Below are positions 1 through 64,000 of a stretch of 64,000 nt of DNA, piece after piece; position 1 is the stretch's first letter, and every line of letters begins with the position of its first letter. The notes below the pieces were generated by a model that was not told the origin of the DNA, made no database searches, and was given only the letters and a program-made list of their open reading frames with translations. The DNA is taken from IMG/VR virus record IMGVR_UViG_3300021431_002946, positions 289,291 through 353,290 of that record; one strand, 5' to 3'. This stretch comes from a virus (Duplodnaviria > Heunggongvirae > Uroviricota > Caudoviricetes). Made by a program: the position numbers and the translations under genes.

Positions 1-137
1 ATCCCAGGTTGAGAGCCAAAAAAGAAGTGATAATTAAAGTATGCACAAAGGGAAGCCTTTATAAAGATCCAGTCATTTGACAAGATCTTGAATTAGTAGT
101 TTTGATGCCGGGACGCCGGTACATACGCTACCTGATA

Positions 138-212
138 TACTGGGAGGGTGTTGGTTCCCAAGTGAGAGTCATGATCTCACCCACGCTGGTTCAATTCCGG
201 CCCCAGCAACCA
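138..212 (+). tRNA. tRNA-like element (possible CAU anticodon; imperfect cloverleaf)
   Basis: T-arm GCTGG-TTCAATT-CCGGC, acceptor 3' CCCAGCA + A + CCA at 202-212. Anticodon-like arm TGAGA-GTCATGA-TCTCA (163-179). Acceptor 5' strand and D-arm do not fold cleanly. Confidence 0.4.
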
Positions 213-216
213 TTTT

Positions 217-236
217 GTAGCTTTTTAAAAAGCTAC
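217..236. repeat. perfect 20-bp palindrome GTAGCTTTTTAAAAAGCTAC just after the tRNA-like 3' end
   Basis: exact inverted repeat read directly. Confidence 0.7.
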
Positions 237-338
237 CGTGAACAGAAATCTTTTTTATTATAACGTAATTAAGTTGATAATAAAAAGAGACTAATTCCAG
301 CTTAGTACGTAAAGCTAAGGTTTTCTTTCTTTTGATAG

Positions 339-370
339 GCAGAGATCTTTTTAGGTCTCTGCTTTTTTAT
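339..370 (+). terminator. intrinsic terminator
   Basis: GCAGAGA..TCTCTGC stem followed by a T6 run. Confidence 0.6.
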
Positions 371-400
371 TTATAACATTGTTATTTTATAAAAAAATTA

Positions 401-429
401 TTTACGTTTTAATAATTATTTGATATAAT
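401..429 (+). promoter_or_regulatory. sigma70-like promoter TTTACG-N17-TATAAT (first of a repeated TTATTTAC family)
   Basis: -35 TTTACG 401-406, -10 TATAAT 424-429, RBS AAGGAG 467-472. Confidence 0.6.
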
Positions 430-479
430 TATATTATAAAAATAAACCACCAAATAACAAAAAATTAAGGAGATAATTT

Positions 480-2057
480 ATGACAGATACAATTAATGAT
501 ATTGCAAATGCAAAGATCACTGAATTTTTTGATAATTATAAAAAGAATAAGGCGTATTATGGACTTGGAATGGATGAGCAATGGAGAAGTGCATATTTTG
601 TATATTTAGATACAAATACTGGTATTACATATATTTCCGCAACAAGTAATACTTTTTATGAACCTTCAGAAAGATTTAATGTAAATCTTCATTTTGATTT
701 TTTATCTTTTATAGATTTAAAAGATCGTACGCCTAGTACAAATGATAATGCAATTATATCTCGTACTATTTTGCTTAATCCTCAAGAAATACTCACATAT
801 TATAGAACAAATAGACCTACTGAATATAATTGGATTATGAAAAATTTTAAGTCTGAAAAGCTTACTAGAAAGCTTGTAACAAGACTTAAGCTTGCAGTTG
901 TTTGGCCTGAACTTGTTCAGCTTAATATTCTTGGATATACATTTACAAATAAGCTTTGTAATGTAGAAATATATCGTTGGGATGCTAATTTTGATAGAAT
1001 TTGTAAAACTGAGTATGGTAGTCGTGATTGGACAGCTAAAAATGACTATACTTCTTTTTGGCTTAACTTTAAAGGAAATGGTCCTAAAGAAATTTTCTAT
1101 CCTATTCCAGAAAAGATGATTAAAACTCTTAAGAATGTAAATATTACTACTATTGAAACACTTAAGAATATTTATTCTGGATATGACAAAGAACATGCAG
1201 CTGAAAATAAAGATCGAATTGTTCAGTTCTTAAAGTCAATGCACCTTGATACATATGAAGAAATCATTAATTCAGAATTTAATGATAGTAACTTTTGGCA
1301 GATTCTTTCTGCAAAGCATAATGGTAAACCTGTATATAGTTATCAGAATCTTATTGATTATCTTGGAAGACTTGATACATTTCAGGCAATTGATAGAAGA
1401 GAAGCACTTTGCATTCTTAGAGATTATCTTCATATGTGTGAAATGCTGGGAATGGCTCCTGATAAGTATACTAACTCACTCAAGAGAGAACATGATATTG
1501 CAGTAAGAAACTTTAATGCAAGACAGGATGAACTTTCTAATAAAAAGATCGCTGAAGTTGGTAAAGAAATTTCAAAGTTTAATTATGTTGATGAGTCTGC
1601 TGGATTGTTTATTAGATCAATTACTGACTTTGAAGATCTTAAGAATGAAGGAATTAAAATGCATAACTGTGTTGGTTCATACTCAAGCAGAATTATAAAC
1701 GGTTATTCATATATCTTTGTAATTAGATCAATCAAGCATCCTAATGATCCAATTATTACTGTTGAACTTAATCCTTCAAATCTTAGTGTAGTTCAGAAGT
1801 ATTTGTCGTATAATAGAAGTATTACTGATGAACGTCATCTTCAGTTTATTGATGATTGGCATAGACATTGTCTTAAAGTAAACTCTAATTCAGTTAAGCC
1901 TGATAAGTATGTAAAAGCTGTATACAATATCGTACACAATATTGTTGAAGAAGAGGAAGAAATTAATCTTGCAACAATAAATCTTATTAAGGAATTAGTT
2001 GAACTTAAGCCTGAATATAATACTTCTGCTGAAGAAAAAGCACTTATGACTATATAA
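480..2057 (+). CDS. hypothetical protein (possibly PcfJ-like; tentative)
   Basis: 525-aa ORF with RBS; C-terminal HNCVGSYSSRI region vaguely recalls PcfJ-like proteins. Confidence 0.55.
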   Translation: MTDTINDIANAKITEFFDNYKKNKAYYGLGMDEQWRSAYFVYLDTNTGITYISATSNTFYEPSERFNVNLHFDFLSFIDLKDRTPSTNDNAIISRTILLNPQEILTYYRTNRPTEYNWIMKNFKSEKLTRKLVTRLKLAVVWPELVQLNILGYTFTNKLCNVEIYRWDANFDRICKTEYGSRDWTAKNDYTSFWLNFKGNGPKEIFYPIPEKMIKTLKNVNITTIETLKNIYSGYDKEHAAENKDRIVQFLKSMHLDTYEEIINSEFNDSNFWQILSAKHNGKPVYSYQNLIDYLGRLDTFQAIDRREALCILRDYLHMCEMLGMAPDKYTNSLKREHDIAVRNFNARQDELSNKKIAEVGKEISKFNYVDESAGLFIRSITDFEDLKNEGIKMHNCVGSYSSRIINGYSYIFVIRSIKHPNDPIITVELNPSNLSVVQKYLSYNRSITDERHLQFIDDWHRHCLKVNSNSVKPDKYVKAVYNIVHNIVEEEEEINLATINLIKELVELKPEYNTSAEEKALMTI

Positions 2058-2067
2058 TAGGAAATAT

Positions 2068-2502
2068 ATGAAATTTTATTCTGATGACGTTTTAGAACAA
2101 TTTTATTATATTCTTGTTTCTAACATAGAAGATCCATATGAGTATAATGCATTTATTAGTGTTATAAATGATTTTCGTAAACTTTATAAATTAAAGCCAG
2201 TTTATAAAAAAGATGAAGAGACAATAAATAAATTATTTGAAAATTGGTCACCATATGACTTATTATCTATAGGAGGAGAATTTTTATATGGATCTTTAGA
2301 TGATGAAGTTGAACCATTTTTTATATTTAGTAAAGATAAGTCTGAATATTATTTTGACTTTTTAGATGACCCACTTGCGGATCAATATAATAATAATTCA
2401 ATAAAAATTGAATTTATAAAGTATATAATAAATATAAAAAATCCAAATAAAGATGAATGGCTAGTTTATGATAAATTAATTGAAATTATGGAAAGTTATT
2501 GA
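2068..2502 (+). CDS. hypothetical protein
   Basis: 144-aa ORF. Confidence 0.5.
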   Translation: MKFYSDDVLEQFYYILVSNIEDPYEYNAFISVINDFRKLYKLKPVYKKDEETINKLFENWSPYDLLSIGGEFLYGSLDDEVEPFFIFSKDKSEYYFDFLDDPLADQYNNNSIKIEFIKYIINIKNPNKDEWLVYDKLIEIMESY

Positions 2503-2630
2503 TTAGGGAGCAGTACTTAGTCCAAATGAAACTTAGGGATATGGTCTTAAAGATTATATTGTTTTAGATAAATTTGAAGAACTGGTTCCTATAAATCAGT
2601 AACTGAAAGATTATTTAACTATATATATTT

Positions 2631-2657
2631 AAGAGGTTCTTTGAACCTCTTTTTTAT
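2631..2657 (+). terminator. intrinsic terminator
   Basis: AAGAGGTTC..GAACCTCTT stem + T-run. Confidence 0.6.
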
Positions 2658-2747
2658 TTGATTATTTTATTCATAATAATTGTTGTTTTATGAATAGTCC
2701 TGATGGAACAATAATCTCCAAATTATTATGTAATATATATATATTTA

Positions 2748-2776
2748 TTTACAAATTAACATAATTAGTATATAAT
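2748..2776 (+). promoter_or_regulatory. TTTACA-N17-TATAAT promoter
   Basis: -35 at 2748-2753, -10 at 2771-2776. Confidence 0.55.
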
Positions 2777-2804
2777 ATAAAAAATTTATTTATATGAGGT
2801 TTTT

Positions 2805-3605
2805 ATGATTTATGTAATATCTGACATTCATGGTTGTTATGATGAATTTCAGCAAATGCTTAAGAAAATAAATTTTAATCCTGAAAAAGATGAACTTATT
2901 ATTGATGGTGATATTATTGATAGAGGTTCTCAAAATTTTGAAATGCTTAGATATATGGAATCTAATCCTAAAGGAGTTACTTTTATACTTGGAAATCATG
3001 ATTATGATTTTATGTTTTATTGTAAAGGTATAAAACATATTTTTAGAGAACAATTTTGGGAAGATATGTATGATGTTTATGATTGTTTAGCTTTTAAGCG
3101 TTTTGTAAAAGATCATTATGGTACAGTAAAAGAACTTATTAAAACTCATAATGAGCTTACATTAAAAGATTTTGAAGTATGGCAAAAGAAATTTGAGTCT
3201 ATACCTTATTATGTAGAAAGAACAGTAAATGGTAAAAATTATATTATAGTTCATGGTGGTTATATTTCAAAAGAAAATTATGGACGACATATGAGAGATT
3301 TATATTATAATTATGGACTTGAAAATATAGAAACTTTCTATATTTGGGCAAGAAATGAACAACTTTATCTTGGTGGAAAACCTGATACAACAATAATTTT
3401 TGGTCATACTCCAACAATTTTTGCAGATGAAGGTTTTTATAATGATGGTCGAGTTTGGAAATATAATAGAAAAACAGATAATTGTACTTTTATAAATATT
3501 GATTGTGGGCTTGTTTATAAAAAACAATTTCCAAATGAATGTGATAATGGACGTCTTGCTTGTATAAGACTTGATGATGAAAAAATATTTTATGTGGAGG
3601 TATAA
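2805..3605 (+). CDS. Ser/Thr protein phosphatase (PPP-family metallophosphoesterase)
   Basis: DIHG..GDIIDRG..GNHD..HGG..GH motifs. Confidence 0.85.
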   Translation: MIYVISDIHGCYDEFQQMLKKINFNPEKDELIIDGDIIDRGSQNFEMLRYMESNPKGVTFILGNHDYDFMFYCKGIKHIFREQFWEDMYDVYDCLAFKRFVKDHYGTVKELIKTHNELTLKDFEVWQKKFESIPYYVERTVNGKNYIIVHGGYISKENYGRHMRDLYYNYGLENIETFYIWARNEQLYLGGKPDTTIIFGHTPTIFADEGFYNDGRVWKYNRKTDNCTFINIDCGLVYKKQFPNECDNGRLACIRLDDEKIFYVEV

Positions 3606-3606
3606 T

Positions 3607-3936
3607 ATGACTGATAAAGATTTTTTAGATAATGGTTTTATTGAATTTGAACCTAGTCCTTTTGATGGTGAAGTAGAAGCTTGTTTTCAGAAAATTTATA
3701 AAGATGATGTAGGCGAAAAATATTCTATTATAGTAAAGAAATGGGGAGATTTTAAACATCCTTATACTAATGAGGTATTTCCTTTAGGTTATGAATATAA
3801 TATTCAACTTTACAAAAAAGAAGAACATGATGCAGTTGATTTGTTATTTCATAATTCATGGGAATTAAAAGAAGTAGAAGAATATTTAGAAAAATTATGG
3901 CAAACAGGACTATTTGATTATAGTGAAAAATTTTAA
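3607..3936 (+). CDS. hypothetical protein
   Basis: ATG with GGAGG RBS; the listed 3571 start has no RBS. Confidence 0.5.
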   Translation: MTDKDFLDNGFIEFEPSPFDGEVEACFQKIYKDDVGEKYSIIVKKWGDFKHPYTNEVFPLGYEYNIQLYKKEEHDAVDLLFHNSWELKEVEEYLEKLWQTGLFDYSEKF

Positions 3937-3947
3937 TGAGGTGAATT

Positions 3948-4331
3948 ATGAAAATTATTGCATTACCTTATAATTGGGTTGATGATAAAAAATATAAAGA
4001 TTATAATAATACACCTTGGATTTATTTAGACGGAGAATTAGATAGAATTAATGGTTATGATCTTTGTCATGTAGAAGAAGTACCTAATCAAGACGGAATT
4101 TATGATTGTGAAGTAGATATTAATGGAAAACTTTATTCTGCAAAACTTTATTATTGGCATTCTAAATATTTAGATGGTCAATATAGTTCTAGATATATTG
4201 GATATGTAAGTGAAATTAATGATACATTTTCTAATGCAGTTGCACAACTAAAATATGATACAAAATCAGATTTTGCTGGAATATCAGAAGATGACACTAT
4301 AATTTTAAGACAGAAAGGATTTACAATATGA
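3948..4331 (+). CDS. hypothetical protein
   Basis: ORF with GAGG RBS. Confidence 0.5.
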   Translation: MKIIALPYNWVDDKKYKDYNNTPWIYLDGELDRINGYDLCHVEEVPNQDGIYDCEVDINGKLYSAKLYYWHSKYLDGQYSSRYIGYVSEINDTFSNAVAQLKYDTKSDFAGISEDDTIILRQKGFTI

Positions 4332-4672
4332 AATATAATTCTAGTATGAACGCTTATACTGATACAACAAATTTAGATGGACATGAAGTACCTATCTATT
4401 ATACATTAGATAGAACACATGATGTTGGAGATATTGTTGATCTTTATACAGATATTGATGTTGTTAAAGCAGTAAATACTACTAAAGCATTCGCAGAATA
4501 TGCAATGGCTACAGAATACGGGGTTGATATACAAGATTTTAAATTAGCTGGAATTTCAGTTTATAGTAGTTTTATTCTTTATATGTATAGATGTAGTTAT
4601 TTAGGTATGCGACATCTATTTAACGTTTATTATAGCTTTGATGAAAAAGTTATTGAATACAATATTTCATAA
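4328..4672 (+). CDS. hypothetical protein
   Basis: ORF whose start overlaps the previous stop (ATGA). Confidence 0.5.
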   Translation: MKYNSSMNAYTDTTNLDGHEVPIYYTLDRTHDVGDIVDLYTDIDVVKAVNTTKAFAEYAMATEYGVDIQDFKLAGISVYSSFILYMYRCSYLGMRHLFNVYYSFDEKVIEYNIS

Positions 4673-4701
4673 AAATATTTTTAATTAGTTATAAGTTATT
4701 T

Positions 4702-4729
4702 AAAGAGGCTATAAAAAGCCTCTTTTTTA
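4702..4729 (+). terminator. intrinsic terminator
   Basis: AAAGAGGCT..AGCCTCTTT + T6. Confidence 0.65.
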
Positions 4730-4824
4730 TTACATTATAACATTATAACGAAAGGCTATTTATAAATATAAGGTTTATATAAACTGAACAAAAACATTAT
4801 ATTGATTTTATATAAGGAGACTAT

Positions 4825-5715
4825 ATGGATATTTATGCAAAATCTATTTTATCTAGAGACCAGTTAGATTCAAAAATGAATATTGGTTGTGATGGAATAG
4901 AGATACAATTAATTAATGAACTTATAGATCTCCCTACAACTAAATATAGAACAATAAATCAAGCTTTTGATTTAAAACAATTTAATGATTATCCTATTAG
5001 AGCAATACACGCTCCATTAATTAAAGGATTCGATACGAACATTGAACAACTTTGTGATTTAAATGGTCAATTTCTTTTTTATAATATGTGTGAATTAGCT
5101 GAATATTTTGGTGAATTACAAAATAGAGATATTATAATAGTTATTCATACTGAAGAAAGATTAGATCATTTAAAAACTATAAATAATATATTAAATAATA
5201 TTTTACTTTTAATTGATAAAGGATTAAAATTATTTCCGCACATTAAAATAGCAATTGAAAATGTGCCTCCTATTGATTTTATTGATCAAAATATTCGATT
5301 AAGAAATAATGCGCAAGGCGAAAATATTATTTTAGTAAATTATATAAAAGAACAATTAAATACAAATAGAGTTGGAACTGTATTAGATACTTGTCACACT
5401 ATTATGACAAAAAAGTATATGGAACCTATTTGTAAAATAATTGGTGTTGAAAAAGATTTTTCAATGAAACATTATTTTGAAATAAATAAAAATGATATTA
5501 TGTTAGTCCATTTAGCGAACGCAATAAATAATGGATATGAAGATAATCACGGAACTGTTTTCGAAAATCCTGAAGATTGTTTTAAGATTTTAGATTTATA
5601 TAATGAATTTAATTACAATTGTCCAGTAACTTTAGAAGTTAGAGAGAAAGACTATTTAATTAATAATAATTATAGACTAATGAAACAATTAGTAGATAAA
5701 TATTTATGTATGTAA
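4825..5715 (+). CDS. xylose-isomerase-like TIM-barrel protein (endonuclease IV / sugar-phosphate isomerase-like; tentative)
   Basis: IAIENVPP, LDTCHTIM, VHLANA motifs recall the AP endonuclease family 2 fold. Confidence 0.45.
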   Translation: MDIYAKSILSRDQLDSKMNIGCDGIEIQLINELIDLPTTKYRTINQAFDLKQFNDYPIRAIHAPLIKGFDTNIEQLCDLNGQFLFYNMCELAEYFGELQNRDIIIVIHTEERLDHLKTINNILNNILLLIDKGLKLFPHIKIAIENVPPIDFIDQNIRLRNNAQGENIILVNYIKEQLNTNRVGTVLDTCHTIMTKKYMEPICKIIGVEKDFSMKHYFEINKNDIMLVHLANAINNGYEDNHGTVFENPEDCFKILDLYNEFNYNCPVTLEVREKDYLINNNYRLMKQLVDKYLCM

Positions 5716-5770
5716 ATTAAAAAATAAAGAAGAAAATTAAAAAATAAAATCTGAAAGGACGCGACAAATT

Positions 5771-6316
5771 ATGAAATCAGAAAAACTAAGTAACGTGTTA
5801 GGTGAAATTATTTACGATCTTTTATTTGATATTTCTGCTGGAAGAGGCGACGAGAAAATCGATGCTCCAGTAGTTAGTCAAGGAAAAGGTGCTGAACAAG
5901 ATTGTATTAATGAGTTAGTGCAATTTTGGGATGGAAATTCATCTGTAACACGTTATTTTTTATTTACAAACATTTTAAAGAAATGTACATCTAATAATGA
6001 CGTACTTCCTGAAATTGCAGGAATTCTTGCAGGTAACTATCCAGAAGAACAAGAAGCAAAACTTTCTTCTAATAGTATTTTAGCAAGTATTAAGTATTAT
6101 TGTAATAATGAAACTCCTACTGCACCTTCTGTTGAAGATGAAATAAATGACGTTAAGGAAAGTGTAGACACAAAGGAAATTTTTAAGGATCAAGATAAAA
6201 ATCCAAACTATTTAGTTAAGACAAATGAAGAGTCTGACGCTACTAAAAAGAAATTGGAAGCAATTGAAGTTAAGAAAGCGCTTGCCGCAGAAAGAGCTGC
6301 ATATAATGGCAAATAA
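5771..6316 (+). CDS. hypothetical acidic protein
   Basis: 181-aa ORF with RBS. Confidence 0.5.
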   Translation: MKSEKLSNVLGEIIYDLLFDISAGRGDEKIDAPVVSQGKGAEQDCINELVQFWDGNSSVTRYFLFTNILKKCTSNNDVLPEIAGILAGNYPEEQEAKLSSNSILASIKYYCNNETPTAPSVEDEINDVKESVDTKEIFKDQDKNPNYLVKTNEESDATKKKLEAIEVKKALAAERAAYNGK

Positions 6317-6388
6317 GCTATAAAGTAATCATGAATCTGGAGGGAAATTATTTTAATGCATTTTAATATTGTAGAAAGGAGAAACTTA

Positions 6389-7432
6389 ATGAGAACAAAA
6401 AAATTAGTTGCATCAGCCTTAGCGATGATCGTTGTTTTTGTACTAAGCAGCTCAGTATTTGCAGCTCCAGAAGAATTTGAATTAAAATTCAAACAAACTT
6501 ATTTAGTTACAAATAATATGAGCATTGCAACTATTCCAGAATTAGATCCTTTTACATATACGATTTCAAATGATGTAGATACAAGTTTTACTACACTAAA
6601 TGGAATAAATCAAATCTATAAAGGTGATTTAAGTAAAGTTACTTTAAAAACTACTGAAATTGATCTTACTCAAGAAATTGAAGCTAATACTACTGAAGAA
6701 GTTAGTTATGACATAGATCTTGAATTTAGTAATTTTGATAAAGTAGGTATTTATAGATATAGATTAGATCGAAATGATGGAGAATATGTTTACTTCGATA
6801 TTTATGTATTCAATGAAAATGGTACTCCAACTGTTGGTGGATGTAATTTCTATTCTAAAATATTTAGTAATTCTGAACAACATAAAGTATTAGATTTCTT
6901 AGATAGATATGAAGTAAATCAAGAAGAACAACTTTCACATACTCAAAATTCAATTATTCGATTTGTTGATCAAACTGGTAAAAAGATAAGAAATGATATT
7001 ATCTTAATCAGAAATTATAAAGATCCAATTAAAGCACAAAAGCCTATTAAACTTGAGTCAAGAAAGAAAATGGCAATAATTGATAATGAGATTGAAATGG
7101 TTGATGTTGCAACAAATGTTGACGCATGCATTGCAGAATATAAATCAAGCTTAAAATCTTATTTGAATAAAGCATATAAACTTATATCTGACCAAGTTGC
7201 AGATAATCTTGCTTTAGAAGCACCTGCATGGTTCAGTGAAGATGATCCAGATGAAGTTTTAGTTTTCGTAGTTAAAATGAAAGCACCTCCTTCAGGATTT
7301 ATTGGGCCTGGCACAGGTGATGCATTTAATCCTGTTTATTACACTACAATTGCACTTCTTAGTACCGGTGCAACTGCTTGTGCAATAATATATATTCGTA
7401 AGAAAATTAAAAAAATAGAAAAAACTAATTAA
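6389..7432 (+). CDS. secreted cell-wall-anchored pilin-like protein (signal peptide, C-terminal xPGTG + TM + KKIKK tail)
   Basis: RBS-supported ATG at 6389. N-terminal signal peptide AMIVVFVLSSSVFA. C-terminus GPGTGD..hydrophobic..RKKIKKIEK. Confidence 0.6.
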   Translation: MRTKKLVASALAMIVVFVLSSSVFAAPEEFELKFKQTYLVTNNMSIATIPELDPFTYTISNDVDTSFTTLNGINQIYKGDLSKVTLKTTEIDLTQEIEANTTEEVSYDIDLEFSNFDKVGIYRYRLDRNDGEYVYFDIYVFNENGTPTVGGCNFYSKIFSNSEQHKVLDFLDRYEVNQEEQLSHTQNSIIRFVDQTGKKIRNDIILIRNYKDPIKAQKPIKLESRKKMAIIDNEIEMVDVATNVDACIAEYKSSLKSYLNKAYKLISDQVADNLALEAPAWFSEDDPDEVLVFVVKMKAPPSGFIGPGTGDAFNPVYYTTIALLSTGATACAIIYIRKKIKKIEKTN

Positions 7433-7452
7433 AATGAGAGGAATGTGAACAA

Positions 7453-8808
7453 ATGAAGAAAACACATCAAAGAATTACTAGAGGACTTGCGGCTGGTCTT
7501 TTAGTAGCAGCCTTAGCCGCAATGCCTGTTTCTGCTGCGCCTATTGGTAGTGATACTGGTATCGCTGAAGGTGGACCATCAGTAACAATTGATAAGGTTA
7601 TAGCTATTTATAATGATGGTTATAATAAGTCTTGGAATCCAGATGTAACTTATACATTTGAAGTTTCTGCAGCTACAGTTGATAACGTAACTGTTACAGA
7701 TAGTAATGGTACAGTTGTTACAGTTAAGCCTGGTGTAGCAGCAGCTATCGCAGGTCAGTCTGGTGGTAAAGCAACTGTAACTTGCGATTTTGCATCTGCA
7801 GAAGTTGTTGATACTACTTCTACTCTTGCAGAAGGTCTTAAGAGTACATTTGAGATTGGATTTGATGTAACAGCGTTTGCTACTACTGGTCCTGGTATTT
7901 ATCGTTTTAAGATTGACGATGTTACTCCTGCTGCAACTCTTTTAGCTGCTGGTATTGTAAGACCTGCAGGTTATGAAGCAACAAAGTATCTTGACGTTTA
8001 TGTTAAGACAGATACTGCAGATCCTACTCAGTTAGTAATTGATGGTTATGTATTAATTGATACTAATACATCTCTTGAACCTGATGATAGTCATAAGGAT
8101 CCTGGATTTAGACCTGTTGTTACAGAAACTCAGATTCCTGTACCTGGTACAACTATAGAACAACCTAGTGCTACTACATCTAGTTATGGTGTAACTGGTA
8201 TTAATGGTGATAATACATTTGACTATTATAAGACAGTTAACCTTACAGTAAGTAAAGATATTACTGGTAACATGGCAGATACATCTCATGCATTCCCATT
8301 TGTAATTGGTCTTACAAATCAGACTGGTGCAGCTGTTCCTGCTACTGTTTATGTAGGTAATGCTGCAAATGCATTAACTGGTAAAACTAATGCATCATTT
8401 AATGCTAACTTAGCAAAAGATGGAACTTATCTTGTATATGGTATCAATCCTCTTGCTACTGTTAATGTAAAAGAGACAAATGATACAAATGATACATATA
8501 GAGCCTCTATTAAAGTAAATGGTGCTGATGACGGTGCACAAACAGCTCTTGCACATGGAGATGAAAAAGCTATGACTGCTTTAGCAGTATCTGACTATGA
8601 TTCTTCTGCAGCTGCAGTTCCTGCAACTATTACAACAGCTAATGGTGCTAATGCTTCTGCTACTGCTGCATTTGAGAATAATCTTAATGCTGGTACACCT
8701 ACAGGTATCGCTCTTATGGTTGCTCCTTTTATTGCAATTGCTGCAGTAATTGCTACAATTTTTGGTATTAACAAAATTAAGACCAAGAAAGAGACTGACG
8801 CTGAGTAA
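7453..8808 (+). CDS. secreted pilin-like surface protein with sortase-type C-terminal sorting signal (TPTG)
   Basis: signal peptide LAAMPVSAAP; C-terminus GTPTG + hydrophobic stretch + NKIKTKKE tail; T/V/A-rich beta-rich body. Confidence 0.6.
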   Translation: MKKTHQRITRGLAAGLLVAALAAMPVSAAPIGSDTGIAEGGPSVTIDKVIAIYNDGYNKSWNPDVTYTFEVSAATVDNVTVTDSNGTVVTVKPGVAAAIAGQSGGKATVTCDFASAEVVDTTSTLAEGLKSTFEIGFDVTAFATTGPGIYRFKIDDVTPAATLLAAGIVRPAGYEATKYLDVYVKTDTADPTQLVIDGYVLIDTNTSLEPDDSHKDPGFRPVVTETQIPVPGTTIEQPSATTSSYGVTGINGDNTFDYYKTVNLTVSKDITGNMADTSHAFPFVIGLTNQTGAAVPATVYVGNAANALTGKTNASFNANLAKDGTYLVYGINPLATVNVKETNDTNDTYRASIKVNGADDGAQTALAHGDEKAMTALAVSDYDSSAAAVPATITTANGANASATAAFENNLNAGTPTGIALMVAPFIAIAAVIATIFGINKIKTKKETDAE

Positions 8809-8894
8809 GTTTTAATGTAAAGGACATTACTTGACATTATTTTAATAGTAATGTTGAGTAATGTCCTATTTTAAAAAAAAATAGGTACTAAAAT

Positions 8895-9401
8895 ATGAAA
8901 AAGTGTAAGGAATTTATAAAAAAGCATAATGAATTATTTCTAGCAATATTGAAATTAACAGTATTTGCATTGGCTTTATTTATATGTTTTGGAGTAATTT
9001 TAGGTATAAAGACAATGGATTCAGATTATATGCGTCCTGGATTAAAATATCGAGATAATGTAGTTTACTCTCGTTATGGAAATGATTATATTTTAAGGGA
9101 TATGATTATTTATGAATATGAAGGAAAATTATATTTTGGACGAATTGTTGGAATGCCTGGAGTAACGATTCGAACTGATGCTAACGGCAATATTTATCAG
9201 AATGATAATCTTGTATACGAAGAAAACATCAACTATACTTCTAAACGATCGATGGAAGTAGAGTTATCCTTAAAAGATGACGAGTATTTTGTTATATGCG
9301 ATAATCGTTCTCAAAATTTTGATAGTAGAAAGTTTGGACCTATTTCAAAAGATAAATTTAAAGGAAAAGTAATAATGGTGTTGAGGCGATTCGAAATATG
9401 A
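8895..9401 (+). CDS. signal peptidase I (S26) homolog, apparently non-catalytic (SipA/LepA-like pilus assembly factor)
   Basis: box D GRIVGMPGV and box E DNRSQNFDSR present. Box B Ser is Tyr (DYMRPGL) and box D Lys is Gly by hand alignment to SipS. Confidence 0.65.
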   Translation: MKKCKEFIKKHNELFLAILKLTVFALALFICFGVILGIKTMDSDYMRPGLKYRDNVVYSRYGNDYILRDMIIYEYEGKLYFGRIVGMPGVTIRTDANGNIYQNDNLVYEENINYTSKRSMEVELSLKDDEYFVICDNRSQNFDSRKFGPISKDKFKGKVIMVLRRFEI

Positions 9402-10114
9402 AATGGGAAAAAAGAGTACATAAAATCGTTTCTTTATTTATAGAAATATGTTGTGTTATTATTCTTTTACTCATGGGATATTTTATATATGACGTTATTA
9501 ATATACAAAGATCTGCTAATGTAGATAATTATATAAAAGAAATTAAACCAACCATAAATAAAGAAACAAAAGAAGTAGATTTATCAGCTTTACAAGCAAT
9601 AAATCCTGATGTTGTAGGTTGGTTAACTCTAGATGATACAAGAATTGATTATCCTGTTTTACAAGGTAATCCTGATTATACGTATTTAAATAGAGATATG
9701 TACGGTAATGTAAGTCTTACTGGTTCATTATTTATAAGTTATCAAGCAAATCGTTATTTTGAAGATGATTATACCATAATATATGGTCATCATATGGAAG
9801 CTGGCGGTATGTTTGGCGCAATAGATTATTATGAAGATGAAAACTATTTTAATGAACATTTAACAGGCACTCTAATTACTGAAAAGAAAATTTATGATTT
9901 AAAAGTACAAGCGTTAATATATTTAGACGCATATAGCGAAATATATTCTAAAAAAGATATAAAAACATTAAAAAAATTTATTAAAAACACAAAAAATTAC
10001 GAAGTCAAAATTGGTAACATAGAGATTACAGACAAGACTTTATTACTGTCTACCTGTGGTCCCAATGGAAACACAGATAGAATTATTTTAATATTAAGTA
10101 TGGAGGAAAGATAA
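9398..10114 (+). CDS. srtB: class B sortase
   Basis: N-terminal TM; DYPVLQG, IIYGHHM (His), LLLSTCGP (TLxTC Cys), downstream Arg. Confidence 0.85.
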   Translation: MKWEKRVHKIVSLFIEICCVIILLLMGYFIYDVINIQRSANVDNYIKEIKPTINKETKEVDLSALQAINPDVVGWLTLDDTRIDYPVLQGNPDYTYLNRDMYGNVSLTGSLFISYQANRYFEDDYTIIYGHHMEAGGMFGAIDYYEDENYFNEHLTGTLITEKKIYDLKVQALIYLDAYSEIYSKKDIKTLKKFIKNTKNYEVKIGNIEITDKTLLLSTCGPNGNTDRIILILSMEER

Positions 10115-13100
10115 TGCTAAAGACAAAAAGAAAACTTCTGGCAACACTTGTAGCATTCACATTAGTCATGACATCAATTATGCCTAATGTTGCTTTGGCG
10201 TTAGAGTCAGTAGAAGACACTCAGCCTACTACTAAGATTACAGAAACAGAGCCTGCTGCTTCTACAAAATCTACAAAAAAGCCAGAATCTTCAAAGCCTA
10301 AAGAAGCAAAAGAGGCAACTGAAGATACAACAAAAGCTACTTCTGAATCAACAAAGGCAACTTCAGAAACAACTAAAAAGCAAGTAGAAATAACTACTAA
10401 GGCTACTGAAGAAACTAAGGCTACTGAAGCTACTACTTCAGAGACCACTAAGACGTCAGAAGAGACTAAAGCTAGTGAATCTACTCCAAAGGAATCAACA
10501 GAAACTTCAGCTGAAACAGCAAGTACAACTGAAACTTCTGAGACTAAGGAGACTAAAGAAACTGCAGAAACAACTGTAGAAACTTCTGAATCTTCTAGTA
10601 ATACAGTACCTTTAGAGTCTACTACTGAGGAATCAAAGTCTTCTGAATCTACTACAGAAGAAACTATTCCTACTGAATCTGGAGAAGTTACTGAGTCTTC
10701 TGATCCTATTGAGAGCACAGAATCTACAGAGTCAACTGAGCCTACAGAGTCAACTGAAGAAACAGAACCTTCAGAGTCAAGTTCAGAAACTAGTGAACCT
10801 GAAGAAACAGAATTTAATCAGTCTATTACAGTAGATGGAATTAAGATTACTGTTACAGCTGATAAAGGTGTTTTCCCTAATGGAGCAGAATTAACTGCTA
10901 AAAAGGTTGAAAATAATAAAATTAATAAAGAAGATAACGTAGTTGCTTCTATGACTTTTGATATTGCTATTATGCTCAATGGAGAAGAAATTGAGCCTGA
11001 TACTACAAAGGGTCAAGTAAAAGTTACTTTCTTTGATGAAAGATTTGAAGATAAGAACTTAGACGCAGCTATTTACCATACTTCAGATGATAAAAAGACT
11101 GAGGAATTAAAGATTAAGAATGTTGAAGGTGGTGCTGAGGTTACTACTGATGGATTCTCTCTTTATACAGTCGAATTTACTTATGAAGATATGAAGTATA
11201 CTTTAACTGGATATGCTTCAGCTCCTCTTAAGACAATTCTTGAAAAAGTTGGTCTTACTGGTGAAGTTACAGACGTTAAAATAAGTAATGAAAAACTCGT
11301 TAGATATGAAAATGGTTATATCTTTGCAGTTAAAGCTTTCTCTACAAAAGAATGGATGAAAGTTACTATTAATGATATTACTTATATTATTACTCTTACA
11401 GATAGTCCTGACTCTCCTGAAGACGCTACTGCTGGAACTGATGCTTATGCAATTCTTTATGATTCTGGTAAATTAGTTTTCCAGAAAGGTCAAGATGTTA
11501 TTGGCGCTTATGGTACTAAGCAACAAGAATGGTTAGTTCCTACAGAATTTGTAGATAATTCTGATACTACAGATGTAGATGAATCTATTCCTGCTTGGTG
11601 TTCTTATGCAGAAAACATTAATAAAATCATATTTGTAGATAACATTAAGGGTATTACTTCTTTAAAGACATATTTTAAGGGTCTTAAAAATATTACTACA
11701 ATTTCTAATATTGATAGATTAGATGTTTCAACAGTTACTACTCTTAATGCTTTATTCATGGATTGTTCATCTATTACAATATTAGATTTATCATCTTGGA
11801 ATACTGCAAAAGTTACAGATATGTGCGCAATATTTAATGGATGTTCTTCATTAAAAACATTAAATTTATCTGGTTGGAATTTCAGAGGATTAAATTATGG
11901 TGGTGCATTTAGTGGTGCACTTAATGGATGTACATCATTAAAGACTTTAGATTTATCTAGTGTTAAAATGCCTGTAAAAACTTATGATGTAGGTTTATGC
12001 CTTGGTTGGCATGCTGCAGGTGGTGGAATAAATCTTGATAGTATTGATGTATCAAATATTGATTTAACACAGACTAAATCTTTGTATGGTTTCTTAACTA
12101 TTTCAGCAAAACAGATTATTGGTCTTACTACTTGGGATGTTTCTAGAGTAGAATGTATTAGTAGTTTGTTTAATGGAAATAATCTTGTTGAAAACATTGA
12201 TATTTCTGGTTGGGATTTAAGAAATATGACAAATACTAATGGTTCTGCAATATTTTCTGGTTGTGCTAATCTTAAGACATTAAATATGTCTAATGTAAAA
12301 ATGCCTGCTGATACTGGTGCATCTAATTTCCAATTAGGTTGGGGTAATATTGGTGGTACTTTAAATAGCATTAATGTTACTAACTTAGACTTATCAAATA
12401 CAACAAGTCTTTGTGGTTTCTTAACAGTTCCTGCTAAGAATATTATAGGTCTTGATACATGGGATACGTCTAATGTAACAAATTTCAATAGTTTATTTAA
12501 TGGTCAAAAATTTATTACTGAATTAGATTTATCTAATTTCACATTTAAATCAGGTGATACAGTTTATGCTATGTGTGCATCAATGCCTAAATTAACTAAG
12601 ATTATATTACCTGCATCATATAATAATTTAACCATTAATGAAGATAATAACATAAGTGTTTCTTATATTTGGACTAATGTAGAAACTGGAGAAAGTTTTA
12701 AAGCAGATCAAATTACTTCCGCTGGTACATATGAAAGAATTTTAGGTAATGATGCATATGTAAACACAAATGCTTATGCGATTCTTTATACAGATGGTAC
12801 ACTTATCTTCCAGAATAATGATGAAGTAGATTCTACACATGGTTCTGTAGTACAGACTTGGGAAGTTGATGAATCATCACATCCTTGGACTTCATCTGAA
12901 TATAAAGATCAAGTTACTAAAATTATTTTTGCAAATAAATTAATTGGTAGAACATCTGCGTACTATATGTTTAGTAATATGTCTAATTTAACTACAATTG
13001 AAAATTGTGGAAATTTAGATACTTCAAACATAACTACAATGAACTCAATGTTCTATAATGCTTGTAACTTAACATCTATTGATGTTTCAGATTGGGATAC

Positions 13101-16100
13101 GTCAAAAGTTACTAATTTTAGATGGATGTTTGGTTGTGATGATAATGCAGCTAATAATTCTAAATTAGTTTCTGTAATAGGAGCTAAGAATTTAATAAAG
13201 GTTGCTGCTACTGCTGCAAATGCAATGTTCAATAATAACTATTCTTTAAAGAATATTGATACATCTAATTGGAACATGTCAAATATAACAAATACTAGCT
13301 CAATGTTCGCACAGTGTGATGCATTAACAAGTCTTAATACTACAAATTGGAATATGTCAAACAATACAAATATGTATGCTATGTTCTATGATAGTAATTC
13401 ATTGAAGACAGTTGATATATCTAACTGGAATATTTCTAGTAATATGACTAATACAAGTTGGTCATTTACAAGAACAAAAGTTACATCACTTGATATGAGT
13501 AATTGGAATATGTCTAATGTAACTGATACATATTATATGTTCGGTGGATGTAATGATTTAACTAGTGTTAAATTGGGCGCTAATTGGAAATTTGCAACAA
13601 ATAATAGTAGTGGAACTTTTGGTTATAATCCTACATTTAAGAATTCATCTAATGAATATGTTCAAATGTCTGATATTTATTCTTGGGATTCTAGTAAAGC
13701 AGATACATATATTATATGCGCAACTGTTGGAGAAAATGCTTATGCTTTACTTTATGGAGATGGATATTTAGTATTCCAAAAAGGTCCTACGCCAGATCCT
13801 AATCATGGTGAATTAATTGCTTCTTGGGCAGTTAAGGACGCTAATTATGATTGGACAGGTTATTCATCAAACATTAAATATGTTGATTTTAAGGATGAAA
13901 TTTATGGTAGAACATCCACAGATCATATGTTTAATGAATGTGTATACTTAAACGAAGTATATAATGCACAAAAACTTGATATGTCTCAAGTTACTAACAT
14001 GTCATTTATGTTTGCATATGATAAACAGTTAACTAAAATTAATGGATTAGAACAATGGAAACCTTCTAATTGTACAGAATTCAATTATGCATTTGGTTCA
14101 TATAATGCAGAAGGTACTAAATTAACTGAAATTGATATGTCTAATTGGCAGATTAATGAAGTACATCAATTATTTAGAATGTTTGAGAATTGTTCTAATC
14201 TTAGAGTAATTGATTTATCTGGTTTTAACTGCGTAAGTGGTTATGCATGTGATAATATGGTAAATGGTTGTAAGAGTTTATCTAAGATTATTTTACCTGA
14301 AAGTATTGCTGTATATTCTGAAAATAATAGAACGAGAATTGGTTTAAATTCATCAAGTCAAACTTGGTTAAAAGATGGAACTACTGTAGTTGATTATCAA
14401 GAAGCTATTGTTGGTGGTACTTATGAGAAAATTCTTAATGTAGTTACATTTAAGAAAGACTCAGATGCTGCTAATGATGTAATTTTCTATATTACTGAAA
14501 CTAATACATCTTTTGAAATACCTGATGAATTAAAAACTTTACCTAACAATACTGAAGGTGAAGCATTTATTGGATGGTATGATGGTCAGGATAATAAATA
14601 TACAAATGAAAATATTACAAGAAATACTCCAAGTACATTATATGCAAAATTTGGTCATGCACCTCAAGATGCAATTTATGGAGATGACTTGTATAAATTA
14701 CTTTATATAGATGCAAATAATCAGTATGTAGTTGTATATCAAAAAGGAAATACTCCTACTTCTGGTTACGGTACATTTGTAAGTAGCACATTAGTTACAA
14801 CAAGTCAATCAAATGAATATGTAAATGGCGTTTATACTCCAGTTACAATATTAGATTTTGATTCTTATACAACAAATAATTATTCTAATATGCCTACAAA
14901 GGTAGTATTTAGAGATAGATTGATTAATTTACCTAAAGCTGATGTTAGATTTACATCAGAAAGAGTTAAAAAGTATGAAAACTTAGATTATATTGATATG
15001 TCTAATGCAACTGGTATTAGATTTTCTAATAAGTCTAATGTATATGGTTGTTCTGGAATGGCAACTTGGAATACCACTAATATTACTAATATGTATCAAT
15101 TATTCTATAATACAAAAGTTGCTACTACAGATATTCCTAATTTAAGTAATTGGAATACAAGTAATGTTACAAATTTAAGTTATGCATTCTATAGTACAAA
15201 TGGTGAAGTTAAAGGTCTTGAATCTTGGAATACTTCTAATGTAACAGATATGTCTTACATATTCTATAGTGCTAATATGCTTAATACAGATTCAATTAAA
15301 GATTGGAATGTATCTAAAGTTAAAAAATTTAAGTCTGCATTTTCATCAAATACAGCATTACTTGAAGCAGAATTAAATTGGGATATGAGATCTGCTGAAG
15401 ATATGTCTTATATGTTTGATAGTTGTTATAAATTATCTAAAATTAAAACTAATAAGACATTTATTGCAACAGCTAATACTAATAATATAAATCATATTTT
15501 CTATTGCTGCGATAAATTAACAGATATTACAGATTTAGCAAAATGGGATGTTTCTAATGTAACAGATATGTCTTATGCATTTGCAAATTGTAATAAATTA
15601 GCTATTATAAATGCATTAAGTGGATGGGATGTTTCTAATGTTACTACAATGAAACACATGTTTAGTGCATTTGCTAATGCTAGTTATGATACTTGGTCAG
15701 GCTATGATGCTGAACGTGGTCCTGGAAATTTAGTTGATTTATCTGCATTAAGTAATTGGCAAACTAGTAGTCTTACAGATATTAGTTTCATGTTCTATTG
15801 CCAAGCTTATTTAAATAATATTAATGGAATATCTGGTTGGGATGTATCTCATGTTACAGATATGACAGCTACATTCTGTGGATTAAGCAGACTTACTTCT
15901 TTAGAAGCACTTTCTAGTTGGACAACTAGTTCATTAACTAAATTATGTTCTACATTTAAAGGAATGTATGCATTAAAATCTGTTGATGGATTAGAGAATT
16001 GGGATGTAACTAATGTTACTGATATGTCATTTATGTTAGATCTGCGTTATTATGCAAACTCATTAAGAGATGTATCTGCACTTTCTAATTGGCATGCTAA

Positions 16101-19100
16101 TTCTTTAAATGATTATAGATATATGCTCTATAACTGTAATTTAATTCCTGAAGTAGATTTTAGTAATTGGGATTTATCTAGAACTGGTACAAATTCTAGA
16201 AGTGATTATGTATTTAATGGATGTGATAAACTCATAAAAATTACTTTACCTGCAAATTTTGTAGTTTATAGTTCTTCTTCATATGGTACTCCATTTAATT
16301 CAGATTGGATTTATACAAAAGATAATTCTGTTGTAAACTTACAAACTGAATTCTCTAATTGGACTGTTGATAAAGCTGGTACATATATAAAGAATTATTA
16401 TGTATCATTATATCCTATGGGTGGTACAGTTGATCCTACTAAGATTGAAACTAATTTGAATCAGTCTATAGACGAACTTCCTACACCTGTAAGAGATGGA
16501 TATAATTTCTTAGGTTGGTTTGATTCTGAAGGAACTCTTAGAACTTCAATTCCAGCTGGAGAGTATATAACTAGCTTATTTGCTCAATGGGAGTCAAAAG
16601 GAACTTATACATTAGTATTAGATCCTAATATTAATGGTTATGAACCTTATGTTGTAGAATTAAAACTTGATGAAAAGTTTAGACTTGATTATACTCTTTT
16701 AAATATTCCTGATTCATTTGAATTTAGTCAGTGGACAGAAAGAAAGAGTGGAGATGGTGAAGTTTATACTCAAAATCAAATCGTAGTTGGATTAGCTGAA
16801 CTTGGTGAAACAGTTACAATTTATGCACAGTGGATAACACATAGTTCATTCCCTGTAAAGATGCATGCAGTTAATATTTTAACTGGTGAAAGAACATCTC
16901 TTGGAAATGTAGATGTACGTACTAATGAATATTTTGATATTTCTGCTATAAAAAATATAGTTAAAAATAAAGTTGGTAATACATATATTTATTATGCATC
17001 TTATAGAAATGATTTAGATTGTGTACATTTTGAATATAATGAAGAAGATGTAATTCATTATGAGAATCAAGGTTATAATTCTGCGTATACAAATGCAGGA
17101 AAATCTACTGGTGAAGATTTCTATTATACATATGATAGAATAAAAGATGATAGAGGTCAATTTGTTAATTCTTCACATATGTGGACTTTAGATGATTTTA
17201 ATAATGATATATATGTTTATTATATACCTGCATTAAAAGCAAGAGTCTGGTTTAACAAAGAATCTGTATCTAAATTACCAGTAGATGAGCTTATTATGAC
17301 TGTCGATGGTAAACAATATAAATCTGGTGAATATGTATTTGATTTAGATAATTCTAGATTTTCACCTAGTGCAAGAGTAAGTATTGGTGAAGGATATGTT
17401 CCTTCTGCTTATGCTAATGCTCGTTGGGAATATTATACAGATTCACTTCTTAGAAATTTTGCATATATGATGGCAGAAGAAAAGAATTATTCATTTAATT
17501 ATCCTGTTTCATTAAATAATGCAAGAGAAGGTAAGGGTTGTCATAAGAGTGAAGAAGCTACAGGAATGAAGTATAGTTATTTGTGGTGGAATTCTCCTAA
17601 TGATATAATGGATATTAGTATTACATTTGATTTAAATGTAGTATATGATTTTAATAATTCTGGACAATATGCTGGTCCATCTGGTTTACAAGCAAGAAAT
17701 CTTTATACATATTATTCACAATATCCATATAGTATAGATAATATTACTCAGGTATATGGTATAACAGCAGAATCTAATGATGGTTATATTATTGAAGGTT
17801 GGTATACTGCGCCTGAAGGTGGTACTAAAGTATATGATCCTAATGCAGAATCATATAGAAATCCTATGACACCTCCTATAGACTTTTCTAATTGTCCAGT
17901 TGTAGATTATTCAGATAAATTAGACCAAATTAATAATGATATTTATGTATTTGGTGAACCTAGAATGACGCAAAATAAGTATGTTACTTTATATGCGCAT
18001 TGGGTTCCTAAGTCTGAATATAATGCAAGCTCATCACAATCTACATTTACAGTAATTCATATTAATGATTCACATAATCCAACTGTAACAGAATATGGAT
18101 ATTCACAAAAATTTGTAGCTCCAAATAAGCTTACAGATGTACGTTGGAATAGCTATATGGATGATAGTTGGTCTTATGTAGATAATCCAGATGAATCATA
18201 TTATTATGATGGTTATTGGACAATGGAGAAAGACTATGCTTGGGAGAAAGATCCAATAGAATTTGAAGATCATATCTTTGGTGGATGGTACACAGAACCT
18301 AATGGTCAAGGCACAAAAATTACAAAAGATATGATAATAACTGAAACTGGCGATATTACATTCTATGCATATTGGAAGAAACCTACTGAAAAGATTAATT
18401 TTAGTCTTGAAACAAATGGAGATCATCCAACTAGTGCTGAAATTAAGTTTAGTAATACAGCATATTCAAATTATTATTATATTACACCTACTACTGCATA
18501 TATTTATGGTGCAGACACAGTAGCTGGTTATATGATTCCTTATGCTATGACTGATGAAGAGTATGATTTTATTGGTTGGTATGATTCAAATAATCATAAA
18601 CTTGAAGTTGGTGATACATTTGTAGATGGTGCAACTTATTATGCTAAATGGGAAAAGAATATTGTTTCAGTTGAAGGTATAGATTATGATTTTAATTTTA
18701 CTTTCAAAAATAGCAAAAATAAGATGAAATTAAGTAATCCTTATATTTCAAATGCATCTATAGATATATTATTTAAAATTAGTCATACAGAAAATATTTT
18801 ACCTGAAAAAGCTATTAAAATCTATATACCTACTACAAATATTTTAAATACATCTGTTATTAGTTATAATGGTGATTTAGAAAATGGTAAATACTATAGG
18901 TATGATAATCCATCTTATGATGAGACTACTTATAATAATTATAATTGTATGATTTGTAATGCATATGATATTACAGGTAGTGCTGGTTTTACTAATGAAA
19001 AATCTAATGTTTCAATTGAAGAAGATGGCTCTGGTATACAATTCTATGATGCAGATGGTAATATATATAAACCTGGAAAAGATTATTATTCTAAAGTATA

Positions 19101-22100
19101 TAAATCAGATCCTATTATATTAACTATTGATACAAATGGAGATGGTACTCCTGATATAGTTAAGTATAAATATTTATATATTGAAAGTGATCCTATTACA
19201 GGTGCTGGCGTATCTAATTTTGATAATATTAATATTAATGGTTATATAACTAAAACTTGGAATTCTGAGTGGGGTGAAGAACCTGCAGACGCTAGCGATT
19301 ATCTATTTGTAACATGGCAAATTAGTAATACATATCTTGATATGTATGATCGTACACAGTATTATAATAACCAAGACATGTATTTCTTTGCAAATACTAA
19401 GTTACCTATAACCAGTGCTGGTCAAAAAGTATATAATAAGCAAGTTGAACATAATGGAGAAAATTATGAATTTGCATTTTCTGTACTTGCAAAACCAGGT
19501 AATTATAGTACTCAAGAAACACATTCTGAGAATAATACTATTGTTATGAAATATCCTAAGTCTCAGTTTAGTTATGATGCGCAATTAGGTGAAATTTCTC
19601 AGCAATTTGAGATTTTAGTATCACCAAGAAATCCTTATATTAATGGTCAATGGTATGAAGATACTGTTATTAAGACTGGTAAGGTTACTTGGAGTTGGGC
19701 TGAAGGTTCATCTGAAACCAATGGTCGTGATATGTGGGCTAATATGGGACGTTTCAGCGGTGGTTATGTAAGTTCTGTAAATAGTAGAAATACTATTCAG
19801 AAACAAAGACAATATGCTGTTTTAAATAACACTCTTGAAATGGAATGGTATAGCTTATATGCCCAGAGAATTATTAATGGTAATGATGAATTTAGTGTTT
19901 CAGTAAAACCTGGAGATTTCTCTTATGCTTCAGGTGCTTCAGAAAATTGTTATATGTGGCAACCTGCAACTGGAAGAACAGATTTAAGTACATATGATTA
20001 TTGTATTACTGGAATTCAATACGCTGTATTTAATGGTTATTCTGAAAAGTTAAATGATGGTTATGATCCTAATGTACCTATATATGTTGGAGATATTCAA
20101 GAAGTTAACAGAAATAAATATGTTGAAATCTATGTAATGTATAGAGGTTCTAATACTTGGACTTTACTTGATAAAAATGGTTCTGTTTGGAGTGCGCCTT
20201 CTAACTTAAGGTCTTATAATGATGGACATGTTAATGTTCAATTTAATCGTGGTTATTCTCGTAATTTCGATTCTGATGAATGGGAATACGGTGAACCTTA
20301 TAGTTATATTTATGATACTAGAGTTGTTGGTGTTAAAGTTAAAGCTAAGTTTGAAACTGGATCTAATTATCAAGCTGTAGTTGTTGTTCCTAAGATTAAA
20401 ATTTTCCCTAGCTTTACAACACAAGACAAAGTTAAAATGGACTTTGATCAAGAAGTAAAATCTGCTATTACTATGACTGACTTTACAATTGATGGTTATA
20501 AGTCTAATGCATCTTATAGAAAAGGACAATGGTCTGATGTTACTGGTGCAATTACTGATTTAGGTCTTACTACTTGGTATCTTACTTCAGATGTTACTGA
20601 TCTTGATTTAAGAAATAATATTAAAACATTAAATCTTAATACAGGCAATGTAAGTGGTCTTGAAGAAGGAGATGCACAGGTTGTTTGTGAAGTTATAAAT
20701 CAGGCGCAAAATAGTACATATTACAAAGCAATTACTTCTGGTGATTATTATGTATTATTACCTGAAAATACTTCACTTAAGTTAGCTGAAACATACTTTG
20801 CTGGTACTAGTTATGCAAATTCAAGCTATTTTACAAATACAGATATAAATAGCTGGAATTATGGTGGATTAAGTTATGACAGTATGGGCGGATTAACTCC
20901 AGAAGAATGTAGTGTTGAAACTATTGAAAACTGGGAAAATAGTGGTAGAACAATGGTTATTTATCATCTTAAAGATTTAACTAAGAAATATACTGAAATA
21001 GATTTATCTCATTATAATAGTTTAATCTTTAAATTAACACTTCATAGAGAGAATGAAGATATTTATGGTATTAATGGTGATGTTGCAACTCTCTTTGTAG
21101 ATAAGTCTGGTACTTTCTACATAAATAGAAGAGAAAAGTATGAAAATGCTGGTGCAACTGTACATGAATACTTTAGTAACTTAAATTCTCAAAATGCAGC
21201 TAAAGAAAGATCTATGGCTTATGCTTATGCTGACTTTACTTTCTATACTGAAATCTATAATACTGGTTCCGGTAATGAAAATATGGCGCATCAAGATGGA
21301 TTTAATGATTATGTTGCAAATAGTTCAAATCAATATACTAATAATGTAAATGTTTTCCCTGGTGAAAACTATACATATAAAGTTCTTTGGTCACAAAGCG
21401 GTAAGAAGATTATCGATTATGGAGATCATACAGATGAAATTGATAATGAAACTAATAATGCAATAATTTATACAAGACTTGATGGTGTTGGTGTATTTAA
21501 AGGCGTTTATGCACCTGCTATAACAGGTAAAGTTTATTTAGATGATGAACATTTAACATCAGAAAATGTAACTGTTACACCTACTATCTGGTACTGTAAA
21601 GATCCTAATTTTGCAAGTATAAATAATTTTGCTGATTATGATTTAAGCACAATTATTTTAGATGCAGATCACGGTTGGTATACTTCTGCAAATCTTGATA
21701 GTGATGCTAAGGTATATGGAATGGCATTTGATTATTCTAAAGATAGTCAAGGCAGAGATGTATATCTTGCAGGTGATAAATTTATTGGTATTACTATTTA
21801 TCAACAGAATTTAGAGTTAGCAAATCAAACATTTAATAGTGAGAGTAGAATTTCTATTACAAACTTTAATAGTGCTGATTATGGTGGATTAGTAACAGTT
21901 AATGTAGCTATTCCTGACCTTAAGATTGATGTAGTTTCAAATCCTGCGTCTGGTACAGCAACTAATCCTACTGCAGTTCGTTATGAACAAGACTTAGTTT
22001 ATACTTGGACAGTTCATAATAGAGAAGATAGAGCTATTAATGATGTTATAGTTTCATTTAAGGTTCCTGATGCAACTACTTGTACATTAGATAAAATTAA

Positions 22101-22476
22101 AGTTGGTAATATCTCTATAACAGATTCTATTGCTATTAAAAATGCTACACTTGAAAATGGTATAGTTACACTTACTATTAAGACATTAAGTGCAAATGAA
22201 GATTTTGTAATAACTGAAAATACTTATGTATCTACAGGTGAAAATGGAATTATGATTACAAATCAAGGTTTCATTAATGGATATAATGGAATAATTCCTA
22301 CTGATACTCAAATAGATGCAATGAAATCAGATATTACATATCATATTACATTAACAATGCCTGAACCTACAGGTATAGTATTAAACGTAATGCCTTATGC
22401 TTTAATCTTTGGTGCAATCTGCGTAACATTCTTTGTTTCAAAGAAAACATTAAAGAAAAAAGAAGAAGAGGAATAA
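10114..22476 (+). CDS. giant (4120 aa) sortase-anchored adhesin: S/T/E-rich stalk, 4 BspA/DUF285-type LRR modules, Listeria-Bacteroides repeats, DUF11-like domain, C-terminal PEPTG sorting signal
   Basis: Uninterrupted 12.4-kb ORF. Signal peptide; WDxSNVTxMxxMF repeats; FxGWYTxxxGxxxxxYAKW repeats x5 or more; C-terminus PEPTG + TM + KKTLKKKEEEE. Confidence 0.85.
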   Translation: MLKTKRKLLATLVAFTLVMTSIMPNVALALESVEDTQPTTKITETEPAASTKSTKKPESSKPKEAKEATEDTTKATSESTKATSETTKKQVEITTKATEETKATEATTSETTKTSEETKASESTPKESTETSAETASTTETSETKETKETAETTVETSESSSNTVPLESTTEESKSSESTTEETIPTESGEVTESSDPIESTESTESTEPTESTEETEPSESSSETSEPEETEFNQSITVDGIKITVTADKGVFPNGAELTAKKVENNKINKEDNVVASMTFDIAIMLNGEEIEPDTTKGQVKVTFFDERFEDKNLDAAIYHTSDDKKTEELKIKNVEGGAEVTTDGFSLYTVEFTYEDMKYTLTGYASAPLKTILEKVGLTGEVTDVKISNEKLVRYENGYIFAVKAFSTKEWMKVTINDITYIITLTDSPDSPEDATAGTDAYAILYDSGKLVFQKGQDVIGAYGTKQQEWLVPTEFVDNSDTTDVDESIPAWCSYAENINKIIFVDNIKGITSLKTYFKGLKNITTISNIDRLDVSTVTTLNALFMDCSSITILDLSSWNTAKVTDMCAIFNGCSSLKTLNLSGWNFRGLNYGGAFSGALNGCTSLKTLDLSSVKMPVKTYDVGLCLGWHAAGGGINLDSIDVSNIDLTQTKSLYGFLTISAKQIIGLTTWDVSRVECISSLFNGNNLVENIDISGWDLRNMTNTNGSAIFSGCANLKTLNMSNVKMPADTGASNFQLGWGNIGGTLNSINVTNLDLSNTTSLCGFLTVPAKNIIGLDTWDTSNVTNFNSLFNGQKFITELDLSNFTFKSGDTVYAMCASMPKLTKIILPASYNNLTINEDNNISVSYIWTNVETGESFKADQITSAGTYERILGNDAYVNTNAYAILYTDGTLIFQNNDEVDSTHGSVVQTWEVDESSHPWTSSEYKDQVTKIIFANKLIGRTSAYYMFSNMSNLTTIENCGNLDTSNITTMNSMFYNACNLTSIDVSDWDTSKVTNFRWMFGCDDNAANNSKLVSVIGAKNLIKVAATAANAMFNNNYSLKNIDTSNWNMSNITNTSSMFAQCDALTSLNTTNWNMSNNTNMYAMFYDSNSLKTVDISNWNISSNMTNTSWSFTRTKVTSLDMSNWNMSNVTDTYYMFGGCNDLTSVKLGANWKFATNNSSGTFGYNPTFKNSSNEYVQMSDIYSWDSSKADTYIICATVGENAYALLYGDGYLVFQKGPTPDPNHGELIASWAVKDANYDWTGYSSNIKYVDFKDEIYGRTSTDHMFNECVYLNEVYNAQKLDMSQVTNMSFMFAYDKQLTKINGLEQWKPSNCTEFNYAFGSYNAEGTKLTEIDMSNWQINEVHQLFRMFENCSNLRVIDLSGFNCVSGYACDNMVNGCKSLSKIILPESIAVYSENNRTRIGLNSSSQTWLKDGTTVVDYQEAIVGGTYEKILNVVTFKKDSDAANDVIFYITETNTSFEIPDELKTLPNNTEGEAFIGWYDGQDNKYTNENITRNTPSTLYAKFGHAPQDAIYGDDLYKLLYIDANNQYVVVYQKGNTPTSGYGTFVSSTLVTTSQSNEYVNGVYTPVTILDFDSYTTNNYSNMPTKVVFRDRLINLPKADVRFTSERVKKYENLDYIDMSNATGIRFSNKSNVYGCSGMATWNTTNITNMYQLFYNTKVATTDIPNLSNWNTSNVTNLSYAFYSTNGEVKGLESWNTSNVTDMSYIFYSANMLNTDSIKDWNVSKVKKFKSAFSSNTALLEAELNWDMRSAEDMSYMFDSCYKLSKIKTNKTFIATANTNNINHIFYCCDKLTDITDLAKWDVSNVTDMSYAFANCNKLAIINALSGWDVSNVTTMKHMFSAFANASYDTWSGYDAERGPGNLVDLSALSNWQTSSLTDISFMFYCQAYLNNINGISGWDVSHVTDMTATFCGLSRLTSLEALSSWTTSSLTKLCSTFKGMYALKSVDGLENWDVTNVTDMSFMLDLRYYANSLRDVSALSNWHANSLNDYRYMLYNCNLIPEVDFSNWDLSRTGTNSRSDYVFNGCDKLIKITLPANFVVYSSSSYGTPFNSDWIYTKDNSVVNLQTEFSNWTVDKAGTYIKNYYVSLYPMGGTVDPTKIETNLNQSIDELPTPVRDGYNFLGWFDSEGTLRTSIPAGEYITSLFAQWESKGTYTLVLDPNINGYEPYVVELKLDEKFRLDYTLLNIPDSFEFSQWTERKSGDGEVYTQNQIVVGLAELGETVTIYAQWITHSSFPVKMHAVNILTGERTSLGNVDVRTNEYFDISAIKNIVKNKVGNTYIYYASYRNDLDCVHFEYNEEDVIHYENQGYNSAYTNAGKSTGEDFYYTYDRIKDDRGQFVNSSHMWTLDDFNNDIYVYYIPALKARVWFNKESVSKLPVDELIMTVDGKQYKSGEYVFDLDNSRFSPSARVSIGEGYVPSAYANARWEYYTDSLLRNFAYMMAEEKNYSFNYPVSLNNAREGKGCHKSEEATGMKYSYLWWNSPNDIMDISITFDLNVVYDFNNSGQYAGPSGLQARNLYTYYSQYPYSIDNITQVYGITAESNDGYIIEGWYTAPEGGTKVYDPNAESYRNPMTPPIDFSNCPVVDYSDKLDQINNDIYVFGEPRMTQNKYVTLYAHWVPKSEYNASSSQSTFTVIHINDSHNPTVTEYGYSQKFVAPNKLTDVRWNSYMDDSWSYVDNPDESYYYDGYWTMEKDYAWEKDPIEFEDHIFGGWYTEPNGQGTKITKDMIITETGDITFYAYWKKPTEKINFSLETNGDHPTSAEIKFSNTAYSNYYYITPTTAYIYGADTVAGYMIPYAMTDEEYDFIGWYDSNNHKLEVGDTFVDGATYYAKWEKNIVSVEGIDYDFNFTFKNSKNKMKLSNPYISNASIDILFKISHTENILPEKAIKIYIPTTNILNTSVISYNGDLENGKYYRYDNPSYDETTYNNYNCMICNAYDITGSAGFTNEKSNVSIEEDGSGIQFYDADGNIYKPGKDYYSKVYKSDPIILTIDTNGDGTPDIVKYKYLYIESDPITGAGVSNFDNININGYITKTWNSEWGEEPADASDYLFVTWQISNTYLDMYDRTQYYNNQDMYFFANTKLPITSAGQKVYNKQVEHNGENYEFAFSVLAKPGNYSTQETHSENNTIVMKYPKSQFSYDAQLGEISQQFEILVSPRNPYINGQWYEDTVIKTGKVTWSWAEGSSETNGRDMWANMGRFSGGYVSSVNSRNTIQKQRQYAVLNNTLEMEWYSLYAQRIINGNDEFSVSVKPGDFSYASGASENCYMWQPATGRTDLSTYDYCITGIQYAVFNGYSEKLNDGYDPNVPIYVGDIQEVNRNKYVEIYVMYRGSNTWTLLDKNGSVWSAPSNLRSYNDGHVNVQFNRGYSRNFDSDEWEYGEPYSYIYDTRVVGVKVKAKFETGSNYQAVVVVPKIKIFPSFTTQDKVKMDFDQEVKSAITMTDFTIDGYKSNASYRKGQWSDVTGAITDLGLTTWYLTSDVTDLDLRNNIKTLNLNTGNVSGLEEGDAQVVCEVINQAQNSTYYKAITSGDYYVLLPENTSLKLAETYFAGTSYANSSYFTNTDINSWNYGGLSYDSMGGLTPEECSVETIENWENSGRTMVIYHLKDLTKKYTEIDLSHYNSLIFKLTLHRENEDIYGINGDVATLFVDKSGTFYINRREKYENAGATVHEYFSNLNSQNAAKERSMAYAYADFTFYTEIYNTGSGNENMAHQDGFNDYVANSSNQYTNNVNVFPGENYTYKVLWSQSGKKIIDYGDHTDEIDNETNNAIIYTRLDGVGVFKGVYAPAITGKVYLDDEHLTSENVTVTPTIWYCKDPNFASINNFADYDLSTIILDADHGWYTSANLDSDAKVYGMAFDYSKDSQGRDVYLAGDKFIGITIYQQNLELANQTFNSESRISITNFNSADYGGLVTVNVAIPDLKIDVVSNPASGTATNPTAVRYEQDLVYTWTVHNREDRAINDVIVSFKVPDATTCTLDKIKVGNISITDSIAIKNATLENGIVTLTIKTLSANEDFVITENTYVSTGENGIMITNQGFINGYNGIIPTDTQIDAMKSDITYHITLTMPEPTGIVLNVMPYALIFGAICVTFFVSKKTLKKKEEEE

Positions 22477-22491
22477 GTTAGCTTAATTAAA

Positions 22492-22525
22492 TAGGAGAGT
22501 CATTAATTTGGCTCTCCTATTTTTA
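22492..22525 (+). terminator. intrinsic terminator after the giant gene
   Basis: TAGGAGAG..CTCTCCTA + T5. Confidence 0.7.
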
Positions 22526-22621
22526 ATTTAGTAACAAATTTTTAATAGTCTATTTAATTATAATATAGTGTATGTAAAAATAAAAAATTTTTAAAATTTT
22601 TTAAAAATCGATAAAAAGTTA

Positions 22622-22650
22622 TTTACATACCAAAGATAATTATATATAAT
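22622..22650 (+). promoter_or_regulatory. TTTACA-N17-TATAAT promoter
   Basis: exact consensus spacing. Confidence 0.6.
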
Positions 22651-22705
22651 ACAATTATAAGCTAATTAAAAATTTAGAAATCTAGCTGAAAAGGAGATTT
22701 ACAAT

Positions 22706-23731
22706 ATGAAGAAGATTATTCAGAATTCAAAGAGAGGTTTTACCCTTGTAGAGATGCTTCTTGTAATTGCAGTTATTGTAATTCTGTCTGGCGTAACTAT
22801 CGTTGGTATTAGAGCAATGATTGATAATGCAAACAAGAATGCTGCAGCAGTTGAACTCCATGCAGGTTGTTGGTATGTAGAAGATCCGAATGGTTCTACA
22901 ATATTGCCTGGTACAACTACAAAAATTCGAGTTGTAGATAGAAATACGCCTGGCGCTCAGTATTATAGCGATATGGACGCTATGTACGCACAGGTAAAAA
23001 GTATTCAGGGAACAGTACCTAACATAGAGCCTGAGCATGCACATGTAAATACTGGTGATGATGGATTCGACGATGAATGGTGGGCAAAGAATGATGCGGA
23101 TTGGCAGAAGCAGATTGATGATTTGATTAAGGCTGGATGCCCTCAGGATCAGATTAAGGTTGTTAGAAATACGGAAGGTCATATCGTTGGTGTAAGTACA
23201 GATTGGAAGCCTGATTCTAATTCTGGAAATTCTGGTAACAATGATGCTAATACAGGATCAAATGGTTCTGGTAATTCTGATTCAAATACTGGAAACAATA
23301 CTGGTTCAAATACAGGTTCTAATACTGGAAACGGTGATGCAAACACAGGTTCAAATGGTTCTGGTAATACTGGTAATACTGGTAATACCGGTAATACCGG
23401 TAATACAGGCAATACTGGAACACAGTCTTCTGGAGCAATTACAGTTCCTAATACTGTAACATCTGGTACAGGTGTTAAGAATTTTACAAATAATAATGAT
23501 GGAACAACTACTGCAACATTAATTCTTAATACTTATAATACTGGTGAAGTTAAGTTTAGAACAAATCCTGATGGTACTCACTCAATTTATTGTGTAGGCA
23601 AGGATGGTCATACTGTTGTAGGTAATGTAATTGGTTATACACAGGATAATCAGTGGTGTAATGAAAATACTTGGATTAAGTTAACACCTGCAGATTGGGC
23701 TAAGCTTTCATCAAGTTACGGATTTAATTAA
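22706..23731 (+). CDS. type IV pilin/pseudopilin-like protein (prepilin N-terminal methylation motif) with G/N/S/T-rich repeats
   Basis: KRGFTLVEMLLVIAVIVILSG class III signal; (GNT)n low-complexity segment. Confidence 0.7.
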   Translation: MKKIIQNSKRGFTLVEMLLVIAVIVILSGVTIVGIRAMIDNANKNAAAVELHAGCWYVEDPNGSTILPGTTTKIRVVDRNTPGAQYYSDMDAMYAQVKSIQGTVPNIEPEHAHVNTGDDGFDDEWWAKNDADWQKQIDDLIKAGCPQDQIKVVRNTEGHIVGVSTDWKPDSNSGNSGNNDANTGSNGSGNSDSNTGNNTGSNTGSNTGNGDANTGSNGSGNTGNTGNTGNTGNTGNTGTQSSGAITVPNTVTSGTGVKNFTNNNDGTTTATLILNTYNTGEVKFRTNPDGTHSIYCVGKDGHTVVGNVIGYTQDNQWCNENTWIKLTPADWAKLSSSYGFN

Positions 23732-23754
23732 TCTAAATAATTAAATTAAAAAAT

Positions 23755-23786
23755 AAAGAGGTAGCATTAAGCTACCTCTTTTTTAT
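23755..23786 (+). terminator. intrinsic terminator
   Basis: AAGAGGTAGC..GCTACCTCTT + T-run. Confidence 0.7.
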
Positions 23787-23815
23787 TTACGAAGCTTTAT
23801 ATATTAGTATATAAT
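23786..23815 (+). promoter_or_regulatory. TTTACG-N18-TATAAT promoter
   Basis: motif read directly. Confidence 0.55.
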
Positions 23816-23911
23816 ATATAATATATAAAAATAATAATAACATATTTATTATATAATAACATTTAAATTGTTATTGTGCAATATTTATGTTACTATAAAT
23901 GAGGTATACTT

Positions 23912-24268
23912 ATGTATAAGAATGGTTATCAAATTAAAATAGAATGTAATCCACTTCCTAGAAATTGTCATGAATGCCCTTTTTATCAATATCAAGGAAT
24001 GGATGATTATGGATGGGATAAGTTTAGATGTTCTCTTATTACTCCTATAACTATTTTTGGTTGTGCCTTACATAGACCTGCAGATTGTCCATTAGTAGGT
24101 AAAGAAATTAATGAAGATCCACCTACAGAAAAACAAGATGAATATGCAAGAAAGTTAGCGAGTGAAAAAGATAAAAATTATTGTTGTGGTTTCTATCCAA
24201 GCTTAAGAATACCATATACTAAAAAAGCATATTGGAAATTCATAAATGAAAATAAAGATAAAGATTGA
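23912..24268 (+). CDS. Cys-rich hypothetical protein
   Basis: 118-aa ORF with GAGG RBS. Confidence 0.5.
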   Translation: MYKNGYQIKIECNPLPRNCHECPFYQYQGMDDYGWDKFRCSLITPITIFGCALHRPADCPLVGKEINEDPPTEKQDEYARKLASEKDKNYCCGFYPSLRIPYTKKAYWKFINENKDKD

Positions 24269-24297
24269 GTATGGTTTTTACCACACTCAATTTTTTT
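24265..24297 (+). terminator. intrinsic terminator
   Basis: TTGAGTATGG..CCACACTCAA + T7. Confidence 0.6.
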
Positions 24298-24395
24298 ATA
24301 AAAATTTTTATTCATACGGTTTATAAATTAAAAAAATATATTATAATATAATTAAACAAATTAAATATATGCATTAAAGAAAGGAATTTATATAT

Positions 24396-24521
24396 ATGTT
24401 TAAAGCAATAACTTTAGGATTAATTGTGGCTTCAATTATAACTATTGTGGCGTTTAATATTATAATTGAATATAAAAAGCGCCAGCAAGTTTCTCCTTTT
24501 GATACAGATTGTCCAATATAG
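24396..24521 (+). CDS. small membrane peptide (41 aa, MFKAITLGLIVASIITIVAF..)
   Basis: AAAGGAA RBS, one TM helix; absent from the ORF track (short). Confidence 0.4.
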   Translation: MFKAITLGLIVASIITIVAFNIIIEYKKRQQVSPFDTDCPI

Positions 24522-24574
24522 AAAATATTTTTAGTACCGGCTAAATAATTTTGATATTTGTAATAGAAAAAGTA

Positions 24575-24602
24575 TTTACTTCTGACCACAACGATATATA
24601 AT
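24575..24602 (+). promoter_or_regulatory. TTTACT-N16-TATAAT promoter giving a ~170-nt leader for the 24784 gene
   Basis: motif read directly. Confidence 0.45.
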
Positions 24603-24783
24603 AAGAGCTATATGAAAAAGTACTCAAAGTATTACCACGTATACGTTTGAATAAAAAATGTAATATTTCTCTTGTTTACTTTTCGCGATTTCTAATATAT
24701 AATTAAACTATAAAACAAAAGAAAAATAACACACACCAAACACCAATAAATTAATTATTTAAAGCACGGAGGAAATAGCCATT

Positions 24784-25074
24784 ATGAAAAAAATTATCGT
24801 CTTTCTCGCAGTAGTAGTAACTTTACTTACAGTTTCTACAACAGTATTTGCAACTAACGTAAATGAGAATGAGATGGAAAAACTTGCTCTCACTGCAAAC
24901 AAGACAATTGAAGCTCCAGTAATAGTTGAAGAAGCAGATACTGAAATTCCTAACATTTGGGAAGTAATGCGAACAGAGCAGCCTGCAAAAGTAAGAACAA
25001 TTGAAGATGATGGAAAAGTTATTCTTGAAGTTGAGGTTGGAGAGTATACATACGGATATGTAATTAATGAATAA
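24784..25074 (+). CDS. small secreted protein (signal peptide)
   Basis: MKKIIVFLAVVVTLLTVSTTVFA signal; GGAGG RBS. Confidence 0.6.
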   Translation: MKKIIVFLAVVVTLLTVSTTVFATNVNENEMEKLALTANKTIEAPVIVEEADTEIPNIWEVMRTEQPAKVRTIEDDGKVILEVEVGEYTYGYVINE

Positions 25075-25111
25075 ATAAGAACCAAAAAAAAATGTGTGTG
25101 ATATAAAAAGA

Positions 25112-25147
25112 GAAGGTGAGCCTGGAGGTGCTCACCTCTTTTTATTT
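25112..25147 (+). terminator. intrinsic terminator
   Basis: AGGTGAGC..GCTCACCT + T-run. Confidence 0.7.
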
Positions 25148-25180
25148 TATGAAAGTATATTTAATTATATTAAAAAGTGG

Positions 25181-25209
25181 TTTACAAAGCAAAAGTTTAG
25201 GTATATAAT
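25181..25209 (+). promoter_or_regulatory. TTTACA-N17-TATAAT promoter of the tRNA operon
   Basis: -10 ends 24 nt before the tRNA-Gln 5' end. Confidence 0.6.
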
Positions 25210-25232
25210 ACAATTATTGAAAATTTAATTAT

Positions 25233-25306
25233 TGAGGTGTGGTGTAGCGGCAGCACACGGGTCTTTGACACCCTTGGTGTAGGTTCAACCCCTACCACCT
25301 CAGCCA
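25233..25306 (+). tRNA. tRNA-Gln (anticodon UUG)
   Basis: Hand-folded cloverleaf. Acceptor TGAGGTG/CACCTCA, D-stem GTGT/GCAC (one GU), anticodon loop CTTTGAC, T-arm GTAGG-TTCAACC-CCTAC, discriminator G, encoded CCA. Confidence 0.8.
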
Positions 25307-25310
25307 AAAT

Positions 25311-25386
25311 GCTCCAGTAGCTCAGTTGGTAGAGCAATAGACTTTTAATCTATGGGCCGTGCGTTCGAACCGCATCTGGGGCACCA
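25311..25386 (+). tRNA. tRNA-Lys (anticodon UUU)
   Basis: Acceptor GCTCCAG/CTGGGGC, D-arm GCTC-AGTTGGTA-GAGC, anticodon arm ATAGA-CTTTTAA-TCTAT, T-arm GTGCG-TTCGAAC-CGCAT, discriminator A, encoded CCA. Confidence 0.85.
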
Positions 25387-25606
25387 AATTTTTATTAAGA
25401 AAAAAGTGGATTATATATAAACGGGTTCTCTCACTCTCCCTCTTAATAATAAACTTTCAAAATTTGCATATGAGCTTCCTTATATAGAGGATCGTTTTAC
25501 ATTAGAATTTTAGCTCTCGCGAATGAAAGAAAACATAAATGCATAGACGCTTCCTTACTTTCTGAGGATTATAAAATTACATTTTAGCGTTCGCAATTCT
25601 TTTATT

Positions 25607-25641
25607 CCGTAGTAGCAAAAAGTTACTACGGATTTTTTTTA
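25607..25641 (+). terminator. intrinsic terminator closing the tRNA/ncRNA region
   Basis: CCGTAGTAGC..GTTACTACGG + T8. Confidence 0.7.
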
Positions 25642-25689
25642 CAACAAACTATATTAAATCTCGCCTAGAAAGGCATAGGAGGAATTATA

Positions 25690-27558
25690 ATGAATAAGTT
25701 AAATGAAGCTTTAGTTAAGTTGACACACGCAGTTATTTCAGATGCTAAGGGTACTCAAGTAGAGACGTCTAAGTATCTTAATAACGGTTTAGTATTTATA
25801 GATAAGAATGGTCTTGTTAAGACTATTTCTGAAAATGCAGGTAATTCTGTTGTAACGTATCTCAACAGAGATTTTTCTGCATGGAATAGACATTTTCATC
25901 AGTCTTGGAAAAAGGTAGCAGATGCTCCTATTGAGCAGCTTGTATTTGAGCAGCTTATGCACTATTTCTCTACTTATGGTCTTGAATCATTAGGTTTTGC
26001 AGCAATGCCTGTATTACCTTGTGAGACTGTTATTTCTGACGAAAATATGAGACCTACAGATCTTAAGGCATTTACAGTAATTAGAGTTGTTTCTGAGAAG
26101 GAAGCAATTGAATTACTTAATGATTATGTAAGATCTGTTAAGAAGCCTAGTGCAGATAATATGAGACTTATTATTGGTGTCATTAATTCATTAACAGTTA
26201 ATGTTGATGAAATTCCTTCATTTGAAGTTAAGTGTGCATATTGTAAGGCAAAGAATATTGTTCCTACAAATGGTCAAGATTTCTTGAGATATGCTGTATA
26301 TATTACAACAAACTCTACACTTCTTATCAAGAATAAGAAGGAAATTGAGACAATTAAGTCTACTCTTACTTATAGTTGGAATAAGTCTATTGCAGATGCA
26401 GTTGCAGATTTGTTTACAAAGGCAGATCTTGTAGAGTGCTCTAAGGTATTCTTGAGAAATAAGGCATTGTTCCTTGCATTCAAAGTAGATAAGAGAAATG
26501 CTCCTATCATCAATAAGATTAGAAGACTTGCTGTTGATAACCACCAGCCTCTTTCTGAACTTACTGTTGCAAATATTATGGGTCTTCTTGGTCAGAACAA
26601 GAAGGATGATGTTCTTAAGATAATTAAGAAGACATCTAATAGAAACCTTATTAAGTTGATTAACGTAGCTAATAATGATGAGACTGAAGACAGAATCTAT
26701 AATATTAGAAATGGTAAGGTTTATGTCAATAACAAGGTTATAGATAAGACAAAGACAAAGTGGCTCTATAAGGAGTGTTTGAAGCAGCTTTCTCTTAACT
26801 TAGCTGGTAAGTTAGCTGATAAGACATTCTATATTCCTGCAGGTATTGATTATAAGGCACCTATTTCAGAGAAGCAGATGATTGGTAATATACCTTATGG
26901 TTCAACAATTACTGCTGATACTGATGACGATGCACTTTGTGTATCTATTGCTTGGGAAAACTATGATGGTATGCGTACAGATATTGACTTCCACCTTAAT
27001 TCTGCCACAAGACAGTTTGGTTGGAATAGTGGTTATAGATCTGGTGAAGATATTCTTTTCTCTGGCGATATGACTGATGCAACTAATGGTGCAACAGAAA
27101 CATTTAGAGTTAAGGCTTCAGATGAAATATTCCTTGCAACAGTATCACTATATAGTGGTCACGATAAGTGTCCTTTTAAGGTATTTTTGTCTGGTGCAGA
27201 TAACTTTAGAGATAGAAACAAGGGTCTTGTTGATATTAACAAGGCATTAGTAATGCCTGTTGGCTTAGCTTTCAATGGTACTAGATCTATGTCTATCGGT
27301 TATATGGTAGATAAGACATTCACTTTCTATGGTGGTAATCTTGGTGCAAATATTGTACCTAAGGCTGATTTGTATAAGAATGCACTTAATGCTATTACAA
27401 ATAGATGTGCAGCAATGATTTCATTAGCTGATGTTATCACTTTAGCAGGTGGTACAATTGTTACAGAAGTTCCTGAAGCAACAGATGAAGAAGTAATCAA
27501 TCTTGCACCTGAGAATATTACTGAACAAATGATCTTCTCTATTGTTGATGGAGATTAA
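25690..27558 (+). CDS. hypothetical protein (622 aa)
   Basis: long ORF with AGGAGG RBS; no recognisable motif. Confidence 0.6.
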   Translation: MNKLNEALVKLTHAVISDAKGTQVETSKYLNNGLVFIDKNGLVKTISENAGNSVVTYLNRDFSAWNRHFHQSWKKVADAPIEQLVFEQLMHYFSTYGLESLGFAAMPVLPCETVISDENMRPTDLKAFTVIRVVSEKEAIELLNDYVRSVKKPSADNMRLIIGVINSLTVNVDEIPSFEVKCAYCKAKNIVPTNGQDFLRYAVYITTNSTLLIKNKKEIETIKSTLTYSWNKSIADAVADLFTKADLVECSKVFLRNKALFLAFKVDKRNAPIINKIRRLAVDNHQPLSELTVANIMGLLGQNKKDDVLKIIKKTSNRNLIKLINVANNDETEDRIYNIRNGKVYVNNKVIDKTKTKWLYKECLKQLSLNLAGKLADKTFYIPAGIDYKAPISEKQMIGNIPYGSTITADTDDDALCVSIAWENYDGMRTDIDFHLNSATRQFGWNSGYRSGEDILFSGDMTDATNGATETFRVKASDEIFLATVSLYSGHDKCPFKVFLSGADNFRDRNKGLVDINKALVMPVGLAFNGTRSMSIGYMVDKTFTFYGGNLGANIVPKADLYKNALNAITNRCAAMISLADVITLAGGTIVTEVPEATDEEVINLAPENITEQMIFSIVDGD

Positions 27559-27586
27559 AAAATAATTTATAAATTTAAAAAAGTTA

Positions 27587-27615
27587 TTTATAAGTTATTA
27601 TGTGTATGATAAAAT
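27587..27615 (+). promoter_or_regulatory. TTTATA-N17-TAAAAT promoter variant (TG-extended)
   Basis: motif read directly. Confidence 0.4.
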
Positions 27616-27657
27616 ATATATATAATAACTTATATTTATAAAAGGAGTTGTTTTTAA

Positions 27658-28164
27658 ATGATTGAACAAATATATAAGAGAGCTGATGGTTCTAAGTACA
27701 CATGTAAAGAAGTAATTTCTACGATTGCAGAATTTATTGCTAAAAATCCTGATTATGAGTACGAACTTACTGTAGGTACAGACTCTCAGACTTTCGCAGA
27801 TCATACTAAGATTGTAGAAGTTATTGCTCTTCATAGACTTGGTCACGGTGGTATTTACTTTTATCATATTGATTATGTTGAAAAGTTTAGAACACTTAGA
27901 GATAAGATTTATGAAGAAACAGCAAGATCTCTTGAAGTATCTAAAGATATGCTACTTGATGTTGCTGTAATTCTTGATGAAAAAGGAATAAACATTGACG
28001 ATATTAATGTTCACTTCCAAATTCATTGCGATATTGGTACATCTGGTAAGACAAAAGAACTTATTAAGGAAATCGTTGGTTGGGTAACATCTGAAGGTTA
28101 CGACTGCCTTATTAAACCTGACTCTTATACTGCAAACGCTATTGCAGATAGATATTCTAAGTAA
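27658..28164 (+). CDS. YkuK/DUF458-like RNase H-fold protein (tentative)
   Basis: VGTDSQ motif near the N-terminus and ~165 aa length. Confidence 0.35.
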   Translation: MIEQIYKRADGSKYTCKEVISTIAEFIAKNPDYEYELTVGTDSQTFADHTKIVEVIALHRLGHGGIYFYHIDYVEKFRTLRDKIYEETARSLEVSKDMLLDVAVILDEKGINIDDINVHFQIHCDIGTSGKTKELIKEIVGWVTSEGYDCLIKPDSYTANAIADRYSK

Positions 28165-28167
28165 GAT

Positions 28168-28203
28168 CACTGGTTATGTGTAATAGCATAACCAGTTTTT
28201 ATT
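28168..28203 (+). terminator. intrinsic terminator
   Basis: ACTGGTTATG..CATAACCAGT + T5. Confidence 0.7.
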
Positions 28204-28230
28204 TACGTATAATTTTTTATATGATATAAT
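28202..28230 (+). promoter_or_regulatory. TTTACG-N17-TATAAT promoter
   Basis: exact consensus. Confidence 0.6.
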
Positions 28231-28257
28231 ATATAAAATTTAATTAGGAGATTAATT

Positions 28258-28764
28258 ATGTATATACCTGCAAATGAAGAAGAAAGAAAATATCTTGAAA
28301 AATATGATCCTAATAAGTATGCAAAGCCTTGTGTAACTGTTGATCTTATTGTTTATATTAAGGGTTTAGGTTTACTTCAGGTAAAGAGAGGCAATTATCC
28401 TTATAAGGATTATTGGGCATTGCCTGGAGGTTTTCTTGATGTTGGTAAAGAAAATACAGAAGAAGCTGCAATAAGAGAACTTAAAGAAGAAACTAATCTT
28501 GACGTAAATGTTGATCAGCTTACACTTGTTGGAGTATATAGTAATCCTGAAAGAGACCCTAGAGATCATGTAGTAGATATAGTATACACAATTGAGCTTG
28601 ATAGTTCTTATATAGATAAAGTAAAAGCTGGAGATGATGCTAAAGAAACAAGATTTGTTCAGTTAAATAGAGGTCCTGTTACTGATGATCCTACATATAG
28701 TAAAGAACTGCCTATGGCATTTGATCATAATAAGATTATTAAAGATTGGATGAATAAAAGATGA
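28258..28764 (+). CDS. NUDIX hydrolase (ADP-ribose/NAD pyrophosphatase-like)
   Basis: Nudix box GGFLDVGKENTEEAAIRELKEETNL. Confidence 0.85.
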   Translation: MYIPANEEERKYLEKYDPNKYAKPCVTVDLIVYIKGLGLLQVKRGNYPYKDYWALPGGFLDVGKENTEEAAIRELKEETNLDVNVDQLTLVGVYSNPERDPRDHVVDIVYTIELDSSYIDKVKAGDDAKETRFVQLNRGPVTDDPTYSKELPMAFDHNKIIKDWMNKR

Positions 28765-29387
28765 CTCGTACAATAGATCCGTCAAATATACCATCTTCGT
28801 CTGGTTATAATTTTGGAAAACCTAATTGGACTACGCTTATTAATTCTGGTAAGTGGAATTCAAGTATGAGTTCAAAATGTTCTGCGTGGGTTACTAGTCC
28901 TTATCAAAAGATAAAGTCAAATAATAATTCACAAGAAATGGTTAATAAAGATAAATTTACTCCTTGTTTGATTGGAGTAAAAACAGGTCATTATATTGAA
29001 GTAATTAAGTCTTTAAATGAAGGCAAGTTAAATAAAACTGGTAAAATACTTTTAAAGTATTATAAAGATATTAAAAATATTGATAAGTTAATAAATAATG
29101 GAACGATAAAAAAAGTTACAGAATATGCAGAGGACATAGAAAAAGTTAATAAAACATTTGATATTCAAAATTATTGTACAATTAAAGAAGTTATAGATTT
29201 TGCATCTAAAAGTAAAATTTCAATTATTTATATTTATGATGTAGATTTTGGTCAATGGTTTGTAAATGCAACAACAATTTCATTAGCAGATTATTCTTTT
29301 TATAATTTTTATAATTCTGTATCAATTACTTTAGATGATTCTGATAGTGCAAGATTTGTTTTATTAAAGGATTTGCTTAATTATTAA
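28761..29387 (+). CDS. hypothetical protein
   Basis: 208-aa ORF overlapping the upstream stop. Confidence 0.5.
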   Translation: MTRTIDPSNIPSSSGYNFGKPNWTTLINSGKWNSSMSSKCSAWVTSPYQKIKSNNNSQEMVNKDKFTPCLIGVKTGHYIEVIKSLNEGKLNKTGKILLKYYKDIKNIDKLINNGTIKKVTEYAEDIEKVNKTFDIQNYCTIKEVIDFASKSKISIIYIYDVDFGQWFVNATTISLADYSFYNFYNSVSITLDDSDSARFVLLKDLLNY

Positions 29388-29558
29388 TGTTAATAACTAA
29401 AATAAAAGATAATATGTTAGATTTTCCTTGTATATTTGCAGTTAAAGATGGTATCTATTTTAAATAACTGTAATATTGTATTTTATGATGATAGTCAAGA
29501 CGGTTTTATAAATTTAAATGATTTATATAATATATTAAGTAAATAAGGAGTTAAAATT

Positions 29559-29705
29559 ATGAACATTGAAGAACTTTTAAACAAAATACAAAATTTTAAT
29601 GAATTTACTGCAGAAGAGAAAGCATTTTTGATACAAGCTGTAGCGGACGCTGAGAATTATAAAAGCAGAGCTAATCAAGATGAAGATATTTTTTATGGTG
29701 ATTAA
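29559..29705 (+). CDS. small hypothetical protein (48 aa)
   Basis: AAGGAG RBS; not in the ORF track. Confidence 0.4.
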   Translation: MNIEELLNKIQNFNEFTAEEKAFLIQAVADAENYKSRANQDEDIFYGD

Positions 29706-29708
29706 AAT

Positions 29709-30080
29709 ATGAAAACAGTTGCATTACTATTTATTATTCTTGCATTTATTGGATTATTTATTGTCTTATTAGCTAATACAACTAAGTTTGGTGAAATTGG
29801 AATTGGACTATTTGTATTAGGTTTAGCAGGATTTGCATTTAATATGTTAATTTTTGGATCAAATAAAATTCCTAGATTAGAAATACATGAATATACTTCA
29901 CCATATTATAATATTGCACAAATGGCGGAAGAAAATAAAGCAAAGATAGAAAATGTAACTTGTAATGAGAGATTAGTTTATACTAGAAATAAGAGAACTA
30001 ATGAAACTGAATGGATTTATTATAAACTTGATGATAGATTAATTGCTAAAGAAACTGAAGCTACTAAAAAGAAAAAATAA
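29709..30080 (+). CDS. small membrane protein (2 TM)
   Basis: hydrophobic N-terminal half. Confidence 0.5.
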   Translation: MKTVALLFIILAFIGLFIVLLANTTKFGEIGIGLFVLGLAGFAFNMLIFGSNKIPRLEIHEYTSPYYNIAQMAEENKAKIENVTCNERLVYTRNKRTNETEWIYYKLDDRLIAKETEATKKKK

Positions 30081-30092
30081 GGAGTTAGTTAT

Positions 30093-30512
30093 ATGATAAA
30101 TAGTTTTAAGGGCGAATATTATTTTTTGTCTAATTTTTATGAAGTGCCTGTTTTCTTTGATGGAATTCAATATAAAAATTCAGAAGCAGCATTTCAAGCA
30201 CAGAAATGTGAAAATTTTGAAGATAGAAAAGCATTTAGTCAATTAAATGCATCTGAAGCAAAACTTAAAGGTAGAAGAGTTAAGTTAAGATCTGATTGGG
30301 AATCAGTTAAGATTGATCTTATGACTAAGATCGTAGAAGCGAAGTTTACTCAAAATAAAGAACTTGCTCAAAAGCTCATTAATACTGGTTCTGAATATCT
30401 TGAAGAAGGTAATCATTGGGGAGATAAAGTTTGGGGAACGGTTAACGGAATAGGTCAAAATAATCTTGGCAAGATTCTTATGCAAATAAGAGATAAATTG
30501 AAAAATGGTTAA
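30093..30512 (+). CDS. NADAR-domain protein (YbiA-like ADP-ribose processing hydrolase)
   Basis: FLSNFY..FDGIQY..SEAAFQAQK..DWESVK..HWGDK aligns closely with E. coli YbiA. Confidence 0.85.
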   Translation: MINSFKGEYYFLSNFYEVPVFFDGIQYKNSEAAFQAQKCENFEDRKAFSQLNASEAKLKGRRVKLRSDWESVKIDLMTKIVEAKFTQNKELAQKLINTGSEYLEEGNHWGDKVWGTVNGIGQNNLGKILMQIRDKLKNG

Positions 30513-30522
30513 TTAAAAATTA

Positions 30523-30551
30523 TTTACAAGTAACCAAAATTAGTATAAAAT
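30523..30551 (+). promoter_or_regulatory. TTTACA-N17-TAAAAT promoter
   Basis: motif read directly. Confidence 0.5.
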
Positions 30552-30636
30552 AATATCAATACAAATTTTGGAGGTATACTATGAAATGTTAGTTTTGTGG
30601 AAGTAAGGGAATTTTAATTAATGAAAGGAAAAAGAA

Positions 30637-31656
30637 ATGTCAAGAAATTTTAATTTTTCAGAACTAAACTCAAATAGAAATAAGATGCCTATAATTGCTA
30701 AGCTGATTATAGCAGGTATTATTATTGTTCTATTAATTATTTGCGGGTTTAGATGTTTTTATTCAGTAAATGAGCAGCATAATGCAGTAGTAACTCAGTT
30801 TGGTACTGTACTTAAGGTAGATACTGCAGGTTTCTATTTTAAGGCACCTTGGCAGTCAGTAAAGAAAGTTGATATGACTACGCATGGTACGCCAATTGGT
30901 TATTCAATTCAAGATGGTCAGAATATTCCTAATACAGATGATGGTATTATGATTACAGAAGATTACAACTTCTTGAATATTGACTTTTATATGGAATATG
31001 CTGTATCAGATCCTATTGCATATTTGTATAATACAAAAAATCCTGAACTTGTTTTAAGAAGTATTGCTCAGGCAAATATTAGAACTATTGTTTCTAACTA
31101 TACAGTTGATGAAGCAATGACAACTGCAAAGGGACAGATTCAGGCAGATATTAAACAGGCAATTATTGATGAGCTTGATAAGAATAATATCGGTCTTAAG
31201 ATTATCAATATTACAATTCAGGACTCAGAACCTCCTAAGGATGAAATTAAAGCTGCATTCCAGTCTGTAGAAAATGCAAAGCAGAATGCAGATACTGCAA
31301 TGAATAAGGCTAAGGAATATCAGAATAGTCAGCTTCCTGCAGCTCAGGCTAAAGCTGATAATATTGTTAAGCAGGCTGAAGCTGATAAGGCTGCAAGAAT
31401 TGCAGAAGCTAAAGGTCAGGTTGAAAGATTTAATAAGATGTATGAAGAATATAAGCAGTTTCCTCTTGTAACTAAGACAAGACTTTTCTATGAAAAGATG
31501 GAAAAGGTACTGCCTGGTTGTAAGATTATTATTACAGATGGAAAGACTTCTACTGTATATCCATTGGATTCTTTTACAAAGTCTAATACAAAACCGCCTT
31601 ATGCAACATCTAATACAACAACTGATACGACTACAACTGATGGAGGAAATGGTTAA
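30637..31656 (+). CDS. hflK: SPFH/band-7 protein, HflK-like
   Basis: N-terminal TM, SPFH core, Q/A-rich coiled coil, S/T-rich tail. Confidence 0.7.
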   Translation: MSRNFNFSELNSNRNKMPIIAKLIIAGIIIVLLIICGFRCFYSVNEQHNAVVTQFGTVLKVDTAGFYFKAPWQSVKKVDMTTHGTPIGYSIQDGQNIPNTDDGIMITEDYNFLNIDFYMEYAVSDPIAYLYNTKNPELVLRSIAQANIRTIVSNYTVDEAMTTAKGQIQADIKQAIIDELDKNNIGLKIINITIQDSEPPKDEIKAAFQSVENAKQNADTAMNKAKEYQNSQLPAAQAKADNIVKQAEADKAARIAEAKGQVERFNKMYEEYKQFPLVTKTRLFYEKMEKVLPGCKIIITDGKTSTVYPLDSFTKSNTKPPYATSNTTTDTTTTDGGNG

Positions 31657-31657
31657 T

Positions 31658-32533
31658 ATGAAGAAGTATATAATTGGAATTTTAGCAGTTATTGCAGTAC
31701 TTATTGGAATTATTATCTTCTTGGCTTCTGCATATACAGTAAAGACCAAGGAATCTGCAATTGTAGTAAGACTTGGTAAAGCTCAGACAATTGTAACTGA
31801 GACTGGTCTTCATACACATACACCTTTTATTGAGTCAACAGTAAAGATTTATATGGGTGAAGTTTTGTATGATATGCCTAAGTCAGATGTAATTACTTCA
31901 GATAAGAAATCAATGATTGCAGATAATTATGTTATTTGGGAAGTTACAGATCCTTTGAAGTATTACCAGACACTTGGTGGTGTTAAGGGTAGAGCAGAAG
32001 AAAGAGTTGAAGCTGCAGTTTATAATGCAACTAAGAACACAATTTCTTCAATGACTCAGGAAGAAATTATTGCTGCAAGAGGTATGACTCTTACAAATGC
32101 AATTACAACAGCGTCTAATTCTGATATTGCTCAGTATGGTATTAATATTAAAATTGCTGAAATTAAGGCGCTTGATCTTCCTGACAATAACAAAGCTGCA
32201 GTTTATAATAGAATGATTTCTGAAAGACAGAATATTGCAGCAGGTTATAAGGCGCAGGGTGATAGAGAAGCACAGATTGTTATAAATGAAACAGATAAGC
32301 AGGTTGCAATTATAATTGCTGATGCTGAAGCAAAGGCTGCAATTTCTAGAGCTGAAGGCGAAGCTGAGTACATGAAGATTTTGTCAGCTGCTTATAATGA
32401 TAAGGATAAGGCTGCATTCTATAATTATCTTAGAGGTCTTGATGCTCTTGAAGCTCTTGCAAAGTCAGACTCTACAATCATTCTTGATAAGAACTCTGAA
32501 TATGCAAAGATTCTTTATGGAATTAGCAAGTAA
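31658..32533 (+). CDS. hflC: SPFH/band-7 protein, HflC-like
   Basis: RBS-supported ATG at 31658 (the 31490 TTG/ATG extension is rejected); TM + SPFH domain. Confidence 0.7.
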   Translation: MKKYIIGILAVIAVLIGIIIFLASAYTVKTKESAIVVRLGKAQTIVTETGLHTHTPFIESTVKIYMGEVLYDMPKSDVITSDKKSMIADNYVIWEVTDPLKYYQTLGGVKGRAEERVEAAVYNATKNTISSMTQEEIIAARGMTLTNAITTASNSDIAQYGINIKIAEIKALDLPDNNKAAVYNRMISERQNIAAGYKAQGDREAQIVINETDKQVAIIIADAEAKAAISRAEGEAEYMKILSAAYNDKDKAAFYNYLRGLDALEALAKSDSTIILDKNSEYAKILYGISK

Positions 32534-32556
32534 AAATAATTTTATATTATAATGAA

Positions 32557-32586
32557 AGAGCCTATTTTATATAGGCTCTTTTTTAT
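32557..32586 (+). terminator. intrinsic terminator
   Basis: AGAGCCTAT..ATAGGCTCT + T7. Confidence 0.7.
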
Positions 32587-32615
32587 TTACAATTTGATTA
32601 CAATGATATTATAAT
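32586..32615 (+). promoter_or_regulatory. TTTACA-N18-TATAAT promoter
   Basis: motif read directly. Confidence 0.55.
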
Positions 32616-32754
32616 ATTTTTAATGAAGTAAATTATAAAGAATTTAAGAAGTTTATTTGTATTATGAATGAAAATATACAAATATATGGATCAGAACAAG
32701 CATTCATTATGAATGCTATAGAGTATGACTGCTATATTTTAAAGGTTAAATGAT

Positions 32755-33216
32755 ATGGATATTGGTAGTGGAAATGGTTATCCAGCTGGAAGTTTATCTA
32801 ACTTTGCACCTCATAGATTTATAATTGATGGAGTAGAATGCGCTTCTATGGAAGGCTTTTTACAGTCATTGAAATTTAGCAATCCTGACATGCAAAAAGA
32901 AGTTTGTAAGTTAGTAGGTAGAGCAGCTAAATCTAAAGGTATTAATAAAAACTGGCAGCAAAAACAGATTCTTTATTGGCAAGGAAAAACCTATAAGAGA
33001 AATAGTCAAGAATATCAAGATTTACTTGATAAAGCTTTTAATGCTTTAGCTGAAAATACATCATTTCAAAAAGCATTATTGGCTACTGAAAATGCTACTT
33101 TGACTCATAGTAAAGGTAAAAATAAAATTACAGAAACTGTTTTAACTACTAGAGAATTTATTTCTAGATTAAATAGAATAAGAAGTGAATTAAAGAATAA
33201 AGATAATACTAAGTAA
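32755..33216 (+). CDS. second, divergent NADAR-domain protein
   Basis: SLSNFAPHRFIIDGVECASMEGFLQSLKF and FQKALLATENATLTHS align with YbiA. Confidence 0.7.
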   Translation: MDIGSGNGYPAGSLSNFAPHRFIIDGVECASMEGFLQSLKFSNPDMQKEVCKLVGRAAKSKGINKNWQQKQILYWQGKTYKRNSQEYQDLLDKAFNALAENTSFQKALLATENATLTHSKGKNKITETVLTTREFISRLNRIRSELKNKDNTK

Positions 33217-33241
33217 GAAACAAAAATTAGGTGGTGACAAT

Positions 33242-33394
33242 ATGAATTATTGGAAAGAAAAAATAGAATCAGAAGATTTTGTACTTTTTTATCATAGTAA
33301 AGATAGTTGGAGTCAAAATGATACTTATACAGCACCAAACATCACTAGAGAAAAAAGCATGAACTATATATTAATTAAAGGACTATTTAATTAA
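33242..33394 (+). CDS. small hypothetical protein (50 aa)
   Basis: AGGTGGTGA RBS; not in the ORF track. Confidence 0.35.
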   Translation: MNYWKEKIESEDFVLFYHSKDSWSQNDTYTAPNITREKSMNYILIKGLFN

Positions 33395-33422
33395 AAATAT
33401 AGTAATATAAGGAGTCCATAAT

Positions 33423-34223
33423 ATGATTTTAGATGAATATAAAGATATTTTAGAAAAGGTAGACGAAATACTTCCGCCTAGAGAATGTATTGCATTTAAT
33501 TTTTCTGATGATTTTACAACAGTATTTGATAATAAGCTTGGAGGTATTCCATATTATCCAAAAGATAAAGAATATCCAATAAATATGAAAACTGGAGAAC
33601 CTTTAGCATTATTGGTTCAAATTAATTTTGATACATTTAAGTCTATTCCTAATTATCCTGAAACTGGAATTCTTCAAATCTATATTTCTACTGAAGATTA
33701 TGGTATGAATTTTAATGACCAAACAGATAATACTGGATTTAGAATAATTTATCATAAAGATATTATTGAAGATACCTCAAAGTTACTTAATGAAATACCA
33801 TATAATACTGAAGATCTTCCATATCAGAAAGAATATAAGCTTATTCCAACTGAACCTTATAAAATGTATGCTTCTATGAAAGAAGCAGATTTTGAGCCTA
33901 CTTTTGTTGAAGAATATAATAAGTTAAGAAATGCAAATGCTGAATATATAGATGATATTGATGAAGAGCTAGAAAGAGCATTATATGAAAGAAATGAATC
34001 TCAGTATTTATGGCTTGGGGGTTATCCCACGTTTACCCAGGATGATCCCAGAACTACTCCTAAATATAGTAAATATGATTTAGTATTATTTGCTTCAGAT
34101 ACATATTCTGACGATTATGATTTCATGTGGGGAGATGCAGGAACTGCTCAATTCTTTATAACCGAAGAAGCATTGAAAAATTTAGATTTTTCAGATATTC
34201 TATACAATTGGGATTGTTGTTAA
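33423..34223 (+). CDS. DUF1963/YwqG-like protein (tentative)
   Basis: KLGGIPYYP..LALLVQINF and C-terminal WGDAGTAQFFI resemble the YwqG family. Confidence 0.5.
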   Translation: MILDEYKDILEKVDEILPPRECIAFNFSDDFTTVFDNKLGGIPYYPKDKEYPINMKTGEPLALLVQINFDTFKSIPNYPETGILQIYISTEDYGMNFNDQTDNTGFRIIYHKDIIEDTSKLLNEIPYNTEDLPYQKEYKLIPTEPYKMYASMKEADFEPTFVEEYNKLRNANAEYIDDIDEELERALYERNESQYLWLGGYPTFTQDDPRTTPKYSKYDLVLFASDTYSDDYDFMWGDAGTAQFFITEEALKNLDFSDILYNWDCC

Positions 34224-34251
34224 AATAAAATCAAAACTAAAATATATAAAA

Positions 34252-34280
34252 ATGGTCTACTTTTGTAGATCATTTTTTAT
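34252..34280 (+). terminator. intrinsic terminator
   Basis: ATGGTCTAC..GTAGATCAT + T7. Confidence 0.65.
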
Positions 34281-34308
34281 TTACGCATGTTATTATAAAA
34301 GATATAAT
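34279..34308 (+). promoter_or_regulatory. TTTACG-N18-TATAAT promoter
   Basis: motif read directly. Confidence 0.55.
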
Positions 34309-34452
34309 AAAATTAATTTTATAATAAAGGAGTCTAATTATGCAGTTTGGAATATCTTTTATTTTAACAATTTTTGTAATTTTGATTATTATTTTTACTA
34401 GAGGATAAAAAAATAATTCCATTTTAGTATAATATATGATATAATAGATTAT

Positions 34453-35043
34453 ATGAAATATACATCAGAACAAATACATAAAATTATTGATGATTATGAT
34501 ACTTTATGTGATAAAGTATTAGTTCATTTGCGTAAAAATTATGATCCTGAACTAGACTTAATAGATGAAATTTCGTGTATTTATCTAAATACAGAATCAA
34601 TATTTTTAGTTAGAGCTGCTAAATTTGAAAACTATAAAAAAATAGAAAGAAGATATAGATTTAGAGAGTCATTATTCTTTGAAAATAAAGCGTATAATAT
34701 AATTAAAAAATATAAAAATTTATGCTTCGAAATACAAAATAGATTATGTACAGATAAAGTATTTATATTGACTACTAATTATTATATATATAAAGTTTAT
34801 TATGTAAAAACAAGAAAGCATCAAAATTTAATAAAATATATAATAAATGATGCTTTTTATACACGAAATACTATTGCTAAAAATAATTATATACCAGAAT
34901 TTTGGTTAACATGTTCAAAAAAAGATTTAAATAGCGCAAAAAATAAAACAAACGCTATATTAAAAATTATAAATAAAAATTTAGATAATTATTATGAAAT
35001 AAGAGAAGAAACGCATAATATAAAAGATGAAGAAGAAACTTAA
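34453..35043 (+). CDS. paralog 1 of a 5-gene tandem family (hypothetical, MKYT.. start, apparently leaderless)
   Basis: shared motifs IIDDYDxLC, YK(V/I)YY(V/I)K, (E/N)WL(E/N)YSx(E/D)QL(D/E)R; TATAAT 9 nt upstream of the ATG, no SD. Confidence 0.55.
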   Translation: MKYTSEQIHKIIDDYDTLCDKVLVHLRKNYDPELDLIDEISCIYLNTESIFLVRAAKFENYKKIERRYRFRESLFFENKAYNIIKKYKNLCFEIQNRLCTDKVFILTTNYYIYKVYYVKTRKHQNLIKYIINDAFYTRNTIAKNNYIPEFWLTCSKKDLNSAKNKTNAILKIINKNLDNYYEIREETHNIKDEEET

Positions 35044-35629
35044 TACAAAGTCAATAACATATTATAAAAATCGTGAAGATATACAAAAAATTATCAATGA
35101 TTATGATAATCTTTGTAGGTTTGTAGAATCTCTTTTAAAAGATGTGTATAGTGATCTTATTGAATTTGATTATCTTGAACAAATTATATGTATAAAAAAT
35201 ACTGAACTTTTAGAGTATTATGCAATATTATGTATACATAAAAATAAAAAAACAGTAAGAACAAAATTTAATATATATTTAGGTGAATTAATAAGATTTA
35301 AGCCAGACATAGAATGTATACTTAATCGTTATTATGATGTATGTACTAATATATATCATATATTGCAAAGATTGAATATAAGATGCGGAATAAATGAATT
35401 TGTATATAAAATATATTATATAAAAAATACTAAAAAGCAAGGACGTCTTGCAGTTCTTACTTATAATCTAGAAACAGATAAGATTAAGAATTGTTTGTCT
35501 ATTGTAGATAAATGGTTAGAATATTCAAATGATCAATTAGACAGAGTATATCTTATATTGACTACATTACCTTTTGAAGATCAATATCTTGCGCTTAGAC
35601 ACATAACTCATGATGATATAGGAAATTAA
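35027..35629 (+). CDS. paralog 2 of the tandem family
   Basis: IINDYDNLC, KIYYIKNTKKQ, EWLEYSNDQLDRV. Confidence 0.55.
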   Translation: MKKKLNTKSITYYKNREDIQKIINDYDNLCRFVESLLKDVYSDLIEFDYLEQIICIKNTELLEYYAILCIHKNKKTVRTKFNIYLGELIRFKPDIECILNRYYDVCTNIYHILQRLNIRCGINEFVYKIYYIKNTKKQGRLAVLTYNLETDKIKNCLSIVDKWLEYSNDQLDRVYLILTTLPFEDQYLALRHITHDDIGN

Positions 35630-35633
35630 AATA

Positions 35634-36266
35634 ATGCATATAAGAATATATATAAAGAAAACAATAAAAGAATATGAAAACTTACTTAAAAAAGTAGGTA
35701 AAATTGTTAAGAATAAAGTTAATGTAGAATTTGATTTTGTTGATAGTGTATATTATACAGAGTATAAGTCTGAATGGCTTAAAAATATTAAAAAAATTTT
35801 AGTTACTGTATATTCTGCAAAAAATAATGAGCATTGTCAATATGAAATTGACACAGAAGAATTAACTAATCACGATATTAAAATAATTAAGAATTATAGA
35901 AAATTGTGCGATAAAGCTACTAGTATTTATAAAAGCACACAAATATCAAAATATCTTATTTTTAATAATACTTATTTTTATAAAACTATTATGTTTAATC
36001 CTGTAAATGAAAATGCAAATGTATATAAAATATATTATTCAACAAATAATACAAATAAATTAAGTTTAAAATTTTATGACCCATCTATAAAGTTTTATTT
36101 TGCAAAACATAATATAATTCATGATGATTGGTTAGACTCTAATATAACAAATTATACTTTTAATAACTATATAACAAATTTATATCGTATAATATTTAAA
36201 CGCTATAAACAATCTTCAGATTTTATAAAATTAAGAGCAATGACGCATAAAGGCATATTAGATTGA
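35634..36266 (+). CDS. paralog 3 of the tandem family (more divergent)
   Basis: KIYYSTNNTNK and DWLDSNITNY motifs. Confidence 0.5.
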   Translation: MHIRIYIKKTIKEYENLLKKVGKIVKNKVNVEFDFVDSVYYTEYKSEWLKNIKKILVTVYSAKNNEHCQYEIDTEELTNHDIKIIKNYRKLCDKATSIYKSTQISKYLIFNNTYFYKTIMFNPVNENANVYKIYYSTNNTNKLSLKFYDPSIKFYFAKHNIIHDDWLDSNITNYTFNNYITNLYRIIFKRYKQSSDFIKLRAMTHKGILD

Positions 36267-36856
36267 TTACGTATATGAAATATACTGAAGAATATCTACA
36301 ACAAATTATAGATGATTATAATGAAGTAATTAAGAAAATTTATCATTTACTTCAGTATCAAAATTATGACATTATAGAGTATATTCTCTATAATGAATAT
36401 TATAATGTTATAGAAGTTTATGTTTATTCTATTGACACTCATTATAAATTACGTATAAAGCAACTTGATAAGTGTGAAATAGGCGCAGAAGTTTTTTCTA
36501 AAAAAGAAATTAAAGCAATAAAAGATTATATTGAAGTTTGTGATAAACTTACTAATATTATTAGATATGTATATAGGAATTATTCATATTTAAACGTAGT
36601 TAGATTTTATTTTGTATCAAATAAATTAAATTTAAAAAGAAAATTAGCTTTTGGAACTACGCATATAGTTAAAAATTCACAAACTGGTTTACATAAATAT
36701 GAACATTGTCATATATCTCCAAAATGGTTATCTTATTCTGATGAGCAGCTAAATAGAGTAAGATATAAATTAGGTATAATAAGAGCTGGAATAAAAAAAT
36801 ATAATGAAGTTTATTCGCGTTTAATAAGTAAAACACATCTTAACGTGACTAATTAA
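36263..36856 (+). CDS. paralog 4 of the tandem family
   Basis: MKYTEEYLQQIIDDYNEV and WLSYSDEQLNRV. Confidence 0.55.
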   Translation: MITYMKYTEEYLQQIIDDYNEVIKKIYHLLQYQNYDIIEYILYNEYYNVIEVYVYSIDTHYKLRIKQLDKCEIGAEVFSKKEIKAIKDYIEVCDKLTNIIRYVYRNYSYLNVVRFYFVSNKLNLKRKLAFGTTHIVKNSQTGLHKYEHCHISPKWLSYSDEQLNRVRYKLGIIRAGIKKYNEVYSRLISKTHLNVTN

Positions 36857-36890
36857 TTAGACTAAAATTACAATTTATTTACAAAAAATA

Positions 36891-36919
36891 TTTACGCATT
36901 TAAAAAAGTATATTATAAT
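36891..36919 (+). promoter_or_regulatory. TTTACG-N17-TATAAT promoter (a second TTTACA -35 lies 13 nt upstream); the -10 ends 11 nt before the ATG, so the mRNA is probably leaderless
   Basis: motif read directly. Confidence 0.55.
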
Positions 36920-36929
36920 AATATAATAT

Positions 36930-37472
36930 ATGAAGTATACACATGAGAATATACAATCTATTTTAAATGATTATAATAAGTTGGTTAAAAAGGTTGAACA
37001 CCAGCTTATTAAAAAGGGTAAATGCTTATACGTAAGAGGAATTATTTTATCTCATAATGAAAAATATATGCATATAGCATATGAAGTAGTTATTAATAAT
37101 CATACTAAAACTATATTAGAGTCTGTTAATATTAAGGATTTTAATAAGAATGATATTATGAGATTAAAGAAATATAGAGCAGTATATGATATAATAGATA
37201 AAATTCTTATACTTGCAGAAATAACTACATTAAATACGAGTACTGGTTTATTAAAATTTTATTATGAACCAACTAGAAAGAATAAGTTTGCAGTCATATT
37301 ATTTGATATAAAAAAATCAACTACATCAAAAGCTACTTTATATATACCTGAAAATTGGTTAAATTATTCTAATGAACAATTAGAAAGAGCTATTTCAAAA
37401 TATAATAATATAAAAAATTATTATAAACAATATAATGAAATAAGATCAAATACACATAAGGATATTACTTAA
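36930..37472 (+). CDS. paralog 5 of the tandem family
   Basis: MKYTHENIQSILNDYNKL, KFYYEPTRKNKF, NWLNYSNEQLERA. Confidence 0.55.
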   Translation: MKYTHENIQSILNDYNKLVKKVEHQLIKKGKCLYVRGIILSHNEKYMHIAYEVVINNHTKTILESVNIKDFNKNDIMRLKKYRAVYDIIDKILILAEITTLNTSTGLLKFYYEPTRKNKFAVILFDIKKSTTSKATLYIPENWLNYSNEQLERAISKYNNIKNYYKQYNEIRSNTHKDIT

Positions 37473-37490
37473 AAAGGAGTTGAAAAATAA

Positions 37491-39338
37491 ATGGATTTTT
37501 GGTTATTTAAAGGAATAACAGAATTTGTTTATTGGTACCCCGCATTGATGGCTATGCTGTGGGTACTTGGCTCTCTTATTTTCTATTTTTCAAATGAAAG
37601 AAAGGGAGCATTGCCAATAGACGATCTGCCTTTTGTTTCAATCTTAATGCCTGCACATAATGAAGGTGACATTCTTTATAATGTTGTAGAGGAAATGACA
37701 AAATTAAATTATCCTAATTATGAGATTATTCTTATTAATGATGGTAGTTCAGATAATACTGCAGAAGTATTGAAAAATATTGTAAAAGCTTATGATATTG
37801 TAAGAGTTATTGATTTACATCCAAATTGCGGTAAAGCAAATGCATTATATCTTGGAACTATTGCAGCTAAGGGTGAAATCTTAGTAGGAGTAGATTCAGA
37901 TTCATATTTGGATAAAAATGCTCTTAGATACTTAGTTTCACATTTTACAAATAAACATAATGGTGAAAGAGTCGGCGCTGTAACTGGTAATCCTCGTGTA
38001 AGAAATAGAGGTACATTACTTAGTAAGTTACAGTTGTGTGAATATGCATCAATTATTTCTTTAATTAAGAGAACTCAGAGAGTCTTAGGTAAAGTAATGA
38101 CAGTCTCTGGAGTTTGTGTTGCATATAGAAAAAGAGCTCTTATGGAATGTGGTTTCTGGGATAGAGACATGATGACAGAAGATATTGCTGTTACATGGAA
38201 ATTAGAGAAAAACTTCTGGGATGTTAGATATGAACCAAGAGCTCTTTGTTGGATGCTTGTTCCTGAAACAGTAAAAGGTCTTTGGAAACAAAGAAAAAGA
38301 TGGGCTTCAGGCGGTCTTGAAGTTATTTTTAGACATTATGATATTTGGGGTTCTTGGAAGAGAAGAAGAATGACTCCAATATATCTTGAACAGGTTTGCT
38401 CTTTCTTTTGGTCTGTTTGTTGGCTAATTCTGACTATTATTCTTTTAATAATGGAATTTAATAGTCAGCATGTTTTTACAGAATATTTATGGAAGAGTCA
38501 ATTCTTATCATTTGTATGTTTATTTCAGTTTGGAGTAGCAATGTGGCTTGAACAACATTATGATAAGAATATTCTTAAATCAACTTGGTCAGTTATTTGG
38601 TACCCTCTTATTTATTGGTATGTTAATGTATTTATTACATTAGCAGCTCTTTTGAAAGCTATACTTCCTAAAAAGAAGCTTGCTACATGGAAGTCTCCTG
38701 ATAGAGGCATAACTCAAATGAATAAGACTGATACTGAAGAAGTCATAATAAAAACAGATAATGAACTTAATGTCACTTATGATGATATTAAAATGAGTAG
38801 ACTTATTCAATCTATTGATACAGATGGTACAAAAGATCTTTCTTCTCCATTGATTGATGGTACAATTGAAAATCCTGTTACTGATCCTCATTCTACAAAA
38901 CATATTGAAACTAGAACTGTTCAAAAGAAATGGAAAACTGTAATTGAAATTATTTTGACTGTAATAGCATGGATTTATATGCTTATATATTGGGCATTTA
39001 TGATTTATGGAATTATTTGTGATAAGTTAGGTAAACCAATTAAAGAATGGTGGATTTATAATACAAATACAATAAGACAAACAGAGCATCATTTCTATAT
39101 TTTATTTATTGCAATATTAATTGAAATCTTAGTTCTTATTATTTGGAAAGAATATAATAAGCATAGATTTGGTAAAAAAGATAGAAGAAAGTTCAAGCCA
39201 CATGTAACAGAAGAAGAGCTTGATGAATATTTCAAATTAGATGAGGCACTGGCTTATTCTTTGCATCATGATAAATATATTGAGCTACTAGAAAATCCTA
39301 TACCTCAAGGAATGGGACAAGGCAGAAATCATAAATAA
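37491..39338 (+). CDS. processive family-2 glycosyltransferase (PgaC/IcaA/HasA/cellulose-synthase-like) with extra C-terminal membrane domain
   Basis: DGSSDNT, DSD, QRKRW (QxxRW) motifs; multiple TM helices. Confidence 0.8.
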   Translation: MDFWLFKGITEFVYWYPALMAMLWVLGSLIFYFSNERKGALPIDDLPFVSILMPAHNEGDILYNVVEEMTKLNYPNYEIILINDGSSDNTAEVLKNIVKAYDIVRVIDLHPNCGKANALYLGTIAAKGEILVGVDSDSYLDKNALRYLVSHFTNKHNGERVGAVTGNPRVRNRGTLLSKLQLCEYASIISLIKRTQRVLGKVMTVSGVCVAYRKRALMECGFWDRDMMTEDIAVTWKLEKNFWDVRYEPRALCWMLVPETVKGLWKQRKRWASGGLEVIFRHYDIWGSWKRRRMTPIYLEQVCSFFWSVCWLILTIILLIMEFNSQHVFTEYLWKSQFLSFVCLFQFGVAMWLEQHYDKNILKSTWSVIWYPLIYWYVNVFITLAALLKAILPKKKLATWKSPDRGITQMNKTDTEEVIIKTDNELNVTYDDIKMSRLIQSIDTDGTKDLSSPLIDGTIENPVTDPHSTKHIETRTVQKKWKTVIEIILTVIAWIYMLIYWAFMIYGIICDKLGKPIKEWWIYNTNTIRQTEHHFYILFIAILIEILVLIIWKEYNKHRFGKKDRRKFKPHVTEEELDEYFKLDEALAYSLHHDKYIELLENPIPQGMGQGRNHK

Positions 39339-39371
39339 TAATTATATAATAAAAAAATAAGGAGATAAATT

Positions 39372-39926
39372 ATGGATTTAAATCAAATTTCAAAGTTTAT
39401 AAGTTTGATTCTTCGACATAAACCTGAAACAATAAATATTACGCTTGACTCACATGGTTGGGCAAATGTAGATGAACTTATTAATGGTATTGCTAAGCAA
39501 TATAAAGGTTTTAATATGAATATGCTTGAAGAAATTGTCAGAACAGACAATAAACAGAGATATTCATTTAATGAAGATAAAACAAAAATTAGAGCTAATC
39601 AAGGACATTCTATTAAAGTAGATGTTGAACTTGAAGAAAAAGAACCGCCTACAGTATTATATCATGGTACGGCAACAAAGTCAATAAATAGTATTTATGC
39701 TCAAGGTCTTAAATCAATGTCAAGACTTTATGTACATCTTTCAAAAGATATTGAAACTGCAACTAAAGTCGGTTTGAGACATGGAGAACTTGCAATTATT
39801 GTAATTGATGCACAAAAAATGTATAAAGATGGTTATAAGTTCTATCTTTCTGCAAATGGTGTATGGCTTACAGAAAAAGTTCCAGTAGAATACTTTAAAG
39901 AATTGTTATATGGTAATTCAATATGA
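39372..39926 (+). CDS. kptA: RNA 2'-phosphotransferase Tpt1/KptA
   Basis: ILRHKPE.., [18 protein letters not shown] motifs of the KptA family. Confidence 0.85.
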
Positions 39927-40306
39927 TTTACAAAGATATAGATGATAGAGGCATTAAAGTTATACTTAAAGAAGATAATATAATAATAAGTGAATGCAAA
40001 ATTTCTTTAAGTAATGGAATTTGGAGTATTACTGAGTGGTTTACTACAAAATTTTATATGAACCAAGGTTATGGTAAACAAACAATGAAAGAAGCAGTTA
40101 ATTCTCTATACGAAGCTTTTGGAATGCCTGAACAAATTAGATATAATTGGAATGGTGTAAATGAATATGTTTATCTTTGGTTAAAAAAACATTTTAATGC
40201 AGTTCCATTACATCCTCCAATTATTGACTCTGAATGTGATAGTTGGGAAGATCATATCTATATTCTAGATAAAATTAAATTTATAAATTATTTTAAAACT
40301 GAATAA
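39923..40306 (+). CDS. hypothetical protein
   Basis: 127-aa ORF. Confidence 0.5.
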
Positions 40307-40322
40307 TTAAAAATTTTTAATA

Positions 40323-40358
40323 AAAAGATACTTTTTAATAAGTATCTTTTATTTTTTA
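40323..40358 (+). terminator. intrinsic terminator
   Basis: AAAGATACTT..AAGTATCTTT + T-run. Confidence 0.7.
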
Positions 40359-40386
40359 TTTACAACGTATATATAAATATGATAAT
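40358..40386 (+). promoter_or_regulatory. TTTACA-N17-GATAAT promoter
   Basis: motif read directly. Confidence 0.5.
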
Positions 40387-40420
40387 ATATATAAGATATA
40401 AAATAAAAGGAGTGATGCTA

Positions 40421-40804
40421 ATGAAACTTAAAGATATTTCAGATATGACACAGTTCCTTACATACAGATGTTACTGTCCAGGTGAAATTTACGATAGAAC
40501 TGGTTTCTTCTTTGAGATTTTTAAGGAAGATGATGATTGTGAAATTCTTGTAGAAGGTTCTTACAAGGATGATAAGGTAACAGCAGTTGTATGTAAAAAT
40601 CAGATTCTTTGTTTTTGGTTTAATGAAGATGGTACCATTATGGATGCCACTAGATATGATGCTACACCAAATAATACAGAAGAAATTGTAAAAGTTTTGA
40701 CAGGTAAGAAAACAGCTATTGATCCTGATGACTTTAAGCCTGGTCAGACTGAAGCAAATCTTAAGGAAATTCTTGGTATAGCTGATGCTATTATGATTTC
40801 TTAA
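40421..40804 (+). CDS. hypothetical protein
   Basis: AAAAGGAG RBS 8 nt before ATG 40421; the listed 40379 start lies inside the promoter. Confidence 0.5.
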   Translation: MKLKDISDMTQFLTYRCYCPGEIYDRTGFFFEIFKEDDDCEILVEGSYKDDKVTAVVCKNQILCFWFNEDGTIMDATRYDATPNNTEEIVKVLTGKKTAIDPDDFKPGQTEANLKEILGIADAIMIS

Positions 40805-40845
40805 ATATAGTATTTAATAAAATATATAAAAAGGAGATAAAAAAC

Positions 40846-42063
40846 ATGAAGTTACCTCAGATTATTAACAGCCTTTTAGAGAGTGATTTGTACAAATTTT
40901 CTATGGGTCAGGCAATTATGATTAAGCATCCTGAATATATGACTACTTGGTCTTTTAAGTGTAGAAATAAGGATGTTAAGTTTACACCTGAAATGGTAGA
41001 AGAGATTAAGGAACAGATTAAGGCATATTGTAAGCTTAGATTTACTGAAGACGAACTTGAATATTTGAATAATATTCCTTGGTTTAAGGGAAGTTATATT
41101 AATTTTCTTAGACTTTGGCAGCCTAGATATGAAGATTTTGAAATTGGAACTGATGCAGAATGTGGATTGGCAGTTGAAACTAAGGGAACTTGGCTCAATA
41201 CATCTATGTATGAAATTCCTACTCTTGCAATTGTAAATGAAGTTTATTTTAGAATGGCTTATGATTATGATAAGTTGTTTGAAAGCTTTAAGAAGAGACT
41301 TGACGAGAAGTATGAAAAGCTTCATAGTTCTAAGTGGTATCTTGGAGTATTTTCTGAGTTTGGTCTTAGACGTAGACTTTCTGCAGAAGCTCAGGAACTT
41401 GCTATAGAAAAGTTTAGTCATCTTAATGATACAATGCATTGTTCTAGCAAGTTTATTGGTACATCTAATGTATATCTTGCAAAGAAGTATGGACTTACTC
41501 CTGTAGGTACAATGGCACATGAATGGATCATGTGTGTAGGTCAGGGAGATCATTCTCATAATCCTGCATATTCTAATAGATTTGCTCTTAATGATTGGGT
41601 AGATGTATATGGAATTAAGAATGGTATTGCACTTACTGATACAATTACAACAGATTGTTTCCTTAGAGATTTTGATGATAGATTTGCAACATTGTTTAGT
41701 GGTGTAAGACATGACTCTGGTGACCCTATTGAATGGGGCGAAAAGATGATTAAGCACTACGAAAAGCTTGGAATTAATCCTAAAACAAAGACTTTGTTGT
41801 TCTCTGATAGTTTGAATTTTGAAAAAGCAGATGCTATTTGGAGACATTTCCATGATAGAATTAATGTTGCTTTTGGTATTGGTACTTATATTGCAAATGA
41901 TACTGATGTACCTGCACTTAATATTGTTATGAAGACTACTTTGTGCAATGGTATGGATGTTGCTAAGGTTTCTGATACACCTGGTAAGGGTATGTGCAAG
42001 AATCCTGATTATGTTGATTATCTCCAGAGAACAATTAAATGGAGAATGGAAAATGATAAGTAA
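40846..42063 (+). CDS. pncB: nicotinate phosphoribosyltransferase
   Basis: GTSNVYLAKKYGLTPVGTMAHEW and GVRHDSGDPIEWGEKMIKHYEKLGINPKTKTLLFSDSL closely match E. coli PncB. Confidence 0.9.
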   Translation: MKLPQIINSLLESDLYKFSMGQAIMIKHPEYMTTWSFKCRNKDVKFTPEMVEEIKEQIKAYCKLRFTEDELEYLNNIPWFKGSYINFLRLWQPRYEDFEIGTDAECGLAVETKGTWLNTSMYEIPTLAIVNEVYFRMAYDYDKLFESFKKRLDEKYEKLHSSKWYLGVFSEFGLRRRLSAEAQELAIEKFSHLNDTMHCSSKFIGTSNVYLAKKYGLTPVGTMAHEWIMCVGQGDHSHNPAYSNRFALNDWVDVYGIKNGIALTDTITTDCFLRDFDDRFATLFSGVRHDSGDPIEWGEKMIKHYEKLGINPKTKTLLFSDSLNFEKADAIWRHFHDRINVAFGIGTYIANDTDVPALNIVMKTTLCNGMDVAKVSDTPGKGMCKNPDYVDYLQRTIKWRMENDK

Positions 42064-42071
42064 GTGATAAT

Positions 42072-42587
42072 ATGGCAAATATGTATTTAGTTTGTGGAAT
42101 TAGTGGCGGTGGTAAGTCTGTCTTAACGGATAGACTTATTACTGCTAATCCATATTTAACAAAATTTGATCCTGATATGTATTATGCTAAAATTAATGGT
42201 GATGAATGTGACAGATCAAATTGGTTTGATGTATGGATGTCATTATATCAAGATATTCATAAAGCAGAATTAGCAAATAAAGATATAATTGTTACAACAA
42301 ATTCATTAACTGTATCGCAAAGAACTCAGTTTTTAGAATGGTTTCCAACATTTACACATCATATTTTATGGGTAACTGCACCAAAAGAACAATGTCTTGA
42401 AGGTAATAATAGCAGACGCAGACATGTACCTGAAAAGAGATTATTACAGCAATGGGAAGAAATGGAATTTCCTAATGCAAGTGAAAAAGGTTGGGAAACT
42501 ATAACTCAAATAACTAATTTCTGGGAAGAAGATAATTATATTATTTTTAATCTTAAAGGTGATATTAAAAATTATTTAATTTTTTAA
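42072..42587 (+). CDS. P-loop kinase (ribosylnicotinamide-kinase-like or polynucleotide-kinase-like; uncertain)
   Basis: Walker A GISGGGKS; 171 aa. Confidence 0.5.
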   Translation: MANMYLVCGISGGGKSVLTDRLITANPYLTKFDPDMYYAKINGDECDRSNWFDVWMSLYQDIHKAELANKDIIVTTNSLTVSQRTQFLEWFPTFTHHILWVTAPKEQCLEGNNSRRRHVPEKRLLQQWEEMEFPNASEKGWETITQITNFWEEDNYIIFNLKGDIKNYLIF

Positions 42588-42675
42588 AACGGAGTATTAT
42601 AATATGTATAAGATTTCCGATTTTCTTTTTAATCATGAACCGCTAAATAATATAAACAAGAAGGAAGAATAAATA

Positions 42676-43029
42676 ATGGATTGGCATATACCTGAAATTC
42701 AGAAAGATATGAAAACATTTCTTAAAACTATTAATATAGATAATGCTGTAAATGAAAAGTGTAAGTTTATGGTTCATTGGGAATGTATTGATAATAGAAT
42801 AAATGTTTGTATTAGATGTGATTTTAAGAATTATGGAGAATATGATCTTTATCCTTATCAAAAGATAAGTTCTATTGAAAATATAGAGCTTCCTTCTGAT
42901 ATTTTCAAAAAGATCGAAGTAATATCAGGTTCAATTCTTGACTCCTTTGATGAATATATTATGAATTATGCAAAAGAAAAGAATGTAACAATTAAAAGAT
43001 TAAATAATGAAATGTGGCAAGTTTTGTAA
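42676..43029 (+). CDS. hypothetical protein
   Basis: 117-aa ORF. Confidence 0.45.
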   Translation: MDWHIPEIQKDMKTFLKTINIDNAVNEKCKFMVHWECIDNRINVCIRCDFKNYGEYDLYPYQKISSIENIELPSDIFKKIEVISGSILDSFDEYIMNYAKEKNVTIKRLNNEMWQVL

Positions 43030-43041
43030 GGAGGTATAAAT

Positions 43042-43551
43042 ATGAAGAAACTTTTAGTAATTGTAGATATGCAGAATGATTTTGTAACTGGAGCTCTTGC
43101 AAATCCAGATGCAAAGAAGATTATAAAGAAGATTAAGAAGTATGCAGAATCTTTTGATGGAGATATTGTTTTCACAAGAGATACACATACTAAGAATTAT
43201 ATGGAGACTCAGGAAGGTAAGAATTTGCCTGTACCACATTGTATTAGAGGAACTGAAGGTTGGCAGATTGTAGATGAACTTAAAGATATTCCTGCAAAGT
43301 ATTATTTTAATAAGCATACATTTGGTTCTACTGATCTTGCAAAGGTGATTAGGAGAGAATATGCAGATGCAGAAATTTATTTTTGTGGAACATGTACAGG
43401 AATTTGTGTAATTAGTAATGCAATGCTTGCAAAGGCAAGTGCTCCTGAGGCTAAGATCAATGTTCTTGGTAAGCTTTGTGCTTGTGTTACACCTGAATCT
43501 CATCATACAGCACTTGAGGCAATGAAGATGTGTCAGATTAAGGTAATTTAA
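43042..43551 (+). CDS. pncA: nicotinamidase (isochorismatase family)
   Basis: VDMQNDF, conserved Cys in CGTCTGICV. Confidence 0.8.
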   Translation: MKKLLVIVDMQNDFVTGALANPDAKKIIKKIKKYAESFDGDIVFTRDTHTKNYMETQEGKNLPVPHCIRGTEGWQIVDELKDIPAKYYFNKHTFGSTDLAKVIRREYADAEIYFCGTCTGICVISNAMLAKASAPEAKINVLGKLCACVTPESHHTALEAMKMCQIKVI

Positions 43552-43563
43552 TAGAGGACTAAT

Positions 43564-44232
43564 ATGTTTAAGAAAGTATCATTTACTGGTATTGATAATA
43601 AAACTAATATAAAGAGACTATTAGAAATTGCTGAAAAATATCCAAACACTGAATTTGGTTTCTTGATTTCTGAAGCAAATACTAATAAGAATATCAATAA
43701 TAGATACCCAAACTTAGTTTTGCTGCAACAACTTAAGAATAAGAATATCAATCTTGCTTTACATGTCTGTGGAAAGCTTGCACGAACAGTTGCTAAGACA
43801 GGATCGTTGGGTTGTGTAAAGGAATTTATGGGTTCTTATTTTGATATGTTTCAGAGAATTCAGTTAAATCTTGTTGGTAATACAGTTGCTATTCCAATTA
43901 CAAATACTTATGGAAAGCAAGTTATTATTCAAACAAATCTTGACGAACCTAAGTCAAAGGCTAATTATGAGTTATATGAACAAACTAATGTTGAGAATAT
44001 AGTTTATTTGTCAGATAAATCTGGTGGTCACGGTGAAGTAACTGATTTTGATTTCTTTGATAAATATCAAGGTTTTGCAGGTGGTCTTAATCCAGAAAAT
44101 ATTCTTAATAGAAAAGCTGATATTGATATGTTAGTTGATTATGATTATTGGCTTGATATGGAATCTGGTGTAAGAACAAATGATTGGTTTGATCTTGACA
44201 AAGTAGAAGATATTTGTAGAAAGTTATTTTAA
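43564..44232 (+). CDS. hypothetical protein
   Basis: 222-aa ORF. Confidence 0.5.
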   Translation: MFKKVSFTGIDNKTNIKRLLEIAEKYPNTEFGFLISEANTNKNINNRYPNLVLLQQLKNKNINLALHVCGKLARTVAKTGSLGCVKEFMGSYFDMFQRIQLNLVGNTVAIPITNTYGKQVIIQTNLDEPKSKANYELYEQTNVENIVYLSDKSGGHGEVTDFDFFDKYQGFAGGLNPENILNRKADIDMLVDYDYWLDMESGVRTNDWFDLDKVEDICRKLF

Positions 44233-44234
44233 AT

Positions 44235-44699
44235 ATGATAATTGCTTTAACTGGACATAGAGAACAAAGATTAAATTTACCTAGTGATGTTGCCTTGGAT
44301 GATTGGAAAAGTATAAGGCAATGGATTAGACAACAAATTATTGATAATAAAGCTGATACTGTTTTATCTGGTATGGCAGGTGGTTCTGATCTTGCTATTG
44401 CCTATGAAGTAGTTCAAATGAAAAAAGAAGGTTATCCAATCAAACTTACTTGTGTATTTCCTTGTAAAAACTATAATGTTTCAAATCAATATTATAAATA
44501 TATAACTAGTAATGCAGATAATATAGTTGAGATACATAATGAATGGTTTAAAGGTTGTGATAATGATCGAGATCAATATATGGTAGATAATTGTGATATA
44601 CTTCTTGCTATATTTGATGGAAATAAAAATGGTGGAGTATATAGTACAATAAGAAAAGCAGAGAAGAAAAATAAGAAAATAATTTATTATCCTATGTGA
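44235..44699 (+). CDS. YpsA/DUF1273-like SLOG-family protein (tentative)
   Basis: IALTGHR..SGMAGGSD..CDILLAIFDG pattern of the YpsA family. Confidence 0.45.
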   Translation: MIIALTGHREQRLNLPSDVALDDWKSIRQWIRQQIIDNKADTVLSGMAGGSDLAIAYEVVQMKKEGYPIKLTCVFPCKNYNVSNQYYKYITSNADNIVEIHNEWFKGCDNDRDQYMVDNCDILLAIFDGNKNGGVYSTIRKAEKKNKKIIYYPM

Positions 44700-44760
44700 G
44701 GTAATGCATATGTACGATAATTGTGATGATTTTTATGGAAAATTTAAGGAGAAATAATTT

Positions 44761-45186
44761 ATGAGTGTTTTAGATCGATTAACTCAAATACAAAATGGTT
44801 GGATGATCGCAATGTTTGCAGGTATGGGGTTTCTTTTGTTTTTTATTATTATTATTGGAATACTGTTTGCTTGTATAATTAAAAATAATCACGCATTGGA
44901 TAAGGCATTTACAGTAGTAACCGTTGCTAGTATATTTTGTGTGATTGAAATCTTTGTTAGTCTTGCTGGACTTTTTATTTCAAGCAGTCAAGTGTCTAAG
45001 ACCACATATTATGCTGACAGATACGATATAAAACAAATGGCTAATGATTATAATGCCAGAATTATTGAAGATGATAGAGAGCATAATCAGTATTTAGTAC
45101 ATTATGAAGGATATGGAATGGAAGAGTGGGTATATTATATAGGAAAGCCTGACCCTCAAGCCCAATATTTAATACAGAAGAGCTGA
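44761..45186 (+). CDS. membrane protein, hypothetical
   Basis: two N-terminal TM helices. Confidence 0.5.
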   Translation: MSVLDRLTQIQNGWMIAMFAGMGFLLFFIIIIGILFACIIKNNHALDKAFTVVTVASIFCVIEIFVSLAGLFISSSQVSKTTYYADRYDIKQMANDYNARIIEDDREHNQYLVHYEGYGMEEWVYYIGKPDPQAQYLIQKS

Positions 45187-45251
45187 TAAAGTTTGTGAAG
45201 AATATAAGCAACACATATCTTGAATTATTTATGCTTTAAGGAGTAAAAAGA

Positions 45252-45623
45252 ATGGAATATAAACCTTTGAATATGTTTATGAAACAAACAGATGAATTAA
45301 AGAAACTTATTGCTGAGCACCCAGATTATCCAATTGTAGTACTTTGTGGAAATGAAGTAGTATGTGATGATAGTTGGGGATATTGGTATGCTCCTCGACT
45401 CTCTTTTGCTTTGACAGAGATACTTGATTGTGAGCAAGCGGTTAATGATGAAAAGACCTATGTGGATCGAGATGAACTGGAAGAGGACATCAGATATAAC
45501 TTTGAATGCTGTGACGAATACGATAATTTGTCTGAAGAAGAGTTTGATAAGTTGGTAGAAGCTGAAATGAAAAAGTATGACCCTTATTGGCGAGATGTTA
45601 TTGCAATTTATGCAGATGTATAA
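45252..45623 (+). CDS. acidic hypothetical protein
   Basis: 123-aa ORF with GGAG RBS. Confidence 0.5.
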   Translation: MEYKPLNMFMKQTDELKKLIAEHPDYPIVVLCGNEVVCDDSWGYWYAPRLSFALTEILDCEQAVNDEKTYVDRDELEEDIRYNFECCDEYDNLSEEEFDKLVEAEMKKYDPYWRDVIAIYADV

Positions 45624-45628
45624 AAATT

Positions 45629-45662
45629 ATTTACAAATAGTACTAATTTATAGTATTATAAT
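45629..45662 (+). promoter_or_regulatory. TTTACA promoter with TATAAT-like -10
   Basis: motif read directly. Confidence 0.45.
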
Positions 45663-45715
45663 CATAAAAATATTAAATTTTGTCCACTTTATGGTAAGGA
45701 ATTGCAGGAAGATCT

Positions 45716-45889
45716 ATGACAGATAAAAGAATTAGAATGGAATGTCCATTTTGTCATACAAAAGCTGAAGAGATTCAACTTGTGGCTATAGGTAATTATG
45801 TAGAAGTAAGATGTCCTAATAATAAATGTGCAGTAAAAATTACAGGCACAAGTAAGCAAGATGTAATAGATAGATGGAATAGAAGATGA
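45716..45889 (+). CDS. lar: Lar-family restriction alleviation protein (57-aa zinc ribbon)
   Basis: MTDKRIRMECPFCH..VRCPNNKCAV..DRWNRR: two CxxC pairs and a C-terminal WNRR, hallmark of the Lar family; not in the ORF track. Confidence 0.6.
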   Translation: MTDKRIRMECPFCHTKAEEIQLVAIGNYVEVRCPNNKCAVKITGTSKQDVIDRWNRR

Positions 45890-46179
45890 AGTATATCGTA
45901 TATCAAAATTCTAGAACTGAAGGTATTAAATTAAATATCATAGGTATTTATGATACTGAACAAATGGCAAAAGCAGTTCAAAATAAAGTAAGATCTAAAT
46001 TACTTGAAAAAACAAATTTAGTACAAGATACTGAGATTTATATTATGCCAATTGAAGAAAATAAAACTTATTCATTTGAGTATAGTGTTGGAGATAATGA
46101 TATTAAGATTAATGGTCAATTATCTGAAGTAAAGAATTTAATAAATAAAACAATAGATACAGACTATCTTCCATTTTGA
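45886..46179 (+). CDS. hypothetical protein
   Basis: 97-aa ORF overlapping the lar stop (ATGA). Confidence 0.5.
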   Translation: MKYIVYQNSRTEGIKLNIIGIYDTEQMAKAVQNKVRSKLLEKTNLVQDTEIYIMPIEENKTYSFEYSVGDNDIKINGQLSEVKNLINKTIDTDYLPF

Positions 46180-46193
46180 AAGGAGAAAAAATT

Positions 46194-46301
46194 ATGTTAG
46201 AAAAAATTATAATATTTGTAGTTGGATTTTTTGTTGGAGCATGCGTAGGTATTGTTTTAATTGCTTTAGTTTCAGCAAATAGACAGTCTGATGAAAAGTA
46301 A
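46194..46301 (+). CDS. small membrane peptide (35 aa)
   Basis: GGAGAAAAAATT-ATG RBS, one TM helix. Confidence 0.4.
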   Translation: MLEKIIIFVVGFFVGACVGIVLIALVSANRQSDEK

Positions 46302-46544
46302 ATATGAAATTTGTATTTAATCCAGTTACATATGATATAACTTAGCTTAACTTTATGTATATGTTCAGAGATAGTGAACCATTAATAGATTTTGATACTT
46401 GGTTAATTAAAAATAAGTATGTTTGGAAAGTAAATAATAAAATTTTTATAAATTTTAATGAAATGTATAAATATATGATAGAAAAATATAGTACTAATAT
46501 TGGTTTTGATATAATACTACTTGAAGATGATTGAGGTTAATAAT

Positions 46545-47762
46545 ATGATTGGTATAGTTTTTGGTTGTTTTATTCCATTACATAGAGGACATATGACGCT
46601 TATAAATAAAGCTTTATCTGAATGTGATAAAGTTATTATTGGAATATGTGGTTCTGATGAAGATAGAGGTAAGGATTTTATTCCTTTTAAACATAGAATT
46701 GATTTAATGAAAAAAGCTTATAATGCAGACAATATTACTATTGTATCTATTGATGATAAAAAACTTGGTTTAACTGGAAAGTTTGATAAACCTTCTTGGG
46801 AAATTTGGAGTAAAGAACTTTTTGCAAATGCAAATGTAGATCCAAATAGTGATATTAGATGGTATATGGGTGAACAGCCTTATGCAGATAGATTAAGTGA
46901 AATTTATCCAAATCATGAATTTACAGTATTAGATAGAACTAAAGGTACTATTTCTGGTACTGCAATTAGAAATGCAATTAATTTAAAGGATTTTTCCAGT
47001 GTAATTCATCCAGTGTTTTATGAATATTTGAGATTAAAAATAGAAAAAGATAATATAATTAAGTGGATTCAAACATGGTTTAATGAAAATGGTCCTAAAG
47101 CAAAAGCAGTAATTGGAATTTCTGGTGGTAAAGACTCTACAATAATTGCAAAGCTTTTAGTTGATGCTCTTGGTAAAGATAGAGTTATTGGTGTTATGAT
47201 GCCTAACGGAGTTCAGCCTGATATTTCAGATAGTGAAAAAGTAATTGAACTTCTTGGTATTAAAGGTTATGAAGTAAATATTTATGATCAGTATAATGCA
47301 GAAGTAAGTGCTTTAAATGAAGCAGGAATTATTCCTTCTAAAGATACATTAATCAATATTACTCCAAGACTTAGAATGACTACATTATATGCAGTTGCTC
47401 AATCTCTTCCTGAAGGCGGTAGAGTATGTAATACATGTAATAAATCTGAAGATTATATTGGTTACTCTACTAAATTTGGTGATGCAGCTGGAGATTTTAG
47501 TCCTTGTGCAGATTTTACTGTTACAGAAATGTTACAAATTGGAGATATTTTAGGATTACCTTATGATTTAGTACATAAGATTCCTTCTGATGGTCTTTGT
47601 GGAAAAACTGATGAAGATAATCTTGGTTTTACTTATGCAGAACTTGATAAGTATATTGAAACTAAACAGATTGATGATCTAAATAAAAAGGAAATTATTG
47701 ACAGAAAACATTTACAGAATTTACATAAACTTAAAACAATTCCAACATATAGAAAGGAATAA
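46545..47762 (+). CDS. bifunctional NMN/NaMN adenylyltransferase (NadM-like) - NH3-dependent NAD+ synthetase (NadE) fusion
   Basis: N-terminal GCFIPLHRGH nucleotidyltransferase motif; C-terminal PP-loop GISGGKDST; start moved to the RBS-supported ATG at 46545. Confidence 0.8.
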   Translation: MIGIVFGCFIPLHRGHMTLINKALSECDKVIIGICGSDEDRGKDFIPFKHRIDLMKKAYNADNITIVSIDDKKLGLTGKFDKPSWEIWSKELFANANVDPNSDIRWYMGEQPYADRLSEIYPNHEFTVLDRTKGTISGTAIRNAINLKDFSSVIHPVFYEYLRLKIEKDNIIKWIQTWFNENGPKAKAVIGISGGKDSTIIAKLLVDALGKDRVIGVMMPNGVQPDISDSEKVIELLGIKGYEVNIYDQYNAEVSALNEAGIIPSKDTLINITPRLRMTTLYAVAQSLPEGGRVCNTCNKSEDYIGYSTKFGDAAGDFSPCADFTVTEMLQIGDILGLPYDLVHKIPSDGLCGKTDEDNLGFTYAELDKYIETKQIDDLNKKEIIDRKHLQNLHKLKTIPTYRKE

Positions 47763-47995
47763 TAATATGACAAAGAAAGATTTTATGTAGAATGATCTTA
47801 AGACTAAGGTTATACATGCATTAGCTGAACATAATATTGAAGCTAGTACTTTTAGTCAGACTGACCTTGATTTAGTTCTTAAGTGGATGGATGAAATTGA
47901 AAAGAAGTATAGGGAATAAAAATTAAATCAAAACTTATAAATGTAATATAATTAAGTAGGCAGAATTTATCTGTCTATTTTTTTTATAAAAACTA

Positions 47996-48025
47996 TTTAC
48001 GAATGTATAATTAAAGGTTTATAAT
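47996..48025 (+). promoter_or_regulatory. TTTACG-N18-TATAAT promoter
   Basis: motif read directly. Confidence 0.5.
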
Positions 48026-48058
48026 TATAAAGTAAATAACAGTAATGGAGAGAAAAAA

Positions 48059-48598
48059 GTGAAGTATTATATATCAGATTTACATTTTGGTCATGAAAAC
48101 ATAATTCGTTTGTGTAATAGACCATTTAGTTCTGTTAGTGAAATGGATAAGGCACTAATAGATAATTGGAATTCAGTTGTTAAGCCTAACGATGAGGTTT
48201 ATATACTTGGAGATATAGTTTTTAAGTCTGCTAATAATCCTATAGATTATTTTAAGCAGTTAAATGGTAAGAAGTATCTTATAACTGGAAATCATGATAA
48301 TCCAAAGCCAGAGTGGTATTCATATTTTGAAAAGATTAAGCCAGATTATTTTGTAGTTGACAATGGTAGAAAGGTTAAAATGTATCATTATCCAGTTGTA
48401 GAATGGGATGGTTATTTTAGAGGAACAATTTCTCTTTATGGTCATACTCATAATAATACAACAAATCTTGCATATAAAATTATGAGAGATATTCCAAATA
48501 CATATAATGTTGGTGCAGATATTCTTGATTTTACACCAAGAACTTTAGATGAAGTAATTGAATATAATAAGAAGTTTAATGCAGAGCATAAAATTTAA
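48059..48598 (+). CDS. metallophosphoesterase (calcineurin-like), GTG start
   Basis: DLHFGH..GDIVF..GNHD..GHTH motifs. Confidence 0.7.
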   Translation: MKYYISDLHFGHENIIRLCNRPFSSVSEMDKALIDNWNSVVKPNDEVYILGDIVFKSANNPIDYFKQLNGKKYLITGNHDNPKPEWYSYFEKIKPDYFVVDNGRKVKMYHYPVVEWDGYFRGTISLYGHTHNNTTNLAYKIMRDIPNTYNVGADILDFTPRTLDEVIEYNKKFNAEHKI

Positions 48599-48615
48599 TT
48601 AAAGGAGATATAACT

Positions 48616-49197
48616 ATGAGTAAGATTTATGTTGTTTCAAGATGTAAATATCCTAGTGATTATGATGCAACATTTGAGCCTTATAAGGCATTTAAAAATT
48701 TGGTAACTGCTGAAGTTTATGTTGCAGGTAAGAAAGATAGCGCAGAATATTCTATTACACCTATTGATTACTCTGAGTCTGATCTTGGAGTTGGAGAAGA
48801 GCATGTATATGCTTATTATGGTTATGGTAGATTAACAGAAAATCGTGAAAAAGATTTTGAAAAGATTCATGTTTATATGAGTAAGCATAAATCAAACACA
48901 CCTACTTATTTTCAGAGAACAAAGAAATCTTATTATAGATGTAAAGGTTTTGTAATTGCTAAAACATCTGCTGAAGCAAAGAAAAAGATTATACAGACTC
49001 TTATAAATGCTTCAACATGTTATGAATATATTGAAACAATTCAGAATGGTGAAACAGTCTATACTGAATTGACAAAAAATGTTTTTTTGAAGAAATATAA
49101 TCTGACTGCAGAAGAATTTGGTAGATATGGTATACTGCCTGCATATGAATGTTCTTTAAGTAATGATAACTTTAAAAAGTGGTTAATTACTGTTTAA
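48616..49197 (+). CDS. hypothetical protein
   Basis: 193-aa ORF with AAGGAG RBS. Confidence 0.55.
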   Translation: MSKIYVVSRCKYPSDYDATFEPYKAFKNLVTAEVYVAGKKDSAEYSITPIDYSESDLGVGEEHVYAYYGYGRLTENREKDFEKIHVYMSKHKSNTPTYFQRTKKSYYRCKGFVIAKTSAEAKKKIIQTLINASTCYEYIETIQNGETVYTELTKNVFLKKYNLTAEEFGRYGILPAYECSLSNDNFKKWLITV

Positions 49198-49218
49198 TTA
49201 TTGCAGAGTATCTTAAGA

Positions 49219-49482
49219 ATGAATAATATTTCAGATATTGATAAAGTAAAAGCATTAAGGCAAATTACAAATTGTTCTACAGTAGACTGTAAGAATGCTA
49301 TTCTTTATTGTAAAGATCATACTGATTGCAATGAAGTTGGTTATCTTATGTCTAAAAGTTTTGCAGTTGTAACGCATTGTACAGAAGATGAAAGAATTCG
49401 ACATTTTAGTAAATATGCCGAGTCACATTCTAGTGGTATACTATGGAAGAAATTTTTAGAAACTGGTGAAATACCATATTAA
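49219..49482 (+). CDS. hypothetical protein
   Basis: ATG inside the listed 49201 TTG-start ORF. Confidence 0.4.
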   Translation: MNNISDIDKVKALRQITNCSTVDCKNAILYCKDHTDCNEVGYLMSKSFAVVTHCTEDERIRHFSKYAESHSSGILWKKFLETGEIPY

Positions 49483-49524
49483 TTTTCTTATCTTAATAAA
49501 AAATTTTTAAGGATGATAAATGAA

Positions 49525-49890
49525 ATGAATCTTAATGATAATGTAAATAAAATTGTAAAACTTGCTAAAGAATCAAATGGTATAATTGAATTTATTATTA
49601 AAGGTGATGTAAATGACGCAGATTATATTTATAAGAAACGTCAGTATACTCTTGCAGAATTTAAAGCAAATAAAATTGATAGAGCATATAAGTTTTTTAA
49701 AACTTTAGTAGATGAAGTTTGGTGTTCTGATCATGAAGAAATTTTACAAAATCTTAATGATAAAGACTATATTGCACCAGAATGTAAAAAGTATTGGATG
49801 GAAAATTTAATAAATTTTGTTCCATTTAGTTATGACATGGCACATACTATTGTAGATGTTGAGCTCAGAGTTATTGTAGCAGAAGTTTAG
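49525..49890 (+). CDS. hypothetical protein
   Basis: the start could equally be 49513. Confidence 0.45.
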   Translation: MNLNDNVNKIVKLAKESNGIIEFIIKGDVNDADYIYKKRQYTLAEFKANKIDRAYKFFKTLVDEVWCSDHEEILQNLNDKDYIAPECKKYWMENLINFVPFSYDMAHTIVDVELRVIVAEV

Positions 49891-49973
49891 CTAGAGATAC
49901 TCGATTTAGATGTAAAATTGAAGAATTTATACCTGAATATGTAGAAAATTCATAATTTATACTTATAAAATTA

Positions 49974-50002
49974 TTTACAAGAAAAAACTCTTAGTTTATA
50001 AT
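49974..50002 (+). promoter_or_regulatory. TTTACA-N17-TATAAT promoter embedded in a 34-bp palindrome
   Basis: exact consensus; inverted repeat ACTCTTAGTT..AACTAAGAGT flanks the -10. Confidence 0.55.
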
Positions 50003-50042
50003 AATTATATAACTAAGAGTTATTTTATAAAGGAGATAAATT

Positions 50043-50276
50043 ATGACAAAATATGAGTATGAGCAGGTAAAAGAAATAGAAGCAGATAAGTGGACTGCTG
50101 CTATTTATTTTTTAATTACATTTATATGGATTTTAAGATTTTTTACACCTTTAGATAGTACAAGTATTATTATGAATTGCGTATGTATTTTTCTTTTGGC
50201 ATCTTGTGGTATTATTAGAGTTATCTCATATATACATGAAAAGAAAAAAATACATTTTGAAGAGGAGATTAAATAA
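50043..50276 (+). CDS. small membrane protein
   Basis: GGAG RBS, two TM helices. Confidence 0.5.
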   Translation: MTKYEYEQVKEIEADKWTAAIYFLITFIWILRFFTPLDSTSIIMNCVCIFLLASCGIIRVISYIHEKKKIHFEEEIK

Positions 50277-50285
50277 AAAATAAGT

Positions 50286-50708
50286 ATGAGCGCTAATGAA
50301 CTATTTAAGCAGCAACAGCAATTGAGTCTAGAAAAGAATTCAATTATAAATAAGATTGCTGATATAAATTTACAATTAGTTGAATATTTTAATAGTAGAC
50401 TTACAGCAATTAAGGAAGTTGTTAAAACATCTCCTGAATTGAAAGATGGATATGAAGATGTATTGAATATGCAGCTTATTGAAAAAGTTGATTCTTATTG
50501 GAAGAAGCCACTTATAAAAGAAGAAGTTTTAAAGTTGCAGGTTTCATATGTAACATATAATCTTAATACATTGAAAGTATATTTAGTAACTGGAGATCCA
50601 TTTTGTGGAGCAACTTGGATATTTCATGTAGAAGATAATATTGAAGACTTTTTGAATTCAAATACTATTAGAGGTAAGATTTATGCCAGACACAATGATA
50701 AAATTTAA
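50286..50708 (+). CDS. hypothetical protein
   Basis: 140-aa ORF. Confidence 0.5.
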   Translation: MSANELFKQQQQLSLEKNSIINKIADINLQLVEYFNSRLTAIKEVVKTSPELKDGYEDVLNMQLIEKVDSYWKKPLIKEEVLKLQVSYVTYNLNTLKVYLVTGDPFCGATWIFHVEDNIEDFLNSNTIRGKIYARHNDKI

Positions 50709-51159
50709 GTCAATTAATTGTTCTCCAAATCATAAAGATGACAAGTCTTTTATTTCTGATTTGTGTATAACTGAGGATGAATTAGCTCTTGTAATTTATC
50801 ATCTTTTAAAGAACTTGGATTTTTTGCCTTATGATTATAAATTAAAGGATAATACTATAAATAAATTAGATAAGATTATATCTGATATACCTAAAGATAG
50901 TGTATATAATGCATTTGGAGAGATCTTTGAGTATATTGATTATTTAATCGCAATTGCACTTAATAAGCAGATGCAAGCAGCTCAGGCATCTTTATCAACA
51001 GGAATTGATTTTTTATGCTCAATTCTTGAAAGTGATGAAGATTTTAAGAAATATAGTTTTGCTGAAAATTTTATAAAACTGCACGAACAAGATAAATATA
51101 GTATGAATTTTTGTTACAATGCAGCAAACGAAGAGTTATTTAATAATATCATCAAGTAG
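50683..51159 (+). CDS. hypothetical protein
   Basis: 158-aa ORF overlapping the upstream gene. Confidence 0.45.
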   Translation: MPDTMIKFKSINCSPNHKDDKSFISDLCITEDELALVIYHLLKNLDFLPYDYKLKDNTINKLDKIISDIPKDSVYNAFGEIFEYIDYLIAIALNKQMQAAQASLSTGIDFLCSILESDEDFKKYSFAENFIKLHEQDKYSMNFCYNAANEELFNNIIK

Positions 51160-51176
51160 AAAGGAAATTAACTAAT

Positions 51177-51476
51177 ATGAGAGTTGAATTTATTGAAGCT
51201 GATAAAGGTGATCATATTGTAACAGAAATAATGTCATTTGCACTAATGTCTACTAGTAAAAATGAACCGATTGTTTGGTTGATTACGCCAGATGATATGG
51301 AAGATTATTTTTCTAAGGATGACGAATTGGTTGCAAATTTTGATAAGTTATCAAGTCAAATACTTAAAGACGGTTATGTAAAATTAACTGATTATTTGTT
51401 CTATACTGATCCTGGTTATGATGAGGGTGAAGACTTTGGTGATAGCTTTGATGATGACGGTTGGGATCTTAATTGA
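51177..51476 (+). CDS. acidic hypothetical protein
   Basis: 99-aa ORF with GGAAA RBS. Confidence 0.5.
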   Translation: MRVEFIEADKGDHIVTEIMSFALMSTSKNEPIVWLITPDDMEDYFSKDDELVANFDKLSSQILKDGYVKLTDYLFYTDPGYDEGEDFGDSFDDDGWDLN

Positions 51477-51566
51477 TGTAATAGAATTGTTATACTAAAA
51501 ATATTTACACCTTTGCGTATAAAAGATATAATAAAACTATCAATTAAAGCAAAGGAGAAATAAACA

Positions 51567-51941
51567 ATGACACCAGCTAGAAAGAATTATATTGCTCGTG
51601 CTAACTTTGTAAAGAAAATTACAATTGTTAGAAACATTTGTGCTATACTCAGTTTTCTTTGTTTTGTTGCAACAATTGGAGAATATACTGGTAGACATTA
51701 TATGTTATTTTATAATATTGGATTAGTACTTATTCTTGTATTTACAGGTTTAGTTGTAGGAATTGAATATTTTGTTTTAAATGTTGCAATCTTTGATGGT
51801 GATATTGATTTTAAACCTATCTTTGGTTGGAACATTGATTTTCCTTTTATTTCTTACAATGAATTTCTTAAAAAAAATGAATTAGAAGACACAGACAAAA
51901 ATTATAGTGAATATAGAAAGGTGACAAAGAAATGTATCTAA
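51567..51941 (+). CDS. membrane protein
   Basis: GGAG RBS, TM helices. Confidence 0.5.
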   Translation: MTPARKNYIARANFVKKITIVRNICAILSFLCFVATIGEYTGRHYMLFYNIGLVLILVFTGLVVGIEYFVLNVAIFDGDIDFKPIFGWNIDFPFISYNEFLKKNELEDTDKNYSEYRKVTKKCI

Positions 51942-52180
51942 AATGTAGAATTGCATTTGCAGCTGCTGTCACACTTTTAATTATATTATTGTCTATGCTT
52001 ATATTTGAACCTCTTGCTGAAAAAGCAACAGCAAGAAAAATGAAAAAGTTTAATATTCTAACTTTAGAAGAAGTCTATAATATTACTTATACTCCAACTG
52101 CTTCTGCAAATATAGAAACAGATCCTGATCAAGAATTTTATAGACAATTTATTTTAGACAGTCTTGGAACTGAACTCTGA
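51932..52180 (+). CDS. small membrane/secreted protein
   Basis: N-terminal hydrophobic segment. Confidence 0.45.
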   Translation: MYLKCRIAFAAAVTLLIILLSMLIFEPLAEKATARKMKKFNILTLEEVYNITYTPTASANIETDPDQEFYRQFILDSLGTEL

Positions 52181-52213
52181 GTACCAAAAAAGTTTCATAT
52201 TTATTCTCCTAAA

Positions 52214-52250
52214 ATAGCCTGCAATTTTTTGTAGGCTATTTTTCTTTTTC
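52214..52250 (+). terminator. intrinsic terminator
   Basis: ATAGCCT..AGGCTAT + T-rich tail. Confidence 0.7.
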
Positions 52251-52489
52251 GTAAACAAAAATTATTTACAAAATTTATATAAATATTTGTATAGTTTGAT
52301 ACCTTCCTGTTGGTTTATTTTTTAACCTCCATATAGTATAATATAATTATGAAAAATAAAAACGGAGGTATTAAATGATTGCAGCACTACTACTTATTTA
52401 TTTCTTATATGTATTAGTAAAGTAACTAAACAACTTAAACACACACCAAAAAATCACATCAATAAATTAAGAAAGGAACTTAACAAAAC

Positions 52490-52735
52490 ATGAAGTACAA
52501 GTGCCCTACCCTCACATTATCTGACATTAAGGCTATTATGCTTGCAAATGGTTGGTACGAAGCTGGTTCTAGCGGAGATCATTTCTACTTTAAGAAAAAT
52601 GAAATAAATTTTAAATTTTGTGTTACTCAGAGACACATTGATCAAAATAGAGTACTGAATGATTTTAAAAAGCTCGGTATTATACCAGATGTAAAACTTG
52701 CAAGAAAATATAGAAAGAAAGTTGCTGCAAAATAA
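52490..52735 (+). CDS. HicA-like (YcfA family) small protein, no adjacent HicB
   Basis: LANGWYEAGSSGDHFYFKK resembles the HicA G(W/F)..GSH core. Confidence 0.45.
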   Translation: MKYKCPTLTLSDIKAIMLANGWYEAGSSGDHFYFKKNEINFKFCVTQRHIDQNRVLNDFKKLGIIPDVKLARKYRKKVAAK

Positions 52736-52758
52736 AAAACAATTTAATATATAATAGT

Positions 52759-52791
52759 AATGGACCTATTACTTAGGTCCATTATTTTTTA
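52759..52791 (+). terminator. intrinsic terminator
   Basis: AATGGACCT..AGGTCCATT + T6. Confidence 0.7.
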
Positions 52792-52802
52792 TAAAAAAAA
52801 TA

Positions 52803-52831
52803 TTTACACTAATAAAAAAGTATGATATAAT
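52803..52831 (+). promoter_or_regulatory. TTTACA-N17-TATAAT promoter
   Basis: exact consensus. Confidence 0.6.
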
Positions 52832-52864
52832 AAATTATATTAAAATAAAAAGAAGAGTAAAAAT

Positions 52865-53329
52865 ATGTTTAAATTTAAATCAAATAAAATTTATAAAGTA
52901 TTTTCAAGATCTAATTGTGAAAGATTTTGTAAACAGAAGCATGACAAAAATTCAATAATTATATCGATTAAATCTACTCATGATAAAAAGGCATCTAAAG
53001 TATTTTGTGATGAAAAGAATAATGTAAAAGCAATTTTATTTTTATCTTTTGATGATATTGAACAAGAAGATGTTCAATTTACTAATGGAAAAGAATTTTG
53101 TATGTCATTTGAAGATGGTAGAAAAATTGCAAAGTTCATTAATGAATGGTATGATAAAGTTGATATGATTATTGTTCATTGTGATGGTGGAATATCTAGA
53201 TCTGCTGGAATAGCTGCAGCAATTATGAGAGTTAGAGAAGGTTTGGATTGGCCTATATTTGCAAATAAAAATAAGCATCCAAATATGACATGTTACTTAA
53301 GAACATTAAAAGCATTTAAATACATTTAA
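52865..53329 (+). CDS. dual-specificity / Cys-based protein phosphatase
   Basis: HCDGGISRS (CX5R) active-site loop. Confidence 0.75.
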   Translation: MFKFKSNKIYKVFSRSNCERFCKQKHDKNSIIISIKSTHDKKASKVFCDEKNNVKAILFLSFDDIEQEDVQFTNGKEFCMSFEDGRKIAKFINEWYDKVDMIIVHCDGGISRSAGIAAAIMRVREGLDWPIFANKNKHPNMTCYLRTLKAFKYI

Positions 53330-53342
53330 AAGGAGATTTATT

Positions 53343-53699
53343 ATGAATTATAGAGAAATTGCAGAAGAATATATGCATCTTAAAAAAATTGCTGAAAAGA
53401 TTGTTGAAGTATATTTTAATGTATCTGGTTATAAGGTAGCAAATGTTACTTTTAATGATGATAATACAATCAATATTGATTATTATGATGTAATGTCGCC
53501 TAGAACAATTACTGTACCTGAAAAGTGGTTATATTTGAATCAAGACGAACTTGAAGCTGCATATGAAGAATTTAAAATTATTAAGCATCAAGCATACGTT
53601 GAAGAGTCAAAAAGAATAAATGCACAGAATAAGATTAATATCGCAAATAGTGAAAGAGAAGCTTACGAAGCTATGAAGAAAAAATTTGGAGATTCGTAA
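53343..53699 (+). CDS. hypothetical protein
   Basis: 118-aa ORF with AAGGAG RBS. Confidence 0.5.
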   Translation: MNYREIAEEYMHLKKIAEKIVEVYFNVSGYKVANVTFNDDNTINIDYYDVMSPRTITVPEKWLYLNQDELEAAYEEFKIIKHQAYVEESKRINAQNKINIANSEREAYEAMKKKFGDS

Positions 53700-53707
53700 A
53701 AAAGTTA

Positions 53708-53736
53708 TTTACAAGTATATATTCATATGATATAAT
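53708..53736 (+). promoter_or_regulatory. TTTACA-N17-TATAAT promoter
   Basis: exact consensus. Confidence 0.6.
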
Positions 53737-53784
53737 AAAATTACAAACTTAATAAAAAATACTTTTTTTAAAGGAGACAACAAT

Positions 53785-54003
53785 ATGAAGACATCTACAA
53801 AGAAGAAGATTAGCTTTATGGTACTTATCTGGACAATTCTCTTGGCTATGATTTACACAGGTGGTGGTGCACTCCACGTTATCACATCTCCTGTAATTGG
53901 AATCATCCACTTTGCAGTAGCAATCATGTGGGGAGTAATTGCAGTACTTGCTGCAAAGTTCTATGCAACACTTACCAAGACTGAGATTATTGAGAAGGCA
54001 TAA
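53785..54003 (+). CDS. small membrane protein (2 TM)
   Basis: AAGGAG RBS. Confidence 0.5.
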   Translation: MKTSTKKKISFMVLIWTILLAMIYTGGGALHVITSPVIGIIHFAVAIMWGVIAVLAAKFYATLTKTEIIEKA

Positions 54004-54015
54004 GGAGAGATCTAT

Positions 54016-54282
54016 ATGACTAATGGAGGAATTGCACTTGCAGTTACTGTATCAATTATAGTTACAGTTATTGCAACTCTTATTCTAGCATACTTCCATA
54101 AGGAAGAAGCGCCTAGAGCATTTTCAGTTGGAGTTATTGCGCTTGCAATGATCATCATCAATGGTTTTTGGATCTATCAGATGTACTACTACAACAGCAC
54201 ACCTGAAGGTCAGGCTAAGATGGCTGAACAGAAGATTGAATTTGCTGAAAAGAAAGAAGCAATGTTTAGTCGAATGAGATAA
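54016..54282 (+). CDS. small membrane protein (2 TM)
   Basis: AGGAG RBS. Confidence 0.5.
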   Translation: MTNGGIALAVTVSIIVTVIATLILAYFHKEEAPRAFSVGVIALAMIIINGFWIYQMYYYNSTPEGQAKMAEQKIEFAEKKEAMFSRMR

Positions 54283-54309
54283 GCTTTTTAATAAACAATT
54301 TTAATACAA

Positions 54310-54346
54310 AAGGACCTATACATTTATTGTGTAGGTCTTTTTTATT
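54310..54346 (+). terminator. intrinsic terminator
   Basis: AGGACCTA..TAGGTCTT + T6. Confidence 0.65.
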
Positions 54347-54373
54347 TACAAAAATTTTTATATAAAATATAAT
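54345..54373 (+). promoter_or_regulatory. TTTACA-N17-TATAAT promoter
   Basis: exact consensus. Confidence 0.6.
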
Positions 54374-54404
54374 ATTTTATATAATAAACTTATAGGAGTA
54401 TAAT

Positions 54405-55124
54405 ATGAATATTCTAATTACCGCTGGCGGAACATCAGAATTAATTGATAAAAGGTATAAGTTATATACTAAAAGTTATGATAATAGTAGTTTAGCATCT
54501 AAGATTGCTGATCAACTTCTTTTCAGAGATAAGATTGCAGATCAAATAGAAAATCTTTTTTATATTTATACACCAGATGCAACATTAGTACCAGTTAAAA
54601 GTAACAAAGTAAAATATATTAAAGTAACTGATGTTATGTCTTTTGTTGATGCGCTTAAAATAATTTATGAAGAAAATACAATTGATTATTGTATTCATTT
54701 AATGAATATTTCTATTTATTATATTGATTATAGAACAGATGCAGATTCTTTATATTATGATATAAATAAATATGAAAATGACTCAATTAAAAATATAATT
54801 CTTGCAGGTCATTCAAGACAAAATAGAGAAGAAGATTATATGTATAATGACTGTATTGTAGTTTTTAAACCATCTCCAAATATTGAAAAGTTTATAAAAG
54901 AAACTTCACCTAATACAATACTTTTTAAATATTGTCAAACATTTGATCGAAGTATTGGAACTGCAAATGCATTATCTTATTACGATAATGTCTATACAAT
55001 TATAGATTATCTTAATAGGTTTCAATTAATGTCAAATAAATTAAAATCATCTGATGAATTTAAAACAGAATATGAGATAAGTTCATACATTGCTCACTTT
55101 ATTTACAAAGATATTACATTGTAA
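54405..55124 (+). CDS. hypothetical protein
   Basis: 239-aa ORF. Confidence 0.5.
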   Translation: MNILITAGGTSELIDKRYKLYTKSYDNSSLASKIADQLLFRDKIADQIENLFYIYTPDATLVPVKSNKVKYIKVTDVMSFVDALKIIYEENTIDYCIHLMNISIYYIDYRTDADSLYYDINKYENDSIKNIILAGHSRQNREEDYMYNDCIVVFKPSPNIEKFIKETSPNTILFKYCQTFDRSIGTANALSYYDNVYTIIDYLNRFQLMSNKLKSSDEFKTEYEISSYIAHFIYKDITL

Positions 55125-55246
55125 AAAGTTATTTACTAAAAATTTGTTTTGAGATACTATATAAATATCAAATAAAAAATAAGGAGGTTCTTGAATGTAT
55201 AATAATCGAATTCCTTTGGATTTGCCAGATACTGACGAAGATCCTT

Positions 55247-55549
55247 TTGATTATTAAAAAATGGCTTATGAGGTATACATTAAAACGAATCGATCATTAT
55301 GATATAGATACTAACAATAAAACTACTGTTGAACAATATTATGAAAAGACTGGTAGTGTTGGTATGGATGTAGATGAATTTGATATTTTTAGAGCAATTT
55401 GTAAAATGACAAATGAACCTCTCATTTTTACAAGTGATCTCTCTGCAAAAACAATTACAAAAACTAAAAATAATAAAAAGTATTTTACAGAATATAGATT
55501 AGAACCTATATTTGAAGAAGATGATTTTAAAATTGAATTTACATTTTAA
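55247..55549 (+). CDS. hypothetical protein
   Basis: 100-aa ORF; start uncertain. Confidence 0.4.
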   Translation: MIIKKWLMRYTLKRIDHYDIDTNNKTTVEQYYEKTGSVGMDVDEFDIFRAICKMTNEPLIFTSDLSAKTITKTKNNKKYFTEYRLEPIFEEDDFKIEFTF

Positions 55550-55618
55550 AGAGGAATATTAATGGTTGAAAAGTAAAGTTCAATTAGAAAAGAACCTTTT
55601 AATGATTATATTGATCGA

Positions 55619-55957
55619 ATGATTAAAATGAACCCAAATCTAAAAGATTATTGGGAAAATGTTAGAATTAAACTTAATAAACAAGAAATATTTAAAAAGA
55701 AAATTAGTAAAAAATTTAAATTAGTAGATATATCAGCTAAAATTTTTGTTATTGATATTTTAGATAAAACAGAATTTAAAGACTATACAAAACTTTATGA
55801 TCTTGAAACTCTTGAAATTGTAAAGAAGAAAGATTTTAAGAATTATGATTATTTAGGTTTGATTAGTGTACAAGCAGGTTGTTTTGAATTTGTATTTTTT
55901 GATGTATATGAATATATAGAACAAAAATTAGATGAAATTTGGAAGGCGCCAAAATGA
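55619..55957 (+). CDS. hypothetical protein
   Basis: 112-aa ORF. Confidence 0.45.
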   Translation: MIKMNPNLKDYWENVRIKLNKQEIFKKKISKKFKLVDISAKIFVIDILDKTEFKDYTKLYDLETLEIVKKKDFKNYDYLGLISVQAGCFEFVFFDVYEYIEQKLDEIWKAPK

Positions 55958-56139
55958 ATAAACTTATTATAAACGGAAATTTATGCTTTGATACAGAAGA
56001 TACAGATAATCTTACAGAGATTATTAATAGCATAGAAACATTAATTTTGTCAAAGTTAGGTGTAAAAATTGATGTTAAAATGGTGCAACTTAAAGATGAA
56101 AATAATAATGAAATTGCTAGTTATGAGTCTAAAATTTAG
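55939..56139 (+). CDS. hypothetical small protein
   Basis: 66-aa ORF. Confidence 0.4.
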   Translation: MEGAKMNKLIINGNLCFDTEDTDNLTEIINSIETLILSKLGVKIDVKMVQLKDENNNEIASYESKI

Positions 56140-56199
56140 TAATTTTGTACAAATTTAATTAGTTATAAATATATAATAATTAGTTATAAATATATAAAA

Positions 56200-56230
56200 G
56201 GCAAACAAATAAAGTTTGTCTTTTTTTTAT
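56200..56230 (+). terminator. intrinsic terminator
   Basis: GGCAAAC..GTTTGTC + T9. Confidence 0.7.
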
Positions 56231-56297
56231 TTTATATTTTACTATATAAAAAAAATGAAATATAATATTACAAATAAAAAATAAGAGGAGGTATTAA

Positions 56298-56462
56298 ATG
56301 ATACACAAATTCCGATGCGATAGATGCGGAAAGACTTATTCACCATATCAAACAGAGGATATGAGTGAGTTTAATTTAGTTGAAATTACCGAGGACTGTA
56401 TACTTGAGAAGGATCTTTGTCAAGATTGTTATCAAGAATTAGTTGAGTGGTTTAATAAATAA
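56298..56462 (+). CDS. small zinc-ribbon protein (54 aa; CDRC..CQDC)
   Basis: GAGGAGG RBS; two CxxC pairs; not in the ORF track. Confidence 0.45.
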   Translation: MIHKFRCDRCGKTYSPYQTEDMSEFNLVEITEDCILEKDLCQDCYQELVEWFNK

Positions 56463-56480
56463 TCGAGGAAAGGAAAATAA

Positions 56481-56987
56481 ATGGCGAGTTTTGATAATGC
56501 AAGAAAAGAGGTAAAAGATCTTTACAGTCAATTGGCTCCAATTGTCGATGAAGTTGTTGCCAAGAATAGTAAAGAAATTGATTCCATTATAAAAAACATT
56601 AAATCAAACCTCACAAATTTAACTAATAAGGAATTGCACGAATATATGTTGCAATTGCAGATTGAAGCGTACGAGTTTGCTAGAACGAAAGATATGTCTA
56701 TTCTTCAGCAAGAGTGCGCTTTAACTTTGCTTAAGGAAAAGCAAGCAAACGTATATAATGGAACTGCTGGAACACAAAGTGCACGAAGTAATCAAGCTAT
56801 TATTGATAGCGTAGATAAGCAAGCAGTCAGTATGCTATATAATGCTGTATCAAATCGTATGAAATCAAAGTTAGATGAAACTCATAGAATGATTAACATA
56901 CTTTCAAATGTCCTTATTAGTAAGAATGCTGAGGCAAAATTACGCGGTGGACAGAAAGATGACGATTTATACGATAACAATGTTTGA
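56481..56987 (+). CDS. hypothetical protein
   Basis: 168-aa ORF with GGAAAGGA RBS. Confidence 0.5.
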   Translation: MASFDNARKEVKDLYSQLAPIVDEVVAKNSKEIDSIIKNIKSNLTNLTNKELHEYMLQLQIEAYEFARTKDMSILQQECALTLLKEKQANVYNGTAGTQSARSNQAIIDSVDKQAVSMLYNAVSNRMKSKLDETHRMINILSNVLISKNAEAKLRGGQKDDDLYDNNV

Positions 56988-57288
56988 AAAATTAACAAAA
57001 ATTGAAGAAGATAGTGATGGTAATATTTATGTTTTACCATTTCCAGAGTTCGGCAATAAACGATGCGCAGGTTTTTTTACAGATATTAATGAAGCGCTAG
57101 AAACTATAGAAAATGATGCTGAACGATTACATGATTACAGTTATGATTTTTGTATAATTGAAGAGTACACTGATGGTATTTTTATACCTACAGATAATCG
57201 ATATTTATTCATGTGGCAAGATAATAAATTTGTTCAAATAGATGAACCTATTATTATGCATACAGTTACTAATTTTGCAATGGGTTAA
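56980..57288 (+). CDS. hypothetical protein
   Basis: ATG overlapping the upstream stop (ATGTTTGA); replaces the listed 56908 start. Confidence 0.45.
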   Translation: MFEKLTKIEEDSDGNIYVLPFPEFGNKRCAGFFTDINEALETIENDAERLHDYSYDFCIIEEYTDGIFIPTDNRYLFMWQDNKFVQIDEPIIMHTVTNFAMG

Positions 57289-57381
57289 ACGAAAGACTAT
57301 TTAATTATATATATCCTAGATATATTTTTTGTTAACTTCTATTAAAATTGTTTATTAAAAAAGAAAGGAATTTATAAAAAA

Positions 57382-58623
57382 ATGAGTAGTGTTTTAGAAG
57401 TAGCAAAGGCCATAAATAGAGCCTGGAAGACAGATGTATTGACATCAGCGCAGATGATACCACCAATTAAGAAATGTTCGATGGGTACATTGTCTGCAGA
57501 TTATGCCTTATATGGTGGTATTCCTCTCGGAAAACTCACTGTATTAGCTGGAGAATCTGGTGCAGGTAAGTCGCTTGGTGCAGCAATCATCATGAAGAAT
57601 TATCAAGATAAAAATAAAGATCGTGTTTGTGTTTATGTAGATGCAGAAGAAACTCTTAGAGGTCAGCTTGATTGGATGGTACAAATGACTGGACTTGATA
57701 TTTCACCTGAAAGATTTATTAGATATGATTGTTCTGGTAAGTCTGCAGAAGAAATTTTTCAAGATATTATTCAGCTTCAGCAAGCATCTGATATTGGAAT
57801 GATAGTTATTGACTCAGCACCAATGCTTATTTCTCAAGGTGATATTGATAATGAGTTTACTAAGGATAATGGTCAGAGAGCTTCAATTGCAAAGTCTATG
57901 GGTAAGTTCTTAAAGTTCATGATTCCTGCAATTGCAAAGGCAGATAATCCTCTTATTATTATTAACCATACGCGTGTTGCAGGTACAACATTTACTGGTG
58001 CTAAGATCTATACTGAACCTTGTGGATATGCTCTTAATTACTATCCTACACTTAAGATTAGATTTGCAGCTCGTAAGTTTACTAAGGGTGATAAGCTTGA
58101 TATTTCAGCATCTCAGGCTGATGATACAGATGGTTTCTGCATGACATTCTCAGTAACTAAGAATAGACTTGGACCTCTTAATAGAAATGGTGCTAAGATT
58201 ATCTTTAGATATGATACAGGTCTTGATACAACAACTGACCTTATTGAAATTATTACTAAGTATGAGATTGCAAAGAAGCTTTCAACAGTTACTTGGTTAC
58301 TGGTAAGACCTGGTACTGATGATCCATACCTTGATGAGAATGGTAAGGAACTTCAATTTGCAGGTAAGCAGAAGATGATTGACTATATTAAGTCTCATGA
58401 TGAGTTTAGAGAAGAATATACTAAGGCAGTATCTGATTATATCAATAAGACTGGTAAGGATATTTCTCTTATTGATGATGAAGATCTTGCTGAGATCATA
58501 GCTGCTGAACGTGGTGTTGAGGAAACATCAAAGAAAGAAAAGGAAGAGTTTGAGCTTGATGAAAAAGCTGAAACTAAGGAAGAAACAAAAGCTACTGCTA
58601 ATAACAGTGAAAATGAAGAGTAA
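57382..58623 (+). CDS. RecA-family recombinase (phage UvsX/RecA-like)
   Basis: Walker A GESGAGKS, RecA-fold core, acidic C-terminal tail. Confidence 0.75.
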   Translation: MSSVLEVAKAINRAWKTDVLTSAQMIPPIKKCSMGTLSADYALYGGIPLGKLTVLAGESGAGKSLGAAIIMKNYQDKNKDRVCVYVDAEETLRGQLDWMVQMTGLDISPERFIRYDCSGKSAEEIFQDIIQLQQASDIGMIVIDSAPMLISQGDIDNEFTKDNGQRASIAKSMGKFLKFMIPAIAKADNPLIIINHTRVAGTTFTGAKIYTEPCGYALNYYPTLKIRFAARKFTKGDKLDISASQADDTDGFCMTFSVTKNRLGPLNRNGAKIIFRYDTGLDTTTDLIEIITKYEIAKKLSTVTWLLVRPGTDDPYLDENGKELQFAGKQKMIDYIKSHDEFREEYTKAVSDYINKTGKDISLIDDEDLAEIIAAERGVEETSKKEKEEFELDEKAETKEETKATANNSENEE

Positions 58624-58841
58624 TTAAATAAAATTTTATAGTGGCGGAATAGGTAGACGCTAAAGGCAAGGTAAGAGCAAAGTGAATTAAGATGGTTGGA
58701 ATAGCAATGGTATTAAATCAGCAAAGCCCAACTCACTGATATATACTAAAACCTTCGAGCCGTAAAATGGTTACCATTGTATATATTGCTCATATAAGGT
58801 GCAAATCCTTATCTATAAAATATATTTTATAAATTAAGATT

Positions 58842-59246
58842 ATGAGATTACAAAGAGATAACAGTAATAATGAAAATAGTATGAGGCTTCATAAAGATGA
58901 TGGAAAAAAGAAGCCAACAAGATACTTTTCTGATAAACAAGAAAAGTCTATTGCTAAAGCTATAGGAGCTAAGCAAACTAAAAATTCTGGAGCAACAGCG
59001 TATCAAAAAGGTGATGTTCTTGATGATAATTGGTTGATAGAGGCGAAAACTTGTACTAAAGATCAAAAAACATTTACAATGCATAAAGAATGGTTTGATA
59101 AAAATTTATCAGAATCAATTTTTATGAAAAAAGATTATACAGCTGTAGTTTTTAGTTTTGGACCGTCTAGTAAGAACTACTACTGCGTTGATGAACAAAC
59201 TTTCAAAAGAATGAAAGAATTATTAGATTTATATGGAGATGGTTAA
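58842..59246 (+). CDS. hypothetical protein (possible PD-(D/E)xK-like nuclease; weak)
   Basis: GDVLDD..LIEAKT pattern. Confidence 0.35.
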   Translation: MRLQRDNSNNENSMRLHKDDGKKKPTRYFSDKQEKSIAKAIGAKQTKNSGATAYQKGDVLDDNWLIEAKTCTKDQKTFTMHKEWFDKNLSESIFMKKDYTAVVFSFGPSSKNYYCVDEQTFKRMKELLDLYGDG

Positions 59247-59267
59247 ATAATTAGAGGAGCAGTAAAA

Positions 59268-59501
59268 ATGAGTGAAAAGGAAATTTATGAAACAATTAAG
59301 TCACAACTAGTTTACTATGATCGTGCAAAGATTTATAAAAATAAATACGATTATTTTATTGATTTAACAATGAGTTGTGATAGACAGGAAGCAATTGATC
59401 AGTGTACTTATTTTATAAATGATGCAATTGAACATTGGGATATATTTGGAATATTAGCTGCGTATGATTTAAGAGAATATTTGAAGAAGCAAAGTAGATG
59501 A
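59268..59501 (+). CDS. hypothetical protein
   Basis: 77-aa ORF with GGAG RBS. Confidence 0.5.
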   Translation: MSEKEIYETIKSQLVYYDRAKIYKNKYDYFIDLTMSCDRQEAIDQCTYFINDAIEHWDIFGILAAYDLREYLKKQSR

Positions 59502-60037
59502 AAACAAAACTTTTAGTTGAAGGTCTATTATATATGAATCCTGCTTTAGAAATATTTTTTAGAGCAGCGCATATTATAAATGATAAAGACAGAAACTGGA
59601 AACCAGTAGAGCATAATGAGATAGGATTTATACATAAGTTTATGAATCCTAAATTTTTAGTTATTGTAGAAAATCAAATACATGTATTTCTTTTTGGAGA
59701 TCCATATATTGATGAGTTTGGTAAAGAACGTGGTTTTCATGTTTATGTGATTGATGGTTTTAATTGTAAACATACGGCAGTTGATAAAAAGAAATTAATT
59801 GAGGAAATTAAATTTATTACAAGTCAAGAAAGATTTTTGCCTGATGAATGTATGAATCGAATAATATATATGGATAATAAGAGCGTTTATATATTCAATA
59901 AAATAACAGGTAAAAAGTTGTTCGGTAAATCTACTTGGAGTACCGGTACAGATATTTATAATGCAGGTGCAGTATCATATGAAACATCTGCTGACGAAAT
60001 AATAAAAGAATGTTATAAACACATCGAAGAGCTTTAA
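59498..60037 (+). CDS. hypothetical protein
   Basis: 179-aa ORF. Confidence 0.5.
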   Translation: MKTKLLVEGLLYMNPALEIFFRAAHIINDKDRNWKPVEHNEIGFIHKFMNPKFLVIVENQIHVFLFGDPYIDEFGKERGFHVYVIDGFNCKHTAVDKKKLIEEIKFITSQERFLPDECMNRIIYMDNKSVYIFNKITGKKLFGKSTWSTGTDIYNAGAVSYETSADEIIKECYKHIEEL

Positions 60038-60052
60038 AGGAGAAAAAAGAAT

Positions 60053-60397
60053 ATGAGTAAACGTGGTACTAATGATCAGCAACATATTATTGATGCCTTA
60101 AATAAAGGTGATTATAATTATGTATGGGAAAAAGTAAAATATATTGGTTATAAGAAAATGCCAGATATAAATGACAGATATATTATTTTCTGTAAAAAAG
60201 TTAAAGACTTTGATACTGAAAAGAATAATAATTTTATTCAGTGGTATTCACAATATATTGGTTATAATTCATCAAATGTAAAGAATTCTAGAATTACTCA
60301 ATCTAGAGGAGTTCTTGATAAATGTAAAAATGAATATATTTCGCCAACTGATTGTAAAGGTTTTCCTATTGTAAAAGACATTAAGAATTGGCATTAA
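60053..60397 (+). CDS. hypothetical protein
   Basis: 114-aa ORF with AGGAG RBS. Confidence 0.5.
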   Translation: MSKRGTNDQQHIIDALNKGDYNYVWEKVKYIGYKKMPDINDRYIIFCKKVKDFDTEKNNNFIQWYSQYIGYNSSNVKNSRITQSRGVLDKCKNEYISPTDCKGFPIVKDIKNWH

Positions 60398-60421
60398 TAT
60401 ATTATGAAGGGAAATTAAACA

Positions 60422-60958
60422 ATGATTGACATAGTAAGATTAGCTGGAGAAAAAATTGATCTCTGTATTATGAGAACAGATGAAGAATCAATTAAACTTT
60501 ATACAAAGTGGCAAAATGATGAAACTATAAATAAGTGGATTCATGCTAATGATAGAGTTATGCAATATAATCAAGAAGCTAATTGGATAAATAATTTAGA
60601 TGAAGATACTTGTCAATTTTGTATAGTTGTTAAAGATAGTCGTAAACTTATTGGAACTTGTTCTTGTGGAATTTTTGGCAATGCTAGAAATGGTACTGTT
60701 GGAATTTATATGGGAGATGAGTTTAATAAAGGTTATGGTACTGAAGCAATTAAATTAATGGTTAAATTTCTCTTTAATGAGAAAAATGCGCATAAAGTAG
60801 AACTTAGCGTTATTGGAGGCAATAAAAGAGCAATGACATGTTATACAAAAGCTGGATTTAAAGAATGTGGCAGAAGACATGATCATTGTTATCATGATGG
60901 AAAATATGATGATTTAGTTATAATGGAAATATTAAGAAAAGATTGGAAGGATAATTAA
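60422..60958 (+). CDS. GNAT family N-acetyltransferase (RimJ/RimL-like)
   Basis: GIYMGDEFNKGYGTEA..VELSVIGGNKRAMTCYTKAGF acetyl-CoA binding motif. Confidence 0.75.
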   Translation: MIDIVRLAGEKIDLCIMRTDEESIKLYTKWQNDETINKWIHANDRVMQYNQEANWINNLDEDTCQFCIVVKDSRKLIGTCSCGIFGNARNGTVGIYMGDEFNKGYGTEAIKLMVKFLFNEKNAHKVELSVIGGNKRAMTCYTKAGFKECGRRHDHCYHDGKYDDLVIMEILRKDWKDN

Positions 60959-60961
60959 AAA

Positions 60962-61678
60962 ATGTTTATTAATACAGAAAAAATGAAAAAGATATTGACC
61001 ATTCAAGCAAATATCTTTGATGACTCCAGGGTGTCTCTGGGAGCTAAGGGACTATTTACTCAAATATATTACTGTAATAAAGATATAAGTACTTTAAATG
61101 ATATTCTGAAGTACGTGAATAATACTGAAGAAGAACTCAAAACATTATTTGAAGAATTAGTTACTACTGGTTATATTGTTAAAACTAAGACAGGTTTTAA
61201 GTTAGTTACTAGTGTTTCGAATAAAGATAAGCAAGGAATTGAAAATGTAGAAGAAGTTATTAAAGAAGCAAATGAATATGCTGAACAAACACAACCTAAA
61301 GCATTGTCAATTTATGATAAGATTAAGCTTATTATTGATAGTTATGAACTTACACAAAATGTAAAGAACCTTTTACTTGTATATTTTGAAGCAAGACTTA
61401 GTAAGAAAGGTAGATTTGCAGAAGGTGATGCATTGCATGCTAATCAAGTTAGAGCTATGATTGGAGATCTTGTAAGTTTTCATCTTAGTGAAGACCAAGA
61501 ACTTGAATGCATACAGAAATCAATTGACATGCAGTGGTATAAGTTTGTTAAACCTGCACCTAAGCCTACATTTGATAAAACACAGATTCAAAGCGGTACA
61601 TATACAGAAGAAGCAATTGAAGAGATTAAGAAGAAAGCAAAGATTTTAGAGCAGAATGGTGAGCAAGGAGTATTCTAA
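60962..61678 (+). CDS. putative replication initiation/organiser protein (DnaD-like; tentative)
   Basis: sits directly before the DnaC-like loader and DnaB-like helicase; no firm motif. Confidence 0.35.
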   Translation: MFINTEKMKKILTIQANIFDDSRVSLGAKGLFTQIYYCNKDISTLNDILKYVNNTEEELKTLFEELVTTGYIVKTKTGFKLVTSVSNKDKQGIENVEEVIKEANEYAEQTQPKALSIYDKIKLIIDSYELTQNVKNLLLVYFEARLSKKGRFAEGDALHANQVRAMIGDLVSFHLSEDQELECIQKSIDMQWYKFVKPAPKPTFDKTQIQSGTYTEEAIEEIKKKAKILEQNGEQGVF

Positions 61679-62346
61679 TGAAATTACATGATTGTTTTTA
61701 TAAAAATGTTTGTACTAAGAAAGATTCTGAATGCACAGAATTTTGTATTAGATATATTCAAATGCAAAGATTATTTGAACTTAGTAATTTACCTATAAAG
61801 TATAGAACTCCTGTTACTATTATTAGTGTTGATGAAGATAGACCTAATTATATTAAACTTGCAAAGATAAAAGAAAAGATTACTGAATTTGTTCAAAAAG
61901 GTAAAAATCTTTATATTTGCTCTAATACATGTGGTAATGCAAAAACAACTTGGGCAGTAAAATTAATGCTCAGATATTTTGATAGAATGTGGCCAAATAG
62001 TTATGATATAACTAGAGGTCTTTATGTTCATGTACCTACATTATTACTTGATTTAAAAAAGTTTAATAATAGACCTGCATATATTGATAGAATTGCAGAA
62101 GCTGATTTAGTTATTTGGGATGATATTGCGCTCTCAACATTAACTGAATATGAGCATGAACAATTATTGCAGTTTATTGATAATAGAATGGCAAATGGTT
62201 TAAGTAATATTTATACAAGTAATATTACTAATGCAAATGATCTTGCTACATTAGTTGGTAACAGATTATCTAGTAGAATATATAGTAATTCACAAGTTAT
62301 TGAATTTAAAGCTGGCGACTGGAGAATTGGAGGTAAATTAGAATGA
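61678..62346 (+). CDS. DnaC/IstB-like AAA+ helicase loader
   Basis: degenerate Walker A CGNAKTT; DLVIWDDIA..STL..IYTSNI box typical of DnaC/IstB. Confidence 0.65.
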   Translation: MKLHDCFYKNVCTKKDSECTEFCIRYIQMQRLFELSNLPIKYRTPVTIISVDEDRPNYIKLAKIKEKITEFVQKGKNLYICSNTCGNAKTTWAVKLMLRYFDRMWPNSYDITRGLYVHVPTLLLDLKKFNNRPAYIDRIAEADLVIWDDIALSTLTEYEHEQLLQFIDNRMANGLSNIYTSNITNANDLATLVGNRLSSRIYSNSQVIEFKAGDWRIGGKLE

Positions 62347-63629
62347 TACAACAACAAGCATTAAATTATATTTTAAAGAATAGAGATGCAGATCTCTTAA
62401 TTACGTATGACGAAAAGTATTATTTTAATTATACTGATGAATATAAAGCAATTCGCCAGCATTATGATAAGTATAAGACAATTCCAGACGTATTGACAGT
62501 CTTAGAAAAAGTTCCTGATTTTAAAATTATTGATACAAATGAATCAAAGCAATATATTGAACAAAAATTGTATGAAGAGTATGTATATGAATTTACTCGT
62601 AAAACAATGGATAAAAAGAGAGAGTTATTCATAGAAGATGCAGTTAAAGCAAAGAATGAAGTTATTACTGCTTTATCTGCTTTACATCCTCCAAGATTAA
62701 GTTATGGTACAGATATTGTTGCAGAAGCACAAGCAAGATATGATAATTTGTTAGATACTCTTGCTGCTCCTAATGCAAATAAATTCAGTACTGGACTTCC
62801 TGAATTAGATGTAATTCTTGGTGGTGGATTACATAGAGGAGAAGAATTCTTTGTAATCTTTGCAAGAACAAATAATGGTAAATCTTGGATTGCAGAAAAG
62901 ATTGCTGTTTCTGTTTGGGCAGACGGAAATAATGTTGGTTTCTTCTCTCCAGAAATGAGTGCAATTTCAATTGGTCAAAGATTTGATACATTATATAAGA
63001 ATTTCAGTAATAAAGGTGTACAAGGCGATGAGCCTGATTTTGGAACTGATAAATATAGAACTTACATTAATAATTTAAGTAAGAACAAAACAAAGTTCAG
63101 TGTTACAACTCCATTAGATTTTGATAAGGAAGTAACTGTATCAAAGCTTGCAAAATGGGTTAGAGATTTAGATTTAAAGCTTTTGGTTATTGATGGTCTT
63201 ACATATCTTAAGAATGAAAGAGCAACTGGTCATCAACAAGAAACACAAAAGTTAACAGATCTTTCAGAAGATTTAATGACACTTAGTAATGAGTTATCAA
63301 TTCCTGTAATTGCAGTTGTACAAGCAAATAGAGAAGCCGCAAGAGATGCAAATGGTGAAGTTAATAATGATACTCCTGAAATTGATACAATTCGTGGTTC
63401 TGATGGTATTTCACATAATGCATCAAGAGTTCTTTCAGTTAGATTTAAAGATGGTACATTAACTCTTTATGTAAATAAAAACCGTTATGGTGAAGTTAAT
63501 AAAAAGTTAGTTTGGAAGTTTGATATAAATCATGGTAGATTTGTATATGTGCCTAATCCAAAAGATGGTATTGCACTTGATCCTGACGATACAAGAAATG
63601 GTTTTCCAGATTCAGGTGAGCCTACATGA
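62343..63629 (+). CDS. DnaB-family replicative DNA helicase
   Basis: GLPELD..GGGL, Walker A NNGKS, LVIDGLTYL, VVQANRE (SQLNR-like) motifs. Confidence 0.75.
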   Translation: MIQQQALNYILKNRDADLLITYDEKYYFNYTDEYKAIRQHYDKYKTIPDVLTVLEKVPDFKIIDTNESKQYIEQKLYEEYVYEFTRKTMDKKRELFIEDAVKAKNEVITALSALHPPRLSYGTDIVAEAQARYDNLLDTLAAPNANKFSTGLPELDVILGGGLHRGEEFFVIFARTNNGKSWIAEKIAVSVWADGNNVGFFSPEMSAISIGQRFDTLYKNFSNKGVQGDEPDFGTDKYRTYINNLSKNKTKFSVTTPLDFDKEVTVSKLAKWVRDLDLKLLVIDGLTYLKNERATGHQQETQKLTDLSEDLMTLSNELSIPVIAVVQANREAARDANGEVNNDTPEIDTIRGSDGISHNASRVLSVRFKDGTLTLYVNKNRYGEVNKKLVWKFDINHGRFVYVPNPKDGIALDPDDTRNGFPDSGEPT

Positions 63630-64000
63630 GAATAGAAAATTTAGAAATAAATACAGATATATATAAAATTCTTGATAAATTATTTAAAGACTTAAATAAA
63701 GCAGATAAAAATCTTTTTGCAAAAGGCTTTAAAGAATCAGGAGATTATTTGATGGTTCAATGCCCATATCATAAGTATGGACAAGAAAGCCATCCTTCTG
63801 CAGAATTTAGAAAATCTGATGGTTTCTTTTATTGTTTTAATTGTAAAACATCTAAATCATTACCTAAAGTTATTTATGATTTATTAGGTGTTAGTGGAAA
63901 GTCTTGGTTATTAAATAATTTTGAAGGTTCAAGTACAGAAGACAGATATATTGATGATTTTGCACTGCCTGAAAGAAATACAGAACAAAAACATTATATT
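63627..64000 (+). CDS. DNA primase (zinc-finger CHC2 N-terminus), 3'-truncated by the window edge
   Basis: CPYHKYGQESHPS..YCFNCK zinc-binding motif; ATG overlaps the helicase stop. Confidence 0.55.

Follow-up and report, generated by a model that had tools for sequence, protein, structure and literature searches.

The window, that is, the whole stretch of 64,000 nucleotides analysed here, contains five genes that run in one direction and form a single cassette at 6389-22476 (gene calls on the window), which is where the first-pass annotation had placed them. In order, they encode a minor pilin candidate, ORF1 (6389..7432, + strand, 347 aa), the backbone or major pilin (7453..8808, +, 451 aa; PF24547, DUF7601), a SipA/LepA-type inactive signal peptidase I homologue (sipA; 8895..9401, +, 168 aa; Peptidase_S26), a class B sortase (srtB; 9398..10114, +, 238 aa; TIGR03064), and a giant surface protein and adhesin candidate (10114..22476, +, 4120 aa; DUF285, Flg_new). 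ORF1 has an alternative start at 6356, which would extend it to 358 aa, but the ATG at 6389 has a better ribosome-binding site (aaaggag) than the ATG at 6356. The sipA and srtB genes overlap, as do srtB and the giant gene, with ATGA overlaps at both ends of the sortase gene, and the sortase is translationally coupled to both neighbours. A terminator scan found one terminator-like hairpin with a 20-bp stem immediately 3' of the pilin gene (8822..8866, +) and another at the end of the pilus operon (22489..22522, +). The first is a possible attenuator that may raise pilin stoichiometry.

A gene for a type IV prepilin-like protein follows (22706..23731, +, 341 aa). The protein carries a cleavage-type motif, KRG/FTLVEM, with N_methyl and TIGR02532 matches, and the gene contains a (GNT)n repeat (period 9, 6.4 copies, 23361-23418). 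It has its own promoter-like site (22622-22650, 11/12) and, in the terminator scan, its own terminator-like hairpin (23755-23781). It appears to be a separate transcription unit, adjoining the pilus operon but outside it; the earlier description of the gene and its repeat was correct, whereas its inclusion in the locus appears not to be. A prepilin-like gene also lies 3' of the giant gene in one relative (L040), but not in another (L037), and the prepilin-like homologues are conserved only in about the N-terminal third.

Components of the cassette

The pilin matched the DUF7601 profile at 2e-12 and consists of a signal peptide and two Ig-like beta-sandwich domains (residues about 43-202 and 257-410). 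The AF2 model of the 7453-8808 protein (pLDDT 73.9) shows the pilin-like fold that had been proposed for it: it is of the PitB/Spy0128 type, with best Foldseek matches to PitB (7e-15), then to the S. pyogenes T-antigens/Spy0128 (~1e-14, TMt 0.62). The pilin-family profile agrees, matching T-antigens over both domains (5.6e-19 and 3.9e-10). Across 25 sequences, K48, D156, D257, K268, E341, N409, T417, and G418 were invariant, and K215, K268, E341, and N409 are invariant in bacterial homologues too. N409 lies nine residues ahead of G418, and K268/E341/N409 are in register with K179/E258/N303 of Spy0128. The N-domain triad is non-canonical, with Asp156 replacing the Glu and Asp257 replacing the Asn of the T-antigens. 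The canonical YPKN pilin motif is absent from the pilin; the best candidate for the linking lysine is the invariant Lys215 (KDPGF), which is carried on a 50-residue loop.

ORF1 is secreted, and its N-domain resembles that of a pilin. Its residues 54-155 aligned with the pilin N-domain when the two families were compared (hhalign, probability 97.4%, E 1.1e-11), while Pfam, PHROG, and PDB searches returned no match and the AF2 model reached a pLDDT of 33. The family is small, with 19 representatives among 1.84 billion proteins, and several of its members have Pro/Thr-rich tails or a SpaA domain ahead of the sorting motif. We treat ORF1 as a candidate basal or minor pilin whose pilin nature is partly shown.

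The S26 homologue matched Peptidase_S26 at 3.5e-16, and its best PDB matches were SipA (4n31, 6e-12) and LepA (4k8w, 1e-10). Tyr45 occupies the position of the catalytic Ser and Gly82 that of the catalytic Lys; Gly at the latter position is common to all phage and bacterial homologues. Absence of the Ser/Lys dyad is the defining trait of the SipA pilus assembly factor (PMC7900414), and the description of this protein as a SipA-like inactive signal peptidase was confirmed. The same holds for the class B sortase, which scores 156.5 bits with TIGR03064, above the cut-off of 153.75. A membrane anchor lies at its N terminus, and its triad consists of His131, Cys220, and Arg228; this triad, which the first-pass annotation had reported as kept, is invariant on alignment with phage and bacterial homologues. 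The closest PDB entry was 3psq, Spy0129 (1.3e-29), the class B sortase that polymerises pili in S. pyogenes and has the residues His126/Cys221/Arg229 (PMC3019223), followed by 4y4q (2.3e-26), labelled 'Sortase, SrtB family.' An identical sortase protein occurs on 11 contigs.

From N- to C-terminus, the giant protein comprises a signal peptide, a T/E/S/K-rich spacer, multiple PARCEL/DUF285 leucine-rich modules, Listeria-Bacteroides repeats, a beta-rich C-terminal part, and a PEPTG signal. DUF285 matched at 5e-109 in 11 stretches, and Flg_new and TIGR02167 matched as well. The 12.4-kb ORF is intact, orthologues of 2618-4347 aa hold the same gene position in relatives, and residues ~480-1040 are hypervariable between near-identical strains. 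The length of the proposed tip adhesin was upheld, and its sorting signal is of the pilin's own type; we consider the protein a candidate for that role.

To find sorting signals, we took every stop-to-stop ORF of 60 aa or more from either strand of the whole window, 183 in all, and looked for a motif with a hydrophobic stretch (15 residues or longer) and a K/R tail behind it. Only three of the 183 had this tripartite signal: ORF1, the pilin, and the giant protein. The same scan found no second sortase-like motif in the window. The pilin (GTPTG) and the giant protein (PEPTG) have the common signal xxPTG[I/V]xLxxxP[F/Y], and giant residues 4063-4118 match the sorting-signal region of the pilin-family profile with 24.9 bits. 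ORF1 instead has IGPGTGD, a signal of the PxTG[D/E] class in the LPXTG register, followed by a transmembrane segment and a K-rich tail; P307, T309, G310, and D311 are invariant in a six-sequence alignment, and T309 and G310 across 17 family members. All three signals that the earlier note had grouped as xPTG type are real, but the grouping fits only the pilin and the giant protein. The division parallels the two sorting-signal classes of FctA/Cpa and FctB (PMC7900414). Because its signal is LPXTG-like, unlike those of the other two, ORF1 is suggested to be the base pilin.

Carrier genome and conservation

Over the ~12 kb compared, the window agrees with ENA ERZ12302815 NODE_7 (466,645 bp) at 100% protein-level identity. 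Just upstream is an array of 41 tRNAs, and there are two more tRNAs besides. PHROG matches include a UvsX-like recombinase, DnaB, a DnaC-like loader, a resolvase, and a NinI-like phosphatase; downstream are a primase and split RNAP beta/beta' genes, which show weak similarity to the RNAP beta of jumbo phages. The genes are all co-directional, the GC content is about 29%, and there are no housekeeping genes. PcfJ, IS605 TnpB, and DUF932 are also present, and UvsX relatives (72-74% identity) are found on IMG/VR viral genomes of 290-394 kb. Carriage on a mobile element was borne out more strongly than proposed: the carrier is a phage-like genome of ~467 kb, of the huge-phage kind, from gut or rumen metagenomes. 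In the ~84 kb examined of the ~467 kb we found no gene for a capsid, terminase, portal, or tail protein, so that the carrier's status as a virus rests on indirect signs.

The five genes keep this order in L007, L008, L037/L038, and L040, at 36-63% identity. Such cassettes are present in no fewer than four divergent lineages that look phage-like. Between two strains, its dN/dS is 0-0.25, and the cassette is under purifying selection. Scans of IMG/VR gave no sortase relative and a single pilin relative, which lies on an unrelated 169-kb contig. The large viral contig L035 carries a lone pilin homologue and no sortase. The cassette may be accessory, because it was undetected on the IMG/VR contigs that hold this clade. 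Pilin-sipA-srtB loci homologous to it are common in the chromosomes of rumen and gut Clostridia, with identities of 23-44% and GC contents of 37-60%, against 30-33% in the cassette.

Proposed assembly and alternative explanations

Based on gene content, protein families, catalytic and non-catalytic residues, pilin fold, matched sorting signals, conservation, and phage-like context, we consider it probable that 6389-22476 is an operon for a SipA-dependent, class B sortase-assembled pilus on a ~467 kb huge phage of Gram-positive rumen or gut Clostridia. The pilus would be of the type of S. pyogenes FCT-2/3/4 and S. pneumoniae PI-2, and the FCT-type reading of the first-pass annotation is supported: each component that it named agrees with the FCT / PI-2 type. 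Within infected or carrier cells, where the locus would be expressed, host Sec would export ORF1, the pilin, and the giant protein, which would stay tethered to the membrane through their C-terminal anchors. The phage sortase (Cys220/His131/Arg228) would cut between the Thr and Gly of the shared xxPTG signal, aided by the inactive peptidase homologue as chaperone or scaffold. It would link the Thr of the giant protein first, then Thr417 of successive pilins, to a lysine of the next pilin, for which we favour Lys215, as its loop matches the position of the Spy0128 Lys161 loop. ORF1 would be added last as base subunit, with linkage to peptidoglycan probably via a host sortase; since the window encodes no housekeeping sortase, anchoring would depend on the host. 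The end product would be a fibre on the infected cell, tipped by a leucine-rich-repeat adhesin of 4120 residues. The virus probably gives its host cell a new set of surface structures, and adhesion, aggregation, or exclusion may be the pay-off.

The same genes could instead yield monomeric surface proteins, with the pilin-like protein and the giant one attached to the wall by the sortase and no polymerised pilus. Class B sortases do anchor monomers too, such as haem-uptake proteins and the C. difficile SrtB substrates with (S/P)PxTG; the pilin has no canonical YPKN motif and an atypical N-domain isopeptide triad, and polymerisation is a step that we infer. We nevertheless regard this explanation as unlikely: the nearest relatives are all pilus components (PitB/Spy0128, SipA/LepA, Spy0129), inactive peptidases of the SipA type are not known in any role but pilus assembly (PMC7900414), the loop with the invariant Lys215 is the counterpart of the one that carries the linking lysine in Spy0128, and the two signal classes mirror a shaft/tip versus base arrangement.

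It is also quite improbable that the pilus locus is ordinary bacterial cargo of a giant plasmid, another extrachromosomal element, or a host chromosome. The absence of virion genes from the ~84 kb inspected, the occurrence of PcfJ, IS605 TnpB, and DUF932 on plasmids and conjugative elements, and the chromosomal homologues in Clostridia metagenome-assembled genomes (MAGs) would all fit such a carrier, but the 41-tRNA array with two more tRNAs, the PHROG matches, the split multisubunit RNAP genes, the co-directional, ~29% GC gene set with no housekeeping genes, the relatives catalogued in IMG/VR as viral genomes, and the low GC of the cassette point to a phage. That a phage recently captured the cassette as a non-functional passenger, now decaying, is hardly credible. 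The IMG/VR contigs of this clade on which it was undetected and the solitary pilin homologue of L035 would fit it; against this, the 12.4-kb ORF is unbroken, the catalytic residues do not vary, dN/dS is low, gene order is kept at 36-63% identity in several lineages, and composition fits the phage, not the bacterial homologues.

Comparison with known pilus systems

The S. pyogenes FCT-2/3/4 order is cpa - sipA/lepA - fctA/tee - srtC1/2 - fctB. Like the phage cassette, these islands have a two-domain FctA-type backbone pilin, an inactive SipA/LepA homologue, a class B pilus sortase (Spy0129) with the His-His / Cys-x7-Arg layout, and xxPTG signals on shaft and tip, a third, small protein bearing an LPXTG-like one (PMC7900414). 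The phage gene order differs (minor pilin, pilin, sipA, srtB, adhesin), and a 4120-aa PARCEL/DUF285 leucine-rich-repeat protein takes the place of the thioester-domain Cpa as adhesin. In the phage pilin, the loop with the candidate linking Lys (KDPGF) is enlarged to ~50 residues, the N-domain has Asp/Asp instead of the Glu/Asn of FctA, and only ~13-17% of the sequence is identical to that of streptococcal pilins. FctB is smaller than ORF1, which has an extra domain, and the locus lies on a putative huge phage, not a chromosomal island.

Pilus islet 2 of S. pneumoniae / S. oralis has the order pitA - sipA - pitB - srtG1 - srtG2. It is likewise SipA-dependent with a class B type sortase, and no structure matched the pilin model better than its PitB (7e-15), although the phage pilin superposes worse on PitB than on T-antigens (TM 0.27-0.35 versus 0.62). 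The phage locus differs in its tip protein, its single sortase, and its carrier.

The uncharacterised loci in Clostridia MAGs (Eubacterium, Eubacteriaceae, Ruminococcus, Dorea) share the core order (DUF7601 pilin, S26, class B sortase), an S26 homologue without the catalytic Lys, and the conserved pilin residues Lys215, K268, E341, and N409. A Flg_new-repeat adhesin often adjoins their core genes, but at 1.5-1.7 kaa it lacks the DUF285 arrays of the phage giant. These loci adjoin housekeeping genes (for example ffh, rimM, and trmD), and some have two S26 genes and two pilins. Because such loci are common in Clostridia chromosomes, the type of system is not new; only the carrier and the adhesin are. 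We found no precedent in the literature for a phage-carried sortase pilus operon. Prophages do encode sortase substrates, as in S. aureus SasX, a phage-supplied wall-anchored protein that alters host adhesion. SasX-type phages supply a single LPXTG substrate and depend wholly on the host sortase, whereas here sortase, assembly factor, shaft pilin, and adhesin are all phage-borne.

Gene content and layout of the operon

The 64-kb window has a GC content of ~29%, and all of its convincing genes lie on the + strand. Six consecutive genes span 6356–23731. The first, ORF1 (6389–7432, +), begins at a start codon with a strong ribosome-binding site (aaaggag), and a further ATG lies upstream at 6356. 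It is followed by a 451-aa pilin (7453–8808, +; PF24547 DUF7601, 2e-12), a 168-aa SipA-like protein (8895–9401, +; Peptidase_S26, 3.5e-16; TIGR02227, 8e-23), a 238-aa class B sortase (9398–10114, +), and a giant protein of 4,120 aa (10114–22476, +) with eleven DUF285/PARCEL stretches (5e-109) and Listeria-Bacteroides repeats (Flg_new). The sixth gene (22706–23731, +) encodes a 341-aa type IV prepilin-like protein with a prepilin N-methylation domain and a (GNT)n repeat at 23361–23418. The SipA-like gene sits between the pilin and sortase genes and overlaps the start of the latter; the sortase gene overlaps that of the giant protein, which is translationally coupled to it. Hairpins lie 3′ of the pilin gene (8822–8866, with a 20-bp stem) and 3′ of the giant gene (22489–22522).

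All stop-to-stop ORFs of 60 aa or more in the window, 183 counting both strands, were scanned for a tripartite C-terminal sorting signal. Just three carried one: ORF1, the pilin, and the giant protein. Because these are exactly the three proteins that the first-pass annotation had picked out by reading the sequence, the observation is real and not a chance pattern. No second sortase-like motif was present in any of the 183 ORFs.

The same annotation had counted the type IV pilin-like gene as part of the locus. Its prepilin domain and repeat are as described, but its membership is not borne out: the gene has its own promoter-like site (22622–22650, 11/12 matches) and its own hairpin (23755–23781), both identified as consensus matches only, and no genes for type IV pilus machinery were found in the 64-kb window. 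In L040, one of the related loci described below, a type IV prepilin-like gene (10001–10966) again follows the giant gene (4,040 aa); at this place L037, a more distant relative, has a gene for a metallophosphatase. Homologues of the prepilin-like protein conserve only about its N-terminal third (76–82% identity over 28–31% of the query), and their C-terminal parts differ. We treat this gene as a neighbor of the pilus operon with a separate role.

Predicted assembly proteins and their substrates

The sortase narrowly exceeded the curated cut-off of the class B profile TIGR03064 (156.5 vs 153.75 bits, residues 5–231), and all 15 of its matches in the PDB were class B sortases or labeled as such. 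The top solved structure was 3psq (1.3e-29), which is Spy0129, the Streptococcus pyogenes class B sortase that polymerizes the Spy0128 pilin using the catalytic residues His126, Cys221, and Arg229 (PMC3019223). His131, Cys220, and Arg228 of the phage sortase align with these residues and are unchanged in the four homologues aligned, among them two divergent ones from phages and one from a bacterium, which upholds the earlier reading of an intact His/Cys/Arg triad. The two enzymes also have in common a His-His doublet and an 8-residue spacing from Cys to Arg. The neighbors of the sortase gene encode an FctA-type pilin and a SipA homologue; this setting and the top match to Spy0129 are indirect signs that make the enzyme a candidate pilin polymerase of the Spy0129/SrtC1 type, which would form Thr-Lys isopeptide bonds.

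The S26-family protein was correctly recognized as an inactive signal peptidase of the SipA kind. Its closest PDB matches were SipA (4n31, 6e-12) and LepA (4k8w), with true signal peptidases trailing at ~1e-3. The position of the catalytic Ser is occupied by Tyr45 (Asp in SipA) and that of the catalytic Lys by Gly82, within a GRIVG sequence matching the GRI context of SipA. Among phage and bacterial homologues, the Ser position holds Tyr, Asp, or Asn and the Lys position always holds Gly. The SipA/LepA proteins of FCT-2/3/4 and PI-2 pili have likewise lost their catalytic residues and are needed for assembly beside a class B sortase, and these two traits define them (PMC7900414).

Searching 5.8 billion proteins for relatives of the pilin gave 24 that were full-length, at 30–89% identity and nearly all metagenomic. 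The AF2 model of the pilin (mean pLDDT 73.9) contains two beta-sandwich domains of the Ig-like, CnaB type (residues ~43–202 and ~257–410, block means mostly 76–95), joined by a disordered loop of ~50 residues. Backbone pilins led the Foldseek comparison of this model with the PDB, with PitB from pilus islet 2 at 7e-15 and the S. pyogenes T-antigens/Spy0128 at ~1e-14 (target TM 0.62); next in rank were two tip proteins, Cpa and PitA. The pilin family profile detected both domains of the T-antigens by sequence alone (5.6e-19 and 3.9e-10) and also matched the C-terminal domain of Cpa (4e-8). The protein ends in a sorting signal of the xVPTG kind, followed by a transmembrane segment and a basic tail; its motif is GTPTG, with GPPTG, LPPTG, PSVTG, and ISPTG as family variants in which TG is fixed.

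All 25 aligned family sequences share residues K48, D156, D257, K268, E341, N409, T417, and G418. In the published numbering of Spy0128, the C-terminal domain residues K268, E341, and N409 fall in register with K179, E258, and N303, the two Asn residues each lying 9 residues before the Gly of the sorting signal; the C-domain triad, a candidate for an intramolecular Lys-Asn isopeptide bond with a catalytic Glu, is therefore canonical. In the N-terminal domain, K48 and D156 align with K36 and E117, and D257 with N168, both 11 residues before the second-domain Lys. Phage-type pilins thus carry an invariant Lys/Asp/Asp triad there, in contrast to the Lys/Glu/Asn of FctA.

The interdomain loop contains K215, in a K[D/E/T]xG[F/Y] motif (KDPGF) immediately after a GYVL strand, at the position of the Lys161 loop in Spy0128. 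K215 is nearly invariant in the 25-sequence alignment, being deleted in one relative (P0024), and is invariant in a 7-sequence alignment with bacterial homologues, one of which Pfam calls FctA. We infer that it is a candidate for the inter-subunit lysine that would accept the Thr of the next subunit. With its enlarged lysine loop and the Asp/Asp pair in its N-domain triad, the family is a naturally occurring version of the FctA scaffold and may interest isopeptide chemists.

The C-terminal 56 residues of the giant protein (4063–4118) score 24.9 bits against the sorting-signal region of the pilin profile and share its signature PTG[I/V]xLxxxP[F/Y]; the pilin and the giant protein therefore bear the same kind of signal. 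The xPTG type had been assigned to all three substrates, which holds for these two but not for ORF1, whose family has the motif PxTG followed by D or E (IGPGTGD, IHPRTGD, TPKTGD, PPKTGD, NPKTGE) in the LPXTG register, with T and G invariant. The search of the giant protein with the pilin profile matched the sorting-signal region only, with no DUF7601 or pilin-like domain within the protein, and no domain homology to Cpa or PitA was found. Its shaft-type signal, its DUF285/PARCEL and Flg_new domains, and the location of its gene within the operon make it a candidate tip adhesin, a match of role and not of family. Between the window and a strain on a 380-kb contig, the giant protein keeps at least 93% identity outside residues ~480–1040 (nt ~11550–13230), within which identity drops to 43–74% and the length differs by 228 residues; the flanking genes are 94–100% identical. 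This variable segment falls in the first LRR modules. The pattern points to an exchange of modules or to diversifying selection on a region that binds, and the segment is a likely determinant of specificity.

ORF1 had been described as a second pilin-like substrate alongside the 7453–8808 protein. This description is only partly supported because the homology detected lies in the N-domain (residues 54–155 against the pilin N-domain, hhalign probability 97.4%, E 1.1e-11) and its AF2 model, built from a 4-sequence alignment, failed (pLDDT 33). ORF1 itself had no match in Pfam, NCBIfam, PHROG, or the PDB, and its family has just 19 representatives among 1.84 billion proteins. Tails rich in Pro and Thr occur in many members, and Pro-rich tails are frequent among small basal pilins of the FctB kind. 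When 17 members were scanned with Pfam, SpaA was found in three, and the only other match was MucBP_2 at a non-significant E of 0.098. In FCT pili, the class B sortase acts on xVPTG motifs in FctA and Cpa, whereas FctB, the base pilin, has a canonical motif that serves the housekeeping sortase (PMC7900414). The phage locus resembles these pili in having two classes of sorting signal, one for shaft and tip and one for the third protein, and by this analogy ORF1 may be the base pilin, in the role of FctB.

The carrier genome and relatives of the locus

An identical sortase protein was found on 11 contigs, one of them the 380,505-bp contig used for the strain comparison. The DnaB and PcfJ proteins from the ends of the window also occur on NODE_7 of ENA assembly ERZ12302815 (466,645 bp, 61x coverage), whose cassette region has 100% protein identity to the window over the ~12 kb compared. 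In the 10 kb upstream of the window, this contig holds 41 tRNA genes (flank region L013, 1–9539), which with the tRNA-Gln and tRNA-Lys inside the window (25233–25386) makes 43 in all. Downstream lie a primase, a DUF932 gene, and, in flank region L010 (14680–20983), an IS605-family TnpB (OrfB_IS605 / Cas12f1-like TNB) followed by two RNA polymerase genes, with beta (Rpb2_6) and beta′ (Rpb1_2) domains. The beta fragment is weakly similar to RNA polymerase beta of phiKZ-like jumbo phages. In L011, the flank from another strain, TnpB is accompanied by a Y1 transposase. PHROG matches within the window include a UvsX-like recombinase, DnaB, a DnaC-like loader, a Holliday-junction resolvase, and a NinI-like phosphatase. 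Relatives of the UvsX protein with 72–74% identity occur on IMG/VR viral genomes of 290,311, 331,944, and 394,266 bp.

Several other genes were observed in the window. A 615-aa protein (37491–39338, +) fuses a family 2 glycosyltransferase (Glyco_tranf_2_3, 1e-31) to a PgaD-like domain (1e-10, residues 472–595). It looks like a PgaC-PgaD-type synthase of a PNAG-like exopolysaccharide, which would give the carrier a second surface or biofilm function. A set of NAD-related genes (40846–42063, 43042–43551, 46521–47762, and 39372–39926) comprises a nicotinate phosphoribosyltransferase, an isochorismatase-family (nicotinamidase-like) protein, a cytidylyltransferase-like/NAD synthase fusion, and a Tpt1/KptA RNA 2′-phosphotransferase. 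Two adjoining SPFH/Band 7 membrane proteins (30637–31656 and 31676–32533) form an HflK/HflC-like pair. Five consecutive genes at 34453–37472, each encoding ~180–210 aa, appear to be a tandem paralogous family, as their N-termini are alike by eye (MKYT.E.I..II.DY..L...). A 622-aa ORF (25690–27558, +) had no Pfam or PHROG match; L040 has a 621-aa gene at a similar relative position.

The five-gene order (ORF1-like, DUF7601 pilin, S26, sortase, giant) recurs in at least four related loci, such as L007, L008, L037/L038, and L040, at 36–63% protein identity. Their giant proteins range from 2,618 to 4,347 aa and contain DUF285 and Flg_new. The context of these relatives is phage-like, with many small, unannotated, co-directional genes, and the L007 contig is 128,850 bp long. 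Among bacteria, with one genome per GTDB species, 13 loci were found in rumen and gut Clostridia MAGs (Eubacterium, Eubacteriaceae, Ruminococcus, and Dorea), with pilin identities of 23–32%, identities of 27–44% across the three proteins, and GC contents of 37–60%. Where the genes were found they shared the pilin-sipA-srtB order, and this type of locus therefore belongs natively to the group of likely hosts. One MAG locus adjoins ffh, rimM, and trmD and has a Flg_new adhesin and a second pilin annotated as FctA; another distant member of the pilin family adjoins a two-component system and thiF/thiS. The copies in phages are thus not recent captures but old relatives adapted in composition.

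Further searches of viral sequences yielded little. A megablast of window positions 1–25000 against GenBank phages gave no match. The top tblastn match of the sortase, MT836522.1 (39.5%), was set aside as a GC-rich, unannotated fecal contig with no visible cassette. A sortase pattern scan of IMG/VR found no relative, and a pilin-profile scan found one lone pilin at 31% identity (L035, 10001–11011; IMGVR_UViG_3300021399_000004, 169,338 bp). The neighbors of this pilin are gyrB, gyrA, an AAA_24 protein, and DnaB; sipA and sortase genes are absent nearby.

Interpretation and comparison with known pili

The best-supported interpretation is a working FCT/PI-2-type pilus operon carried by a huge phage. 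One alternative is that the carrier is not a virus. Because no capsid, portal, terminase, or tail gene was present in the ~84 kb of the 466,645-bp contig covered (the window and ±10 kb), we infer its viral status from other traits: a genome above 200 kb, phage replication and recombination genes (UvsX, DnaB, primase), a large tRNA array, its own split RNA polymerase, and IMG/VR relatives of 290–394 kb. No housekeeping genes were seen in the carrier sequence inspected. The evidence weighs against a non-viral carrier, and the first-pass proposal of a phage or phage-plasmid is in line with this; we consider it very probable that the carrier is a virus, and its profile is that of a huge phage.

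The cassette could also be a decaying passenger, or its products could be anchored to the wall as monomers without polymerization. Against decay, cassette dN/dS values between the window and the 380-kb strain are 0–0.25, and the sortase proteins are identical at a dS of 0.02; purifying selection keeps the pilus set in several divergent phage-like lineages. The evidence as a whole, with a Spy0129-like sortase, a SipA-like partner, and a candidate linking lysine in an FctA-type shaft pilin, weighs against monomeric anchoring. We rejected a role of the fiber as part of the virion: each of the three substrates has a Sec signal peptide and a membrane anchor and would be exported, whereas virions assemble in the cytoplasm.

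The phage-encoded pilus would instead be built on the outside of an infected cell. We tentatively propose, as a possibility we consider rather unlikely in its full form, that the phage builds its own pilus with a fast-diversifying LRR adhesin and, together with the PgaCD-like synthase, sticks the infected cell to plant fiber or to uninfected hosts, steering transmission or blocking superinfection. If true, this would be a viral "extended phenotype" that acts through a complete Gram-positive surface organelle and not through a single conversion gene. Provided that these genomes belong to phages and that the locus is expressed, huge phages in the rumen or gut can use a whole organelle to change how their hosts adhere. 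This would add to the cellular functions known from huge phages and suggest how pilus loci and giant adhesins could spread among Clostridia.

Sortase-assembled pili are usually regarded as chromosomal or island-borne colonization factors of Gram-positive bacteria. Here, a full set comprising a shaft pilin, an assembly factor, a sortase, a candidate base pilin, and a 4,120-residue adhesin lies on a phage-like genome of ~467 kb. Our full-text searches, whose coverage was incomplete, returned no account of a phage-borne sortase pilus locus, nor of a sortase on huge, jumbo, or mega phages or on rumen viral contigs. Compared with known systems, the pilus type itself, with its SipA protein and class B sortase, is familiar; the novelty is in what carries it, in the giant adhesin with its LRRs, and in certain features of the pilin.

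Follow-up and report, generated by a model that had tools for sequence, protein, structure and literature searches.

This locus raises the question of whether a gene that reads as a type I signal peptidase still encodes a peptidase and, if not, what its product does among the sortase and pilin-like genes next to it. The window, which is the whole stretch of 64,000 nucleotides that was analyzed, has a GC content of ~29%, and every ORF listed in it with a family match or a plausible product lies on the + strand. The original prediction was that the protein encoded at 8895-9401 is a signal peptidase I homolog in which Ser is replaced by Tyr in box B and Lys by Gly in box D, as in the pilus chaperone SipA of Streptococcus pyogenes, and that the neighboring sortase and pilins constitute a polymerizing pilus system. 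The gene and the parts of its product that bear on the first half of this prediction are the following.

8895-9401, + strand: SipA-like S26 homologue, ATG start, 168 aa
8928-8999, + strand: predicted N-terminal TM helix of the SipA-like protein, residues ~12-35
9027-9029 (TAT), + strand: Tyr45, at the catalytic Ser position (E. coli Ser90)
9138-9140 (GGA), + strand: Gly82, at the catalytic Lys position (E. coli Lys145)
9315-9317, + strand: Asn141, in the column of E. coli Ser278, the Lys-positioning Ser

Judged by its sequence, the membership of this protein in the S26 family is far beyond chance. PF10502 (Peptidase_S26) matched it with an E value of 3.5e-16 (60 bits; cutoff 22.9) over residues 20-162, which correspond to positions 6-166 of the 168 positions of the profile and include boxes B-E, and the NCBIfam model TIGR02227 'signal peptidase I' matched it with an E value of 8.3e-23 (81 bits; cutoff 47). 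Since the threshold of this NCBI equivalog is passed, automatic annotation will call the protein an active enzyme. The box strings from which the homology had been proposed were all found in the ORF, DYMRPGL at residues 44-50, GRIVGMPGV at residues 82-90, and DNRSQNFDSRKFGP at residues 136-149, and boxes D and E are recognizable as had been claimed. An AlphaFold2 model of the protein (pLDDT 78.7, pTM 0.70) combines an all-beta domain with an N-terminal helix at residues 12-35, as would suit a membrane anchor. The model is of moderate quality overall and poor at residues 113-119 and 139-143 (box E). Conserved among the homologues are the Met and Pro of box B, the Arg of box D, and the DSR of box E, which bear on a possible peptide-binding cleft; for such a cleft the model is of low confidence at 113-119 and 139-143. 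There is no second S26 or sortase paralogue in the 64-kb window, where tblastn searches with SpsB, SipS, and the window proteins recovered only the S26 and sortase genes already described. ORFs of 168 aa at 27658, 28258, and 56481, considered as S26 paralogues, and an ORF of 238 aa at 60962, considered as a sortase paralogue, were unrelated.

The primary evidence on the catalytic positions is a profile of the SipA-like protein and 17 database homologues (alignment A1), which was aligned to solved chains with HMMER. In this alignment, the column of Tyr45 holds the nucleophile Ser of Staphylococcus aureus SpsB (GESMDPTLK) and of 4nv4 (GKSMMPTLQ), and the column of Gly82 holds the general-base Lys in the YVKRVIGVPGD or YVKRIIGLPGD of solved active chains. 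SipA has Asp48 (NTNDMSPAL) and Gly85 (KVGRIAAQAGD) in these two columns, as numbered by counting from Tyr37, Phe39, Val41, and Ile43, which are named in PMC4049620, and the published structure of SipA likewise assigns Asp48 to the site of E. coli Ser90 and Gly85 to that of Lys145 (PMC4049620). The same columns were obtained with the window protein itself by single-sequence phmmer, MAFFT, and hmmalign. In these alignments, Tyr45 also falls in the column of the nucleophile Ser of SipS, and the box B and box D motifs of SpsB agree with the alignments of the PDB chains. The alignment made by hand for the original prediction, Ser to Tyr in box B and Lys to Gly in box D, was therefore correct with respect to SpsB, 4nv4, and SipA, and the profile alignment against the S26 and SipA structures that it had called for placed Tyr45 and Gly82 in the dyad columns and restored no Ser and Lys.

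The third catalytic position has also changed: in the column of Ser278, where both SpsB and SipS have Ser, the window protein has Asn141 and SipA has Arg (MAFFT and hmmalign). There is no replacement Lys in box D of the SipA-like protein, and no substitute can be proposed because Lys83 of SipA corresponds to Tyr80. Wherever a close homologue extends over the two positions it has the Tyr and the Gly, a more distant one (P0017) having Asp and Ser, and the motifs 'DYMxPG' and 'GR(I/V)VGMPG' are retained in the close homologues that span both sites. As read from these alignments, the protein encoded at 8895-9401 is an S26 homologue without the Ser-Lys dyad, and with Tyr45, Gly82, and Asn141 at the catalytic sites it would therefore not cleave signal peptides by the Ser-Lys mechanism.

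Among solved structures, the closest relative by both sequence and predicted fold is SipA. The best PDB match of the family profile was S. pyogenes SipA (4n31, 1.6e-26, 96 bits), S. pyogenes LepA (4k8w) matched at 2.7e-24, and the best active SPase reached 46 bits against the 96 bits of 4n31. Similarly, the first two ranks of a Foldseek search with the AF2 model were taken by chains A and B of 4n31 (E = 3.7e-7, TM 0.73 on the target), followed by SpsB and then by the Enterococcus faecalis SPase and E. coli LepB. The comparison with SipA thus holds for the overall relationship and for the Gly at the Lys site, but not for box B, in which the residue is Tyr here and Asp in SipA. The description of SipA as a chaperone also stands in part. 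GAS SipA was shown to be genetically essential for pilus polymerization and to have no peptidase activity (PMC4049620; PMC7900414), but the chaperone role itself is only a proposal, and pull-downs found neither a SipA-pilin nor a SipA-sortase interaction (PMC7900414).

Five genes with the same direction are tightly packed here (p1-p2-S26-sortase-giant), and the SipA-like gene is in third place. The other members of this cassette and a structure between two of them are the following.

6356-7432, + strand: p1, a pilin-like protein of 358 aa with a signal peptide, a C-terminal sorting signal, a TM segment, and a basic tail
7453-8808, + strand: p2, a DUF7601 protein of 451 aa (PF24547, E = 2.2e-12) with the sorting signal AGTPTG
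8822-8866, + strand: a hairpin of ~20 bp with a U-tract, found by a terminator scan between the p2 stop and the SipA-like start
9398-10114, + strand: class B sortase of 238 aa, which passes the class B equivalog TIGR03064 only narrowly (156.5 bits; cutoff 153.75)
10114-22476, + strand: giant surface protein of 4120 aa, secreted, with the sorting signal MPEPTG

The start of the sortase overlaps the SipA-like gene by 4 bp (ATGA), and the giant gene likewise begins within the stop codon of the sortase gene (TAATG). The catalytic motifs of the sortase, with the His (GHHM), the Cys (LSTC), and the Arg (DRII), align with their counterparts in the PDB matches. Its best PDB match was Spy0129, the GAS pilus class B sortase (3psq, 1.3e-29), and the second was 4y4q, deposited as 'Sortase, SrtB family', which we take to be PI-2 SrtG1. 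The match to Spy0129 scored 107 bits, versus 72-78 bits for the SrtB chains of S. aureus, Bacillus anthracis, and Listeria. Spy0129 is a class B sortase that polymerizes GAS pili (PMC3019223).

When p1 and p2 were searched by sequence against the PDB, nothing meaningful was found, and what was informative was the predicted fold of p2 and a profile-profile comparison of p1 with p2. The best matches of the AF2 model of p2 (pLDDT 73.8) were the GAS T-antigens 6n0a, 3b2m (Spy0128), 6bbw, and 6bbt, together with PitB (4s3l and 7f7y), with E values of 1e-14 to 1e-11 and TM scores of ~0.55-0.6 on the target. On the basis of this model, p2 is a candidate shaft (major) pilin with a two-domain T-antigen fold. 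Its N terminus is a signal peptide, and at its C terminus a sorting signal precedes a TM segment and a basic tail; this sorting signal is AGTPTG in the window and AGPPTG or NVPPTG in its relatives. Lys48, Lys268, Glu341, Asn343, Asn409, Thr417, and Gly418 are invariant across 25 homologues of p2, and nearly all of these homologues have Lys215, which is part of a linker with the motif 'KDPGF'; the invariant Lys, Glu, and Asn in both domains are compatible with predicted intramolecular Lys-Asn/Asp isopeptide triads. The N-domains of p1 and p2 are homologous (hhalign 96.9%, E 2e-10), with an invariant Lys177 of p1 aligned with Lys215 of p2. The N-domains of FctB and Spy0128 are homologous in a like manner. 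The sorting signal of p1 is IGPGTGD in the window and PPKTGD or TPKTGD in its relatives, so that the GPGTG of the window departs from PKTG. The p1 orthologue in one related metagenomic contig (L001) has a SpaA domain and those in three others (L002-L004) have a Pro-rich tail before the motif. Its sequence features make p1 a secreted candidate for a basal or ancillary pilin. In the giant protein, Pfam detected nine stretches of DUF285 (BspA-like; 5e-109) and Flg_new (Listeria-Bacteroides repeats), and its sorting signal, MPEPTG here and MPDPTG in relatives, lies ahead of a TM segment and a basic tail. Such repeats are what one would expect in an adhesin, and we regard the giant protein as a candidate tip adhesin or sortase-anchored adhesin.

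It has been reported that the GAS SrtC substrates Cpa and FctA have the sorting signals VPPTG, QVPTG, EVPTG, and VVPTG, and that FctB is the SrtA-anchored, Pro-tailed basal pilin of GAS, with the signals LPSTG or LPLAG (PMC7900414). Because the sorting signals of the cassette parallel those of Cpa, FctA, and FctB, a subunit order with the giant protein as the tip, p2 as the shaft, and p1 as the base is suggested. The hairpin at 8822-8866, which folds at -30 kcal/mol (z = -6.3), looks like an intrinsic terminator or attenuator, and a hairpin of different sequence is present at the same place in L001 (z = -5.2), although none is clearly present in L002 and L003. In its position after p2, a hairpin would be in keeping with the shaft subunit being expressed more strongly than the machinery.

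We consider it likely that the SipA-like protein is a membrane-anchored S26 pseudo-enzyme that serves as the functional counterpart of SipA/LepA, that is, as an accessory factor for the pilus sortase. It would be co-translated with the Spy0129-like sortase and made stoichiometrically with it. The non-catalytic S26 scaffold, at the outer face of the membrane, could hold secreted pilin precursors and present them to the sortase, which would join Thr417 of one p2 to a lysine of the next, for which Lys215 is the candidate, and in this way build a T-antigen-like shaft. The 4120-aa DUF285 protein, with its MPEPTG signal, may be added as the tip, and p1, with its PxTGD signal and Lys177, may terminate and anchor the fiber. 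The sequence comparisons themselves show the loss of the catalytic residues, the homologies, the synteny, and the purifying selection; we infer the binding and presenting role, the order of the subunits, and the lysines used as what is most likely in view of the homologies. Since the SipA-like gene sits in a complete sortase-pilus cluster, the cassette can be regarded as a new example of a known system.

The first alternative is that the cassette anchors monomers, as in the case of IsdC, and that the S26 pseudo-enzyme aids the secretion or anchoring of the 4120-aa adhesin without any fiber being formed. Most class B sortases are anchoring enzymes, and the sortase in this cassette does fall within TIGR03064. 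Furthermore, the giant gene is translationally coupled to the sortase gene, and the lysines of the pilin motifs are candidates. Against this, the class B sortase that it resembles most is the polymerizing Spy0129, by a score well above those of the other SrtB chains, the predicted fold of p2 matches the shaft pilins of SipA-dependent pili, p1 and p2 have a conserved Lys at aligned positions, and the terminator-like hairpin after p2 fits an over-production of the shaft relative to the machinery. We therefore regard anchoring without a fiber as unlikely. The original reading of the neighboring sortase and pilins as a polymerizing pilus was supported by the matches of the sortase to Spy0129 and of the p2 model to the T-antigens and PitB, and by the xPTG-type signals, and it is homology that points to polymerization of p2 and the giant protein rather than to plain anchoring.

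Another alternative is that the SipA-like protein is an active, dedicated pilin signal peptidase with unorthodox residues, in which Tyr45 would be the nucleophile or an acid/base pair would be supplied by the substrate. The three neighboring substrates (p1, p2, and giant) all have classical signal peptides with AxA-type sites, Tyr45 is strictly conserved in the close family, and some pilus-linked SipA homologues, in S. suis and S. agalactiae, have an intact dyad (PMC4049620). However, the base position is Gly82 and has no Lys in its vicinity, Tyr80 being in the place of SipA Lys83, and the equivalent of Ser278 is Asn. GAS SipA is itself without peptidase activity, and its Asp-to-Ala and Asp-to-Ser mutants were unaffected in polymerization (PMC4049620). 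The wider family bears on this alternative as well. An exhaustive HMMER search of 1.84 billion cluster representatives yielded 6086 proteins at E <= 1e-10, of which 89 reached E <= 1e-30. When the 153 nearest representatives of 50% clusters were inspected, the dyad was absent in 144, and the nine that kept both Ser and Lys were all near the bottom of the list; the SipA-like protein is therefore part of a large clade without the dyad. In 90 of the 153, Gly takes the Lys position, and the residue at the Ser position varies widely (D 69, S 32, N 10, A 9, Y 8, E 7), unlike a catalytic residue, with Met46 and Arg83 retained in 145. This free variation at the 'nucleophile' position argues against alternative catalysis, and we consider an active enzyme improbable. 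The conservation of Tyr45 among close relatives may nevertheless reflect a separate function of this residue.

Related genes are also present in MAG contigs. In GTDB species genomes, the nearest relatives have identities of <= 32% and are found in rumen or gut MAGs of Actinomyces, Ruminococcaceae, and Clostridiaceae, a sample that is biased because only sequences with Gly at the Lys position could satisfy the scan pattern, and in five such MAG loci a class B-like sortase is located 1.5-3 kb downstream of the dyad-less S26 gene.

It is highly improbable that the gene is a decaying, functionless remnant of a signal peptidase, as the loss of its catalytic residues might suggest. The SipA-like protein has 17 homologues in a collection of 5.8 billion proteins, all of them metagenomic, with identities of 60-98% over many independent contigs, and the ORF is intact in all relatives, with boxes B, D, and E retained apart from the catalytic residues. 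The five-gene cassette p1-p2-S26-SrtB-giant is syntenic in four related metagenomic contigs (L001-L004), and the 4-bp overlap that couples the S26 gene to the sortase gene is kept in two of them (L001 and L002). Identities to the window are 60-73% for the S26 gene, 57-67% for the sortase gene, 37-42% for p2, 30-34% for p1, and 24-36% for giant. The corresponding dN/dS values are ~0.12-0.15 for the S26 gene, 0.22-0.34 for the sortase gene, 0.37-0.64 for p2, and 0.56-0.76 for p1, values that are only rough rankings because dS is saturated (0.7-2.3). The SipA-like gene, with the lowest dN/dS (~0.13), is the most conserved and constrained member of the cassette and is under purifying selection, and for this reason it can hardly be a decaying relic.

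Equally remote is the idea of a phage decoy, unconnected with the pilus genes, that perturbs secretion by binding the signal peptides or the SPase of the host: the gene does lie on a 466-kb phage-like element rich in genes of the host-takeover type and does keep the substrate-binding boxes without catalysis, but it is tightly and conservedly linked to the pilins and sortase, with translational coupling to the latter, and the pairing of a dyad-less S26 homologue with a class B sortase is also found in MAG contigs and in streptococci. The pseudo-enzyme acting as an accessory factor of the pilus sortase therefore remains the preferred explanation.

The location of such a cassette deserves separate consideration. 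An identical SipA-like protein is encoded at ~297.6 kb of a contig of 466,645 bp. Two tRNAs were found in the window, and the carrier encodes a UvsX-like recombinase and a DnaB-like helicase, as well as NAD-salvage genes, a GtrB-like glycosyltransferase, and a NinI-like phosphatase. Just downstream are a primase, an IS605 TnpB, and two ORFs that match RNAP beta/beta-prime domains and phage RNAP PHROGs. When the RNAP beta-like ORF was compared with phages and plasmids, the matches were weak and partial (Salmonella phage Arash; C. difficile plasmid records of ~100 kb) and not decisive between a phage and a plasmid. From its gene content, the carrier looks like a huge phage with split RNA polymerase genes, a megaplasmid being the alternative. 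No virion genes (major capsid, portal, or terminase) were seen in the ~84 kb of the 466-kb contig covered by the window and two further segments (L031 and L032). A megablast search with 24 kb revealed no close relatives among phages, and tblastn searches of phages and plasmids with the SipA-like protein found only ordinary lepB-like matches (24-34%). A scan of IMG/VR found no relatives of the SipA-like protein, a viral structure library contained no close fold (best E = 0.011), and a literature search found no paper linking sortases with huge or jumbo phages. It is quite possible, and we put this forward tentatively, that a huge (~466 kb), low-GC Firmicute phage carries a complete, selectively maintained pilus island and dresses its host in phage-encoded adhesive pili. 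The surface of the host would then be remodeled during infection or carriage by means of the Sec, sortase, and cell-wall machinery of the host.

The architecture of pilins, an S26 homologue, and a class B sortase is already established, in GAS FCT-2/3/4, PI-2, GBS PI-2b, and the Clostridium perfringens NE pilus. What is new is a divergent, non-streptococcal member of the SipA class with Tyr and Gly at the dyad positions, and the demonstration that this class is large. The conservation of Met46, Pro48, Arg83, and Asp143-Ser144-Arg145, versus the free variation of the 'catalytic' positions, points to the functional residues, and the diversity of the clade should be useful for the question of how SipA promotes pilus polymerization. 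The unusual point is the location on a 466-kb phage-like element. Should this element prove to be a huge phage, a pilus island borne by a virus would represent a new kind of phage auxiliary function.

When compared with the active SPases (E. coli LepB, S. aureus SpsB, and Bacillus subtilis SipS), the SipA-like protein has the same fold, N-terminal anchor, and boxes B-E, and shares with them Met46, Pro48, Arg83, and Asp143-Ser144-Arg145, but it has neither the Ser-Lys dyad nor the Ser278 equivalent. The NE pilus locus of C. perfringens VR-10B (cnaA-fimA-fimB-signal peptidase-class B sortase), likened here by its description, has the same architecture, and it was reported to encode three pilins, a signal peptidase homologue, and a class B sortase on one transcript (PMC8088525). 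It provides an example from the class Clostridia, but unlike the locus described here it is chromosomal and has a collagen-binding tip. PI-2 of S. pneumoniae and S. oralis (pitA-sipA-pitB-srtG1-srtG2) and PI-2b of GBS have in common with this cassette an S26 homologue needed for a class B sortase pilus (PMC7900414), and PitB of PI-2 is among the best fold matches of p2. The sequences are distant, however, and PI-2 has one shaft pilin and PitA, whereas here a 4120-aa DUF285 protein is in the adhesin position.

The system with the most in common is that of S. pyogenes. SipA/LepA of FCT-2/3/4 is likewise an S26 homologue that has a length of ~170 aa, crosses the membrane once, and contains boxes B-E. 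It has Gly at the Lys site with the nucleophile Ser and the Ser278 equivalent replaced, and its gene shares an operon with those of a class B pilus sortase and of T-antigen-type pilins with xPTG signals. The differences are an identity of ~26%, Tyr instead of Asp at the nucleophile position, Asn instead of Arg at the Ser278 site, and the lack of a Lys83 equivalent. The gene order also differs, being p1-p2-sipA-srtB-giant here and cpa-sipA-fctA-srtC-fctB in the FCT region of S. pyogenes. Finally, SipA of S. pyogenes is encoded on a streptococcal chromosome, whereas the carrier here is a 466-kb phage-like element of a host organism with ~29% GC.

The SipA-like protein (8895-9401, + strand) scored 81 bits against the NCBIfam equivalog 'signal peptidase I', for which the curated cutoff is 47, and its catalytic residues are absent. 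Because the equivalog cutoff is passed despite the loss of these residues, automatic annotation will mislabel the protein as an active enzyme, and the same mislabeling probably affects much of the dyad-less clade, the S26 homologs nearest to it.

A hairpin of approximately 20 bp followed by a U-tract was found at 8822-8866, directly 3' of the shaft-pilin gene and 5' of the SipA-like gene, with a folding energy of -30 kcal/mol (z = -6.3). An analogous hairpin, of different sequence, is present in L001, a related contig with a syntenic pilus cassette. The hairpin in the window may be an attenuator that sets how much pilin is made relative to the assembly machinery. The ortholog of p2, the candidate shaft pilin, in another such contig, L002 (8722-9864), ends early, at 381 aa and without a sorting signal, when compared with L003 and L004 (8501-9781), and the lost C-terminal part is apparently encoded downstream in another frame; the short form represents a frameshift variant or, alternatively, results from faulty assembly of that contig.

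Directly 3' of the giant adhesin is a 341-aa ORF (22706-23731), whose N-terminus resembles those of type IV pilins or pseudopilins (KRGFTLVEMLLVIAV) and whose middle is a long low-complexity stretch rich in Gly, Asn, Thr and Ser; it would be a second pilin-like protein on the element, of an unrelated kind. A multi-pass family-2 glycosyltransferase of 615 aa (37491-39338), with PgaC- and GtrB-like PHROG matches, is a candidate for a further modifier of the host cell surface. A pair of prohibitin/HflK-HflC-like membrane proteins is encoded at 30637-32533, and since the second ORF as listed (31490-32533) overlaps the first by ~170 nt, its true start is probably an internal ATG near 'MKKYIIGILAV'.

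The window corresponds to about 288.7-352.7 kb of ena:ERZ12302815 NODE_7 (466,645 bp; roughly 29% GC), and the + strand carries every listed window ORF that matches a family or has a plausible product. The following genes were considered with regard to the nature of this contig:

480-2057, + strand, PcfJ
57382-58623, + strand, UvsX-like recombinase
62343-63629, + strand, DnaB-like helicase
just downstream of the window (L032), primase
just downstream of the window (L032), split RNAP beta/beta-prime-like ORFs matching phage RNAP PHROGs

Neither capsid nor terminase genes appeared in the ~84 kb read (the window and the stretches L031 and L032), and because of this a megaplasmid, rather than a huge phage, is a possible reading of the carrier. 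PcfJ, the recombinase, the helicase, the primase and the split RNAP-like ORFs are signs of a huge phage. Downstream of the window, two assemblies of the same region differ in an IS605-family element, which comprises Y1 transposase (TnpA) and TnpB in L033 (7924-9464) and TnpB only in L032 (14680-15810).

Tandem tRNA-Gln(TTG) and tRNA-Lys(TTT) genes are located at 25233-25386. Five consecutive paralogous ORFs of ~180-210 aa each, placed in no family, occupy a very AT-rich region (34453-37472, 21-24% GC); they have in common the pattern 'IIDDY..L..KV' at the N-terminus as well as 'W(L)xYSxEQL' motifs.

NAD+ salvage and repair-type genes are clustered at 40846-47762, with further genes nearby:

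40846-42063, nicotinate/nicotinamide phosphoribosyltransferase-like
43042-43551, isochorismatase/nicotinamidase-like
46521-47762, fused NMN adenylyltransferase and NAD synthetase
39372-39926, Tpt1/KptA-like, near the cluster
30093-30512 and 32755-33216, two YbiA/NADAR-like ORFs, near the cluster
28258-28764, Nudix gene, near the cluster

The cluster and its neighbors may counter an NAD-depleting host defense.

Follow-up and report, generated by a model that had tools for sequence, protein, structure and literature searches.

[quoted passage not shown] Class B sortases can also anchor proteins straight to the wall; the motif in C. difficile is (S/P)PxTG. The sorting motifs of streptococcal FCT pili are EVPTG, QVPTG, VPPTG and VVPTG (PMC7900414), with the consensus (E/Q/V)(V/P)PTG (PMC3019223), and SipA-like proteins without the Ser-Lys dyad are known pilus-polymerization factors (PMC4049620). 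The 64,000-nt stretch of DNA analysed as a whole (the window) resembles FCT loci in having a class B sortase whose nearest solved relative is Spy0129, a dyad-less signal-peptidase homologue nearest to SipA, pilin-like proteins and an adhesin. As in FCT loci, the adhesin motif is of the form xxPTG, not LPXTG, and a third protein has a different motif.

A sortase cassette and its giant adhesin

The cassette comprises two pilin-like proteins, a SipA-like chaperone, a class B sortase and the adhesin, with the first four genes directly upstream of the adhesin gene (Table 1). The same five-gene order occurs in five other loci (L002, L003, L004, L005 and L040), whose adhesins have 1–4 modules. Translation, domain scans and self-comparison bore out the initial annotation of a stop-free 12.4-kb frame for a modular adhesin: the ORF at 10114–22476 (+) encodes 4120 aa that run from a signal peptide through an acidic Ser/Thr/Glu spacer, a conserved N-terminal domain and four DUF285/PARCEL LRR modules to Listeria-Bacteroides repeats, a β-rich Ig-like stalk (~1200 aa), a DUF11-like domain and, finally, PEPTG, a membrane helix and a Lys-rich tail.

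Table 1. Features of the cassette and the adhesin gene (aa, adhesin residues unless given as a length)
Feature	Position	Strand	Basis
Pilin-like protein 1, 358 aa: signal peptide, GPGTG, membrane helix, Lys-rich C-terminal tail	6356..7432	+	
Pilin-like protein 2 (DUF7601), 451 aa: signal peptide, GTPTG, membrane helix, charged tail	7453..8808	+	
Terminator-like hairpin, 20-bp stem, just 3' of the DUF7601 pilin gene	8822..8866	+	consensus scan only
SipA/LepA-like signal-peptidase homologue, 168 aa, without Ser-Lys dyad	8895..9401	+	Peptidase_S26 60 bits; TIGR02227 81 bits
Class B sortase, 238 aa	9398..10114	+	TIGR03064 156.5 bits (cut-off 153.75)
Putative Sec-type signal peptide, aa 1-29 (…VALA/LE; cut between A and L)	10114..10200	+	read from translation
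Low-complexity acidic Ser/Thr/Glu-rich spacer, aa 30-240	10201..10833	+	composition
Conserved N-terminal domain without repeats, two β subdomains, aa 241-443	10834..11442	+	
Module 1, aa 444-886: AYAILY header/N-cap, DUF285/PARCEL LRR solenoid, IILPAS footer, GTYE C-cap	11443..12771	+	
Module 2, aa 887-1208: AYAILY header, 6-9 PARCEL repeats, variant footer VKLGAN	12772..13737	+	DUF285 100 bits
Module 3, aa 1209-1445: AYALLY header, 2-5 PARCEL repeats, IILPES footer	13738..14448	+	DUF285 52.5 bits
Listeria-Bacteroides repeat 1, aa 1453-1514, between modules 3 and 4	14470..14655	+	Flg_new E 5.6e-4 on segment; own HMM
Module 4, aa 1526-2095: degenerate LYKLLY header, 12-14 PARCEL repeats, ITLPAN footer	14689..16398	+	DUF285 193 bits, 5 stretches
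Five more Listeria-Bacteroides repeats, aa 2097-2848, with β-rich inserts between	16402..18657	+	Flg_new 69.6 bits, 4 stretches
Tyr/Asn-rich all-β stalk of Ig-like domains, aa 2861-3935	18694..21918	+	HMMER, AlphaFold, Foldseek
DUF11/CLIPPER-like β-sandwich, aa 3936-4082, last before sorting signal	21919..22359	+	PF01345, model
Sorting signal, aa 4083-4120: PEPTG, ~22 hydrophobic residues, KKTLKKKEEEE	22360..22473	+	translation
Terminator-like hairpin, 14-bp stem and T-rich tail, 13 nt past adhesin stop	22489..22522	+	consensus scan

The best solved match of the sortase is 3PSQ (E 1.3e-29), which is Spy0129, the pilus-polymerizing class B sortase of S. pyogenes; His131/His132, Cys220 and Arg228 are invariant across five orthologues. 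Because its stop codon overlaps the adhesin start (TAATG) and a GGAGGA Shine-Dalgarno sequence is present, the two genes are translationally coupled. The SipA-like protein matches S. pyogenes SipA best (4N31, E 6e-12), along with LepA (4K8W); Tyr45 stands opposite SipA Asp48 and a Gly opposite SipA Gly85, so that both dyad positions are substituted, as they are in all six loci (the serine position is Tyr, but Phe in L040). The dyad is thus lost, and the alignment predicts a catalytically dead protein. The hairpin after the DUF7601 gene is possibly an attenuator between pilin and assembly genes, and the one past the adhesin gene is likely, judging by its sequence, to mark the end of the operon.

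Pilin-like protein 1, a candidate basal or minor pilin, is 45% identical to a 455-aa L002 protein but lacks the ~95-aa SpaA domain of the latter; its orthologues have the motifs PPRTG, PPKTG, ITSTG, ITKTG and EPKTG. Pilin-like protein 2 matches Pfam DUF7601 at 48 bits (cut-off 27) and NCBIfam pilus_ancill_1 weakly, is 51% identical to its L002 orthologue, and is the candidate shaft (major) pilin; motifs in this family are GTPTG, GPPTG, PSVTG, PEITG and GSPTG. The C-terminal sorting signal of the adhesin was correctly recognized in the initial annotation. Eleven members of the family keep P[DE]PTG, with IPTG or VPTG in relatives further removed; by its sequence, PEPTG is a conserved signal of the class B sortase/FCT type rather than a degenerate LPXTG, a point previously overlooked. 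The GTPTG of the DUF7601 pilin and the PEPTG of the adhesin together fit the FCT xxPTG pattern.

In our view the gene product is a giant fibrillar surface adhesin that is Sec-exported and presumably forms the tip of a pilus assembled by sortase, as in the streptococcal FCT systems; we give this reading as a whole a probability of about 0.6. The earlier proposal of a receptor-binding tip of a fibre system is thus supported, as an adhesive tip, by the upstream pilins, SipA-like chaperone and class B sortase. Cleavage, polymerization, tip position and ligand are what we infer, as follows. The exported adhesin would be retained in the membrane through its C-terminal helix; the sortase encoded upstream, aided by the dead SipA-like protein, would cut the T-G bond of P-E-P-T/G and link Thr4086 to a lysine of the DUF7601 pilin, which would polymerize to form the shaft; and the 358-aa protein, with its differing motif GPGTG, is the candidate base subunit that would be passed to the cell wall. 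From the cell outward, the order would be the DUF11-like domain, the Ig-like stalk, Listeria-Bacteroides repeats, the four LRR solenoids, the N-terminal domain and the acidic tail, which would place the N-terminal domain, not the LRR modules, at the distal end. If this reading is true, the element supplies its own means to change what its carrier cell adheres to.

The same sortase might instead fix the adhesin and the two smaller proteins to peptidoglycan, giving a stand-alone wall-anchored fibrillar adhesin and no pilus. Class B sortases of several Firmicutes do anchor single proteins, and NPQTN-specific SrtB structures are among the matches, but the closest solved sortase is a pilus polymerase, not an NPQTN anchor sortase. 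The sorting motifs point both ways: PPKTG, PPRTG and GPGTG of the first cassette protein resemble the (S/P)PxTG of C. difficile SrtB substrates, whereas xxPTG is common to the DUF7601 pilin and the adhesin and distinct from the motif of that first protein. The DUF7601 protein has no solved homologue that we could find, and its acceptor lysine cannot be pointed out from sequence; moreover, 4120 aa would already suffice for a fibre without a shaft. On the other hand, the cassette conserves DUF7601 and SpaA-domain proteins, and a dead SipA-like protein, of the kind that serves in pilus polymerization, is kept in 6/6 loci. We therefore regard wall anchoring alone as unlikely, though a serious alternative to the pilus tip.

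Repeat modules, stalk and last domain

Upstream of the modules, the spacer is 16% Ser, 25% Thr and 21% Glu, with Phe (0.8%) as sole aromatic residue, and imperfect 18–21-nt tandem repeats lie in its DNA (10315–10766). The N-terminal domain that follows is the best-conserved part of the adhesin in the family (76% identity to homologue P0005), a feature that had escaped the initial annotation.

Self-similarity in a windowed self-BLASTP comparison is present and confined to aa ~400–2100. The header read by eye at four places was located at aa 444, 887 and 1209 (AYA[IL]LY) and, degenerate, at aa 1526. There are indeed four modules, but their lengths are 443, 322, 237 and 570 aa rather than ~400 each, and the array is not strictly tandem, since a Listeria-Bacteroides repeat splits modules 3 and 4. 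Likewise, the IILPxS motif said to close each module occurs at aa 830 and 1392 (IILP[AE]S) and in variant form at aa 2043, but not in module 2, where only VKLGAN is found. The DUF285/BspA-type LRR assignment holds, with 359 bits for Pfam DUF285 (cut-off 25; 11 stretches) and 214.7 bits for the NCBIfam PARCEL repeat TIGR02167 (cut-off 30; 14 stretches). With an HMM built from the protein's own sequence, repeats of ~25 aa numbered 25 at domain E ≤ 0.01 and about 30 when the limit was relaxed to E < 1; almost all fall inside the modules (roughly 5, 6–9, 2–5 and 12–14 in modules 1–4). The module 1 solenoid holds an internal duplication of ~110 aa.

The module duplication had been taken to suggest recent expansion, with repeats able to recombine to vary length or specificity. 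Two observations would suit a recently expanded tandem array that recombines within populations: module number differs among family members (1, 2, 2, 3, 4 and 4), and no part of the adhesin diverges faster than the modules, which are 33–49% identical to those of P0005 (49% for module 3). Against this, identity between modules is just 28–36% in protein and at best 69.5% over 141 nt in DNA, no direct repeats of > 52 nt at > 83% identity were found, and the two assemblies of the element encode an identical 4120-aa protein. Because module identity is low and the four-module order is colinear with that of P0005, itself diverged to ~40% identity, we reject recent expansion, and such an array is very improbable; low inter-module identity and the lack of long near-identical repeats likewise leave no substrate here for present-day recombination between modules. 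Module number varies in the family, but on long time scales. We propose that these fast-diverging modules may be binding surfaces.

Listeria-Bacteroides repeats, annotated as five or more, number six (aa 1453–1514, 2097–2161, 2180–2242, 2540–2632, 2698–2756 and 2804–2848 by own HMM), with Flg_new/List_Bact_rpt above cut-off and a TIGR02543 score of 49.6 bits. Uncharacterized β-rich inserts lie among them, e.g. aa 2243–2539. The Tyr/Trp/Asn-rich composition reported for the C-terminal region was confirmed (Tyr 8.5–10%, Asn 7.5–9.7%, Trp 1.7–2.5%), and the region is β-rich in the AlphaFold model. The stalk is conserved in the family: an exhaustive HMMER search found 26 representative relatives, for P0005, P0006 and P0007 the alignment covers the full 1200 residues (35–44% identity), and matches in more distant giant proteins are colinear. 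The stalk model is mostly β, with pLDDT 65 overall and 80–94 over the last 350 residues, and its closest solved folds are the Ig-like stalks of the Gram-positive wall-anchored adhesins PrgB and AgI/II. The DUF11-like call is clear in orthologues but below threshold in the window's own sequence (PF01345 E 0.015, 16.1 bits, cut-off 24.6; missed in whole-protein scans); PF01345 matches 11 of 12 aligned last domains, this weak match counted (best E 1.3e-13), and the modelled domain has pLDDT ~84–94.

The carrier element

The element is ~467 kb long (assemblies of 466,645 and 467,278 bp), with ~29% GC in the window. The 10 kb upstream contain 41 tRNA genes, and the element also has genes for split RNA polymerase β/β', DnaB, primase, a UvsX-like recombinase (phrog_97, 155 bits), T4 gp30.3-like and Lar-like proteins and NAD+ salvage; among IMG/VR viral contigs, 28 relatives of its DnaB helicase were found. 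From this gene content the element is likely a huge phage of a low-GC Gram-positive host, although the ~85 kb of it that were examined showed no capsid, terminase, portal or tail gene. A huge-phage-like element is a setting in which sortase pili had not previously been described. That the adhesin belongs to the phage particle itself, as a virion fibre or receptor-binding protein, is scarcely credible: it has a Sec signal peptide, sorting motif, membrane helix and basic tail, its gene is coupled to those of a sortase and a signal-peptidase homologue, and this export and sorting machinery acts outside the host membrane rather than in the assembly of virions in the cytoplasm. Nor were structural genes found nearby.

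A recent study reassigned sortase-encoding genomes of a huge-phage collection to megaplasmids, named 'Hodor', whose giant proteins are sortase-anchored (PMC12934698). The element might similarly be a conjugative megaplasmid whose adhesin, pilus or not, clumps donor and recipient for mating like the PrgB aggregation substance. The top Foldseek match of the stalk is indeed the Ig-like region of PrgB (8BEG, E 2e-18); such matches are generic, however, as integrin α-chain ectodomains and α-2-macroglobulin-family proteins score next, along with AgI/II C-terminal domains. A PcfJ-like gene 8 kb upstream and DUF932 downstream are also typical of conjugative elements, and IMG/VR contains no relative of the cassette sortase, but no relaxase, VirB4, VirD4, Rep or Par was found in the same ~85 kb, and huge phages typically have what is seen here: a tRNA array, a split polymerase, a UvsX-like recombinase and genes of the gp30.3 and Lar kinds. 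Hodor elements, moreover, have 44–47% GC and giant proteins of another kind (S-layer/MBG) (PMC12934698). On balance, a mating megaplasmid is improbable.

Comparison with known systems

The window cassette differs from FCT loci in gene order, in its P[DE]PTG motif, in having Tyr (Phe in L040) at the dyad serine where SipA has Asp, in its DUF7601 or SpaA-type pilins, which have no detectable similarity to FctA, and in lying on a huge mobile element rather than the chromosome. The adhesin has about five times the size of Cpa and, unlike Cpa, has no thioester domain in domain scans, but PARCEL LRR modules, Listeria-Bacteroides repeats and a long Ig-like stalk.

Related repeats occur in PARCEL/DUF285 surface proteins (PF03382, TIGR02167) of Mollicutes, Listeria and other microbes, and in BspA-type LRR_5 proteins such as Bacteroides ovatus BACOVA_01565 (PDB 4FDW). 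The window adhesin shares with PARCEL proteins the ~25-aa amphipathic repeat, the W(D/N)xSxVT…MF signature, strong HMM scores, a predicted LRR solenoid and surface location, and PARCEL repeats are, as here, associated with mobile elements (PMC2996958). It departs from them in that its repeats form four capped modules (AYAILY N-cap, IILPxS/GTYE C-cap) of one sortase substrate, neither a lipoprotein nor a single array, and in the weak dyad symmetry of the coding DNA.

Like PrgB (8BEG) and the AgI/II C-terminal domains (4OFQ, 5DZ9, 3QE5), the adhesin has a C-terminal string of β-sandwiches ending in a sorting signal, but its stalk is without sequence similarity to them. Its last domain falls in the DUF11/CLIPPER neighbourhood (PMC12617251); since the CLIPPER isopeptide-lysine position (by eye from P0011, IHK) is Val here, an isopeptide bond is doubtful.

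Hodor, from the human gut, is likewise a very large extrachromosomal Bacillota element that encodes a class B sortase of its own, together with giant secreted proteins bearing sorting signals (PMC12934698). Hodor elements carry Rep_3/ParABM, type IV secretion genes, their own SecYEG and trigger factor, and S-layer/MBG proteins of 7300 aa (PMC12934698); no such plasmid hallmark genes were seen in the examined parts of the window element, which is set apart from Hodor by its low GC, tRNA array, split RNA polymerase, UvsX-like recombinase and SipA/pilin cassette.

Repeat modules of the adhesin

The adhesin gene is an uninterrupted reading frame of 4120 codons, as the initial annotation held, and its product clearly belongs to both the PARCEL/DUF285 and the Listeria-Bacteroides repeat families. 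The whole protein scored 359 bits against Pfam DUF285 (PF03382; cut-off 25) over 11 stretches and 214.7 bits against the NCBIfam PARCEL repeat TIGR02167 (cut-off 30) over 14; scanned singly, modules 1-4 were all positive for DUF285, at 91, 100, 52 and 193 bits. An HMM built from the adhesin itself delineated 25-30 PARCEL units of 22-27 residues (~25) in tandem arrays. As in the BspA-type leucine-rich repeat (LRR) fold, the predicted LRR solenoid is closest to solved BspA/LRR_5 proteins; a phmmer search of PDB sequences with the whole adhesin gave nothing useful. Because self-BLASTP of the whole protein returned the identity match only, a windowed search was used instead, and this detected internal similarity, confined to residues ~400 to ~2100. 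Internal periodicity and above-cut-off matches to DUF285, Flg_new and PARCEL were thus both found, and the modular reading of the protein stands.

The four proposed module headers were located at residues 444, 887 and 1209 (AYA[IL]LY) and, in the degenerate form LYKLLY, at 1526. The footer IILP[AE]S, supposed to close each module, is present at residues 830 and 1392, but takes the form ITLPAN at residue 2043, and module 2 has only the variant VKLGAN. All four modules end in a further conserved cap resembling (A/G)GTY(E/I)K. Their lengths are 443, 322, 237 and 570 residues, not ~400 each, and the series is not strictly tandem because a Listeria-Bacteroides repeat lies between modules 3 and 4. 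In the 1.7 kb of module 4 DNA, dyad symmetry is seen in just five inverted repeats, all short and imperfect (74-81% complementary). The mature protein begins with an acidic Ser/Thr/Glu spacer encoded by imperfect 18-21-nt tandem repeats; this is the one stretch of the gene whose tandem DNA repeats might lengthen or shorten by slippage.

The module duplication had been taken to suggest recent expansion, a view that the comparisons contradict. Protein identity between modules is 28-36%. At the DNA level, the best inter-module match reaches 69.5% over 141 nt, the longest direct repeats span 26-52 nt at 61-85% identity, and Tandem Repeats Finder reported short imperfect arrays only, nearly all within the acidic spacer. 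In P0005 (4015 aa), the closest full-length homologue, all four modules recur in identical order; identity to the adhesin is 35%, 49% and 33% in modules 1, 3 and 4, rises to 76% for the N-terminal domain and is 37-54% across the C-terminal third. Since this order is common to both proteins despite ~40% identity, the expansion is older than the split between elements that are now ~40% identical. Module number varies across the family, from one in the 2592-aa protein of the related locus L040, through two in the homologues P0009 and P0011 and three in P0007, to four in P0005 and the adhesin; the counts for P0007, P0009 and P0011 rest partly on reading the sequences, because the header pattern is too strict for some copies. 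The family is a natural experiment in adhesin design: stalk, anchor and conserved N-terminal domain stay constant, and the LRR modules attached to them vary in number and diverge rapidly.

Stalk and C-terminal domain

Five or more Listeria-Bacteroides repeats had been anticipated, and six were placed with an HMM built from such repeats of unrelated proteins (residues 1453-1514, 2097-2161, 2180-2242, 2540-2632, 2698-2756 and 2804-2848). The signature GW(Y/F)(T/D)…(Y/F)A(K/Q/H)W is present, Flg_new (PF09479; cut-off 27) scored 47.4 bits with the whole adhesin and 69.6 bits with residues 2095-2900, and List_Bact_rpt (TIGR02543; cut-off 20.95) scored 49.6 bits. In whole-protein and segment scans, no Pfam family covers residues 2861-4120. 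Word-indexed protein searches with residues 2150-4120 returned only the adhesin itself and matches via the Listeria-Bacteroides repeats, and with residues 3480-4120 nothing. The stalk family surfaced only in an exhaustive HMMER search of 1.84 billion representatives, which yielded 26 relatives. Three of these (P0005, P0006 and P0007) aligned over all 1200 query residues at 35-44% identity, and more distant giant proteins gave matches in the same order.

An AlphaFold model of residues 2886-4085, made with 12 sequences, is almost entirely beta, with a pLDDT of 65 overall and 80-94 over the last 350 residues. The best solved Foldseek match was the Ig-like region of PrgB (8BEG, E 2e-18), followed by integrin alpha-chain ectodomains, alpha-2-macroglobulin-family proteins and the C-terminal domains of antigen I/II adhesins. 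TM-scores were low because domain orientations differ, so that these matches to a predicted model point only to a string of Ig-like sandwiches.

The DUF11-like domain assigned to the C-terminus in the initial annotation is right in kind, although its own score falls short: scanned alone, it gave 16.1 bits against PF01345 (E 0.015; cut-off 24.6). As 11 of the 12 aligned family domains, the adhesin's included, match PF01345 (best E 1.3e-13), the last domain is, by transitivity, classed as a divergent relative of DUF11/CLIPPER. DUF11 has been renamed CLIPPER and is a CnaA-like domain, often with an isopeptide bond (PMC12617251). In our family alignment, with columns assigned by eye, the first-strand lysine of P0011, P0013 and P0017 (IHK/VAK; identified by eye as the isopeptide lysine in P0011) is replaced by Val in the adhesin, and the Asn of TN(Q/T)(G/A) is retained. 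A search of the PDB with the DUF11-like profile gave a marginal match to the pilin Spb1 (E 0.057); matches to polyubiquitin were spurious, being summed over repeats.

Sortase cassette

The predicted sorting signal has the expected three parts, namely a PEPTG motif, ~22 hydrophobic residues and the basic tail KKTLKKKEEEE. The motif is P[DE]PTG in 11 family members and IPTG or VPTG in more distant relatives; the LPXTG pentapeptide of canonical wall-anchored sortase A substrates is absent, and no LPXTG-anchor family was matched in NCBIfam or Pfam scans. Four genes precede that of the adhesin on the same strand (see table), and the sortase/adhesin junction is a stop-start overlap (TAATG) with GGAGGA upstream. 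One terminator-like hairpin lies after the DUF7601 gene and another after that of the adhesin. The same five genes occur in the same order in five related loci (L002, L003, L004, L005 and L040), with related motifs.

The sortase passes the class B equivalog TIGR03064 (156.5 bits; cut-off 153.75), its His, Cys and Arg are invariant among orthologues, and its best solved match is 3PSQ (E 1.3e-29). This is Spy0129, the class B sortase that polymerizes the S. pyogenes M1 pilus and accepts (E/Q/V)(V/P)PTG (PMC3019223). The Peptidase_S26 homologue best matches S. pyogenes SipA (4N31) and LepA (4K8W) among solved structures; in place of the Ser-Lys dyad it has Tyr45, aligned with SipA Asp48, and a Gly, aligned with SipA Gly85 (PMC4049620), and these substitutions are kept in all six loci. 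The first cassette protein shares 45% identity with its 455-aa L002 orthologue and lacks the ~95-aa SpaA-type domain found just before the sorting signal there; its motif is GPGTG as against PPRTG or PPKTG. It may be a decayed or remodeled base pilin.

Coordinates of features in the window, adjoining sequence and locus L002
Feature	Coordinates	Length	Remarks
PcfJ-like protein	480-2057
Secreted protein (first cassette protein)	6356-7432	358 aa	same strand as adhesin; ends GPGTG, helix, basic tail
Orthologue of the above	L002:4442-5809	455 aa
DUF7601 protein		451 aa	upstream of adhesin, same strand; ends GTPTG, helix, basic tail
Peptidase_S26 homologue		168 aa	upstream of adhesin, same strand
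Sortase		238 aa	upstream of adhesin, same strand; stop overlaps adhesin start
Adhesin	10114-22476 (+)	4120 aa
Spacer tandem repeats	10315-10766
Promoter-like site	22622-22650		of the 341-aa gene
Type IV pilin-like protein	22706-23731	341 aa
tRNA-Gln(TTG), tRNA-Lys(TTT)	25233-25386
NAD+ metabolism set	28258-30512, 39372-47762
Two adjacent SPFH/Band_7 proteins	30637-32533
Glycosyltransferase-PgaD-like fusion	37491-39338	615 aa
UvsX-like recombinase	57382-58623
DnaB-like helicase	62343-63629
41 tRNA genes	L119:1-10000		10 kb directly upstream of the window
IS605-family TnpB	L006:14680-15810, L007:7924-9464		downstream of primase; ENA and JGI assemblies
Rpb2_6- and Rpb1_2-like genes	L006:17497-20983	744, 422 aa	~7-10 kb downstream of window end

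The cassette, motifs, folds and conservation observed suggest a pathway in which each enzymatic step and the ligand are predicted. Once exported, the adhesin would be kept at the membrane by its C-terminal helix. With the SipA-like protein assisting, the cassette sortase would then cleave it at Thr4086-Gly and attach it to the DUF7601 pilin, so that the adhesin becomes the first, distal subunit of a pilus. The base would be formed by the 358-aa protein, whose motif differs, and the LRR modules, perhaps with the conserved N-terminal domain, would bind the target. The main alternative is that the adhesin is anchored directly to the wall with no shaft. That the adhesin is a virion fiber is very unlikely because it bears export and sorting signals.

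Directly downstream of the adhesin gene lies a gene, preceded by its own promoter-like site, for a 341-aa type IV pilin-like protein that has an N-terminal methylation motif of the prepilin type and a GNTGNTGNT low-complexity tract; L002 has a 350-aa gene at the same position. This protein would be a second, unrelated kind of pilin beside the sortase pilus.

Carrier element and relation to known pili

The window corresponds to a section of a 466,645-bp contig, and a second contig, of 467,278 bp, is recorded as carrying the adhesin too; contigs of relatives reach 515 kb. The five other cassette loci are metagenomic, their elements being up to 380-515 kb where on record. All long ORFs lie on one strand and the GC content is ~29%. 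Within the ~85 kb examined are genes for DnaB, primase, split RNA polymerase beta/beta'-like proteins, a UvsX-like recombinase, T4 gp30.3-like and Lar-like proteins, an NAD+ salvage set and a PcfJ-like protein. The 41 tRNA genes upstream, together with two in the window, make a set of a size typical of huge phages; the upstream array is on one strand, with almost no protein-coding genes between. With a genome >200 kb, many tRNA genes, and replication and transcription genes of phage type, the carrier shows features by which huge phages are recognized, and it is likely to be one. No capsid, terminase, portal or tail genes were seen in the ~85 kb examined out of 467 kb, and comparison with PHROGs revealed no structural genes beside the cassette in related loci.

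A plasmid mating-aggregation role for the adhesin is the second alternative to the pilus reading. PcfJ is known from conjugative plasmids, and the PcfJ-like protein also matches PHROGs families of unknown function; no plasmid replication or transfer genes were seen in the ~85 kb. The upstream 10 kb had no megablast match in collections of plasmids and phages, where the tblastn matches of the RNA polymerase beta-like protein were all weak. The DnaB-like helicase has relatives in 28 IMG/VR contigs (32-45% identical). A profile of the cassette sortases found no relatives in IMG/VR, the adhesin C-terminus and DUF7601 pilin matched nothing there, and the pilin matched nothing in the GTDB genome collection. 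Sortases were previously unreported in phages according to a 2026 preprint, in which the sortase-bearing genomes of a huge-phage collection are reported as megaplasmids (PMC12934698); the present element differs from those in GC content, gene content and giant proteins. Among GenBank phages, the best sortase match (MT836522, 'Bacteriophage sp.') was rejected: overlapping ORFs crowd both its strands, unlike the AT-rich window, and no giant gene lies beside its sortase. Matches in Listeria and Staphylococcus 'phages' may be host srtB DNA.

Other genes add to the picture of the element. The adjacent 744- and 422-aa genes have weak Pfam matches to RNA polymerase Rpb2_6 and Rpb1_2, and the pair looks like a putative split, very divergent multisubunit RNA polymerase. 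The NAD+ set comprises NUDIX, NADAR, Tpt1-like RNA 2'-phosphotransferase, NAPRTase, AAA_33 kinase and isochorismatase/nicotinamidase-like proteins and a fused NMN adenylyltransferase-NAD synthase; it is as described for gut jumbo phages and fits the 'NAD-jumbo phage' theme (PMC11662467). A Y1 transposase gene lies beside TnpB in the JGI assembly (L007), with no such gene call in the ENA assembly (L006), so that the two copies of the element differ slightly here. The family-2 glycosyltransferase fused to a PgaD-like domain resembles PgaC/PgaD poly-N-acetylglucosamine synthase and, together with the pilus cassette, suggests that the element alters the surface and aggregation properties of its host.

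A bolder reading, to which we give a probability of about 0.4, is that the element is a ~467-kb huge phage with a low-GC Gram-positive host, that its pilus kit (two pilins, SipA-like chaperone, class B sortase and 4120-aa PARCEL-LRR tip adhesin) is complete, self-sufficient and used to redecorate the surface of the occupied cell, and that related elements retarget carrier-cell binding by swapping one to four LRR modules on a constant stalk. If true, a sortase-assembled pilus would for the first time be attributed to a phage. Both package and carrier are unusual, a self-contained and conserved five-gene pilus cassette being borne on an element that resembles a huge phage. Should the carrier be a phage, this would mean that huge phages can install whole surface organelles on their hosts, and aggregation, colonization or phage spread in gut-type communities could be affected.

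A class B sortase together with a SipA-type protein that has lost the dyad is the combination that defines FCT-2/3/4 pili (PMC7900414). Like FCT pili, the cassette has a pilus-associated class B sortase in the cluster (TIGR03064, with Spy0129 the nearest solved), a signal-peptidase-like protein without the Ser-Lys dyad (SipA/LepA) and xxPTG on both the candidate shaft pilin (GTPTG) and the adhesin (PEPTG). Agreeing with FCT pili in these testable cluster-level features, the system would work like an FCT pilus, with covalent polymerization of the shaft pilin through a lysine, and the tip position of the adhesin, predicted. Unlike the Cpa-type tip adhesin of FCT pili, the adhesin has no detected thioester domain, as none was returned by Pfam or NCBIfam scans of the whole protein and ten segments. 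The parts and logic of the system are already known, and the adhesin alone is large but recognizable, because its domains all belong to known types and it would be assembled by the logic of streptococcal FCT pili; what is new is the packaging into capped modules, the P[DE]PTG signal, a stalk family that is conserved and, most of all, the carrier.
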